From Chiloscyllium plagiosum (Eukaryota): DNA of 64,000 nucleotides. The notes under the pieces are model-generated. The model had not been told where the DNA came from. It was given only the letters and a program-made list of their open reading frames with translations, and did not search any database. Shown in pieces: positions 1 through 64,000 of this stretch. Position numbers and translations under genes: made by a program. Position 1 is the first letter of the stretch. Each line of letters begins with the position of its first letter. The stretch lies in assembly GCF_004010195.1 (NCBI RefSeq), contig NC_057717.1:104002282-104066281 (forward strand), in the 5' to 3' direction.

Positions 1-139
1 CAAAACCACATGCCACTACTTCAAAATCCAAACATGTGGGGGGGGCAGTGTGTGTGCCTTACTGCCTACTTTGGATTGGGCTGTCACTCAGAGTGCTCTA
101 ATTCATTAACGTTACATTAAATACACAATGTCAGTTAGA

Positions 140-545
140 CCTGCATTTATATAGCACTTTTTAAGATTGTTGGCCATGTCCTCACACTGTATAGCTAATG
201 AAGTACTTTTTGAAGTGTTGTAACATATAAAACATGGCAGCTAATTTGTACACTGTAGGCTTTCAGAAGAAGACAATTCACTAATGCCCCAGAAGAATTT
301 CTTTTTGTGATGTTGATAAAGAAATTAATATTAGTTGAGACACAGTGGGGAAAGTCCTATGCGTTTGGTGGAAATAGCTGAGTGGAATCTGTCACAGCTA
401 CCTGAGGAGGTCTCTGGGGCCTCGATTCAATGTCTCATCTGAAAGATGGTATCTTGGACAGTGCAGCTCTCTGTTAGCACTGTACCAGAGTGTCAGTGTT
501 CATACACACAGCTCTGTGTTATATGAATATACCTGTTTCTGACCT
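140..545 (-). mobile_element. Old SINE, probably DeuSINE/SacSINE-like
   Basis: Contains tgcatttatatagcac and tctcatctgaaagatgg..gacagtgcagc. Similar copies lie at ~6005-7025 and ~58720-58970. Confidence 0.5.
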
Positions 546-796
546 CCTATGTTCTACCCTCCATAAAGTGAGGTCATCCGAAACTCTGATGGCTACATCC
601 TTACTTACACTAATCTCTGAAAATCCCTCCCCAACTTTATCTGGCTCTTTAAGACACTCCTTAAAATCTACCTCTTTGGCCAAACTATTGGCTGTCTGCC
701 CTACACTCGCTTTATATCGTTCTACGTATAGGTTTGCCTTAAGAATGCTACTATGAAGCAATTTGACACTTTCTTTACAATAAAAGGAACAAACAG

Positions 797-1113
797 GTGG
801 CACGGTGGCTCAGTGGTTAGCACTGCTGCCTCACAGCACCAGGGACCCGGGTTCAATTCCTGCATCAGGTGACTGTCTGTGTGGAGTTTGCACGTTCTCC
901 CCGTGTCTGCGTGGGTTTCCTCCGGGTGCTCCGGTTTCCTCCCACAGTCCAAAAATGTGCAGGTCAGGTGGATTGGCCATGGGAAATTGCCCATAATGTT
1001 AGGTGCATTAGTCAGGGGCAAATATGGGGAATGGGACTGGGTGGGCTACTCTTCGGAGGGTAGGTGTGGACTTGTTGGGCTGAAGGGCCTGTTTCCACAC
1101 TGTAGGGAATGGA
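797..1113 (+). mobile_element. HE1-type shark tRNA-derived SINE
   Basis: A-box tggctcagtgg, B-box ggttcaattcc, V-domain gtgtggagtttgcacgttctccccg, and LINE-like tail gggcctgtttccacactgtaggga. Confidence 0.9.
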
Positions 1114-1476
1114 AATGGAACAGATTTAAGTTGTTGCGTTGTTACTTATTGACCTGTTTGTGTTTTATACTGAACAGGAAAAACTGATATCTGAAATTCT
1201 CACTTCTTTATTTTTTTCCAATTTATTCCTGTAACCTATAATGCTGGACTTTTTAATTTTGTTACTTTTCTAATTTTGTTTTGTTTCTTAAGAATTTGAT
1301 CTTAAGTAACTGTATCTGGTTACCTTTGTGTCTAAGATGGTGCTGTAATATGGTGACTGTAAACTTTGCACATCACTCAGCTTTGGATAGGTGACAATAA
1401 AGTTAATTCAATTTGTATGTTTGAAAGGAGGGAATATCATGTCGGATTTATAAGGCACACAATTTTGGCAAAACAG

Positions 1477-2195
1477 TGTTATGAAGATGTGGGTGGACCT
1501 TCAAGAGAGTTAAAATCAGCAGAACTACCAGACACAGCACCAAGTGTTTTCAAGAAGGTAACAACATAACACTTGGTCAAACAATTCGATCAGCTTGTTG
1601 CCTGGAGACAAAAACAAGTTCGAATTCAGCCAATCAGTTTAATTATACTCCGAAAAAATAGCCATTTCCAATCAAGTTTGAATTGAGTATATTCACAATC
1701 TTAAAAGCCAATGACACAATCCGATGCTCTGGGATATAAGACTGGGGGGGGGCGGGGGGAATGGAACAGTTGAGAGGAGATCTGTCAAGTCCTAGCATGT
1801 AACAGACGGCTTGAAAAAATCTCTCTCTTAAAAGTCTCTTTTCGATCAGTAACCTGTGACGCAGAAATTCCTAACAAGGAGGAAAGATGACACAGGAAGA
1901 TTTGAAGACGTGAATCTGCCGCTGCCTGGTCTTGCGATAAGAAATGTGGTTTTGTAAATCTTAATTGTTATTGGACTAGTATTATAGAAGGGAAGGTAAA
2001 AGATAGGTTAGAGAAAGAAATTGTAAATAGGGGTTAATTAATTATTCTCTGTTATTCTTTAAGAAACAAAGTTGTCATTTTTTTACTTTACATGGTTCTT
2101 GGCCTCTCAAAATTTTACAGATTGCTGCGCAGGATAAATCTTTTCTGTGTTGCTGGTGTTAAATTAAGCAGGAGGGTTCACCCTGTGTCGTAACA
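1477..2195 (+). mobile_element. Solo LTR-like element
   Basis: TGTTA...TAACA termini, CCAAT motifs and a gatataag TATA-like motif. Flanks are acag/ccag (imperfect TSD). Confidence 0.6.
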
Positions 2196-2252
2196 CCAGC
2201 ACCAATCTAGGAATTGCTTCCTGTAATTTCAAAGATGGTGTCAACAAAGAAA

Positions 2253-2385
2253 GAGATTCCTGATGAAGGGCTTACGCCCCAAACGTCGACTCTCCTGCTT
2301 CTCGGATGCTGCCTGGCCGGCTGTGCTTTTCCAGCACCACACTCTCGACTCTGACCTCCAGCATCTGCAGTCCTCACTTTCTCCC
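2253..2385 (+). mobile_element. Penelope-like terminal fragment with 12-bp TSD
   Basis: ctgatgaagggc..gccc core. Direct repeat tcaacaaagaaa at 2241-2252 and 2386-2397. Confidence 0.75.
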
Positions 2386-2584
2386 TCAACAAAGAAATCC
2401 CTGACTAACGCTGAGTGTGGACTGAGAGCTGGTGGGTCTCGGAGGTATCAATTGTCAGTCAGACAGTGAGAAAGTCAGACTGTTACTGCTTGGACTCAGC
2501 TGTTATCTCAGTGACAACGTGAGGGGAAGATGAAGTGGGACGGGGGCAGTTGAAAGGGGAGGGAAGAGGATGAGATAAGTGAAG

Positions 2585-2970
2585 ATCCTTGTTTAGTCCA
2601 GAAGGTTAAGAGATGATCTGATCATATTCTTCAGGATATTAGCAGGAAGAGACAGGGGAGATAACAAACTATTTCCACTGGTTGGAGATTCTAGAAATAG
2701 GGGCATAGCCTGAGAATTAGGGCCAGACCGTTCAGGAGAGATGTTCGGAAGCACTTCCACACACAAAAGAGTGGGAGAGGTTTGGAGCTCTCTTCCACAA
2801 ACAGCAGTGGATGTTGGATCAGTTGTTCAGAGATAACTTTTTGTTAAGTATCGGCTAAGGGATTTGGGCCAAAGGCAGGTATATGGGGTTAGACCACAGT
2901 TCAGCCGTGATCTCACTGAATGGCAGAACAGACTCGAGGGACTGAAGGGCCGACTCCAATGTTCCTTTGA
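2585..2970 (+). mobile_element. CR1-type LINE 3' fragment
   Basis: Degenerate ORF2 C-terminus (SRNRGHSLRIRARPFRRDVRKHF) plus 3' UTR. Confidence 0.75.
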
Positions 2971-2979
2971 GGGCTTAAC

Positions 2980-3782
2980 AGGAGCTTCCATTTGACGATG
3001 CACATCGGTATCAGCACAGAGTGACGTTTCCAAACAAAACCACTTCTTTTCAGAGAGTGACACAATACCTGAGACGCTCCTTACTTAGACCCTGAGTGAC
3101 AATCCTGATCCTGTGCAGCTGGCTGGGTCGGAATGTAAAACTGGAGGGAGATGGTATGTGTCTCTGTTACCCAGCCCGGGCTGCCTGACATTAGCTGAGG
3201 TTGGGATGGACACAGTACCCATTGTCTGCAAACCTGATTACTACTCAGAGGCTCCCTTTGACACTCTGCTACAGCGCTGAAGGAGAGCTGCATTGCCCCA
3301 GGTGCTGTCCTTTCGAAGAGATCCATTTGCCTCCACAAGTGGGTGCAATGTTGCCAACTTGTGCTGCAGTGGGTAGTGTCCCTGCTTCTGAGCCAGGAGC
3401 CTGGGTTCAAGTCCTGCCTGCTCCACAGGATGTGTAATAACATCTCCGAACAGAGTTCATCACATGACCTCACCCTTATCACATGACTGCCCCACCCACC
3501 TCCCTCCGATTGGTTGCAAGCTTTGCGCCAAAGCTGATTGGAGTGTGGGCACTCTCATCGTTTCCTGATTGGACAGCTCCTGGCTGTCTGTGAACAGCCC
3601 TTTCTTCCCATGTCCTATACGATACACTTAGTGAGCCAAAGTATTCAAAGCTATGAAGAAAACGTAAAATAAAAATGATATCTCTTTCAAATGCCCGTGG
3701 GAGTGTGCAGCTAAGTAATTAATCTCTGATTCCTGGCAATCACAGAGAGCTGGCAAATTCAGAAGGTGCATGTGCGGAGAGG
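2980..3782 (-). pseudogene. GREB1-like: GREB1-like blocks 19-20 (TAGT region)
   Basis: PHMHLLNLPAL..LAAH..LKEISF vs PNHIMLVLPSI..GAAHFLIKELSY; LWRQMDLFERTAPGAMQLS..REPLSSNQV vs LKHIMQHIEAAPDIMHYA..QEPFSRCHV. Stops and a small SINE fragment lie inside. Confidence 0.75.
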
Positions 3783-3785
3783 TAG

Positions 3786-5357
3786 TAGAGTGCCTACAGA
3801 ACGGAAACAGGCCATTCGACTCATCACGTCCATACTGGCCCTCTGAAGAGCATCCTCTCAAGACCCACCTGTTTACATTATCCCTGCATTTCCCATGGCC
3901 AATCTACCTGACCCCTGTACAGCTTCAGACAGTGGGAGGAAACTGGAGAACCGGGAGGAAATCCACCCAGACACGGGGAGAATGTACAAATCCCACCCAG
4001 ACACGGGGAGAATGTACACACCCCACACAGACACAGGGAGAATGTACACACCCCACACAGACAGGGGGAGAGTGTACAAACCCCACACAGACACGGGGAG
4101 AATGTGCAAACTCCACACAGACACGGGGAGAATGTGCAAACCCCACCCAGACACGGGGAGAATGTACACACAGAGAGGGGGAGAATGTACAAACTCCACA
4201 CAGACACGGGGAGAATGTACAAACCCCACACAGACACGGGGAGAATGTACACACCCCACACAGACACGGGGAGAATGTACAAACCCCACACAGACACGGG
4301 GAGAATGTACAAACCCCACACAGACATGGGGAGAATGTACACACCCCACACAGACAAGGGGAGAATGTACAAACCCCATACAGACAGGGGGAGAATGTAC
4401 ACACAGAGAGGGGGAGAATGTACAAACTCCACACAGACACGGGGAGAATGTACAAACCCCACACAGACACGGGGAGAGTGTACAAACCCACACAGACACG
4501 GGGAGAATGTACACACCCCACACAGACACAGGGAGAGTGTACACACCCCACACAGACACGGGGAGAATGTACAAACCCCACACAGACACGGAGAGAATGT
4601 ACACACCCCACACAGACACGGGGAGAACGTACAAACCTCACACAGACACGGGGAGAATGTACAAACCCCACACAGACAGGGGGAGAATGTACAAACCCCA
4701 CACAGACACGGGGAGAATGTACACACCCCACACAGACACGGGGAGAATGTACAAACCCCACACAGACACGGGGAGAGTGTACAAACCCCACACAGACACG
4801 GGGAGAATGTACAAACCCCACACAGACACGGGGAGAATTTACACAACCCACACAGACACGGGGAGAATGTACAAACTCCACACAGACACGGGGAGAGTGT
4901 ACAAACCCCACACAGACACGTGGAGAATGTACAAACCCCACCCAGACAGGGGGAGAATGTACAAACCCCACACAGACACGGGGAGAATTTACACAACCCA
5001 CACAGACACGGGGAGAATGTACACACCCCACACAGACAGGGGGAGAATGTACACACCCCACACAGACACGGGGAGAATGTACATCTCCACACAGACAGGG
5101 GGAGAATGTACACACCCCACACAGACACGGGGAGAATGTACACACCCCACACAGACACGGGGTGAATGTACACACCCCACACAGACATGGGGAGAATGTA
5201 CAAACCCCACCCAGACAGGGGGAGAATGTACACACCCCACACAGACACGGGGAGAGTGTGCAAACTCCACACAGACAGTCACCTGTGGGTGGAATTGAAC
5301 CCGGGTCCCTAGCACTGTGAGGCAGTAGCACTAACCACTGAGCCACCATGTCTCCCC
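3786..5357 (-). mobile_element. HE1-type SINE with expanded internal tandem array
   Basis: SINE head at ~5280-5357, tail at 3786-3960, with the array between them. Confidence 0.9.
3967..5276. repeat. 30-bp minisatellite (cacagacacggggagaatgtacaaacccca), ~44 copies
   Basis: Direct periodicity. The unit equals the SINE V-domain segment. Confidence 0.95.
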
Positions 5358-5399
5358 TATGTGGGGACTGGGGCGATTAAATACTCTGGCGATAATATT

Positions 5400-5829
5400 A
5401 GCAACAGGAGTAGGTCGTTCAGCCCCTCTAGCCTGCTCCATCATTCAGTACAATCATGGCTGATGTCATCTCAGCTTCAACTCCACTTTCCTGCCCACTT
5501 CCCTTCGTCTGTTATTAACTAAAAATCGGTCTGTCTCCTCCTCAAATTATCAGTGTCCCTGTGTCCATCACATTCTGAGCGAGTGAACTCCCCAGACTCA
5601 TGACCCTTCGAGAGAAGTAATTTTTTTTCATCTCTGTTTTAAATCTGCTACCTCTTATCCCAAAACGATGACCACTCATTCAAGGGGATACATCCTGAGG
5701 AGGAAGAATGCTTTGTCAAACCTCTTTAGCACCTTGTATACCTCGATTAGATGTCCTCGCGTTTTTCTAAACTCCAGACAGAGTATAGGCCTTAACGGCT
5801 CAGTCTCACTTTGTTAGACAAACCCCTCA
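5400..5829 (-). mobile_element. CR1-type LINE 3' fragment inside former GREB1-like coding sequence
   Basis: aggagtagg..ttcagccc..gcctgctcc..attca reverse tail plus ORF2 end. Confidence 0.75.
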
Positions 5830-5985
5830 GCTCTTTCCAGCTCAAGGTGAAGTTCCCAGGGTAAAAGCTATGTCTTTGCGTGGGCTGGCAGGATCTGCTC
5901 TCTGAACGCTGGCTCAGAGCATTAATGGCTTTGCCAGAGAAGGGGGAGAAAGTTGAGTAAGGCTGGTTTCCCAACTTACAACACA
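5830..5985 (-). pseudogene. GREB1-like: GREB1-like block 18 (start of TAGT glycosyltransferase region)
   Basis: Acceptor tttctttagtcacag, phase-compatible with the 7043 donor. PYSTFSPFSGKAINAL vs KSPTFTPTTGRHEHGL. Confidence 0.7.
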
Positions 5986-6135
5986 CTGTGACTAAAGAAA
6001 TAAATATTTGCATTTATATAGCACCTTTCACAACCACTGGGCATCTCGATGCATGTTCTGCTGGTGAAATACTTTTCAAAGTGTGGTCAGTGTTGTGATG
6101 GAGGAAGCACGGTGCCCAATTTGTGGATCGCATTA

Positions 6136-6760
6136 TGTACCAGATCGGACCAGGCCAGGCCCCTCCCAAAATATTATAAGAAGTTATCCTAGGTCCTGAA
6201 GTTTTCTCATTTTAAAGGGCAATCGTGAAGTGTCATGTTCCAGATGCAAAGTACTCAGTGTTAAGAAAAAAACAATTTATTTAAACATTATAGTTAAAAT
6301 ACAAACAAAATAAAAAGGAACTTGGAATAACAACACTATTGGAAAACTTAACAGAATAATAGACACAGTAACTATTACTAATCAACTGTTCCACTATAGT
6401 AATGTCCCACCTCTTGGCAAAAAAGAAAATTCAGACTAATAGATTTGTCTCCCAGGTAACCCAGCAGCACACAAACCCATAAACCCTAGCTTCTAGCTGT
6501 AACTGAGAGGGAAAAGATAGCTCACAGCAGCAACTTCTTAAAGCTAAACCTAAAAACTAAAAAAAACCTTGAAATCCTGGTCTGTAATGGCCACACCCAT
6601 CCAGGCTGCTTCTATTGTCCCAACTTTAAAAAAAAACCTCAAGGCCTCCCAAGCTGCTTACTCTAGAGGTTTCAGCAGACAGCTTTTCGCCTCTGTCTTA
6701 GAAACTCTCTTTTAAAAAGTCAGAACAAAAATCACTTCTTAAAGCCATAACATTGTCACA
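6136..6760 (-). mobile_element. LTR-like element nested in an old SINE
   Basis: TG...CA ends. Shares gttccagatgcaa and aaaatacaaacaaaataaaaag with 26827-27515. Confidence 0.5.
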
Positions 6761-7043
6761 CCAGTAAACTCCCACAGACCACCTCACAGTGATAGTGACT
6801 TGATAGTGTTTCCCAGGGATGTTGGTCAAGGAGTGAAATATTGGCCAGGAAAACAAAGAGAATATCCACCCTCTTCTCTATTCCAGCACTCCAGATTGTT
6901 TCATGTTCCCCCAAGGGGTACCTTAACATCTGGTTCACAAAGACAGCAACTCAATACTGGTGTGGGGAGTTTTACCCTAGACTAGTCTGGAGTGGGACAT
7001 GACTCATTGATTCAGAGATTGGAGTTTTGGTCATATTGGTTAC

Positions 7044-7790
7044 CTCTAATCACACTGGGCAGATAGACAAGGCGGGCGATCAAGGGACTGGACCTGAAGA
7101 ATTCCCTCTGAGAGTAGGGGTGAAAGATGATGAAATCATCAGAGAAAAAGAACAGGAGTTGGCTGTTCAGCCCATCAAGCCTGCTCCTACATTCATGGCT
7201 GATCTGATTGTGGCCTAAATGATATTTTCTTGCCTTGAAATCCTTATCGATCAGAAATCTAACTCAGCCTTGAATATCTCCATTGACCCAGCTTCCATTG
7301 CTCACGAGGAGGAAGGATTCAATCGAGAAAAGGCTCCCTGAGAGAGGAAATTGCTGTTCATTGCCATTTCAAACAGGAAGACCATTATGTTTAAACGGTG
7401 TCTCCTTGTTCTAGATTCCTCCGTAAGGGGAAAACAGCATCTAACCCATGAAACTCCCTCAGGATCTTGTACGTTTGAGGAGTATCACTTCACGTCCTTC
7501 TAAACCCCAATGGGTATAAGCCCAACCTGCTTACCCCCTTCCTCTTAAAGCAATCTCTTCATCGTGTGATTCATTCCAGAACTCTCTCCAATGCTGCTTT
7601 AAACTTGAGTGTAAAACAGTACACACGACCGTCACCAACACTTTGTTTTGAGCTGATATTCAACTCCACTAAGCTGAATGCAGTTGCTGTCTCAGAGATG
7701 GATTTACATATACTTTGCAGATAATTTCCATGCTGTTTGCTGTCTCCATTGTTTGATGTATTTCCACCGCTATAAAGATTCACTAGATGC
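7044..7790 (-). pseudogene. GREB1-like: GREB1-like block 17 (Walker-A region), interrupted by LINE 7143-7594
   Basis: HLVNLYSGG..GNYLQSICKSIS..FSLVELNI vs HPRRLLLSGP..GAYLQFLSVLS..VRLTEVDV. RVYCFTLKF [LINE] DFIIFHPYSQ..VYLPSV vs TLHAFAFSY..HFIIPKSKE..MRLPLV. Donor AG|GTAACC. Confidence 0.7.
7143..7594 (-). mobile_element. CR1-type LINE 3' fragment inside former GREB1-like coding sequence
   Basis: Same family of tail as 5400-5829 and 13310-13720. Confidence 0.7.
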
Positions 7791-7829
7791 TGATAGAACA
7801 GATTTCCTAACCCCTGTAACTCGTGAACC

Positions 7830-8555
7830 AGGGCAGGACCTACACAGTTAATAGTAGGGCAACCTGGGGATTATTGTCAAAGAGACATAAGGGTTCAGGT
7901 ACATAGTTCCTTAAAAGTGGTGTCACAGGGAGACAAGATGGTGAAAAAAGCATTTGGCACATTTACTTTTATTGGTCAGAGTTTAGGATGTCATGTTGAG
8001 GTTGCACAGGACAATGGTGAGGCCACGTTTGGAGTACTGTATCCAGTTCTGGTCACCCTACTATAAGAGGGATATTATTAAATTGGAAAGGGTGCAGAAA
8101 AGATGATACTGTGACTGGAGGTTTTGAGTTGTAAGGAGAGACTGAATAAGCTGGGCCATTTTCCCCTGGCGCATAAGAGGCTGCAGGATGACCTTATAGA
8201 GGTTTATAAAATCATGAGGGGCATGGATAGGGTGAATGGCAAAGATCTTTTCCCTGGGGTGGTGGAGCTCAAAGCTAGGGGGGCAGGTTTTTAAGGGGAG
8301 AAGGGAAAGATATGAAATGGACTTGAGGGGCAACTTTTTCACACAGAGGGTGGGTCGTGAATGGAATGACCTGCCAGAGGGAGTGGTAGCTGCAGGTACA
8401 ATTACAACATTTAAAAGACATTTGGACAAGTTCATGAATAGGAAAGGTTTGGAGAGATACGGGTGAATTGCTGGCAAGTGGAACAAGTTTAGGAAACTAT
8501 TCGGCTAGATGCATTGGACTTGAAGGGTCTGTTTCCTTGCTGTATGACTCTATGA
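7830..8555 (+). mobile_element. CR1/HER1 LINE 3' fragment
   Basis: VRPRLEYCIQFWSPYY..LRGNFFTQRV; tail tatgactctatga. Confidence 0.85.
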
Positions 8556-9025
8556 CATTAAATGTTTTAGCATGAGAGGCTCTGGATAGAAATCCAACAT
8601 CCTTCTGAATTACAAATCCTTTCAGATTCTTTTCAGAAGGTGCCTTCTTGAACCGCAGCAGTCCATGTGCTGTGAGTTGACCCACAATGTGTTAGGGAAG
8701 AAATGATGTGGAGGAGCCGGTGTTGGACTGGGGTGGACAACATTTTGAGCAGAGCTTCTAAACAAACCTTTTGGACTATAACCTGGTCGAGTGTGATTTT
8801 TAGCTGTGTTGGGGAAGAAATTCTCGGATTTTGACCCAACGACAGCGATATATTTCCAAGTCGGGACGGTGAGTGGCTTGGAGGGGAACTTGCAGGGGGT
8901 GGTGTTCCCATGTATCTGCTGCTTTTGTCCTTCTAGATGGAAGTGGTCATGGGTTTGGAAGGTGCTGTCCAAGAGGTTGTCCATTATATTGAATGTTATT
9001 GATACCGCACTCACACGTTACTCAC

Positions 9026-9074
9026 TCAGACCATCGGAACCCTGTTCGTGTGAAACAGTTTCCAGTTGTAAAAT
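9026..9074 (-). pseudogene. GREB1-like: GREB1-like block 16
   Basis: ttttattcacag acceptor and GTGAGT donor. RFYNWKLFHTNRV vs YYRQWTVPRPSHM. Ends in TGA. Confidence 0.6.
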
Positions 9075-9295
9075 CTGTGAATAAAAGTTGTGACCATGAT
9101 GATGAGAAGGTGTCAGGCTCTTGACCACAGTGCCCTGACATTGTGTAGACTCCAGTCCAGCTACTTTACACACAAACTGTCATTTCAACCATTTCATCAA
9201 AGCCGTGAAGCTCAACCTTTTATAAAACCACAGATGTTAAACAGTTTTCTGCAATAAAAGTGGATTTACAGATCATTAAGATGACCAGAATTGTA

Positions 9296-10310
9296 AGCAT
9301 TATTCTAAAAATGGCCTCACCACTGTCCTGTAAAACCATAACATGATGTTCTAACCCTTAGGTTCAATGCGCTGACCAATGAAAGCTAACATGTCAACTG
9401 CTTTCTTCACCATCCTGTCTACCTGTGACTCCACTTTCAAGAAACGATGTACCCCTAAGTCTCTGTGTTTAACAATCCTCAGGACCCTATTCGAAGTCCT
9501 GCCCTGGCCTGTCTTACCAAAATGCAACCCCTCATGTTTCTGTAAAGGGTGCAGAAACGATTTACCGGGACGTTACCGAGACTGGAGGGCTTGACTTATG
9601 TGGAGAGGCTGGGTGGGTTGGGACATCTTCCCCTACAGCATGAGAGGCTGAGGGGTGATTAGATTCAATTCCCTACAGTGTGGAAACAGGCCCTTTGACC
9701 CAACCAGTCCACACCGACCCTCCAAAGAGCTAACCCCCCCAGACCCATTTCCCTCTGACTAATGCACCTAACACTATGGGCAATTTCCCATGGCCAATTC
9801 ACCCTGACCTGCATATCTTTGGATTGTGGGAGGAAACCGGAGCACCCAGAGGAAACCTACGCAGACACGGAGAGAATGTGCAAACTTCACACAGATAGTC
9901 AGCCAAGGTGGGAATCGAACCCAGGTTTCTGGTGCTGTGAGGTAACAGCCCTAATCCCCGAGCCGCTGAACCACCCATAAGGTTGACCTTACAGTGGTTT
10001 ATAAAACCATGAGGGGCATGGATAGGGTGAATAGCTAAGGTCTTTTCGTTGGTGTGGGGTATAGGTTTAGGGTGAGGGGAAAGATTTAAAAGGGACCTAA
10101 GAGGCAACTCTTTCACTCAGAGAGTGGTACGTGTATGGAATGAGCTGCCAGAGGAAGTGGTGGAGGTTGGTACAATTACAGCATTTAAAAGAAGTTTAGA
10201 CAGGTGCATGAATAGGAAAGGTTTAGAGGGATACAGGCCAAACACAGGCAAATAGGACAAGCTCAGTGGGGCCGAATGGCCTGGTTCCATGCTGTCTGAC
10301 TCAATGACTC
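9296..10310 (+). mobile_element. CR1 LINE with inverted 5' part (9296-9538) and HE1 SINE insert
   Basis: The minus piece is the ORF2 region immediately upstream of the plus piece. Confidence 0.75.
9660..9975 (-). mobile_element. HE1-type SINE
   Basis: Head, V-domain and tail on the minus strand. Confidence 0.85.
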
Positions 10311-10797
10311 CACATTGGCACTGTGCCAGCTGAATGTGGCACAGTCAGTCAGGGTCAGTGTGTCTATAACACCAAATGGTCATGATATTTGATCCTGCTT
10401 ATTGTAGAGAACACATTGCCTTCCACCTCCTACACACTTCAGCAGTGGGTTGCATTGTCTGTAGCTTTCTGAAGAATGTAGATAGGGTAAGTGATCCAAA
10501 GGCTCTGTGATAAAATTGTCTAGGGCCTTCTCAGCTCACAGTGGGAGTGAAGAAGCACTCCAGTGTCATGATAATTAGTTCCAAACCCTCCAGAACATTA
10601 CAACAAAGAATAACAAAGTTAAAATAAAACAGGGAAGACCTGGGAGGTGTGATGGTACTTGTTGTGATGGGTTTACTCCTATCAGGAAATCTTATCGAAG
10701 GCTTAGTTAGCAAGAAAGATGTGGGTACCGAGTGTTACAGGGAGTATTCGAGATTGGATTAGAGAGCACGTGGTGTAAAGCTGATGGAGTGGATTAC

Positions 10798-11030
10798 CTG
10801 CGGAATGATCTCATGTAAGGCTCAACCTTGTTCTCAGCCAGAGTTAACTTGAACTAACATTCTGGACTGCAAGAGTCCCACCCTTCTCTCAAAGGAATTT
10901 TCACTTTCACCGTTCAACATATCCTGTGCCCAAACATGCCACGCTCTCCTTGCCAGGAATTCAACCATCCTCTCCAGCCTTTCTGTCTTGCCCTGGTGAA
11001 GATATGGGTCATTGTAGAGGGGGGGGGCTT
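10798..11030 (-). pseudogene. GREB1-like: GREB1-like block 15 (frameshift near 10855)
   Basis: Acceptor ttaacag and donor CAG|GTAATC. VEFLARRAWHV..FERRVGLLQS..FKLTL vs IVFLPKLVYDM..LPKAASLLPS..FRPLL. Confidence 0.65.
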
Positions 11031-11754
11031 CTGTTAATTGGTAATGACTAAAGTGAAAGTACTGGCACTTTGGTAGCACCTATCATAACCTCAGGGCCAA
11101 CAAGGGACCCAAAGCACTTCACAACCTATGAAGTACTTCTGTAATCTAGAAAATGTGACACTCAATTTGTACACAGCAAGCTCCAACATGTAATATACCA
11201 GCAGACTGTTTTAGATGCAATGTAACTGTTGGTCAGGATCCAGTGCAGAACTCCTGTTCTCATGCAATGTAGAGCCAATAGAATTTCTAATTTTCATTTC
11301 AATAGAAACTGAAGTTGATGAAGCTAATAATTGGAGGGAGATGTAAAACCAGCTGATAACTCCCTGTTCCCCCCTCTTACTGTTTCAGCATCTGAGATAT
11401 AATTTGCGGATGACTCAAAACTTGGAAATATATCAAACAAAGGGGACATCAGTGGAAGACTTCCCCATGGCTTGTTAAAATACAGATACACAGCAAATGC
11501 AATTCAACACAGAGATAGGAGGCACTTCAGAGAGAAGATCGAGGTGTGGGAATTTAAATAAAGTAACCTGATGGCAAAGAGAGGCAGGAAAACAGGTTTC
11601 TCAGACACAACTCGTCGATGGGTACAGGACGAGTTGTTAATTCAAGTAATAAAACATACAGGATTATGAGCTTTGTAACAACAGAAATAAAGTACAAAAC
11701 AGAGGAGGTAATGTGAAACCTTTATAAATTCTTGTGTATGGTGTCTAATTTTGG

Positions 11755-11890
11755 CCAGGCAGAAGTGGGTACTGCAGATGCTGGAGATTAGAGTCAAGAT
11801 TAGAGTGGTGCTGGAAAAGCACAGCAAGTCAGGCAGCATCTGGAGAGCAGGAAAATTGATGTTTCGGGCAAAAGCCCTTCATCGGGAATG
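11755..11890 (-). mobile_element. Penelope-like terminal fragment
   Basis: gatgaagggcttttgcccgaaac on the minus strand followed by the conserved tail. Confidence 0.7.
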
Positions 11891-12175
11891 AGCAGAAGGA
11901 TGTTGAAGTTTTGGGGCAAGTGACATACCTAGATCACACTGGAAATGAAATCCAATAGTGTGTGGAGAGCCTTTTTTAATCAGAGAAGCTTAAAGTCACG
12001 GTAGTGTTCCTTTCATTAGAGAGAGACAACTGATGCTGGCTTAACTCAAGGGTGATCCACCTCAGGCAAGGATAGAGGATGAGGAGGCAGAAGCTGTTTG
12101 ATAACTCAGTCAGTGCAGAAATTGAACCTGTACTGTTGGTGTTATGTCAGCCAATTAATCCCCAAATCAGGATTG

Positions 12176-12420
12176 GAATTAGATTAGATTACTTACAGTG
12201 TGGAAACAGGCCCTTCAGCCCAACAAGTCCACACCGACCCGCCAAAGCGCAACCCACCCATTCCCCTACATTTACCCCTTTACCTAACACTACGGGCAAT
12301 TTAGCANNNNNNNNNNNNNNNNNNNNNNNNNNNNNNNNNNNNNNNNNNNNNNNNNNNNNNNNGAATTGAACCCGGGTCTCTGGCGCTGTGAGGCAGCAGT
12401 GCTAACCACTGTGCCACCGT
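12176..12420 (-). mobile_element. HE1-type SINE (spans N-gap)
   Basis: (aatct)n tail and tRNA-like head. Confidence 0.85.
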
Positions 12421-12908
12421 ACTGCTGTAATAGGGTGAGGCAACTGGTGGGGACTGCACCCTGAAGGTCACCACATCTCAGGCACAGGGAAAGGGTGAGA
12501 GCACAGGAGCTTCATTGTAACCTCAACTCATTTGGGAATTCAACCCACACTGGTAGCATTACTAACCAGCTGTCCAACCAACTGAGCTAACCAAACTGGA
12601 GGATAGTTAGCGAGAGTGCCCAAACTGATTGTATGTCTTCGATCGAGTAGATACCTTACGAGAGAAGGGCTGTTGGTGACGAAGGAGATAGATGTAAGGC
12701 AGCTAAAACAAAACCAAATCAGAGGTGGAGGTGAGGCAAGTTTTAACACTGCATCATTACGACCTGGAATACGTTCTTTGGAAAGGACGGTGGAAGCAGG
12801 TTCAAAAATAACTCCCAAATGGAAAGTGAAGAAATAATTAAAAAGGAACGATTTGCAGGGCTGTGCCGGCACCACTCAATGGGCAGAGTGGTCTCCTCTG
12901 AGGTTCAC

Positions 12909-13175
12909 CTCTGAGCAGATTCTCCTGCTCAACCACGACATACTGCATGTAGCAACAGCAAGAAATTAAAACCTCAGGAGTAAGACAATAATTGGCTACG
13001 GGGTTGCACAACTTTACCACAAACTTGCATTTCACCCAGCGCCAGCCAGAATTCTGATTATATTTCATAACTTCAGGAACTGGATAAGCCACTTTCAATC
13101 AAACTGTTCATGTGTTCCCACTGTTGCAGCATCTAACTTGTTAGGACAGGTCTGTTTAAGTGAAGTAACCTCACT
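12909..13175 (-). pseudogene. GREB1-like: GREB1-like block 14 (frameshift near 13096)
   Basis: ANYCLTPEVLISCCCYMQYVVVEQENLL vs LRYCDLRLINSSCLVRTALEQELGL. HEQFD/LKVAYP is joined by a 1-nt frameshift. Donor AG|GTGAAC. Confidence 0.7.
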
Positions 13176-14649
13176 GAAATACATAAAATCCTGATTTAAC
13201 ATTTTTGTATACCCTCGTTGGAGGACTGAGTGGATGCTTTCTCCATTGGCTGGACATTCTAGAATGCGCCAGTGTCTCAGACAGTTGATTGAGACCATCA
13301 GAACAGAGGACATAGCAGCAGTAAAAGACCATTCAGCCCATCGGGTCTGATACCATTCAATGAGATCATGGCTGATCTGCTAACCCTCAACTTCACTTTC
13401 CTGCCCTTTTTCCCCATAACACTTGATTCCCTTCCTGATTAAGTATCTATCTTGAATATACTTAATGACCCAGCCTTAACAGCTCTCTGGGAGAAAGAAT
13501 TCCACAGATTCACTCTCCTCTGAGAATAGAAATTCCTCCTCATCGCTGTTTTAAATGCACAACCTCTTAACCTGCGATGATGCCCTCTGGTCCTTCTCCC
13601 CTTGTCAAGCACCGTTAAGATCTTTGTATGTTGCAAACAGGTCTCCTCTCATCCTTCAAAACTCCAATGAGGACAGGCCCAACCAACTTAGCCATTTCTC
13701 ACCAGCAAATCCCTCCTGACCTGCTCTGGTCAGTCTCCAATGCAGGTGTAGCTTTCCTTAGCTCAGTTGGCTGGACAGCTGGTCTGCAATGCGGAGTGAC
13801 ACCGACAGCAAGGTTTCCATTCCTGTACCATGGGGTTATCAGGAAAGTCCCACCGTGTTGAATTCACCCCTTGCCTGAGATGCAGTGACCCTCAGATTAA
13901 ACCATCCCTAGTTGTCTCTCTCTGATTACTGACTGGGACTGTGGTGACTTTACCTTAGTTAAGGGGCACATAAACTGTTCACAACATTCTAGATATGGTC
14001 CGACGAGAGTTTTGCTTTCTTCTCTGCCTTTATACTCTATGCCCGTTGGAATAAAGGCCTTCGAGAACTGAGATGAGGGGACAAATCTTCACCTTGAGAA
14101 CCGTGAACCTTTGGAATGCTCTGTTACTGAGGGCTCAGTCACTCAGTCATCTCACATTTAAATCTGAGATGGGCCAATATCTGGCTGATAAGGAAATTGA
14201 AGGTAGGGAAGGAGGTTGGGGTAGAGCAAGCCATGATTGAAAGATGAGGCAGACCTGATCGGCTAAATGGCCCAATCCTGCTCCCATTTCTCTGAAAAGT
14301 GGAGAGATTAAATATGCAATCTTAGCGATGACATCTGAGGGGTTTAGGGAGCTTCCCAGATTAGTTTTTATCTAATTGACCCTGCAACCGCCAACCCCCC
14401 CCCCTCTATTTTTCTGTCCTTTTTTTAACCTCTCACATGTACTCAGGGTGGGGGGTGGGGTCAGAACTTTCTAGAAGGATTATGCTTGTCAGGGAAGGCT
14501 GGATGAGGAAGGACTCCTTTCTCCAGGAGGAAGGCGGACTGTCAGAGAGAGACCTTTAAACTCATGGATTGAGATAGAGAAGAAGCCTCCCATTCTGCAC
14601 AAGATCAGAAAAAGATTCCAGAAATATGAGATGGTTGCCAATTATACAG

Positions 14650-14975
14650 TCAATAGCCAGAGACTTTTCTCCAGGGCAGGATTGACTGGTACGAGGGGTC
14701 ACAGTTTTAAGATATTAGGAGAAAGTATAAAGGAGATGTCAGAGGAAGGTTCTTTATGCAGAGAGTTGTGAATGCATGGAATGTGTTGCCAACGGTGGTG
14801 CTGGAAGCAGAGACATTAGGGACATTTAAGCGACTGCTGGACATGCACATGGAGATCAGTGAATTGAGGGGTGCGTAGGTTATGTTATTATATTTTACAT
14901 TAGGATTAATCCTCGGCACAACATCGTGGGCCAAAGGGCCTGTTCTGTGCTGTACTTATCTATGTTCTATGTTCT
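14650..14975 (+). mobile_element. CR1 LINE 3' fragment
   Basis: TRGHSFKILG..FFMQRVVNAWN; tail ctatgttctat. Confidence 0.8.
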
Positions 14976-15357
14976 AAATCCAATTGGGAAGTCAGGAGAA
15001 AGTTCTCTATCCCGTGAGAGGTGAGGAAGTAGGACTCACAGTCATAGATGAAGAGCACTGATACTTTTGAGGAGAAATTAAACAAAGAAATCGTGGAGAC
15101 AATAACATTATTGCAATGTCAACAGATTAGGAATTGTGCAACCCCAGGCTAATGTTCTGGAGGCATGGATTTGATTCGTATCATTACCGGCTGTTAGAGT
15201 CTGAATTCAATAAGAACTCTGGAATAATGGTGATGGAATCACTGTCAATCATCGTTAAAACTCAGCTTTTATTCATGGATGTCCTGAGGAAAGGAAATCT
15301 GCCATCTTTACCTGGTCTGGCCGACTTGAGACCCGGACCCATAGCAATGGGACTCCC

Positions 15358-15642
15358 AGTGCCAGGGACCTGGGTTCAATTCCACCCTCAGGCGACTGTC
15401 TGTGTCTGCGTGGGTTTCCTCCCACAGTCCAACGATGTACAGATTAGGATGGATTGGCCATGGGGAAATTGCCCATAGTGTCCAGTGATATGCAGGCTGG
15501 GTGGGTTAATCATTGGAAATGTAGGTTAACAGGGATGTGGTGGGTCCAGGTGGGATGCTGTTTGGAAGGTCGGTGTGGGCTCGATAGGCTGAATGGCCTG
15601 CTTGCACACTGTGGGGGGTGGGGGGTGGGGGGTAGTTCTATG
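15358..15642 (+). mobile_element. HE1-type SINE (partial)
   Basis: B-box and V-domain remnants. Confidence 0.75.
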
Positions 15643-16042
15643 ATTGTTTGTTTCAATGTGGTTGACTCTTAACCACCCTCTGGGTCACTAAGGATGGGCA
15701 GCATATGTTGATCAAGACAGAGGCACTAACATCCCATGAGTGAATATGAAATCTGCAGTGAGAGAAAAGGGCTAAGCCAATAGATAGTTAAATCAAACGT
15801 GGAAAGCTACATAAAGTCCATCCTGACATCAGTCAACAACAATCTTCACTGAGGATAAACGACACAGAAGGCAAATGTTCTGATATCATCATAACATGGC
15901 TCCTTTCACACATGCTCAGTAGCTGCTAGTGGAGTAAAGGTGTAATTAACCCTTTCCAGTGCAGGTGGAGGTGGAACCTAAGCATCGACACAGTCTAACT
16001 GGGCTGAATGGCCTGTATTTGTGCCGAATTTTCGAGGTGGTC

Positions 16043-16146
16043 ACAATGCCAGCCGGCCTCTTCCTGCCCTCTTTGTAAACAGTGACAGCTGCTGTAATGG
16101 TTGCCCAACTAATTGAGTAACGAAAATGTAGTCAGCTGTCTGGTTC
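16043..16146 (-). pseudogene. GREB1-like: GREB1-like locus candidate exon (NQTADYIFVTQLVGQPLQQLSLF)
   Basis: Strong tgtgtttcag acceptor, phase-compatible with the 17843 donor (TPR|NQT). Position in the GREB1 alignment is uncertain and the 3' boundary is unclear. Confidence 0.5.
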
Positions 16147-16559
16147 CTGAAACACATGAAAATTATGCGGAGATCAGTACAGATATAGGAACCATTAAAT
16201 GCATGAAGTAAAATCAGCTGGTTTCTCCAACACCTGCCTGATCTGCCTCCCACTCCACAGCTAACCAATTGTACGTCTAACCTGATGTTCCCTCACCCAC
16301 TCCCCTCTGAGGGAGTGCTACACTGTCAGGGGTGCCATCTTTCAGATGAGTCATTAAACTCAATTGATTTCAAAGGCAAACAGGATACAATTGTTCCTGA
16401 AATTTGTTAAAACTATTGTCACTATGTTAAACATTGCTTTTACTTTCATCCATTGATCTTGGGTTAAGGGATACTGGACTATGCGGGGTTTTCTCGGGGA
16501 GGGCTACGTGGTTGACGGTACCACTCTCTCAGTAAGATGTTTGTGTTTTGGTTGATCGT

Positions 16560-17270
16560 CATAACGTCACACAGCACGAAAACAGACCTTTCAGTCCAAC
16601 CCACTCCATGGTGACCATGTTCACAAACCAAACTAGTCCCACCTGCCTGCTCCAGGCCCATATCCCTCCAAACCCTTCCTATTCATCTACTTATCCAAAT
16701 GTTGTAACTGTACTCACATCCACCACTTCCCCTGGAAGTTCATTCCACACACGAACCGCTCTCTGAGCAAACGTTTGCCCCTCATGTCTTTATAAACCTC
16801 TCACCTTTAAAATGTGCTCCCTAGTCTTGAAATCCCCAACCCTCCGGTAAAGACATCTGCCTTTCACCTTATCCATGCCCCTCATGATTTTATAAACCTC
16901 TATCAGAGCATTCCTTAACCTCCTCCACGCCTGTGAAAAAAGTCCCAGCCTATCCAGCCTCTCCTTATAACTCAGGCCCCCTGTTCTCAGCAACATCCTG
17001 GTAAATCTTTACTGAGCCCTCTCCAGTTTAATAGTATTCTTCCTATACCCAGGTAACGTCCTGTATAACCTCCACATAACGTCCCAACTCCTATTCTGAA
17101 AAGTCTGACTAATGAAGGCATGCTAAATGCTTTCTTCACCACCCTGTCGACAGATGTTGTAAATTTCAAAGAATTATGCACCTGAATGCCTAGCTCTCTC
17201 TGTTCTACACCACCACCCAAGGCCCTACTTTTAATTTGTAAGTCCTGCCCTTATTTGTTTTAACAAAATG
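16560..17270 (-). mobile_element. CR1 LINE 3' fragment
   Basis: LSYKERLDRLGLFS..IEVYKIMRG. Confidence 0.85.
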
Positions 17271-17842
17271 CTAAAGATCACATCCCACTCTTTCTGACGA
17301 TACACAGGAAATTCTCTTAGTTTCCTGACTGAAACCTACCACCAAAAACAGATTGATTGCTCATTTATACCACTGATCTTTGTGGGATCTTGCCATGCCA
17401 CAAATTGACTGCAAGATTGACTACACTTCAGCAACTCTTCGTATTCTGTGGTGCACTTTGGAGAAAACCTGAGGATGTGATAATATTGACTCTATGCTTC
17501 AAGACTCTACTCCCTCACCCCCTCAACGGGTTTACTCTCAGTACAGCTGACCTATACTCTGCTATTAACACCCGCTCTGGAGCTGTTTCCACTCCATTTG
17601 CCTTTAGTTTGGTGATACTTGTGATCTCTAGTCTCCCTTGTCCTCAAACCCGCTCCTAACCTTCTCGTCAGTTCCACTGGCTCTACCCCACCATTTTCAT
17701 CAGTGTAAAGCACTCCACCTTCCCACCTTCTTCTATTCCAAAGAAGATACGTACTGAACTCTGTTCTTCTCTCCCCACACACTGCCAGACCTGCTGAGTT
17801 TCTCCAGCATTCTCTGTTTGTGATGAAGGAAAAGGGACTTGC

Positions 17843-18462
17843 CGTGGTGTTTGGAATGTATACGTCTTGACTTGAACAACAGCAGGGCCAGTAAGATGAA
17901 CTATCACTCAGGCAATGATTGTTACTCTGTTAGTTCCTGACTTATCCAGGTGGTGTTTCCAACTTATGTTCCTCAGGCAGGAGTTGCGTGCTTCCTGTGA
18001 AACAGTCTGAGCATTTCAATTAAACAGAACTGCGATTTGCAATGAATCATTTCGACGACAGCACTGGATAGCCCAGTGATGATTCACCTTCTGAATTCTG
18101 AGGTACCCCTTGCAGTCTCATCAGAAACCAGTGATAAAACCAAATTAGATTTGGTCCCCAACTTGACAGAAGCAATTTTCACTTTGGAAAAACAGTTCGC
18201 TTTGTGAGCACGATTGCCAACTGCTTCAGTGCCTCTTCAATGAGTCAGATACAATCAATGGAACATCTTCTGGTAATTTCCCAAACATTACTTTTCAGTT
18301 AAAGTGGAACTGCAATCACGCAGATACTTTGTTGAGTAGAATTGAGTAGGTTTTCCACAGCAAAGGTTGAGCAAGTTTCCCATATTAACGCAAATCTCTC
18401 CCCAAGATGGTGAAAAACCACGTCTCCACCTCTGCTCAGGCCTTGATCTGACCAAATGCAAC
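17843..18462 (-). pseudogene. GREB1-like: GREB1-like block 13
   Basis: ETCSTFAVENLLNSTQQSICVIAVP vs ETLEITQNLLNSPKQ..MVLLRVP. After stops, ALKQLAIVLTK..KLLLSS..HWFLMRL vs AYERLAHVRAR..EIILGS..KHFVKQL. Ends at a CG|GCAAGT GC-type donor. Confidence 0.7.
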
Positions 18463-18514
18463 CTGATCCCGAAATAACATTAGCCCAATGCAAAGGGAAA
18501 AGATCATCATAGCT

Positions 18515-18818
18515 GCCCTACAGTGTCACACAAGTCCACACTGACCCTCTGAAGAGCAGACTCCCCNNNNNNNNNNNNNNNNNNNNNNCCCTGGCTAACC
18601 CACACAGTGTGCGCATCCCTGGACACTATGGGCCATTTCCCATGGCCAATCCAACTAACCTGCACATCTTTGCACTGTGGGAGGAAACCAGATCCCCTGA
18701 ATTAAACCCACGCAGACACGGGGAGAACATGCAAACCCCACACAGACAGTCACCCAAGGCTGGAATTGAACCCGGGTCTCTGGTGCTGTGAGGGAGCAGT
18801 GCTAACCACTGAGCCACG
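18515..18818 (-). mobile_element. HE1-type SINE
   Basis: Head and V-domain on the minus strand. Confidence 0.85.
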
Positions 18819-19924
18819 CTGAGTGGAGCCCCTACTGGCTTGTACACACATTTATAAGGAGCACGTAGGAATCATCATTATCCACCTCCCATCAGCTTCC
18901 AGGAAGAGTGATCCTGGATTGAAATGTTAACTCTCTTTTTCTCTCTCACACAGATGCTGCCAGACCTGTTGAGTTCCTCCAGCATTCTCAGTGTTTGTTT
19001 CAGATTTCCAGCATCCGCGGTATTTTACTTTCATTTGTTACGAGGAATGCATCTGCATTCACACGAGGGGAGTGTTTCTACTTACACTCAGTGAAGCTCT
19101 TTAAAAAGTAAGCAATGTTAGAAATGTTGAGGGGACTGGAGGAGGTGACAGATGGGGAGGGAGAGAGAGGGTTGGGGCTGTAGAACGAATGGATAATCTC
19201 GCTGTGAATTATAAAATGGAGCAGTTACCAGACCAGGAGTCAATGTAGGTCAGTGGGCACGAGGGAATCAATCTGATTTCCACCACGTGTTTCCCAATCT
19301 ACCAGGTGGGGCTCACCTATCAGCACTGAGACAGAGTTGTGGGTTCACATCCCACTTTAGAGACTTGAGCACAAGCTGTGTCATATCACTGGGATTTTGC
19401 ACGGTCAGAGGGCCCAGAGGAGATGTTAATGCAAACTTGGATTTGACCTGTAGGGCATGAGTAAGAGATTGCATGGCATTGATTTGAGAAAGAGGTGGGG
19501 ATTTATCAATGTACAATAAAGCAAAGAACTGCAGATGCTGGAGATCTGATTTATCACTCAAACAGATGATCTGCTCATTATCACAGTCTGGCCTGAGAGA
19601 GCTTTATTTCTTCTGTTTGCTCATGGGCTAATGGCATTACTGGCCAGACCAGTGTCTGTATCTCACCTCTAACTGCCTTTGAACTGAATGACTTACTCAG
19701 CCATTTCAGAGGGTGATTAAGAGTCAGCCACATTGCTCTGGGTCTGGAGTCACGTGTAGACCAGAACAGGTAAGGATGGCAGTTTCCTTCACTAAACGCC
19801 ATTAGTGATCCAGGTTTCAGGACAATCAATGATCCCATTACTGAGGTGAGTTTTCAATTTTAGACCTTTATTCATTGAGATTGCACCAACTACTGCATCT
19901 TAACCAGAGTTTGTAACAATTTCA

Positions 19925-20420
19925 AGGATGTCATAGCACTAGAGTTTGTACTGAGGAGATTCACCAGGGTGCTGCCTGGGATGGAGACAATGAGCTATAA
20001 AGAGGGACTAGAGAGGCTTGGATTGTTTTCACTAGAGCAGAGAAGACTGAGAAGGGACATGATTGAGGGGTATAAGATTATGAGGGGCATGGACAGGGTG
20101 GATAGAGAGCAGTTCTTCCCCATGGTTGAGGGGTCAATCGCAAGGGAGCATACTTTTAGGGTAAGGGGCATAAAATTCTGAGGGGATTTGGGAAAAATCT
20201 TTTTCACTCAGTGAGTGGTGGGAATCTGGAATGCATTGCCTGGGAAGGTAACGGAGGCTGGAAACCTTACAATCCTTAAAGAAACATTTGGATGAGCACT
20301 TCAAATATCATAACATTAGGAAATATGGGACAAGTGCAGGAAATTGGGAGAAGCGCAATTGTGGTGGTAGTTATGTTGGCGCAGACTCGATGGGCCGAAG
20401 GGCCTTTTCTGCACTGTATG
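19925..20420 (+). mobile_element. CR1 LINE 3' fragment
   Basis: ERLGLFSLEQRRLRRDMIEGYKIMRG. Confidence 0.85.
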
Positions 20421-21154
20421 AATCTAGGAACCTATTTCTGGATTACTAGTGCAGCAACATTACTGCTACACCACTGTCTCCCACTGTGGCAACTTGCTGT
20501 GTGCAAATTGGCTAATGTGATATAGATTAGATTAGATTAGATTACTTACAGTGAGGAAACAGGCCCTTCGGCCCAACAAGTCCACACCGACCCACTGAAG
20601 CGCAACCCACCCAGACCCATTCCCCTACATTTACCCCTTCACCTAACACCATGGGCAATTTAGCATGGCCAATTCACCTAATGATAACAGTGATTACATG
20701 TCCAAAATATTTCAGTACTTTCAAACATCCTGCTGTCGTGGTACACACTTAAACAATTGCCACTCTTTCTCAGTGCAGCCCTGTCCTAGAAACACCTTGT
20801 AAGCACTGGCCAGATCAAATTGTGGTTATATTCTGAGCTAAAGCCTATTGAATTAATTTTCTCTCCCCAGAGTTATCAAGTCTGACAATTTATCTGAGCT
20901 AACTAAATTAAAATTATCGACAATTATTAACAATCCAAAGACTTGATATTAAAACTGGAATTGATTTAGATCTTCAGTTTCATCTAATTCATTCACTTAA
21001 TCAGTTAATTTACAGTTAGCACTAAGTTTATACTAAATTGGAAACTCACCAGCACTTTTCTGATAAAGCAATGGAGCACATAAATCATTAGAAATGCAAA
21101 AAAAAATTTTAGTTTACTGCTGAGTCTAAGGATTAGCCAAGTTAGGTTTAAAGT

Positions 21155-21430
21155 TGGGTTCTGGATCAGTGGTGCTGGAAGAGCACAGCAGTTCAGGCAG
21201 CATCCGAGGAGCTTCGAAGTCGACGTTTCGGGCAAAAGCCCTTCATCAGGAATAAAGGCAGGGAAATGAGGAAACTGTTGGAATCCACATTGGTGCCCTG
21301 GGGTTGAAGTGTTCCGAGGCGGAAGATGAGGCGTTCTTCCTCCAGGCGTCTGGTGGTGAGGGAGCGGCGGTGGAGGAGGCCCAGCACCTCCATGTCCTCG
21401 GCAGAGTGGGAGGGGGAGTTGAAAGTTGGG
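21155..21430 (-). mobile_element. Penelope-like element 3' end
   Basis: RRLEEERLIFRLGTLQPQGTNVD (GIY-YIG C-terminus) followed by a hammerhead-like core. Confidence 0.8.
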
Positions 21431-22149
21431 CTTTATCATTGTGATTTCTTGAGAGTCTCTGCTTGTCATTTGTCAGTGGCTGGATCTTCAACTCTTTGGT
21501 CCCAATGCTGAGCTCTTCCCTCAATGAAAGCCTCTCCCTCTTTGGTCAAGTTTGCTTTGCTGACATGAGCTGCAAACACTTTAGGATGTTATGCAATGCT
21601 AAAGGGGCTACCTAAGTCCAAATTGTTGTTGTTTCCTCAAACAACTGACCATCCACTGGTTTTCAAGTAAGATGTGTTTTAACTGGAGTTAGTCCAAACT
21701 ATGCAATTAATTGTTGTCAACAAGGTGAATCTCCATGGCTGTACATTTGGATGGAAATGAATTGATGGATTTCAGGATTAATATTCCCCATTTTACCAAA
21801 CTCCTTTTATAAAGATTATTTCACAGGATGGAGGTGCTCCTGGCGAGGTCAGCATTGATCGCCCATCCCTAATTTCATTGGAGCCCCTGTCCCTTAAAGG
21901 CTGGTTTACTTTACGTCACCATATCCTCCTTAGTGTGCCCTTAGAGCTCTCTGTACAACAGGAGAAAGGAAAAGAACAAGGACTGTCATTATCTTGCGCC
22001 TTTCGGGATCCCCAGGTATCTTCCCAAGTACTTTCTAGCAGTCATTATTACGCTGCGTTGTCATTTCATACACAGCAAGATTTCAGAAACAATAACACGA
22101 AGCTGATCAGATAATTTGTTTTGGTAGCCAAGGGACTCGTATTGGCCAG

Positions 22150-22426
22150 TGTTGTATAAAAGGTAACGACTCTGAAAGAGTAATTTTTGAAGTTACATCA
22201 GCTCCATCCAACCTAATGACATTACACAGTCGTTGGGAAGAGAGACAGTGAGTCGAACATGAGCTGCTGATGGGGATAGGTGTGACATACCGGGCTCCTA
22301 AGAGGCGTACTTATACCTAACGATATAATATTGACTGTCCCTTTTGATATCATTCAATAAACTACACCTTGTTATGTGAGACAAACTCCTTGTTAAGATG
22401 CTCTCAAATGCTATCCTGTACCAACA
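22150..22426 (+). mobile_element. Short solo-LTR-like element
   Basis: TGTTG...CAACA termini and internal AATAAA. A second partial copy lies at ~22916-23017. Confidence 0.6.
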
Positions 22427-22454
22427 TCACTGTCAGCAATGACCCCATTCATAC

Positions 22455-23640
22455 AGTCATAAAATCAGAGTCATCCAGCATGGAAACAGACCCTTCAGCC
22501 CAACCAGTCTGTGCCGACCATAATCCCAAACTAAACTAATTCCCACCTGCCTGCACCTGGCCCATATCCCTCCAAACCTTTCTTATTTATGTACTTGTCC
22601 CAAATATCTTTTAAACTTTCCAACTGCACCCTCATTCACTACTTACTCTAGAAGTTCACTCCACACACGAACCACTCTCTGTGTAAAATATTTACCCCTC
22701 ATCTCTTTTTAAAACCTTTCTCCTCTCACCTTAAAAATATGTCCCTCGCCTTAAACTCCACCATCCTAAAGGAAAGGCACCTGCCATTCACCTTATCTAT
22801 GCCCCCCCATGATTTAATGAACCTCCATAAGGTCTCCCCTAAACCTCCGATGCTCCAGTGAAGACGTCCCAGCCTATCCAGCCTCTCCTTATAACTCAAA
22901 CTCTCCATCCCCAGCAGCTCCCAAGAGTCTTATTTACACCTAACTATATAATATTAACTGTAATTTTGATATCATTCAATAAACTACACTAGCTCTTAAA
23001 TGCTATCCTGTACCAACGTCTATCTCTTTGGAAGCCTCTCCAGCTTTAATAATATCCTTCCTGTAACAGGGCGACCAGATGGGGGCACAGTACTCCAGAG
23101 GAGGCCTCACCAAAACCCTGGACAATCTCAACATGACCTTCCAACTCCTACACTCAAAGGTAGTACAGGAGGATAGGAAGTGGCTAAGTGTGGCAAGTGT
23201 GCTAAATACCTTCTTAACCACCCTGTCTAAAAGTGACATAAATTTTAACGAATTACTCCCCAAACCCTTAGGCCTCTGTTCTGCAACACTACCCAAAGCC
23301 CTACTTTTAACTGTGCAAAAACAAGGACTGCAGATGCTGGAAACCAGAGTCTGGATTAGAGTGGTGCTGGAAAAGCACAGCGTTCAGGCAGCATCCGAAG
23401 AGGAGGAAAATCGACGTTTCAGGCAAAAGCCCTTCATCAGGAATACAGGCAGAGGCAGAGAGCTGTTAACTGTATAAGTTCTGCCCTTGTTTGTTTTATC
23501 AAACTGCAATAATCCAAATTAAACTCCATCAGCCACTCCTCAGCCTCTTGATCCAATTGATTAAGATCTCTTTGTACTCTTAGATAACCTTCTTCCCTGT
23601 CCACTATACCATTATCTATATGACTCTATAATTCATCGGA
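22455..23640 (-). mobile_element. CR1 LINE fragment with nested LTR-like and Penelope pieces
   Basis: LVRPPLEYCAPIWSPCYRKD; Penelope piece at ~23320-23450. Confidence 0.8.
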
Positions 23641-23918
23641 CAGTCACAAGGATGTAAAGCAGACAGCGCACTGTAAATAAAATCAGTTGCTACATTTGTT
23701 CACCGAGTGGAGGGAATTCAGAGAGCTCGATATTCTCAGACCACATGCTGTGATTCTGTGATAACTTCATGGGCATCAAAGTGCACTCACATACAGACTG
23801 TATAAAATAACACAGCAAGCGTCCCCCAAAACACTAACCTTTCCTTTCTGTTACTGCCTGTTTGTTCATGTTTCCTCCAATGTTAGATTCCTCATCTCTT
23901 GTAGATATCATCACTCAC

Positions 23919-24120
23919 TCAGACTGAACTCTAGCTAGCTCTCTTAGAACACATCTGCTCCTAAAGAAGTGAAACAGCAGCAGAGGCTGCGGATCTCCCC
24001 TCGAGACTAAAGTTATTGGCTCAGAGTGAAAGATATTATTATTTACTGAAGATATTCTAAAGTCATCTCTGTCTCCCCAGGTGACCATAGCTGGTACCTT
24101 GTGGTATTTGCCACCTCGAA
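23919..24120 (-). pseudogene. GREB1-like: GREB1-like block 12
   Basis: Acceptor cctcttacag and donor GTGAGT. IRGGKYHKVPAMVTWG..IFHSEPI..LLLFHF vs LRYDSSFEAMVTALG..RLHSAVI..VLVQHY. Confidence 0.75.
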
Positions 24121-24569
24121 CTGTAAGAGGCACTGGGTAAGGGTTGTTTCAGGTGCCATCATAGAATCAGAGAATTCCTACGGTGCAGAAAGAGGCCATT
24201 CGGCCTGTCAAGTCTGCACCGACCCTCTGAAGAGCGTCTCATCCAGAGCCCTAACTGAACCCACAGGCCCACATTTCCCATGGCGAGCCCACCTAGCTTG
24301 CCAAGCTCTATGGACAAATTAGCATGGCCAATCCTATTAACCTGCACATCTTTGGACCAAATAAACACTGTGGAAGGAGAAAGCTTATTTCTCTGACTAG
24401 GTGCAGGTGAGAAATATTCGCCACCGCGTGACCGTGTACAACTGAGGGGAGAACATGAAACTGGCGCAGACCGCGTTACTGTCACCGGCAACTTCCTCAC
24501 CGTGAGGTGGACTGCCTTCAGGAGGTGTTTCAGATAAGGGCTTCAGGGAACAGGCCAGACCAGAGTCCA

Positions 24570-24987
24570 ACTGTTGAGTACGAGAGTTGGGATTTCATGT
24601 TGCGGCTGTACAGGACATTGGTTAGGCCACTGTTGGAATATTGTGCGCAATTCTGGTCTCCTTCCTATCAGAAAGATGTTGTGAAACTTGAAAGGGTTCA
24701 GAAAAGATTTACAAGGATGTTGCCAGGATTGGAGGATCTGAGCTACAGGGAGANNNNNNNNNNNNNNNNNNNNNNNNNNNNNNNNNNNNNNNNGTGGTGG
24801 AGGCTGGTACAATTGCAACATTTAAGAGGCATTTGGATGGGTATATGAATAGGAAGGGTTTGGAGGGATATGGGCCGGGTGCTGGCAGGTGGGACTAGAT
24901 TGGGTTGGGATATCTGGTCGGCATGGACGGGTTGGACCGAAGGGTCTGTTTTCATGCTGTACATCTCTATGACTCTATGACTCTATG
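24570..24987 (+). mobile_element. Young CR1/HER1 LINE 3' fragment (gap)
   Basis: LYRTLVRPLLEYCAQFWSPSY; (ctatgact)n tail. Confidence 0.9.
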
Positions 24988-26826
24988 AAAGAACTGCGGA
25001 TGCATTAAACAGAGGCAAAACCAGAAATTGCTGGAAAAGCTTAGCAGCTCTGGCAGCGTCTGTGAAGAGAAATCAGAGTTAATGTTTAGGGTCGAGTGAC
25101 CCTTCCTCAGAATTGGATGGTGTTTGGACCAATCCTTCTTCATCTTTGCTTTGTCTTGGTGGTGAGTGATAGAGGATTCACCACCATAGATTAGCTACAG
25201 ATCAGCCACTCCTTAGATAGCAAGAAGGTTCTTTTATCTTTTATTCATTCACAGAATGTGGGCATCGTTGGCTGGGTCAGCATTTATTGCCCTGTCCCTA
25301 GTTGCCCCTTGAAGAGGTGGTGGTGAGTTGCCTTCTTGAATCGCTGCAGTCCATGTGCTGTAGATTGGCCCACACTACCCTTAGGGAGGGATTTCTGCTC
25401 CCCGTGAAACCTCTACTAGAACCCCAGTCTCTGCCCACAGACTGAGGGTGATGTCTGTAGAGCGAGTGGAGCCAAGTGCACCCCTTCCCCACTGTCACCT
25501 CCACACATCTGCACATTTTGAAATCTGGTCAAAGTGTGGAGGCTGGAGAGATTGGGGGAGAGACACCAGTGGCCTATCAGACTGAGGAAGCCTACCGGAT
25601 CTTCCTGCTCATTGGTTGCCAGTGGGTTTTTGATGGATCTTAGGATCTCGGAGGGGGATGGAGGGAGCTCCAGCTGCTGGCCAGCTGGGGGACTGGCAGC
25701 CCTACAGCTCAGCAGCGCCACGGAGGAAGCTGTGGTCGCTGCTGGTACAGCGGTGGGCAGACTCCTGGGATATGGAGGTCCATCCACATGCTGATGGGGG
25801 AAGGGGTGGGGGTCAGGGAGGCTTGGCCAAGTGGAGGTGGGGGTTGTGAACTCTCAGTGTCCATCCCTCCTGCCCCATGTCCAGCCCTCTCAATCATTCA
25901 CAGACTCATTCAGATCAAGGGACTCTCTGTCCAAGATGCTACTCCACCCAAACATCCACTGAGCCAGATAGGAGAGGCTGGTTACGCTGGGACCTTTTCC
26001 CCTGGAATATGGGAGATTGAGGGGGTGATCCTATTGAGGTTTAGAAAATCATGAGGTGGGTAAGGTGAATTCAGGTGTCTTTTCCCCAGAGTGAGGGATT
26101 TGAAGACTGGAGGGCATATGTTAAAGGTGAGGAGAAAGATTTTAGAAGTACATGAGGGGTAGCTTTTTACACAGAGAATGGTTCGTGTGTGGAATGAACT
26201 TCCTGAGGAAGTGGTGGGTGTGGGGGACAGTTTAAAAGACATTCAGTTAAGTTCATGAATAAGAAATATTTGGAGTGTTATGGGTCAAACGCAGGTGGGC
26301 GGGACTAGTTTAGTTTGGGATTATGTTCAGCATGGGCTGTTGGACCAAAGGGCCTGTTTCTGACTCGATGGCTCTATGAGCTGACAGACTGCCCACTCTG
26401 TTTGATCACTCAGGTGGCCTGGCCTTTTCTCGATTGGCCTGCAGCTGGAATCATTGCAGTCCGTGTGGGATGGACTCACTAGGACACTTGGCAGGACACT
26501 GGATCTCTGACCTTCCCACTCAGACTAGAATGTAGGCAGAGAGAAAAGGCAGCAGTGTTCTGCGATGCCACCCCCCACCCCACCCCCATCTTACATCCAG
26601 GCCCAACACCTCCGGCACAGGAAGACTCTACCCCCAGTCATAAGCTCAACGTTCCCTACATGGTTTTGGTCATGACTCTGAATGTTACACACGCCTTGAC
26701 CTGATGACACCAATCCACATCTCCTTCCAACTACCCCTTGACAGTATGAACTTGGTCTCTCACCCAGCTACTTCTTACTTTGGTGTGATTCACTTCCTCC
26801 AAATGAACTGTGCTGTTACAGGAACT

Positions 26827-27515
26827 TGTATTTATCATGAACCAGACCAAACCCCTTCAAAACATGCCAAGGAAGTAGCCGAGACCCCAACCATTTCTTA
26901 TTTTGAACAGACATCCCTGGTGTTGCGTTCCAGATGCAATTCGATTGGTTGAATTACCAGGCTTGAAACAAAGCACATGTTATTCATGCACTATGATTAA
27001 AATACAGACAAAATAAAAAGAATTGGCTTAACTGTAACTCTATCAAAATACTTAATAAAATAATAAACTACGCATTAACTGTTCTGATATAATAGCATCC
27101 ACAGTGGCTCAGTGGTTAGCACTGCTGCCTCACAGCGCCAGGGACCCAGGTTCAATTCCTGCCTCAGGTGACTGTCTGTGTGGAGTTTGCACATTCTCCC
27201 CGTGTCTGTGTGGGTTTCCTCTGGGTGTTCCGGTTTCTTTCCACAGTCCAAAGATGTGTAGGTTAGGTGAATTGGCCATGCTAAATTGCCCGTAGTGTGG
27301 GTGGATTATTCAGGGGTAAATGTAGGAGAATGGGTCTGGGTGGGTTGCTCTTTGGAGGGTCGGTGTGGACTTGTTGGGCCGTAGGGCCTGTTTCCACACT
27401 GTAGGGAGTCTAATCTAAACACACCCTTGGCAAAGATAGATAGTCCCACCTATAATTCCAGCAACAGGAAGAGAACCCAGCTTTTAGATATAACAGAGAA
27501 CGAGAGAGAGAGAGG
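26827..27515 (-). mobile_element. LTR-like element with HE1 SINE (27101-27418, +) inserted
   Basis: Homology to 6136-6760 on both sides of the SINE. Confidence 0.55.
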
Positions 27516-27521
27516 ACTAAC

Positions 27522-28105
27522 TCAATTCATTATCTACAAAACTCTGCAGTTTGTAAATGATATGCATTGATCGTGACTCAGTGTGAGTTGAATTGTCCAT
27601 AACTGATGGATTTGGGTAAATTCTCAGTGTGAGTTGTAAAGTTTCACAATGTGGGCAAATGTTCCATGAACAGATTGCGTGAAGAGGGGAAATTCGAATT
27701 CCTTTGATCATATAATTGAGCAAATCAGCAACTCACTTTATATTTCTCACTAGTTTTTATGAGCCAAATAATCTATCCCTGCAGACAATTTTGTCAGAAA
27801 TATTCTTTTGTAGTCTGCATTGGACTATGGTACTTTACTGTTGACATGACAGAAGCTGAAGATTAAATGTGTTTAAGATTTTTTAGGATGGTAATAAATC
27901 ATTTTTATGTACTTGGAGAAAGGATCCATTAAAGAATAGACAGAAAATTTGCGATAATACTATTACTGATTGGTGATAAACTGTGGGAGGAGAACATATC
28001 ACTCATTCGCTTTTGTAGCTGGATAACCATCAATGACGGGTAATGTTGGAGATTCACAGAGATAAACAAATGCTCTTCTCTCCTAGAGTTGGAATTTATA
28101 TCGAA
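27522..28105 (-). pseudogene. GREB1-like: GREB1-like blocks 10-11
   Basis: REEHLFISVNLQHYP vs KEAPNIVTLHVTSFP; IRISPLHAICSW vs [20 protein letters not shown] vs YFGLSEFIE. GTTAGT donor at 27521. Confidence 0.7.
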
Positions 28106-28336
28106 TCATTCCTGCTTTCACCACTGAAACATGGGATTTATCCTGAAACTCTTTGGTTGTTATATCAGTTTAGCTTTGATCACTACCCTGGTCACTTTCT
28201 GGTGCAAAAAATGTAAGTTTATTCCACACTCTTGGACTTTTTCTTGGGCTTGTTATTAATCTTCAGGAACTAACAAGGAATTCAACTGGATCATTTCCTT
28301 CCAACTGTGAGAGAAGCCAGAAAAGTGAGGAGGTGG

Positions 28337-28647
28337 ATTCGATTCGATTGGATTAGTTGTAATGAGGAAACAGGCCATTTGGGCCCAACAAGTCTACACC
28401 AACCCTCTGAAGAGTAACCCACCCAGCCCCACTCCCCTACCCAAATTTATCCCTGACTGTTGCACCTAACAGTATGGGCAATTTTGCATGGCCAATCCAC
28501 CCTAATCTGCACATCCTCACATTGTGGGAGGAAACCAGAGCACGCACAGGGAAGGATGTGCAAACTCCACATAGACAGTCACCCAAGGCTGGAATTGAAC
28601 CCAGGTCCCTGGCACTGTAAGGCAGCAGTACTGACCACTGAGCCACC
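28337..28647 (-). mobile_element. HE1-type SINE
   Basis: Head, V-domain and tail. Confidence 0.85.
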
Positions 28648-28799
28648 TGATTCATTACCCCCACTCGATACAACTCCCAACACCAGTGGCCCTCAGTCAC
28701 CCAGTGCTGGTGTTACATAAATGAAAGCCGTTGTTGCTGTATTGAATCTTGCTATCCCCACAATCCTAAGGTGACAATCCTACTGATTAGCTACAGAGG

Positions 28800-29512
28800 G
28801 TCTACAGTGTGAAAACGGACCCTTGAGCACATGCTGCCCAGTTTTCACAATTAATCTAGTCCCATTTGCCTGTGTTTGGTCCATATCCCTCCATTCTGAT
28901 CCCATCCATGGACCTGACCAAATGTTTCTTAAAATGATGAAATTGTACCCACCTCCACCACTCCCTCTGGCAGCCTGTCCCAGACATTCACTGCCCTCTG
29001 TGTGAAAAAATTGCCCCTCTGCACCATTTTGTATCTCTCCCCTCTCACCTTAAACCTATGCCCTCTAGTTTTAGAACCCCTTTACCATGGGGAAATGCTG
29101 TTGACTGCCTACCTTATCTATGCCTCTCCTGACTTTATATACCTCTATCACGACACCCCCTCAGTCTCCTAAAATTCAAGGAACAAAAGTCCCAGCCTAT
29201 CCAGCCTCTCCTTCTAACTCAGACTTTTCAGTTCAGTTAGCATCCTGGGAAATCTTGTCTGCACTCTTTCTAGTTTAAGAACATCCTTTGTATAGACCAC
29301 AAAGCAGACTCAACCCTGGCTTCTTGCATGACCATTTAGAGTCATAGAGTCATAGAGATGTACAGCATGGAAACAGACCCTTCGGTCCAACCTGTCCATG
29401 CCGACCAGATATCCCAACCCAATCTAGTCCCACCTGCCAATCTAGTCCCTCCCAACCCTTCCTATTCACATACCCATCTAAATGCCTCTTAAATGTTGCA
29501 ATTGTACCAGCC
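28800..29512 (-). mobile_element. Two CR1 LINE 3' fragments
   Basis: ORF2 end and tails on the minus strand. Confidence 0.8.
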
Positions 29513-29730
29513 TGTCTAAGTATTGTGTGCCCATCTCACACCCTTCCCAACGTTTGGCATCTTCAGCGTTTTTGAGCGTTCAATCCACCAGATGGGCCCA
29601 GATCTCCTTCTCCGGCTCCGAGCAAAGGTCACTGCACCCAAAACGTTCAACTTTGATTTCTCTCCACAAACGCTGCCAGACTTACTGAGTTTTTCCAGCA
29701 ACTTCTGTTGTTGTTTTCGATAAGGAATGA

Positions 29731-29930
29731 CTATTTCCCAGAACTGTTCAGCTCATTTTCCTGAAGATGCTCAAAGATTTCAGCCAGTAGTATCAGAATA
29801 ATAAAGTCAAATGTCATGACAGATTTAATATGAGGCGTCTTGTACAGATGTAAATATAGATGGTTTGAAATGTAATTAAATTGATTTACACAGGGTAAGT
29901 AAACCACTGAAAAATGTTGGTCACATAATT
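29731..29930 (-). pseudogene. GREB1-like: GREB1-like block 9 (Walker-B-like region)
   Basis: Acceptor ttctttggcctcag. LYKTPHIKSVMTFD vs SFQNPHTLFVLIHD. Confidence 0.6.
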
Positions 29931-30159
29931 CTGAGGCCAAAGAATAGAACAAATGATGTAAACTTGACTCATGGCTGTGATTTATTTTAAAATCTAAACA
30001 GTAATAATAACAAGGCTGGGAGACTCATTAAAGAACACCATCATGTGACCAATTCAGCATGGTTTTTACTCTCTGTGACCTTGGGCATGCGGATTGACAA
30101 TGATGTGCGAAAATAGTGTAAAATATTTAAAAACCTTCAACTTTCATTTCAATACCTCT

Positions 30160-31790
30160 GTAAACTCCTCCAACCCCTACACCCTTCCCTATCTCCGTAA
30201 CTTCCTCCAACCCCTATATCCCACCTTAACTCTGTAAGTAACCAACCCCTACACCTGCTCCCTATCTCAGTAACCAACCCCTACACCTGCTCCCTATCTC
30301 AGTAACCAACCCCTACACCTGCTCCCTATCTCAGTAACCAACCCCTACACCTGCTCCCTATCTCAGTAACCAACCCCTACACCTGCTCCCTATCTCAGTA
30401 ACCAACCCCTACACCTGCTCCCTATCTCAGTAACCAACCCCTACACCTGCTCCCTATCTCAGTAACCAACCCCTACACCTGCTCCCTATCTCAGTAACCA
30501 ACCCCTACACCTGCTCCCTATCTCAGTAACCTCCTCCAACCCCTACACCTGCTCCCTATCTCAGTAACCAACCCCTACACCTGCTCCCTATCTCAGTAAC
30601 CAACCCCTACACCTGCTCCCTATCTCAGTAACCAACCCCTACACCTGCTCCCTATCTCAGTAACCAACCCCTACACCTGCTCCCTATCTCAGTAACCAAC
30701 CCCTACACCTGCTCCCTATCTCAGTAACCAACCCCTACACCTGCTCCCTATCTCAGTAACCAACCCCTACACCTGCTCCCTATCTCAGTAACCAACCCCT
30801 ACACCTGCTCCCTATCTCAGTAACCAACCCCTACACCTGCTCCCTATCTCAGTAACCAACCCCTACACCTGCTCCCTATCTCAGTAACCAACCCCTACAC
30901 CTGCTCCCTATCTCAGTAACCAACCCCTACACCTGCTCCCTATCTCAGTAACCAACCCCTACACCTGCTCCCTATCTCAGTAACCAACCCCTACACCTGC
31001 TCCCTATCTCAGTAACCAACCCCTACACCTGCTCCCTATCTCAGTAACCAACCCCTACACCTGCTCCCTATCTCAGTAACCAACCCCTACACCTGCTCCC
31101 TATCTCAGTAACCAACCCCTACACCTGCTCCCTATCTCAGTAACCAACCCCTACACCTGCTCCCTATCTCAGTAACCTCCTCCAACCCCTACACCTGCTC
31201 CCTATCTCAGTAACCTCCTCCAACCCCTACATCTGCTCCCTATCTCAGTAACCTCCTCCAACCCCTACACCTGCTCCCTATCTCAGTAACCTCCTCCAAC
31301 CCCTACACCTGCTCCCTATCTCAGTAACCTCCTCCAACCCCTACACCTGCTCCCTATCTCAGTAACCTCCTCCAACCCCTACACCTGCTCCCTATCTCAG
31401 TAACCTCCTCCAACCCCTACACCTGCTCCCTATCTCAGTAACCTCCTCCAACCCCTACACCTGCTCCCTATCTCAGTAACCTCCTCCAACCCCTACACCT
31501 GCTCCCTATCTCAGTAACCTCCTCCAACCCCTACACCTGCTCCCTATCTCAGTAACCTCCTCCAACCCCTACACCTGCTCCCTATCTCAGTAACCTCCTC
31601 CAACCCCTACACCTGCTCCCTATCTCAGTAACCTCCTCCAACCCCTACACCTGCTCCCTATCTCAGTAACCTCCTCCAACCCCTACACCTGCTCCCTATC
31701 TCAGTAACCTCCTCCAATCCCTACACACACTCCCTATCTCCTCCCTATATCTGTAACTTTCTCCAGCTCCTATATCCTTCCCTATCTCTG
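30160..31790. repeat. 32/38-bp minisatellite (accaacccctacacctgctccctatctcagta, +ctcctc variant)
   Basis: Near-perfect tandem units with degenerate edges. Confidence 0.95.
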
Positions 31791-31798
31791 TGAAGTAC

Positions 31799-32003
31799 CT
31801 CAAGAGGGTTTCAACACAATCAGGATGAAATACAAAGGCACGTTATTGTTGCAGCTTTGGTCCACTGGGTTGGCTGTAAGTCCAATGTTACGCCTTCCTT
31901 TGGTGCCTGTCTGCACTGTAGCCTCTGTCCAGGATCATCATGAGGTGGCTCACAACTTAAGAGATGAGCAAAAACTCCCCATTTTACTGGTGATACCCAC
32001 ACC
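31799..32003 (-). pseudogene. GREB1-like: GREB1-like block 8
   Basis: Acceptor cattttcag. VSPVKWGVFAHLLS..GVTLDLQ vs IRPFQLAVAQKLLS..TQNLDLG. A frameshifted tail LYFILIVLKPS matches VDFLICIPPS. Confidence 0.65.
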
Positions 32004-32245
32004 CTGAAAATGATTTACAGCCAATGAAATATCTTTGCGACACTTTCACTGTTGAGATGTGGGGAATGTGAAACCAATTTCCACACAGCAGAAAGCCCAC
32101 TATGAAATGTCTGCCCAGATACTCCATAGGTAAAATCCCATTTACTGCTGCTATTGTATTAGCCTCTGGTTTTCCTGGCTGGCAGCTCAGGATACTGCAC
32201 TGTCAATAGTTTTAAAACACTTCAACTCACAACCTTCTGCCTCAG

Positions 32246-32592
32246 TAGCTCAATGGTAAGCACTGCTGCCTCACAGTGTCAGTGACCTGGATTCGATTCT
32301 GCCCTCAGGCGACAGTCTGTGTGGAATTTGTACATTCTCCCCACCTGCATTGTTTCCCTCTGGGTTCTCCAGTTTCCACCCACCGTCCAAAGATGTGCAG
32401 GTTAGGGTGGATTGGCCACGTTAAACTGCCCCATTGTGTCCAGGGATGTGCAGGCTAGGTGGGTTAGCCATTGGAAACACAGGGTGACAGGGATAGAGTT
32501 AGGAAGTGGGTCTGGTTAGAATGCTCTTCAGAGGGTTGGTGTGGACTCGATGGGCCAAATGGCCTGTTTCCACACTGTAGGGATTCTATGAT
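32246..32592 (+). mobile_element. HE1-type SINE
   Basis: Head, V-domain and tail. Confidence 0.85.
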
Positions 32593-32886
32593 TCAGTGTA
32601 AGTGATGTGGTGATGTGAACAACATTGGCGATCAGGCAGTAGTGTAGAAGTTGCGGAGGGAGCTGTATTAGCAAGCTGAAGATTCATCCATTTATATGAC
32701 ATGCACTGTTTCACTATTTTAGCTCAGGTTTTAGTCCATTTATTTGAGCACTTGCTAAAGTACTGGAGGAAAACAAAACTAATGTTTGAAACACTCATTT
32801 GAAAATTCCTAAAATGTTATATTTCTGTGTACATGAGTACAGTTCCACACACCATTATCATGGACTGGAATTGTTACAGAACTAAC

Positions 32887-32967
32887 CTACAGCTCAGTTC
32901 ACTGATGGTAGCCTTGAGGTTTAATGAATATGCAGATGAACTATGCTGTGATCTAGCTGCGACTCTG
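32887..32967 (-). pseudogene. GREB1-like: GREB1-like candidate 81-bp exon (RVAARSQHSSSAYSLNLKATISELSCR)
   Basis: Pyrimidine-rich ...CTAG acceptor and AG|GTTAGT donor. Phase 2-2 matches both neighbours. Sequence similarity is weak. Confidence 0.45.
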
Positions 32968-33553
32968 CTAGATGGTTTGAAGAACAGCAGCAAAGGACAG
33001 CGATGTCTGTTGCAAGGTCGTTATGTTTACCATGGAAAACTTACTCTTGGAAGAAAGTTCAGATAAACTCAGCTCAATGCTCAAGGTATTCCTTCCAACG
33101 TTTGGACTGGGGTGTACAAAGTTAAAAATCACGCAACACCAGGTTATAGTCCAACAGGTTTATTGGAAGCACTAGCTTTCGGAGCGACGCTCCTTCATCA
33201 GGTGGCTGTGACCACCACCAGCAGCTTCCCATTAAACCTGTTAGACTATAAACTGAGTTTATCTGAACCCCACACTAAAGCATTCACTGCCATTTTGTTG
33301 TTGTTGGAAAAATCAATGGTTGCAAGAACATTCCAACAGGTAAGTTATGCAGCAATTAACTTCTGAATGTCCCTGGGTGCTATATAGGTAATTCTCCAGC
33401 CTGATGGACTTGACCACTGACCTTAAAGGGATGCAATCAGGGTTCGTTACCTCATGTCCGAACTGTTCTTCAGAACCCATGAGCAATGCTGTACAACTGA
33501 CTTGATCAAAACCCCCTCATAATTGTGACTGCCCCTGTTAAATCTTCACTTAC

Positions 33554-33990
33554 AGACCTCTGGCTGAAGGACAATAACTACACATTCCTTGTACTAAGGC
33601 ACCCAATGACCAGAGTCTGTATTTTAGATATATTACAGTAAGCGGGAGTGCGCATTGGTAATATTTTGGATTTAAAACCATCTTTCTACATATTCCAATA
33701 TTAACCTTCGTGCAGGCACTTAAAGCCACAATCATAACCTTTGACCTCTTTCTCAGCTCTGTTGACAGGTTTGAGCTGTCTGACTTAGTTGCAATGATAA
33801 GAATGCAGAGAAACACTTCCAGTAAGCAGTTACAGATTGAAATGCTAGAGGCCTTTACTCATGAGCAAGATAAACCCTGGGCCAGGCTTTGTGTAATGAG
33901 GCCACATCCATCATTCTGATGCATTGCTCATTCCTGACTCCGCTGAAGAGCTCTGAGTGCGGCTAACAGCCACAGATTGGCACAAACACA
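33554..33990 (-). pseudogene. GREB1-like: GREB1-like block 7
   Basis: NDGCGLITQSLAQGLS vs NDSVHVIECAYSLAEGLS; KVMIVALSAC..VLNPKYYQ..RLWSLGALVQGMC vs NYVVIICAC..LLTPAEYQ..KVDSLGAFFSTLC. Ends at a GTAAGT donor (33553-33548). Internal stops. Confidence 0.8.
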
Positions 33991-34649
33991 GCACACAGGC
34001 TGCTAGGACATTGCTCAGCCCACACTGCAGCATCAGATCTCAGTGGGCTGGGGGTGGGATGGGCCCCTGTGTGAGTGTTGTGACCAGTATTGCCAGCTCT
34101 GGAGAGGGTGCAGGGGGCTAAATCTTGGGGGTCATACTTCATGAGCCCCCATCTGCTCTGCTCCTGGGTTGATGATGTGCTGGTCTGGCCATCAGTATCC
34201 CTCTCCTTCTTCTCCAGCTCCCTCATGCTTCTCTTGTCTGTCTGGGTGTAGTGGGTAAGATGCCTCCCGTTTATCTCTCAGCCTCCCAGCCCACAAGCCT
34301 CCTTCCTTATGAAGGGCTTAGGCCCGAGATGTCGATTCTCCTGCTCCTCAGATGCTGCCTGACCCTGCTGTGCTTTTCCAGCACCACACCCTCGACTCTG
34401 ATCGCCAGCCTCTGCAGTCCTCATTTTCTACTAACTGCCCTTAACGATACCCCTGCAGTGCTGAGGGAGGCCTGTACTATCACTTGGACCAGAAATGAAA
34501 CCAATCCCTGTCTGCCCTCTCATTTGATTACAAAAGACACCTCAATACCAATTCAAAGAAGACTGAATATTGAAAATTAAGTATCTGGCTATTTATTTCA
34601 TTGTCATCTGTGGGTTCTTGCTGTCTGTATTTTTGTTGTCATGCATCAT

Positions 34650-35246
34650 GGCCTGGTTACTGGTAACTGCCCTGCTCAGGACTATAAGCAACTATAGAGA
34701 GTCATGAACACAGCCCAGTCCATCACACAAGCCAAACTTCCAACCATTGACTCCATCTACACCTCCCCCTGCATTGGGAAGGCAGCTGACATCATCAAAA
34801 ACACCTCCTACTCAGGTTCCTGAAGAAGGGCTTATGCCCGAAATGTCGATTCTCCTGCTCCTTGGATGCTGCCTGACCCTGCTGCGCTTTTCCAGCGACA
34901 CATTTTCAGCTCTGATCTCCAGCATCTGCAGACCTCACTTTCTCCTACTCAGGTAATACTCTCTTCCAACCTCTTCCATCAGGCAGAAGATACAAAAACT
35001 TAAACACACATACCAACAGATTCAAGAACAGCTTCTTCCCTGCTGTTGTCAGATGTCTGAACAGATCTCTCAGATTTCAAATTTAATGTTAATCTCGCTC
35101 TTTGTGAAACTTCTCTGCAGCAGTAACATTGTATCTCTCGCTCTGCCCTAGCACTCTATATTTATATGACCTATATCACACACAAAACAAAACTTTTCAC
35201 TGTACCTAGGTACATATGATGATGATAAATCAAATCAAATCAAATC
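34650..35246 (+). mobile_element. LINE 3' end with (aaatc)n tail and nested Penelope fragment (34817-34950)
   Basis: ttcaagaacagcttcttccc motif. cctactcagg is duplicated at both sides of the Penelope piece. Confidence 0.65.
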
Positions 35247-35959
35247 ACAGAAATGTTTCATTGTTTGGAAAGTCCTCCTGAAATTCTAAGGGTTCTTTCT
35301 TGTCCGCAGTTAGTTGAGTTGTGGGAATTGTGTGTGGTGAACCTTGTGTTTCGTTTTTAGTGAAAGTATAGCTATGGAGGTTAAGCTATCCCAGAATTCA
35401 TAGGATTGGTGAAAGCCTACCATCCACTTGAGTGCAATGCTTTTTAAGCAAGAAATTTTTTAGTTGCCGTTGATAATATTGGGGGGGGCCCTTTGCCTGC
35501 TGAGGGAGAAACAGCAGCATCGAATCACCAGAATGCTGATGGGGAAGGATAGATTGCATAAACCTTGCTTGGATTTCAGAAGATTGAGGGGTGATCTATA
35601 TGGTTTTAAGGCATACGTTTAAGGTGAGGGGGGAAGGTTTAGAAGGGACCTAAGGGGCAATGTTTTCATACAGAGGGTGGTGTGTGCATGGAATGAGCTG
35701 CTGAGGAAGTGGTGGAGGCTGGTACAATTACAACACTTAAAAGGCATCTGGATGGGTATAAACAGGAAGGGTTTAGAGGAGTACAGGCCAAATGCTGGCA
35801 AATGGGACTAGATTAATTTAGGATAAGTGGTTGGCATGAACTGAAGGGTCTGTTTCCGTGCTCTACAGCTCAATGGCTCTATGACTCTATCTGGTTGAGT
35901 TGTTTCAAATGCAAACTGATAAGAGCAGATTAGGAGAGGTTATTCCCATTGCTGGGAAG

Positions 35960-36169
35960 TCAAGAACCAAATGATGCAATGCTAGAATGAGAGAGAGGCC
36001 TGTACACCAGAAACACATTTCCACTGAACTGCAGTCTGAAGCTCTCTACACAAAAGGCAATAAGTGCAGTTATTGGAACTTCGAAGGCTGTGATTGAGGG
36101 AGTTTTGCCAAGTGATGAATCAAGGCACGTGTAGCTAAACAAAACAAAGGGAATTAATATCAGGTTCAA
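35960..36169 (-). pseudogene. GREB1-like: GREB1-like block 6
   Basis: NLILIPFVLFSYTCLDSSLGKTPSITAFE vs GREB1L [25 protein letters not shown] (recalled). Confidence 0.5.
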
Positions 36170-36769
36170 ATCTGGAGTTGGGGCTAGTCTTGATAATGGC
36201 GGCCTAAAACTATCACTGAATATTGTTAAAAACCCATCTGGGTCACTAATGTCCTTTAGGGAAGGAAACTGCCATCCTTACCTGGTCTGACCTACAGGTG
36301 ACTCCAGACCCACAGCAATGTGGTTGACTCTTAAAAAAAGTCAGGACTTAATCGATAGGAAGAGCAGATATGAGGGGTTAATTGGCCTCTTCCTGCTCTT
36401 ACTCATGACAGGTCACAATGCGATGCTCAGAAACGTTGATGGAAACTTTGTTCCCAGTGGTTGGTCAGTCAGTGGGGACAGGCTGCCCAGTCTCCTGCTG
36501 GAGAGAGTATTTGTGGTAGAGGTCTGGGTGAGGTCAATCACAAACCTGGCTTGCACTCAGAAAGAAGGGGAATTTTCCCATCTGTGGAAATGTCATCAGG
36601 CCCGGGGTGGGGGGGAGAAGGAGGACATTAGCAGGAAAGGAATGCTAACATAAGAATCAAAACAGCCTCCCACCTCTTTCAAGCAATTCAGTTACCAACA
36701 AGCCACAGCTGAGGGCACTATATGTGTTGCAAGACCATTCACCCTTTTAAAAATAGAACGGACACAAAG

Positions 36770-37099
36770 AGGTCAGAACAGTGTAGGTATCTCTTCCAAG
36801 TTCATGTACAGTTCAAGAGTAGATGGCAAATTGGATACTGATATTTGAGATTATGTATTTCCGACATGAGTGTAGGGCAAGTTAAGCAACCTCTGTGTTT
36901 TCAGCTCAAAGCCCTGACCCTGGAAGGACATGGTGAACCGAGACCGTGTTGCAAATTGAATTAAGGTGTGCAAGACCAGGAAGGATTGCTCCAAACCAGT
37001 AAGTAAGGAATGACTGACTCCACAACAGAAAAGAACTAGAGTGGCCATATTGAAGGGATTTGGCAGAGACCAAATGAAGGGGCGCTCCCTTTGTTGCAA
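36770..37099 (-). pseudogene. GREB1-like: GREB1-like block 5
   Basis: TLIQFATRSRFTMSFQGQG...NLPYTHVGN vs [25 protein letters not shown], then a stop, then SQISVSNL vs NDVVVSPL. Confidence 0.7.
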
Positions 37100-37854
37100 A
37101 CTGGAAAGAGCAGCTTCAAGAGCCAGGTTTAATTGTAGCGTTGGCTGAATGAATCAGGTGAGTACCTGAAGGGGACCATTTAACAGGGATCTGCAAATAG
37201 AACAGGGGATTAAGACTGATTAGAAAGCTTCTTTTTAAACATTTGGTATAGACTGGATGGGCTGATTGGCCTCCTACACACTGTAACAGTCTGTGTTATG
37301 ATGCTATGTGACAATGTGGTCACTGAGACTGAAGGCCCAGCCAGTGACGCCCATGTCCCACGAGTGGACAAAACAGAAACTAGCAGCAACCCAGATAGAG
37401 GCAGTAAATGTCCCGAACTGCTGCAGTCCTTGGGATTCTCCTTATTATATTAGGTAGGCTGTATGAAATTAGTATGTAAAATATCTGCAATGCACTGTTC
37501 ATTTTTTTTTTTTATTTTGTTGTTTTCTTTTTTTTTTCTACCACCTAAGTGCGGTAGTGCTTATTTTATCCCCAGCACCCATGGTGTGTGTGTGCAGGTG
37601 TGAGACACAGTGAAAGACACAAAGTGCACCAATCTTTATTTAATTTCCACCACCAGGAAGATAGCAATGCACTGTTCATAAGGTCTCAGGATGACTGGGG
37701 ATAGGAGGAGGCCATTCAACTCTGTGTGTTCGCATTGACTGTTTCAATGAGCAATATGTCCCATTCTCCCACCTTTTACCCAGAATCTGTTTCCAATGAT
37801 GATCAGATTTAGTTTGAAATTAATGACAGGATGCAGCTCATGAGATAGCGGATC

Positions 37855-38176
37855 ACTCGTGCAATAAAACATTCCGGCTGATGCTGATCGCAGGATTCCT
37901 AGCCAATAAATGCACTGCTGTTTGCAGGTTGCTCATTTAACAGGAATTGACTCTGTGTATGGTAAAAATAACCGGGAGACAAACGGCCCACAATAAGCGC
38001 GCAGGACTCACAACCGGTTTGACCCAAGCGAACAATCTCAGGAATTTGACAGAACGCATTTCAAAATGATTTGAATGCATTACAAAACGACTTACTGAAA
38101 ATCCCCATTCAAATGCAGCGTTGCAGTAAACATTGTCAATCAAGCCTCGGGACACATCCCCAAAGCATTTGGCCAC
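37855..38176 (-). pseudogene. GREB1-like: GREB1-like block 4
   Basis: RGLIDNVYCNAAFEWGFSVSRFVMHSNHFEMR vs [28 protein letters not shown]. After a stop: LLARNPAISISRNVLL vs YLVRNAQGTLTKGPLI. Confidence 0.7.
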
Positions 38177-38384
38177 AGCTTGAACAAGATTATTTAACTC
38201 TTCACAGCCAGTCGGGAAGGAACACAGACGAGGAGGCCATTCAGCCCCTCAAGCCTGCTGCACCATTCAATTTGATCACGGTATGAGTGGTAACCCTACG
38301 CTCTATGGAATGCAGTCGTTCAAGAAGGCAGGTCAATAAAGGCTTCTCAAGGGCAGCTCGGGGTGGGCAATAGGTATGCAGGGG

Positions 38385-39075
38385 CACCTGGGTGTGCAGG
38401 TCCACAGATCACTGAAGGTGGCAGCGCAGGTAGATAAGGGAGTAAACAAGGCCTGTGGCCTGCTTGCCTTCATTGGAAGGGACATTGAGTATAAGGACAG
38501 GCAAGTTATGCTGTAGCTTTATAGAACCTTAGTTAGGCCACACCTGGAATACTGCATATGGTTCTGGTCACCACACTACCAGAAGGATGTGGAGGCTTTG
38601 GAGTGGATACAGAAAAGGTTTACCAGGATGTTTTGTGAGGGATTTTAGCTCTGAAGAAAGGTTGGATAGACTGGGTTTGCTTTCACTGGAACGCAGGAGG
38701 TTGAGGGGTGACCTGATAGATGGTTATAAGATTGTGAATGGTATGGACAGAGTGGGACGTATGAGGCTTTTTCCCAGGGTGGAAGGGTCAATCACTAGTA
38801 GGCTCAAGGTGTGGGGGGCTGTTTAAAAGAGATGTGCGAGGCAGGTTTTTCACACAAAGGGGGGTGAGTGCCTGGAACACACTGCCAGAGGAGGTGGTGG
38901 AAGCAGATACAACAGCAGCTTTCAAGAGGCACCTGGACAGATACATGAATAGGAAGGGGATAGAGGGATACGGATCCTGGAAGCAAAGACAGTTTTAGCA
39001 TGGAAGGGTAAAATGTGTCAGTGCAGGCTTGGAGGGGCAAAGGGCCTGTTCCTGTGCTGGATTGTTCTTTGTTCA
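38385..39075 (+). mobile_element. CR1 LINE 3' fragment
   Basis: ERLDRLGLLSLERRRLRGDLI. Confidence 0.85.
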
Positions 39076-39617
39076 TAAATGCTGGTCCAACCAGCAAAAT
39101 CCATGAATTTAGAAAAAAGATCTACTTTTGCTTTATAACTCTGATGTTATTCATATAAAAATGTATGATTTCTAATTATATCAGTGCAGCAATGACCTGA
39201 TTAATCACAGCCAACTTTTCTGGTTTGAATTTAATCTGTTCACTCAAGACTGATAGCTCAATACCTGCTGCATCCTCTTACTAATCACTGTCCAACCAAT
39301 CACTACCCTCTTTTCAATATTGTTGTTCCCTTTCAAAAGTTGTTTTCTTGTAGTTAATCCTGATGAAGACAAGATAAAAAATTCTCTTTATATCAGAGAT
39401 GTGTAGGTTCCATGTGCAAAGTCAGAAGTCACATGACACCGGGTTATAGTCCAACAGGTTTATTTGAAATCACAAGCTTTCACAGCGCTGCTCTTTCGTC
39501 AGGTCACGTTAGAACTGGAGAGTTCTGAGAAAGAGTCACTGGACCTGAAACATTAACTCTGATTTCTCACCACTAGTGAAAATAGTTTCTCCAAATTCAC
39601 TCTGTCAACTGGGAGCA

Positions 39618-39942
39618 TGGGCAGCACGGTGGCTCAGTGGTTAGCACTGCTGCCTCACAGCTCCAGGGTCCTGGGTTCGATTCCAGCCTCAGGCAACTGT
39701 CTGTGTGGAATTTGCACATTGTCCCAGTGTCTGTGTAGGTTTCCTCTGGCTGCTCCAGTTTCCTCCCACAGTCCAAAAGATGTGCAGCTTAGGGTGAACT
39801 GACCTTGCTAAGTTGCCTATAGTGTTCAGGGATGTGTAGTCAGGGGTAAATGTAGTGAATAGGTTTGGGTAGGTTATCTTTGGAGGGTCAGTGTGGACTT
39901 GTTGGGCCGAAAGGCCTATTTCCACACTGTAGGCAATCTATG
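39618..39942 (+). mobile_element. HE1-type SINE
   Basis: Head, V-domain and tail. Confidence 0.9.
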
Positions 39943-40024
39943 AAATCCTTTTGCCTGCATAAAGTACTTCAGTCAGATCACTTCCTAACCTTCTACGAAA
40001 GCAATCCAGGACTATATCTCATGT

Positions 40025-40822
40025 TGTCCCATTGGTTTGGAGCGCTGACGTTGTAAACAGCTTGTCTAATGCAAACCATGCAGATCAGGACCTGGAGCCA
40101 AGCCCTATTTCTTGTTCTCAGTCCTTGATGCAAATCCAGCCTCTGGTAACCTTGCTTCTGAACCACGGTAGGGTTGAGAGGAATGGTCAGGAAACATCAG
40201 GAGCCTTTTACATTGCTATGTTCAGGCATGGCTGTGTATTCTTACACTCAGGAGTATTCCTTAGGTACTATAAACTGACGGGCTTTGTCAGGTACATACA
40301 TAGGTTAGAAGCAGTGGGATGAAATGGCCTTTTATTTTGTTGCTTTATTCACTCACTGGTCAACAATAATAGGACAAGCCAAACAGGGGACAGCTAGAGA
40401 ATTTCTCGAAGCATGGCACTTACTCACAGGCTCCATCAACAAGCACATAGACCTAGGCCCAATAAAACGGCCACTGCAACAAACTACCGGAAACCGGAAG
40501 CAGCCGGAATGAAACCAAATCAATTCCTCCCAACGCAGTACAGCAGCGCATCAGAGGAACCTCCATAGCATTGAGAATGACACCTAGACAGGGGGACAAC
40601 ATGTCTGCAAATCAACTCCCCAGCTCGGCAAACAGTCCCATGACAACTACAACCGGACCCAAGCTGCAGGGCTTTACACAAACCTTGATTCTTAGCCTCC
40701 CTCAGGAAATACAAGTGAAAATTGCCCCTGGAAATTTGGCCACTAAATGGCCTTACTCCTGGGTACTTGACAGCTACATTGTCAACCACATTCTTGCACC
40801 CCAGTCCTCTCCTTCCAATCAT
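40025..40822 (-). pseudogene. GREB1-like: GREB1-like blocks 2-3, split by a Penelope-like insertion
   Basis: FSGQISRGNFHLYFLRE vs FCQAGKDLRLVSISNE; FIVPKEYS*V..TAMPEH vs MDVPAGFLLV..PSLPDH; WFALDKLF..NG vs CAVDKRFLPDDNG. Contains stops. Confidence 0.55.
40355..40670 (+). mobile_element. Penelope-like element 3' end
   Basis: IIGQAKQGTAREFLEAWH..SINKHIDL (GIY-YIG C-terminus). Confidence 0.75.
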
Positions 40823-40978
40823 CGCTGCTACTATCCCTTACCACTGCCCTTTCCCCATGGCTTCGTCTCCCCTCTCCACAATACGATGACCTCTCTCAGA
40901 TATCAATGACTGCTCCCCCCCGAAGCACACACTCACCCAGTGAATCTCAACCTACTCACATCTCAATCCACCACCCAC

Positions 40979-41233
40979 CTACCCCTCCTCTGACGATAAT
41001 TGATATTTGTCACTCTCATAATAACTAATCCATGGCCCATCGACTCCATCCAAGACTGAGTTTCCATTCTCTAGAAGAACATTAGCAAATATTTGAGGTC
41101 TTCCTGCTGAGGGAAATGGGGATGCATTCATTGGATGGAGAGTCACCAGATATAATTGAATTTCATGTAATCGTTTCTGGAAAAGCAGGTTTGATGATGC
41201 AGCTCCCGATGGTGACCTCACTTGGCCGTTGTA
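40979..41233 (-). pseudogene. GREB1-like: GREB1-like block 1 (N-terminus)
   Basis: YNGQVRS...FQKRLHE...RPQIFANVLLE vs GREB1 YAGQLKT..FEEVLHN...[11 protein letters not shown]. A TGA lies immediately upstream of the Tyr and no intact start Met is seen. Confidence 0.75.
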
Positions 41234-44029
41234 TCAGTGAAGGTGATGGCACAAGTTCAAAATGATTTGGTCAGAAACTCTCACCTTTTGGTGAAGTTAT
41301 AACCTAATTGTTTTCGATTTGTCCAGCTCACAGGATAAGGTAGAGTCATCATAGTCCCGCTCACTCATTGGAGAGAGACAACAGTGTTGATCACAGCTCA
41401 AGCGTGGGGAGGGGTTGAGAAGGAGAGACTGTCATGGTATCTCAGTCAGTATTGTAATTGAACCCTGTTTAATCTGCCCGAAACCTGTTGGTCTTCCTGA
41501 GCAAGGAGCTGACCCTGACTGGGTGTTGCAGACTGGCACATCGCAAGGCCCAGGACTACGTGCTAAGAGACGCACTGAAGCTTGGGGCAGCTGCTGCCAA
41601 GGCGTGGTGGGGAAAGACCACTGTCTGAGGTCTTCCTGCTGAAGGGAAATGGGGATCCAGTCACCCTCCCGGTGTCTTGATATAATTGTGTACAAGTAAG
41701 AAATGCCTTGGGTTAATTTGCTGGATAGAGTCAAACACCAATTTTAAAAAAAAAACCCAAATGAACCGCAGATGGCCTAAATCAGAAACTAAAACAGAAA
41801 TTGCTGGAAAAGCTCAGTAGGTGTGGCAGCATCTGTGGAGAGAAATCAGATTGACGCTTCAGCTCCCCAATTCTGAGGAAGGCTCATTCAACCCGGAACG
41901 TTAACTCTGACTTCTCTCCACAAATGCTGCCAGACTTGCTGAGCTTTTCCAGCAACTTCTATTTTTGTTTCCAATGTTTGTTTGTTTGCTTTATATACTC
42001 CTGGACAGAACCGAACTTCTTTGGTGACGTTCTATGGGTATATTTTTCTGATGAATAAAGTATATTTTTGAAATAAATAAAGCAATTGAATCCACACGCT
42101 TGGTATCACTCTGCATTGCAAAGCAAGTGTGAAGCTAACTGACCCATTCCCATAAATAACAAGCAGTGCTATAATATTCATTCACAAACCAACATGGAGC
42201 TAATGATAAATGTAATAGCAGTAATAAAGTTGTTGGTTAACATTGCAGTGTGATCAAAGAGGTCATGTTGGCTATGATATTGCTCTGGATTCCTAATTCG
42301 TACATGTGTCTTTTCCAAAACACATTAATAATTCTGTGAAATTGCCTGTGAATGTGGGATTTACCGAAATTATGATCTCCCTTCTGTGCAGAAGAAGTCA
42401 TTCTTGGAATTGCATTTTATTTTGTTACGAACTGGAGCTTGGACATCTCAACAATGAATAGATTTGTAAACTTCATATAGGTGTCCTGAAGTGTTCATGT
42501 GGCTTCTCAGCCTCCCGGACAAGTGACATGCTGTTCTGGTGATACACACAATGAGGATTGTAACATGAAGCTTCCCCACATCTGCTGGGTCAAAAAAAAA
42601 CAATTGATGATCCACATTTAGAAATTTCCATTCGGTGTTTTCAATGAGCACAGGCTGACTCACACATAAGCATGTTAGCAAGGGGCTAGAAGCCAGAGAG
42701 AGGTGATGTGGGAGACCGGAAGAGGGAACTGTCTATGATACTGAGCTCCTTGTTTTCTGAAGGTAACTCTTCGCTCGGGTACAGTTCTAAAAACAGGAAC
42801 CTTCTCCCTGTGCAATGCCATCAGAGTGTTGCACTAAACGTACCACACTAAAACCAAAGACTCCCTCTTCCTCCTCAGGTAGAAGATCCCACAGGATTAC
42901 ACTGAAGTAGAGCAAGGTACTCTCCTGAGTGTCTTGGCCAATACTTAAACCTCAAACAACACTAATTGGAACAGATTATCTGATCATTATCACAGTGCTA
43001 TATTTGTGGGATCTTCCTATGTATTTCCTGCATTACAATTTTGCTGGATGTCTCTGTACTCAGAGAGTGGTAAGGGCGTGGAGTGCCCTGCCTGCCAATG
43101 TAGTTAACTCTGCCACATTAGGGAGATTTAAACCATCCTTAGATAAGCACATGGATGATGATGGGATAGTGTAGGGGCCGAGCTGAGAATAGTTCACAGG
43201 TCAGCGCAACATCGAGGGCCGAAGGGCCTGTTCTGTGCTGTATTGTTCTATGTTCTATATTCTCTATGTGGAGTTTTGTCCATTAGCATCCCTTGAGGAG
43301 TGACCTGGCATATCAAAGGTGCTAAATAAACTTTGGGGGTGTTGTTGTTGTCAGAAGAAACTTTACAATCAGAATGTGCTGTGAGGAAAAACTGACACAG
43401 CTCGTGCTATTAACTTGAGACATAGACATCAGGCTTAAACAAGTCAAAGTTTTATGTCTGGCAATCGTCAGGATGAGGAAGCAAGAGGCAGACTTGAAAA
43501 CAAGGGACACCAATTTCTAAAGGATGAGGAGTTGGTGCTGATTGATGAAGCCATCATTAGTGTACCGAGTACACGGGATCTTTTTTCATGTGTACACGAG
43601 GAAATTGTTCCAGTCTTGTATTTTTACAGGAAACTGTCAATCTCAAATGCATTCCCATGGCAACACCTTGACCAATCAGAGTCTACTTTCCTGGTTTGAG
43701 AACTAAGATTGACAGTTGACAGTTCCCACTCTATCTCCATTCCAGCGACAGCCCAACCTATCGACACTCTCTCCTTCTGCTGTCTAAATTGGTGTTCCTC
43801 ATCTCATACCGGGTTCTTGTGTTCATGACCTTAGAGGGCCAAGACTAAAAGCTACAACCTGTTGTTCCCTTTTAGCAATGTTTATGTTCTCTCAGGCTGT
43901 CATCAATAGAAGTTATTTAAACATGGAGCATTGAGGAGATTAAGCGGAAGAATTATTCAAACTAAACCATATAAGTTTGGAGAAATGCATTATCAAGAGT
44001 AATTTCTTCAATCAAGGACATCGGTTAGA

Positions 44030-44820
44030 CCACTTTTAGAATACTGTGTTCAATCCCACTCTGGCAACGCTTTTCTACAACCTCTACCATTGGGGAGAAA
44101 TTACAGAAACCTGAACACACGGACCAGGCCGGTTTCGAAACAGTTTCTACCCTACTGTTGTTAGGATACTGAATGGACTCACAAACTCTGAACATTCGCC
44201 TGTACCTGTGTTTTTGTTTTTGCCGCTGTTTACCTATTATTTACTATCTTTGCCACTTAACTCTGTGATCTGCCTGTATTGCTCACAAGACAAAGCTTTT
44301 CACTGTGTCTCAGTAGACATGACAATAAATTCAATTCGATTCAATTCCGGTCTCCCTTCTATCGGAAGGATGTTATGAAACTTGAAAGGGTTCAGAAAAT
44401 ATTTACAAGGATGTTGCTACGGGTTGCAGGTGTCAGAAACTGAGGGCTGACTGTATAGAGGTTTATAAAATTATGAGGGGCATAGATGGGGTAAATAGAC
44501 AAGGTCTTTTCCATGAGGTGGAGGAGTCCAGAACTAGAAGGCACAGGTTTAAGGTGAGAAGGGAAAGATTTAAAAGGGACCTAATGGGCAACCTTTTCAC
44601 ACAGAGGGTGGTACGTGTATGGACTGAGCTACCAGTGGAAGTGGTGGAGGCTGGTGGAAGTGGTGGAGGCTGGTACAATTATTTTTAAAAGGCATCTGGA
44701 TGGGTATATTAAAAGAATAGTTTTGGGGGATACGGGCCAAATGCTGGCAAATGGGACTAGATTAATTTAGGATATCTGGTCAGTGTAGATGAGTTGGACT
44801 GAAGGATCTGTTTCTGTGAC
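44030..44820 (+). mobile_element. CR1 LINE fragment with nested LINE 3' end (~44060-44346, (aattc)n tail)
   Basis: The CR1 tgtgttcaat..ggtctcc motif is split by the insert. Confidence 0.75.
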
Positions 44821-45465
44821 ACAAAGATTGCTTGACATGTGGAGAGAGAAATAATAGTTAATATTTCAAGTCCGCCATGATTCTTAATGGGAACTGGAGC
44901 CAGTTCTGAAGAAGAGTCTGTCGCCATTGAATCACAGAAGGCTACAATACTGGAAAAGGCCATTCAGCCCATCAGAACAACCACCTCACTATTCCAATCA
45001 CATTTCCCAGCACTTGATCTAATAGCCTTGGCATCACAAATGCACATCTAAATGTGATGACAGTTTCTGCCTGTACCATCCTTACAGTCGGTGAGTCCCA
45101 GATTCCCACCAATGTTTCTCATATCTCCACTAACCGTCCTGCCCCTTCCCTTCAGTTATTGCCTCAATCATTAATCCCTCCACCTCAGGGAAAAGATTTT
45201 TCCTGTCTAGCGTGTTTATGCCCCTCATAATTTTTTACATCTCAATCATATCCCCCCTCAGTCTTCTCCGCTCTAAGGAGAGCAATCCCAGTCTGTCCAA
45301 TCTCTCTTCATAAGTTAAAAATCTCCAACCCTGACAATATTCTGGAAAATCACCCTCTGCATCCTCTTTAATACTTCCATGTCTCTCCTGTGATGTAGAG
45401 TTCAGAACTGCGCACATTCCTCCAGCTGTAGCTTAACCAATGTTTTACATAGCTCCACCGTAAGG

Positions 45466-45762
45466 GTGGTATGGTGGCTCAGTGGTTAGCACTGTTGCCT
45501 CACAGTGCCAAGGACCTTGGTTCGATTCCACCCTTGGGTGACTGTCTGTGTGGAGCTTGCATGTTCTCCCTGTATCTGTGCATTGGTTTCCTCCCACAAT
45601 CCAAAGATGTGCAGGTTAGGGTGGATTGGCCAAGCTAAATTGCCCATAGTGTTCAGGGATGTGTAGGTCAGATGAATGTAGGGTATGGGTGGGTTACTGT
45701 CCAGAGGGTCGGTGTGGACTTGTTGGGCCAAAGGGCTTGCTTCCACACTGTAGGGATTCTAT
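45466..45762 (+). mobile_element. HE1-type SINE within a minus-strand CR1 fragment
   Basis: Head, V-domain and tail. Confidence 0.85.
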
Positions 45763-47257
45763 GGATACCCTCCCTGTTCTTAAATTCTGTGCTTCAGCTA
45801 ATAAAGGCATGAATCCTATCCCCTCTTCAACATTGTATCTATCCTACTCAACTCAAAACACTAACTCTGTTTCTCTCTCCAGAGATGTGACCTGAGCTTC
45901 TCCAGCATATTCTGTTTGTATTTGCAGTATTTTAATTCTCTATGAGCTCCCCCTTTGGTTCCAGGGTTGGGGGAGGGGGAAGGAGTTTGGAAATAGCAGA
46001 AAGATCACCTGCCTGCTGCACGGACAGTCCTGTCTGCAGTTTCCCCCCTTCCAAGTTCAGACAGTTGCCACCTGCAGCCATTTCATAGAAGTCGTCCAGG
46101 AGACGGAGAGAATCCTCTTGACAAGGGATTATTGCCTGGAATGTGACGTTGGGAAGAGGCTTGCACAGGAGAATTGAAGGATGGGGAAGGTTTGCAGGGC
46201 TGTGAGGAAAGGGCAACGGCTGCTCGCTTCATTCTTTCAATGAATGTATTGGCACGATGGGTCAAATGGCCCCCTGGTGAGGTCACTCTTATTCATTGCA
46301 GGGTGTGGTGTGATGGAGATGGCGTTACCTGTCACCTCAATGACTATCATGTGACCCAAAGGTCACCCTTCCCAGTCTTTAGTGACGTTGGTTCAGGAGT
46401 AAGTACTGTCAGGGGCCAATGCAGAAAATCTCTTCATTCTCTTCTAGGATTCTCCATGGGCTCTTTAACGTTCATCAAAGGTGGCAGAGGAGTCCCTGGT
46501 TTTACTGATACAACCACAGGCTGCCCTTGATAGTGTGGTACTCCCTCAGTGCCTCACCATAGACCATCCACTTGGGTCTCAGCTGTGGGACTGAGCATCA
46601 AACATTTCTCATTTAGTGAATGCAGTAGCCCCTCCAACAGGTTAGTGTTTCACAAGGACTGCAAGGAGAATGCAGGCAGAGAGGGTGCTATCAAAAACAT
46701 CACGCTCACAGCTAAATTGCACGCAGTCTGGAACAAAAGAACTGGCTGGAGATTTCCAACACACAGTCTGACTCCTGATTTCTCTCTCGCTCTCGGTCAC
46801 AAACATGGTGTGACCATGAAGAATGTCACTGGCTTGGAAACTAACAGAAGGCACAAAATCTACACAAATCTCATCAGTCAGTCAAATGAAAATGAATCAT
46901 CTTTACAGTCATGTACATAATAAACAATATTACAGTGGACCAAACACTGAGCATTACATCAAAATGCTCTGAGGACAGATCAAACTCGTGTTGCTTTATA
47001 AGGCGAAGATTAAATTGACCTCTACGTGAAAGATTCACTGATTTATCTAATCGCCCTCTGCCAATGGGAAATAATTGTCTTTTTGTCAGTCTCCTGGTTA
47101 TAGATGCATCAATCTGTTAGACTGCTGGCCTGTTTCATTGCCATTAAGAGGGTTTTACAGTGTGAAAACTTTCCAATTATGAAAGAGCAAAGCGATTTTC
47201 AAAAATGATTGCGTTCCACACGGGAGGCTGCAGTTATAACTCAATCCCAATATATAA

Positions 47258-48430
47258 ACTGGAGGCTGGTTAAAGTGGTGCCACTATTTAAGAAAGGAGG
47301 TAAGGAAAAGATAGGGAACTATAGACCGGTGAGCCTGACCTCGGTGGTGGGCAAGTTGTTGCAGGGAATCCTGAGGGATAGGATGTACATGTATTTGGAA
47401 AGGCAAGGACTGATTAGGGATAGTCAACATGGCTTTGTGCGTGGGAAATCATGTCTCACAAATTTGATTGAGTTTTTTGAAGAAGTAACAAAGAGGATTG
47501 ATGAGGGCAGAGCGGTAAATGTGATCTATATGGTCTTCAGTAAGGTGTTCGACAAGGTTCCCCATGGGAGACTGATTAGCAAGGTTAGATCTCNNNNNNN
47601 NNNNNNNNNNNNNNNNNNNNNNNNNNNNNNNNNNNNNNNNNNNNNNNNNNNNNNNNNNNNNNNNNNNNNNNNNNNNNNNNNNNNNNNNNNNNNNNNNNNN
47701 NNNNNNNNNNNNNNNNNNNNNNNNNNNNNNNNNNNNNNNNNNNNNNNNNNNNNNNNNNNNNNNNNNNNNNNNNNNNNNNNNNNNNNNNNNNNNNNNNNNN
47801 NNNNNNNNNNNNNNNNNNNNNNNNNNNNNNNNNNNNNNNNNNNNNNNNNNNNNNNNNNNNNNNNNNNNNNNNNNNNNNNNNNNNNNNNNNNNNNNNNNNN
47901 NNNNNNNNNNNNNNNNNNNNNNNNNNNNNNNNNNNNNNNNNNNNNNNNNNNNNNNNNNNNNNNNNNNNNNNNNNNNNNNNNNNNNNNNNNNNNNNNNNNN
48001 NNNNNNNNNNNNNNNNNNNNNNNNNNNNNNNNNNNNNNNNNNNNNNNNNNNNNNNNNNNNNNNNNNNNNNNNNNNNNNNNNNNNNNNNNNNNNNNNNNNN
48101 NNNNNNNNNNNNNNNNNNNNNNNNNNNNNNNNNNNNNNNNNNNNNNNNNNNNNNNNNNNNNNNNNNNNNNNNNNNNNNNNNNNNNNNNNNNNNNNNNNNN
48201 NNNNNNNNNNNNNNNNNNNNNNNNNNTGGAATGAGCTGCCAGAGGATGTGGTGGAGGCTGGTACAATTGCAACATTTAAAAGGCATCTTGATGGGTATAT
48301 GAATAGGAAGGGTTTGGAGGGATATGGGCCAGATGCTGGCAAATGGGACTAGATTAATTTAAGTTATCTGGTTGGCATGGATGAGTTGAACTGAAGGGTC
48401 TGTCTCCATGCTGCAGAGCACGTTGACTCA
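47258..48430 (+). mobile_element. Young CR1 LINE, RT region to 3' end (gap)
   Basis: [47 protein letters not shown]. Confidence 0.9.
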
Positions 48431-49592
48431 ATGATGTGTAAATTCTGTCATAACATTGAAGAGGTTCTGATGATGAGTCAATTAGGACAGAACGATGAGA
48501 AAGAGGGGTGTGTGGAGCACACGGAACAGATGGTCCGAATGGCCTCTCAGTGCGGTATGCTCCAGGTAATTCTATGTAGCTCTTTGTAAATTAAAAAGAA
48601 GAAATCCTCAGACCTATTTGCTTCCGTCTTCCTAACCCTTGTGACTGTGTACTGATATCACGGTCGATTCTGACCCAAGGCATTTCGAAGGAGAGATGGT
48701 AATGAGAAAGTAGACCATTGGAAGACCATAAAGGATGATGGGAGACTGAGCTGGGAGTTAGTTATGGCACAGGTAACGGCTCTTTCAAAGTGTTGGTATG
48801 ACAACAAACGTGGAGGGCCGCGACATTATTAGTGAAGGCAACAATGCGTTCATTGTCCTCAGCTCTTGGCTACGTGCGGGGTGTAGGTAATAAAGTGGTT
48901 CTGCCAGTGTAAGGTGAGACAGGCATGTGACCATTATGGGGTTTGAGGGCTTGGGTAGATTTCCCTGTGATTAAAGTACAGAGGGAGCGCTCACTATCTG
49001 GAACTTGCTGCTTCATGAGGGTGGAGCTGCCAAAGGAGGATGAATGATTTCAAAAGGAAATAAACTGGGATGGGTGCCTGGGATCGGGCAGTGGTGGTGT
49101 GTATGGGGGTGGGAGGAATGGGACTTTCTGCATCGTGGAGTGGGGGGAGGAGGGAGGAATGACTGGCCTCCGCTGGTATTATAAATGCCTCCCATCTCAG
49201 ACCAGAAGTCACACGACACTGGGTTATAGTCCAACAGCTTTATCTGTAATCAGAAGGAGCACTGCACTTCATCAGGTGAAAGTTTGCGATTTCAAATGAA
49301 CCTGTTGGACTCTAACCTGGTGTCGTGTGACTTCTGACCTTGTCCACCCCAGTCCAACAGTGACACCTCCACCTGAGCTGGGAGAGAGCTTACAACGGGG
49401 AGGGCGATTGAAGAAAAGGACCTCTTACCCACCCCCCCGCCAAAAAAACATGCAGCAATGAAACCCAGACAATCAGGAGGTGGGACTCACTGCCTCACAC
49501 ACTCTATTCCAAAGCTAAACACCTTTCACAACCCGACAGTGTCGCCACACCCAGTGTAATCACTGCCAATCTGCACAACAAGCTGTCACAAA

Positions 49593-49842
49593 CAGCACGG
49601 TGGCACAGTGGTTAGCACTGCTGCCTCACAGTCCCAGGTTCGATTCCAGCCTCAGGTGACTGTGTGTGGAGTTTGCACATTTCCCCCCATGTTTCCGTGG
49701 GTTTCCGTCGGGTGCTCTGGTTTCCTTCCACAACCCAAAGGTGTGCAGGTCAGGGTGAATAATTGTCCATAGTGCTTAGGGATGCGTAGGTTGCGTATGT
49801 AATGTAGGGCCCTGGCAGTCTGTTTCCATACTGTAGGGATTT
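49593..49842 (+). mobile_element. HE1-type SINE (internally deleted)
   Basis: Head, V-domain and short tail. Confidence 0.8.
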
Positions 49843-50794
49843 CTCAGCAACCAGGCCCTGTACTTTGGTGAGACTCCCAGGAGATAGTGAGACCTCAGAT
49901 CTGGGCTGATGCTGCTCTGAAATGGATCCCAGGGGAAAACAACAAATCATAGTGAGTCAGGCAGCATCTGTGGGGAGAGAGAGCGCAAGCTCTCATTTCA
50001 GATCCCAGCATCCTCACAATACTCAGTCACACATCATTCTTGTGCAGTCACAGAGGTGAGACTGCATCCATGTGTGAATTAAAGTCCAAGACTGTACAGG
50101 TCTCGGGAGAACAGTCCCACCCTCTGGATCACAGTCAATGGCAGGGGCTATTTGACCCCTATGTGCTTCACAACTGTGCCTCACTGCCCTCCCCATCCCN
50201 NNNNNNNNNNNNNNNNNNNNNNNNNNNNNNNNNNNNNNNNNNNNNNNNNNNNNNNNNNNNNNNNNNNNNNNNNNNNNNNNNNNNNNNNNNNNNNNNNNNN
50301 NNNNNNNNNNNNNNNNNNNNNNNNNNNNNNNNNNNNNNNNNNNNNNNNNNNNNNNNNNNNNNNNNNNNNNNNNNNNNNNNNNNNNNNNNNNNNNNNNNNN
50401 NNNNNNNNNNNNNNNNNNNNNNNNNNNNNNNNNNNNNNNNNNNNNNNNNNNNNNNNNNNNNNNNNNNNNNNNNNNNNNNNNNNNNNNNNNNNNNNNNNNN
50501 NNNNNNNNNNNNNNNNNNNNNNNNNNNNNNNNNNNNNNNNNNNNNNNNNNNNNNNNNNNNNNNNNNNNNNNNNNNNNNNNNNNNNNNNNNNNNNNNNNNN
50601 NNNNNNNNNNNNNNNNNNNNNNNNNNNNNNNNNNNNNNNNNNNNNNNNNNNNNNNNNNNNNNNNNNNNNNNNNNNNNNNNNNNNNNNNNNNNNNNNNNNA
50701 GTGGCTCTACTCACTCGAGCTGGGAATCAAGTCAAACTGGAATCTTTGTTGATGTACGTGGTTGCAATATTTCAGTCCTGACTGCAATCTGAGA

Positions 50795-51274
50795 TCCTAT
50801 TGGCTGGGAGCAGAGGCAGTATTTAGTTATATAGGAGGACACAGAGAGAGAGAGAGAGAGTCAAAGTCAGGACTGTTCCCCTGTGGACACGCTGATTCAA
50901 GGAGCCCAGATGAAGGAAAGGCTGAGCCTGTGGACTGGCTAGTGAACTGGTGGGTGAAGATTTCCCAGCGATGATAGACATTGTGGTGGTCCCTCGCAGG
51001 CCGCTTTGATGCATCTGGTGGCAACTTGGAAGGGAGGCGAGTTCGTTTCGATTGCCAACCTGCCTCCCTCAGAAGTTTTCGCGTGTTCGGTTTGCAAAGG
51101 AAACCACAAACAGAGAGAGAGAGAGAGAGAGAGAGTTCCTCTGTTATTTTCCAGCTTGCGTTTTCGGACTGTAGACCGCAGCGTGTGTGTGTGTCAGAGT
51201 GAGGGAGGTACAGTTGTCAATGTGGTCAGCACCCCACAACCCTGCAGTCTGGACGCTCTGCAATTGTCCCTCAG
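50795..51274 (+). promoter_or_regulatory. Possible promoter and non-coding first exon of an unidentified plus-strand gene
   Basis: Inverted CCAAT (attgg ~50799), ttatatag ~50827, TE-free and CpG-richer, CAG|GTAGGA donor at 51274. Confidence 0.3.
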
Positions 51275-54200
51275 GTAGGAACTGCTCCCAGTTTCCCCTC
51301 CCCTACCCCCCCTCCTCACTCTTTCCCCATCTCCTCTAGGATCGAGTTGCTAACTAACCCCCTCTCTCAACAGCACTGTGAGCATAGAGAGAGTCCACTG
51401 CCCACTCTCTGGGCACACCAGTTAGGTGTTCTCAGGCTCCAACCCAGGACAGTTGAGGGGGTGGGGGGGATTCTTTCTAAAGGTCTGGCTTTGTGGGTTT
51501 GGGAAAGAGTTTAGGAACAGGCATCTCTGCAGCCGCAGCTGCCAACAGGGCATTGGAACAGGAGGGTTAAAGGTAGGTGGTTTAGATACAGGAGCTGGAG
51601 TAAATAAAAGGGGACTCCTGTGTCAGTGACAGAGGATTCCCAAGGTTTCTGACACAGGGAGATGAGGGAGAGTCTTCTGCTCTCTACAGTGGGTCGTTGT
51701 GATCCTGAAGGTGACCCCCAAAGCGATCCTTTCAATCGGATTTGTACCTTCTAGGGTTTGACAGGCGATGGGAAAAGAGTGGTGTGGGGTTGGGGAGGGG
51801 GGAGATTGGGAACAGGCAGACTGGCGAAAATAGGAGCTGCCATTACTGTATGTGACTCCTTCCCGCTCACGTTCACTAAAACCAGGTCAGCTCTCTGTTC
51901 ATAGTTCAGTGGGTGGTGCTCACCCCCCACCCCACAACCCCCACAAACCCTCCTTCCCCTCTTCACAAGCCCACCCCCCCCACACACAAACCCTCCTGCC
52001 CCTCCCCACACAGACCACCCCCCACACAANNNNNNNNNNNNNNNNNNNNNNNNNNNNNNNNNNNNNNNNNNNNNNNNNNNNNNNNNNNNNNNNNNNNNNN
52101 NNNNNNNNNNNNNNNNNNNNNNNNNNNNNNNNNNNNNNNNNNNNNNNNNNNNNNNNNNNNNNNNNNNNNNNNNNNNNNNNNNNNNNNNNNNNNNNNNNNN
52201 NNNNNNNNNNNNNNNNNNNNNNNNNNNNNNNNNNNNNNNNNNNNNNNNNNNNNNNNNNNNNNNNNNNNNNNNNNNNNNNNNNNNNNNNNNNNNNNNNNNN
52301 NNNNNNNNNNNNNNNNNNNNNNNNNNNNNNNNNNNNNNNNNNNNNNNNNNNNNNNNNNNNNNNNNNNNNNNNNNNNNNNNNNNNNNNNNNNNNNNNNNNN
52401 NNNNNNNNNNNNNNNNNNNNNNNNNNNNNNNNNNNNNNNNNNNNNNNNNNNNNNNNNNNNNNNNNNNNNNNNNNNNNNNNNNNNNNNNNNNNNNNNNNNN
52501 NNNNNNNNNNNNNNNNNNNNNNNNNNNNNNNNNNNNNNNNNNNNNNNNNNNNNNNNNNNNNNNNNNNNNNNNNNNNNNNNNNNNNNNNNNNNNNNNNNNN
52601 NNNNNNNNNNNNNNNNNNNNNNNNNNNNNNNNNNNNNNNNNNNNNNNNNNNNNNNNNNNNNNNNNNNNNNNNNNNNNNNNNNNNNNNNNNNNNNNNNNNN
52701 NNNNNNNNNNNNNNNNNNNNNNNNNNNNNNNNNNNNNNNNNNNNNNNNNNNNNNNNNNNNNNNNNNNNNNNNNNNNNNNNNNNNNNNNNNNNNNNNNNNN
52801 NNNNCCACAAACCCTCCCACACCTCCCCACACAGCCCACCTCCCTCCAAAGACCTGCAGCTGCAGAATCCTCTTACTCCAGAGAACTGAACACCTCCTCC
52901 AGGCTCAGAGACTTCATTGTATGGAAGGGTCTCTCGACCCGAAACAGTAACTGTGCTTTCTCTCTCCACGGGTGCTGCCAGACCTGCTGAGCTTTTCCAG
53001 CAATTGCTGTGTTTTTGTCTTTGTTTGTTTGCGAGAGATTGAGAGCTCAGGCAGTGCTGAGCTGTCAGAGGCTGCTGTCCCGACCAAAGCCGGTGTCCAG
53101 CCTCTCAGGCAGAGGGAGAAAAATCCTTCAGGGTGAGCCTGAAGGAAAGCAGCGCCTCGTTTCCTGGTCATGATGTGGAGGAGCCAGTGTTGGGCTGGGG
53201 TGGGCAGAGTTTAAAAATCACACCGCACCAGCTTAGAGTCCAACAGGTTTATTTGGAAGCACTAGCTTTCGGAGCGCTGCTCCTTCATCAGGTGGTTGTT
53301 GTATGATTTTTAACTAGTTTCCTGGTGTCCTTGCCAACAATTCTCACTTGAACCGGATTATCAAGTTGTTGAATGTGTGAAGTTGCAGTTTTACATGTCA
53401 TGATGTAAGATTCTACAAGAACAAAAGCTGACAGACTGAGACACACTGTTTGAAATAGTTTGTTGTTTGTGGAATCTTGCTGCATGACAATCACCTTCCC
53501 TATGTCACAACAGGGCACGACCCTTGAAAAGGTATTTAATTGTGGAATGTAGGAATTCGGTGCTACATGAATGCAAGTTCCTTCTGCTGATCCATGACTG
53601 TTTTGGATCTGACAAACCTGCCCCCCCGCCCCCCCCACGGTGAACTGTGCTTGCTGTCCGCAGAATTCGCTTTCATCCTGGTGAGCTGTGCTCAAATCTG
53701 CGCCCACCGTCAAAGCAGAAAATCCCAATGTCAACAGTCACGCTGCAGTTACAGCTGCATGTCTGTGGGGGAGGTGTTGGGGCTCCTTCACCGCCAGAGG
53801 CGTCAAACCCAGCAATTTGCTGGTGAGAGAGACCAGGGGAGTTTTCCACACCCCAAAAGGCGTGGGGTGAAAGTACAGAGTATGTGCTTGTCTGTACTAA
53901 CTGATTTAGTGTTGGGTCTGTAATCTGTATCTTTTTGATGGAGGGGAGAGGGGGGGGGGGATGGAAGGGTGTAATCCTCCTCCCGTTGACAGGCCACTGG
54001 GTGAAAGTTTGATTCTATTGAATCTGAAGTGCACCCCGTGAGCATGATAAAACTCTGCTGTCCCTGTGTAAACACACTTACTCCCCTTTCCTCCTCTTCC
54101 CCCCCCCAGCCCCTCGCTGATTTATTTGGCCCTTGGTCAGACAATCTCTCAATGTTCACACTTTCATCAAATTCATTTCTCAAAGCAAGCCCCAAAGTGC

Positions 54201-55277
54201 ATGCAGTTGGAAGGATTTACAAACTGAGTGAATGTTGAGAGAGGAAGTGATAAGCTCCCTAAACATTCCATTGCTTTTCCAGCAGTTTTTTTGTTAACAC
54301 CTTCACTCTTGTGTTTGAACTCCTGCATGGCCTTCTTGCTCCCCACCCCCCCCCACCCCCTGTCCCCTTTATAATCTCCTCTGGCCCCACAGCCCTCTGA
54401 AATATCTTCACTTTTCTACCTCTGGCCCCTTTTTTAGCATCCCCTTGCTTTAATCTCTCCATTATTACTGCCCGTGCATGAATTTCAAATGCTGGCATTC
54501 CCTCCCTACACTCCTCCACCTCCCCCTGCCTCACTTTCCTCCTTTTTAAGGACACTTCTCAAACCCTCTTCCAACAAGTTTTCAATCACTGTCTCCTTAT
54601 GTGCTGCGCTCTGTTTCTGTGTTGCTGTGAAGTGCCTCTGGATTGTTCATGACATTTGAGGTGCTATATAAATGAAGTTCCAGTGCTGTTGTTATCTTAC
54701 TAACCGTTAAATGGTCCCAAGTATTGGAAGCAGCTACAGATTTGTTTATCTGCGTTGGATCCATTCTAAGGCTCAGCCTTTTAATGGATCAATACAATCA
54801 GTAGGAAAAAAAGGGAAGTAAGGTTTAGGAAAATATTCTGAGAGAGAGAGAGACAAAGGTCTTCACAGAGGGAAGGGTATGGACAGAAAGGAAATAAAGA
54901 CAACTTTGTAAAGAGTGTCAGGGAAACAGAATAGAATGAATGAACAAATGAAAGAAACTGAGATGGCGGAAAGACCAAAGAAATGCAGAAGAATATCAAG
55001 TGAAGTTTACAAAAACTGGCCAAGTACACAGAGCAGAGTAAACAACCTGAAGCGATGAAGTGCAAAGGGAGTGAATGGCAAAAAAAAAGCTAAACAGACA
55101 GGGCAGGGAAATTGGCGCGCACTCCGAGACACACACACATGCTGGTAGATGCAGACACACAAACAGAGAGACACATACTGATCGACGCAGAGAGAGAGAG
55201 ACACATACAGACAGGGTATGGGAACCCATGCATACACCCACTGACATACTCGGAGACATGTGCAGAAACGCATACAG

Positions 55278-55705
55278 GCACACAGAGAAGCAGACACACT
55301 CACAGCTATACGCACAGAGAAGCAGACACACTCAGCTATATGCACAGAGAAGCAGACACACTCAGCTATACGCACAGAGAAGCAGACACACTCACAGCTA
55401 TACGCACAGAGAAGCAGACACACTCACAGCTATATGCACAGAGAAGCAGACACACTCACAGCTATATGCAAGAGAAACAGACACACTCACAGCTATATGC
55501 ACAGAGAAACAGACACACTCACAGCTATACGCACAGAGAAGCAGACACACTCACAGCTATACGCACAGAGAAACAGACACACTCACAGCTATACGCACAG
55601 AGAAACAGGCACACTCACAGCTATACGCACAGAGAAGCAGACACACTCACAGCTATACGCACAGAGAAACAGACACACTCACAGCTATACGCACAGAGAA
55701 ACCGA
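55278..55705. repeat. 32-bp minisatellite (gcacagagaagcagacacactcacagctatac)
   Basis: About 13 tandem units, some 30 bp. Confidence 0.9.
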
Positions 55706-57720
55706 CACATGCACACTCCGAAATAGGCACGCACACACACGTCAGGATCCTTTTAATGGATCCATACAATCAGCAGGAAAAGAGAGGGGAAAATGAGGCT
55801 CAGGAAAATCTTTTCTAGAGAGAGAGAGAGAAACCTCTGAGCTGCCTAATTCAGCCACTGTGCAACTTGAGTTTCCTTCATGATCCACAGTGAGCTGACT
55901 GACCATCCCTAGTTGCCCCTCAGAAGGTGGTGGTGAGCTGAGTTTGTGAACTGCTGAAGTCCAGGGGGTATAGGGACACCCGCAAGTGCTTAGGGAGGGA
56001 ATTCCAGGATTTTTGACCCAGCAACAATGAAGGAATGATCATATGAGCATACAAACTTCAGAATCAAGAACAGGATCGGGCCATTTAGTGCTTTGGCCCT
56101 GCTATACCGTTCAGTAGGACCATGAAGTATTCTGGTGTAACCTCAAACCTGCCTCACGGCCTATCCCTGATAGCCTTTCACCGCCCGCTCCCCCCCCCCC
56201 AAGCTTAACAAGAATCCATCTATCTCTGCCTTAAACATATTGGGAGAATCCCACTTTCACCAATACTTTCAGGAACAGACTTCCCAACATTCATCACTTT
56301 CTGAGAGAAAGCCTTTTGCCTCATCTCTGTTTTAATTGGCCAACCTTCAATTATTAAACAGTGACCCCTAATTCCAGACTCTCCGATAGCAGGAAGCATC
56401 CTGTCCATATTCACCTGGTCAGGACCCCTCAGGATCTTATCTGTTTCAAACAAGACACCCTGCCTCCAATGGATACAGGCCTGGCCTGTCCACTCTTTCC
56501 TCATAAGGTACCCGTCAATTCCAGGTTTGAGTCAAGAAACAGCTTTTATGAACAAAGTCAGAAATTTGTTGGAAAAGCTCAGCAAGTCTGGCAGCGTCCG
56601 TGGGAAGAAATCACAGTTAACATTTCGGGTTGAGTGACCCTCCTTCAGAACTGATAGTAGCTGGGAAAATGTTGCTTTATGTACAGAAATCCTGAAGGAG
56701 ACAGAGGAGCAGAACTACTTGAAGGTGGACATGCCTAGAAGAAATGTCGTAGTGAGTTAAATACTAAATAAAAACCAGTAGAGAACTGTGGATGCTGTAA
56801 ATCAGGAACAAAAACAGAAATAGTTGGAAAAGCTCCGCAGGTCTGTCAGCATCTGTGGAGAGAAATCAGAGTTAACGTTTCAGGTCCAGTGACCCTTCCT
56901 CAGAGTAATGATAGCTGGGGAAAGGTCTTTTATGAACGGCTTCCTATCTAATAATATCTCCCTCAATAATTTGGAGATGCCGGTGTTGGACTGGGGTGGA
57001 CAAAGTTTAAAAAAATCACACAACACCAGGTTATAGTCCAACAGGTTTAATTGGAAGCTAATAGGAATAACCTCCTTATTCCTGGATTCCATTCTTTTCC
57101 TGATGAATGAATGATAAAATTCCATTAAATTATTATTGGCTGGAACTGCATTTGAAACTGTTTGAGGTCCCGCTGCATCTCAAAGCTTAGCAATCTCCCC
57201 TTACCGTATTTAAATAATACACTACGTTTTATTCTTTCTGCTGAAGTAGGTAGTTACATTTTTTTCCTGCTAAAATACATTTTTCCGTGCGTGCTCCATC
57301 CATTTGGTTTGATTTATTGTTGTCACGTGTACCTGAGTACAGTGAAACGTTCAGTTTTGTGAGCAGTACAGGCAGATCATAACAAACAAGGACACACAGA
57401 CCATGGGTGCTCAGACAGAGCGAGGGTTGCAGGGTTATAGCTAAGCAGGAGGTGCACTATTCAAGATCAAGAAATTGTCAATATCTTTTTGTAATGTCCT
57501 TGTGTGCTCGTCACAATTTACTTTCTGACCTATCTCTGTGTCATTAGTAAACTTGGCAGTCATTCATTCAGTGTGTATATCCAGAAAATGTTATATCAAT
57601 TGCAGAGCTGTGTTTTTTACTTGCTGCAATAGTTTTCAATGTGGTATCTTACCAAGTGCCTTTTGGAAATCTGGAAATTGAACATCTATTGGTTCCCCTT
57701 TAACCACAGCATGTTATCTT

Positions 57721-58031
57721 CATGGTGGCTCAGTGGTTAGCACTGCTCCCTCACAGCACCAAGGTCCCAGGTTCAATTCCAGCCTCGGGTGACTGTCTGT
57801 GTGGAGTTTGCACGTTCTCCCCGTGTCTGCGTGGGTTTCCTCCGGGTGCTCCGGTTTCCTCCTACAGTCCAAAGATGTGCAGGTTATGGTGGATTGGCCG
57901 TGCTAAATTGTCCGCAGTGTTAGGTACATCATTCAGAGGGAAATGGAACTGGGTGGGTTACTCTTCAAAGGGTTGGTGTGGGCTTGGTGGGCCGAAGAGT
58001 CTGTTCCCACACTGTAGGGAATCTAATCTAA
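57721..58031 (+). mobile_element. HE1-type SINE
   Basis: Head, V-domain and aatctaatct tail. Confidence 0.9.
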
Positions 58032-59104
58032 AAAACTCCAGGAGATTGGTGCAACTTAGAATGGTGATTGGCCTGCAGGGGAAAGGAGAGAGATTTTTTT
58101 TAAAAAGAAAGACATGGGGCAAATTTTCCAGGAGTGGTTTTCCCCTGTTCCTGCTACCCTCGTCCTTCAAGAAAGTAGAGATCGTGGGTTTGGAAAGTGC
58201 TGTGAAAGGAGCTTCCCATTTGTTGCTGTGCATCTTGTAGACAGTAGACACCGCAGCCACTGAGTGTTGGTGCTGGAGGGAGTGGATGCTTGGGGATGTG
58301 GTGCCAGTCAGGTGACTGCTTGGTCCTGGGTGGTGTCAAGCTTCTAGAGTATTTCGTCATGGTCATTGTGATCAGTCCAGTCACAGGTTACTGGTAACGT
58401 AGATCACGTAAAGGCACCATTGTCCCACTCAACAGAGAGATGACTGGTGATAGTTCAACCTGAGGATTGAGGTTGTGAAAGGGAGTCTTTTGTGGTTACC
58501 TCAGCTAGTGTGGGATTTGAACCCGGAGTTAGTCATCGAGATGTACCGCATGGAAACTGACCCTTTGGTCCAACTTGTCCATGCTGACCCGGCATCCCAA
58601 TCTGACCTTGTCCCATCTGCCAGCATCTGACCCATATCCCTCTAAACCCTTCCTATTATCAACATCTCTCTGCATCACAAACCAGTCTCCAGCTAATTGA
58701 TTCCCTAGTAAAGTGGGTAATATAGCAAAAACTTGTACAAGCAGCAAGGCAATGAATGATCCGATAATCTGTTTTTAAATGTTGATTTCAGGATAAATAT
58801 TGGCCAGGACATTGGTGAGAGAATTCCCCCCCTTCCCCCCTTCTTTTACAAATAACACCATCTGCCTCCGAGATAGTGCCTTGGTTTAATCTTCCATTTG
58901 AAAGACAGCCCCTTGTGACAGTGCAGCACTCCTTCAGCGTTGCTCCATCAGGAGTGTTAGCCTCTGGTGGCGCAGGGAAGTCATAGAGTCATACAGCACG
59001 GAAACAGACCCTTCGGTCCATCCAGTCCATGCTGACCCTAATCCCAAACTAAACCAGTCCCACCTGCCAGCTCCTGGCCCGTATCCCTCCAAACCTTTCC
59101 TGTT

Positions 59105-62100
59105 GTGACTCTGAAGGGAAGTGGGGGGAGAATAGAAAAGTGCTAGTGGTAGGAGAGTCAGTAGTTAGATGGGTGGTCTTGGATGGGATTCCCGGAAGCT
59201 ACGTTGCCTCCCAGGTGCCAGGGTCCGGGATGTCTCTGATTGAGTCTACAAGATGCTGAAGGGGGGAGGGTGAGCAGCCAGAAGTCATGGTGCACATTGG
59301 CACCACTGGCGTAGTCTGCAAAAGGATGAAGGTCTAACAAGTGATTTCAGGGAGTATCAGGGATAAGCAGAGTAGTAATCTCAGGATTGCTACCGGTACC
59401 ACGTGCGAGTGAGGCGAGGAACAGAGAGCGACTGCAGCTAAACACGTGGCTAACAGGGCTGGTGCAGGAGGGAGGGCTTCAGATACATAGATCATTGGGG
59501 TACCGTCTGGGGAAGGTGGGACCTGTACATGAAGGACGGGTTGTACTTAAACTGGAGGGGCACTAGTGTCCTGAATGGGAGATTTGCTAGAGCTCTTCGG
59601 GAGGGTTTAAATTAGTTTGGCAGGGGGATGGGAATCCGAGCTACAGATCAGAGGAGAGGGTAATTGGTGAACGGACAGAAATAGAACGCAGAGAGTCTGG
59701 CAGGAAGGATACACAGTTGATGGGTTAGAGTGTCTGTTTCAATGCAAGGAGTGTCAGGAATAAGAGATGAACTTACACCATGGATCAGTACTTGGAAATA
59801 CGATGCTGTGGCCATAATGGAGACATGGATTTCACTGGGGTAGGAACAGTTGCCGGATGTTTCAGGGTTTAGGTCTTTTAAAAACAATGAGGGGAGTGAA
59901 AGTGGAGGGGGATGGCATCACAGCTGCAGAAAAGAAGGTTGTTGAGGAAGAGTGGACGTCAGTAACAGGAAAGGAACAGTCACCGAATTTTTCTATAGAC
60001 GCCCCAATAGCAGCAGAAAGATGGAAGGACAGATTGGATAAAAGATCTTGGAGAGGTGCAGATGTAACAGAGTTATTGTCACGAGTTCCCCAATATTGAT
60101 TGGAACCTCCTTAGTGCAGATGTTCTGGATGGAGGCAGTTTTTTGTCAAGTTTTTCCAGGAGGGATTCCTGACTCAATATGTCGATAGGCTGACTGGGGG
60201 GGGGAGGCGGCCATATTGGATTTGATGCTAGGCAATGAACCAGGTCAGGTGTCAGATCTCTCGATGGGAGGGCATTTCGGTGACAGTGACCACAACCACC
60301 TCACCTTTTCCATTGTCATGGAGAGGGATAGCAGTAGACAGTGTGGGAAGCTATTTAATTGGGGGAGGGGAAATTATACTGCGATTAGACAGGAGCTGTG
60401 GAGTATAAATTGGGGACAACTGTTTTACAGGAAAGGCACCACAGAAATGTGGAGGCTGTTGAAGGAGCGCTTGTTGTGAGTGTTGGATAACCTTGTCCCA
60501 CTGAGACAGGCAAGGAATGGTAAAGTGAAGGAGCCTTGGATGACAAGACAAGAGGGGCTTCTCTTCAAGAGAAAGAAGGAAGCTTACTTAAGATTAATGA
60601 GGCAAAGATCTGGCACAGCTTTAGAGGATTGCAGGATAGCTAGGAAAGAACTTCAAAAGTGGACTGAGGACAGCTAGGAGGGGCACGAGAAAGCCTTGGT
60701 GGGAAGGATTAGAGAAAACCCAAAGGCGTCCTTCACGTAGGTGAGGAATAAGAAAATGGTCAGAGAGGGTAGGGTCTATCAGGGATGGTGGAGGGAACTA
60801 TGAAGAGGTAGGGGAGGCCCTAAATGAGTTTTTTGCTTCAGCATTCACTAGAGAGAGACCTTGTTAATAGTGAAGACAGCATGAACCAGGTTAATAGGCC
60901 TGAACGATTGATATTAAGGAAGTGGATGTGCTGAAAATGCTGAAGAATCAAGATAGATGGTCGGACTGAGATATCTGAGGTTACTACGGGAAGCGAGGAA
61001 TGAGATTGCTGTGCCTCTGGCGATGATCTTTGCATCCTCCCTCTCCACGGGAGTAGTACCAGCTGATTCGAGGGAGGCAAATGTTCTGCTGTTCAAGAAA
61101 GGGAATAGGGAAATCCCTGGGAATTACAGACCAGTCAGTCTTACTGGTCCAAAGATGCGCAGGTTAGGGTGAATTGGCCATGCTAAATTGCCCGTAGTGT
61201 TCCAGGGTGTGTAGGTGCATTAGTCAGGGGTAAATGTAGGATATTAGGGTAGGGGAGTGGGTCTGGGTGTGCTAAATTGCCCGTAGTGTTCCAGGGTGTG
61301 TAGGTGCATTAGTCAGGGGTAATGTAGGATATTAGGGTAGGGGAGTGGGTCTGGGTGGGTTACCCTTCAGAGGGTTGGTGTGGACTTGGGCCAAAGGGCC
61401 TGTTTCGACACTCTAGGGATTCTGTTTCTATTCTATTACGTCTTTGGTAAGGAAAGGATTCTGAGAGATAGGATGTATGACTATTTGGAAAAACATAGTT
61501 TGATTAAAGATAGTCAGCATGGCTTTGTGAGGGGCAGGTCATCCCTCCCAAGCCTTATTGATGAAGGTTGAGCAGTGGATGTGGTGTCAGTGGATTTCAG
61601 TAAGGTATTTGATAAGGTTCCCCATGGTAGGCTCATTCAGAAAGTTAGGATTGGGATACAGGGAAATATGGCTATCTGGGTACGGAATTGGCTGGCCAAA
61701 AGAAGACAGCGAGTGGTAGATGATGTAAAGTATTCCGACTGGAGCTCGGTGACCAGTGGTGTCCTGCAGGGATCTGTTCTTGGGCCTCTGCTCTTTGTAG
61801 TGTTTGTAAATGACTTGGATGAGGAAGTGGAAGGCGGGTTAGTAAGTTTGCCGATGACACAAAAAGGTCGGTGGTGTTGTAGACCATGTCGAGGGCTATT
61901 ATAGGCTGCAATATGTCATTGACACAATGCAGAGCTGAGCTGAGAAGTGGCAGATGGAGGTCAACCTGGTCAAATTTGAATGCTGAATACAGGGTTAAAG
62001 ACAGGATTCTTGGAAATGTGAAGGAACAGTGGGATCTTGGGGTCCATGTACATAGATCCCTCAAAATTGCCACCCAAGTTTATATGGTTAAGAAGGCATA

Positions 62101-62840
62101 TGGTGTTTTGGCCTCATTAACAGGGGGATTGAGTTTAAGAGCCGTGAGGTTTTGCTGCAGCTCTACAAGTCCCTGGTGAAATCACACTTGGAATATTGTG
62201 TCCAGTTCTAGTCACCTCATTATGGGAAGGATGTAGATGCTTTAGAGCGGGTGCAGAGGAGATTTCCCAGAATGCGACCTGGATTAGAGAGCATGTCTTA
62301 TGAAGAGAGGTTGAGTGAGCTCTGGTTTTTCACACTGGAGAGAAGGAAGGGAGGTGACTTGGTTGGGGTGTACGGGGTAATGAGAGGCATAGATAGCCAG
62401 AGATTTTCCCTAGGGCAGAAATGGCTGTCGTGAGGGGTCATTATTGTGAGGTGATTGGAGAGAGGTAGAGGGGAGATGTCAGAGGTAGGTTCTTTATGCA
62501 GAGAGTGGTGGGTGCATGGAATGCACTGCCAGCCGGTGGTGGTGGAGCTGGAGACATTAGGGACACTTAAGCGACTGCTGGACAAGCACATGGACGGCAG
62601 TAAATTGAGGGGTGAGTAGGTTAGGTTGACCTTAGATTGAGATAAATGCTCAGCACAATGGAATGCACTGCCAGCCGGTGGTGGTGGAGCTGGAGACATT
62701 AGGGACACTTAAGCGACTGCTGGACAAGCACATGGACGGCAGTAAATTGAGGGGTGAGTAGGTTAGGCTGACCTTAGATTGAGATAAATGCTCGGCACAA
62801 CATCGTGGGCCGAAGGGCCTGTACTGTTCTATGTTCTACT
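59105..62840 (+). mobile_element. Near-full-length decayed CR1 LINE (ORF1 SGNH esterase; ORF2 APE + RT)
   Basis: ORF1 VGESVVR, CLPGARV, VHIGT, DGLYLNWRG. ORF2 [34 protein letters not shown]. Many frameshifts. Confidence 0.9.
61147..61435 (+). mobile_element. 5'-truncated HE1 SINE in the CR1 RT region, with ~89-bp tandem duplication
   Basis: 61181-61269 is repeated at 61270-61357. Confidence 0.85.
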
Positions 62841-63265
62841 CATGTATCCATCCAAATGTCTTTTAAACATTGTAATTATACCCATGTCCACCACTTCCTC
62901 ACGGGGTGGGGGGTGAAGAGAGGAGGGAGGAATTTGCCTCATGTCTTTTTAAAATTCCTCTCCTCTCACCTGTTTAAAAATATGCCCCTTAGTCTCGAAA
63001 TTTCCCATCCTAGGGAAAAGACAACTGCCACTAACTCTATCTGTAGATCTCATTATTTTATAAATTTCTATTGGGTCGCCCCTCAACCTCCTACTCTCCA
63101 GTGGAAAATAGTCCCTGCCTCTCCTTTTTAGCTCAAACCTTCCATTCCTAGCAAGGTCCTGGTAAATCTCTTCTGAACCCTCTGCAGCTCAATAATAATC
63201 TTTCTATAACGGGGCGGCCAGAAATGGACTTGGTACTCCAGAGGAGGCCTCACTAACGTCCTGTC
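62840..63265 (-). mobile_element. CR1 LINE fragment, opposite strand
   Basis: gtgaggcctcctctggagtac and a frame-broken ORF2 end on the minus strand. Confidence 0.75.
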
Positions 63266-64000
63266 CTGGGAGATTGACGGATGTCACAGCTATTTCCTGA
63301 AGTCAGCAACATTGCAATCTCCTGCTCAGATCAACAGGAAAGCCAACACTGGACTGAGCTCAGTGTTTCCATTTTTAACCTGCTCTGGCATATGAATGTC
63401 AACATTTAAACAGATAAAATAACCAGGAGTAGGTACTCGTGTGTTAAATGGAGTGGATGCAGAGAGTCAATAAAGGGGATCTGTTTCCAGTAAAGTGGGG
63501 GAGGGGGGGGGGGGCATGAGTGTCTTAACTAATGGACAGTGTTTTCAGGAGATTAATAAAAACACCAGAGTGATCAGGACAATTTTTAGTTTCTGACTAG
63601 CAATGAGTTTTCTGAAAAGTGGTTCCAGAAGGTTCAATAACTGTACCAAAAAGCAAAATTTTGCTGGTCTATGGCCAGTCGGCGTGTGTGTTGTGTGTAA
63701 CGTTGTCACAGCCAGAGGTCTACGGCAGATCAAAAGTCCCTTTGGCCCTTCGGTGCTGCACTGGTCAAAAACAGCCACCTACCTCTTCTAACCCCACCTT
63801 CCAGCACCTGGTCCAAACCCTTGTATGCCTTAGTGAATGGGTTAGCTCTTTCAAAGGGCTGGGGCAAATACTGTGGGCAGAATGGCTTACTACTTTGCAT
63901 GTTTAACGTTGGAAGCAGTTCAGAGATGGTTCACTTGACTGATCCCTGCCACAAAGGGGTTTATCTCATGAGGAAAAGGTGGACAGACAGTGTGTCTTGG

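Follow-up and report, generated by a model that had tools for sequence, protein, structure and literature searches.

Splice-like sites on the minus strand of a Chiloscyllium plagiosum locus: a probable old, unprocessed pseudogene, possibly of GREB1-family descent

About 13 exon-like blocks, totalling ~3.5 kb or ~1,180 codons, are spread over the minus strand from 5.8 to 34 kb of the window, the whole 64,000-nucleotide stretch of Chiloscyllium plagiosum DNA analyzed here (Table 1). They raise the question of whether a spliced gene once stood at this locus and, if so, by what route and how long ago it was lost; the original prediction had viewed the blocks as the remnant of a spliced gene, not simply a retrocopy, in which the preserved splice sites would suggest recent inactivation or residual transcription. 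On balance, the locus is probably an old, unprocessed and silent pseudogene of a multi-exon gene. We infer that the blocks were its exons, and the parent was possibly a very divergent gene of the GREB1 family.

Table 1. Blocks and candidate exons, in the order in which they would have been transcribed (positions in the window)
Feature	Position	Strand	Remarks
Block A, candidate exon	33554..33960	-	Donor TCT/GTAAGT; 5' limit undefined; best frame of 135 codons with 2 stops, the final 102 codons open
Candidate exon, 81 nt	32887..32967	-	Phase 2-2, open; both ends originally predicted
Candidate exon C	31799..32003	-	Acceptor originally predicted; donor GAG/GTACTT located in follow-up; one frameshift required; terminates with a stop codon
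Candidate exon D	29731..29930	-	Absent from the original prediction; acceptor in top 0.3%; ~66 codons open after a phase-1 join from 31799; 3' end without a good donor
Block E, 783 nt	27522..28304	-	Strong additional acceptor 28304; weak donor TGA/GTTAGT
Candidate exon	23839..24120	-	Acceptor originally predicted; donor AAG/GTTAGT at 23839 (one stop) or TGA/GTGAGT at 23919
18400 block	17843..18400	-	Ends at GC donor ACG/GCAAGT; upstream acceptors all weak
16146 block	15670..16146	-	Begins at originally predicted acceptor; 3' limit undefined; search for an in-phase donor onto 13173 found none
Candidate exon, 265 nt	12909..13173	-	Additional moderate acceptor 13173; one frameshift
Candidate exon, 233 nt	10798..11030	-	64 open codons, then one frameshift
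Candidate exon, 49 nt	9026..9074	-	Ends in TGA; donor TGA/GTGAGT located in follow-up
Candidate exon, 64 nt	7044..7107	-	Top 1% acceptor located in follow-up; open, in phase at both ends
Last candidate exon	5795..5985	-	63 open codons up to a stop bordering a repeat fragment

All seven donors originally named (six GT and one GC, at 17843, donor coordinates denoting the last exon base) and all seven AG acceptors are present on the minus strand; translation across the joins reproduced the peptides NEL-IRGG, TPR-NQT, LLR-EAPP and FR-RFYNW. By matrix score, six of the seven donors ranked in the top 2-10% of every GT in the window, with 27522 reaching just the top 33%, and the acceptors ranked in the top 2-15% of every AG. 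The junctions named in the prediction are alternate ones only. Two additional joins, 31799 to 29930 and 9026 to 7107, both on top-1% acceptors, also close in phase and lengthen the open frame by ~66 and ~85 codons, each right behind a TGA; across the first two junctions 189 codons are open. Connecting the two junctions of exon 11030-10798 takes a frameshift, and at three links of the exon chain a good in-phase site was absent.

Could such sites be found where there was never a gene? According to this alternative, which we consider less likely though it fares best among the rivals, the locus is non-repetitive DNA of the usual intergenic or intronic kind, from which good-looking GT/AG pairs and open stretches were picked by hand, and the likeness to GREB1 is noise. 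Several comparisons speak in its favor. Measured against the best site per 200 nt, ignoring phase, the mean site score was unexceptional (P 0.12 for donors, 0.76 for acceptors), and in 18,114 non-repeat nt strong sites were equally dense on the minus strand (42 donors, 27 acceptors) and on the opposite one (40 and 26). A phase-consistent exon chain constructed blindly scored 60.6 in the window, compared to 51.1, 64.7 and 64.7 in three control sequences, all of which yielded chains of 18-27 in-phase "exons"; the blind chain recovered 4 of the 14 originally named sites. The mean of 104 open codons over the seven joins was higher than the 58 of one random good pair (P 0.02) but similar to the 99 of the best of three chance pairs (P 0.37), and the in-phase GT/GC-AG ends at the seven named and two further joins are no more numerous than picking would yield. 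As to the blocks themselves, one of ten was more open than random unique DNA at P 0.05 (the others at 0.13-0.91), a composition-based coding test did not distinguish them from the controls, and their CpG and GC contents resemble those of adjacent unique DNA. Against the absence of a gene stand the two additional in-phase joins and the scores of phase-restricted random picks, of which 0 of 100 for donors and 4 of 100 for acceptors reached the observed mean. In strength, the splice-like sites do not exceed chance sites chosen by hand, and they do not prove a gene; since a pseudogene in slow decay would be expected to keep such sites, and chance picks yield them easily as well, the splice-site argument alone is of little weight.

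A further point against this alternative is the resemblance to GREB1, judged by eye. Short peptides in at least eight blocks look similar to what we take to be the middle, helicase and glycosyltransferase regions of GREB1, in collinear order. The presumed GREB1-like peptides are SLAQGLS and SLGA in block A, HTENLPKSISY in block E, PLLWKT and HHWAIQC in the 18400 block, FTKRAGR in the 16146 block, ARRAW in the 11030 exon and RFYNWK in the 9074 exon.

The searches for homology were all blank, as would be expected if there were no gene, and neither the blocks' original description as homologous nor the link to GREB1 found confirmation in Pfam, phmmer, the ESM Atlas, the PDB or a viral TAGT profile. 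Pfam searches with 36, 45, 25 and 21 translated pieces matched no block to the GREB1 family, all five models of which were in the searched library (PF15782 GREB1_N, PF20688 GREB1_2nd, PF20692 cpSF2-GREB1, PF20691 TAGT and PF20267 GREB1_C). For the TAGT glycosyltransferase domain, the absence of a match in any block was accompanied by a positive control: intact phage TAGTs were cut into 18 pieces of 64 residues, and 14 of these were detected, a sensitivity that decay in the blocks would lower. This control covered the TAGT model; the circularly permuted SF2 helicase module (PF20692), as well as GREB1_N, GREB1_2nd and GREB1_C, also gave no match in the blocks. Weak matches to RyR (E 0.11), TMEM192 (E 0.05), AbiEi_3, TBP-TOTE and Toxin_34 were under the cut-off and were taken as chance. 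Word-seeded phmmer, by which relatives at ~30% identity are out of reach, found no relative of three blocks among 153, 352 and 134 candidates (protein lengths 453-2000, 280-2000 and 825-2625, respectively). The ESM Atlas search returned no usable match and the PDB search nothing useful. With a TAGT profile built from 86 viral sequences, both the window and the joined blocks scored at null level (joined blocks, P 0.40), and a cpSF2 seed was found in 0 of 35 viral records. A metagenome scan matched one of 277 stretches; this match lay in the shadow frame of a long bacterial ORF, kinase-like by our reading, and was attributed to chance. Predicted from a single sequence, the fold of block A reached a pLDDT of 42, Rfam and tRNA scans were empty, and the literature search listed no publication describing a third GREB1 gene or such a shark pseudogene.

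The age of the putative pseudogene was approached through two related species, organisms B and C, in which the blocks lie on single contigs at a depth of 6-15 and sequence words of block E are present. Each frame contains 7-9 stops across 18400-17844 and 14-17 across block E, and the 18400 block is gap-free in both relatives; these stops and frameshifts are real lesions and not assembly errors. Organism B displays 22 differences and 0 gaps over 17795-18482, and organism C 18 differences and 0 gaps over 17970-18497; in neither can the stretch be open in any one frame (P <=1e-4 and P <=2e-3, respectively). Because B and C are gap-free across this stop-riddled block (from 17795 and 17970, respectively, to 18482), its lesions are older than their split from C. 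plagiosum. The five gap letters of organism B in 12737-13381 all fall outside exon 13173-12909, and B therefore has that exon's frameshift too. Among the eight pieces listed for each species, divergence from organism B was 44/1333 in block-rich and 155/3982 in block-poor DNA (P 0.36), and from organism C 83/1786 and 140/2534 (P 0.21). The blocks thus diverge at about the intron rate, as in neutral evolution, in a comparison of low power. Two observations run counter to pure neutrality: four of the six differences listed for two exons of organism B are synonymous (P 0.053), and the organism C piece 17970-18497 is the least diverged of its pieces (3.4%).

The same observations bear on a second alternative, that the locus was recently disabled or is still transcribed, for example as a spliced non-coding RNA, with its splice sites under selection. 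We regard this as improbable. The 14 intact dinucleotides out of 14, the slightly (non-significantly) lower block divergence and the synonymous differences just described are in line with it, and an unplaced 1-letter gap in organism C piece 10238-10954 could undo the 11030-10798 frameshift. The lesions common to B and C where tested, together with the near-intronic divergence, speak against recent inactivation, and the RNA data lend no support to residual transcription. In raw RNA run X21, a single-cell poly-A sample of which ~2 in 100 of the run was examined, depth was 0 in the three cleanly unique block bins (10682-11117, 12862-13297 and 18094-18500), and 0 of 4 tested junctions were among the 15 splice joints listed (there were 6,565 further joints). 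Contig run X23, which indicates presence only, had no piece on the unique blocks, and no RNA data set was listed as containing 27500-28400, which is evidence neither for nor against expression.

Least probable of all, if by little, is a retrocopy of a GREB1-family mRNA, processed wholly or in part and later broken up by transposons whose insertions pose as introns: the human member of this family has 38 exons (PMC6163654), for which blocks of 400-780 nt are long, and repeats make up 8-52% of each gap, but every gap retains 445-1759 nt outside in-window repeats, 11014-11785 aligns as a single unremarkable contig in both B and C, and in-phase GT/GC...AG ends at all seven gaps are not expected from insertions. 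The self-repeat mask covers 0 of the 3,552 nt of the blocks. The two additional in-phase joins, the non-repeat DNA in each gap and the by-eye resemblance of several blocks to GREB1, in order, make a spliced gene remnant, as opposed to a retrocopy, plausible; they do not demonstrate it.

In the explanation that we prefer, an old and unprocessed pseudogene, a gene on the minus strand would once have been spliced, and its introns would since have been filled with repeats. Its death would precede the split of C. plagiosum from the two relatives, and the sequence would now be drifting without function, with no spliced product made in the RNA examined. The surviving splice signals may be due to incomplete neutral decay and to the fact that kept sites are what a reader notices. 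The parent would have combined a permuted helicase with a glycosyltransferase, in exons longer than those of GREB1. More tentatively, the blocks might be what is left of a third GREB1-family gene of vertebrates, encoding a permuted helicase and a DNA-type glycosyltransferase. Such a gene would have diverged much further than GREB1 and GREB1L have from each other, with an exon structure of its own and a different chromosomal location; it would have disappeared from this shark lineage long ago, and the protein collection searched would contain no close intact relative. The GREB1 family has been connected with oestrogen signalling and with the development of kidney and ear. If the link to it is true, this family once had a third member in jawed vertebrates, and an intact copy might persist in another cartilaginous fish, where the glycosyltransferase would be open to study.

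How does the locus compare with known systems? The profile consensus of the phage TAGTs (e.g. gene 27 of Nonlabens phage P12024L) begins with a hydrophobic strand that closes on GR, followed by KIVVE, for which the 16146 block has LSLFTKRAGR and KIVVD/CVVYPQ; of the acidic motifs in the alignment, DD and EDTD, neither was seen here. GREB1 adjoins ROCK2, and GREB1L adjoins ROCK1. The domain layout of the two proteins is described in PMC6163654 and their activity in PMC7968844. The locus differs from both genes in that no counterpart of the family's N-terminal region was found in the blocks, in that the typical exons of GREB1 are shorter than the blocks, and in that the blocks lack an intact frame. 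Unprocessed pseudogenes, unitary or duplicated, are similar to it in their multi-block layout, intron-like gaps, and stops and frameshifts, as well as in lesions common to close relatives and near-neutral divergence.

The reading that we favour, with some reserve, is that this locus is an old unprocessed pseudogene, already dead before the split of the three related species compared here. All 14 dinucleotides (six GT, one GC, seven AG) of the seven donor/acceptor pairs named in the original prediction were found on the minus strand, from 33554 to 5985, and its four junction peptides translate as quoted. Scored with vertebrate matrices, the acceptors rank within the top 2-15%; among GT sites, six of the seven donors reach the top 2-10%, and 27522 the top 33%. 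These sites are better than random ones, but not better than selected ones: when the best site within 200 nt was taken, their mean donor score was equalled in 12 of 100 trials and their mean acceptor score in 76, whereas picks limited to one phase equalled them in only 0 (donors) and 4 (acceptors) of 100. Strong donors and acceptors numbered 42 and 27 on this strand versus 40 and 26 on the opposite one, over 18,114 non-repeat nt. A blind model (in-phase exon chaining, allowed through stops and frameshifts) retrieved 4 of the 14 sites; its score was 60.6 on the minus strand, and three controls gave 51.1, 64.7 and 64.7. The joins were spanned by a mean of 104 open codons, where a single random good pair gave 58 (P 0.02) and best-of-three pairs 99 (P 0.37); at P 0.05, one of the ten blocks exceeded random unique DNA in openness and the other nine did not. 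Phase consistency by itself is therefore no evidence of a gene, and the proposal that phase-consistent pairs prove a spliced one was not borne out. A chain picked by hand within non-coding DNA is a serious rival, which we consider possible. The surviving splice signals of an old pseudogene can be explained without selection.

Only one end had been given for most blocks, and the missing joins were sought in this analysis. The joins 31799 (GAG/GTACTT) to 29930 (a top-0.3% acceptor, about 66 codons opened) and 9026 (TGA/GTGAGT) to 7107 (acceptor in the top 1%, 21 codons opened) close well; an in-frame TGA precedes both, and the frame from the latter continues across the last predicted junction for 64 codons more. 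Splice-site scoring found no good donor at the end of block 29930 and only weak acceptors upstream of block 18400, and no in-phase donor was found to lead from block 16146 to 13173. Three candidate exons each require one frameshift. The chain totals about 13 blocks and 3,552 nt, 0 nt of it under the self-repeat mask. Rfam gave no match at gathering score anywhere in the window, and a motif scan of it found no PTGER1-like seventh-helix motif, so that PTGER1 coding exons may sit outside it or within N gaps.

Features of the window
Feature	Position	Strand	Details
Strong acceptor	28304	minus	start of block E
Strong donor	23839	minus	splice-site scoring
Minisatellite	30237-31709		32-nt unit, 43 copies, 98% matches, very homogeneous, plus longer variant unit; within a proposed intron
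Short repeat copy	12178-12420		hundreds of single-cell RNA reads stacked, loose poly-A/T ends on either side; further copies probably transcribed or within 3' ends
Tandem array	3963-5277		30-nt unit, 44 copies; unit looks like an internal piece of an abundant SINE-like repeat
Tandem array	55281-55709		32-nt unit, 13.6 copies
LINE reverse-transcriptase (RVT_1) fragment	47209-47592	plus	E 5e-10
LINE reverse-transcriptase (RVT_1) fragment	61572-61901	plus	E 2e-9
Top plus-strand coding-like score	59105-61144	plus	20.7 vs null 4.3; upstream of RVT_1 fragment; probably the 5' region of one long LINE copy

Reads and contigs, among them those of two related species, organisms B and C, were aligned to 5450-18500, which holds four of the seven junctions. 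B showed 22 differences and no gaps over 17795-18482, and C 18 differences and no gaps over 17970-18497. With so few differences against 7-9 stops per frame in the 18400 block (18400-17843; 5-8 in the part covered by C), neither relative can read through it in any one frame (P no more than 1e-4 for B, 2e-3 for C), and any frameshift in this gap-free block is common to all. In 12737-13381, B has five gap letters, every one of them upstream of exon 13173-12909, whose frameshift B must therefore share. Block-rich and block-poor sequence diverged by 3.3% and 3.9% in B (P 0.36) and by 4.6% and 5.5% in C (P 0.21), among the eight pieces listed for each; word sharing implies 3.1-3.3% and 5.7% for block E. 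Leaning the opposite way, of the six listed B differences that fall in two exons, four are synonymous (P 0.053; 40 of 537 differences listed), the 18400 block is C's most conserved piece, and one unplaced gap in C's piece 10238-10954 might reverse a frameshift. In one raw single-cell RNA sample (about 2 in 100 of the run read), bins 10682-11117, 12862-13297 and 18094-18500 had a depth of 0, and the 15 joints listed (with 6,565 more unlisted) include none of the proposed junctions; zero depth in one sample falls short of proof of silence. A locus disabled recently or still transcribed, as had been suggested, is unlikely, given lesions common to B and C where aligned, block divergence near that of block-poor sequence and the three empty bins. 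A retrocopy is likewise unlikely; the proposed introns each hold 445-1759 nt not covered by in-window repeats.

As to the parent of the favoured pseudogene, the proposed GREB1-like identity gained no support from Pfam, phmmer or a viral TAGT (TET-associated glycosyltransferase) profile, and no tool named a parent. The five GREB1-family Pfam models, all in the library, had no match to 36, 45, 25 and 21 translated pieces; Pfam search did detect the decayed reverse-transcriptase fragments of the same window and, among 18 pieces of 64 residues cut from intact phage TAGTs, picked up 14 (12 with E <1e-4). Three word-seeded phmmer searches, a method blind to ~30% identity, found no relative, which speaks against a close, intact orthologue within the length ranges searched. 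Nothing usable came from Atlas, PDB or metagenome searches, and a profile of 86 viral TAGTs stayed at null level on the joined blocks, even when frameshift-tolerant (13.9 versus a null mean of 13.6, P 0.40).

By eye, and against what we take to be the GREB1 sequence, peptides of block A (33960-33554; SLAQGLS, SLGA), block E (HTENLPKSISY), the 18400 block (PLLWKT, HHWAIQC) and the blocks starting at 16146 (FTKRAGR), 11030 (ARRAW) and 9074 (RFYNWK) look GREB1-like. They follow the presumed order of the GREB1 middle, helicase and glycosyltransferase regions, and the length of block E, 261 codons, agrees with the GREB1 spacing that we assume. Each likeness is short and, by rough estimate, singly below significance; the collinearity is worth following but does not amount to a test, and the locus is not assigned to the GREB1 family. 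None of the papers listed by our literature search is on a third GREB1 gene or on the present locus. Background is available in PMC7349314 and PMC10587355, from neither of which any number here derives, and, on GREB1-family activity, in PMC7968844. For comparison, PMC6163654 describes 38 exons for a human member of the family, and a helicase-TAGT layout.
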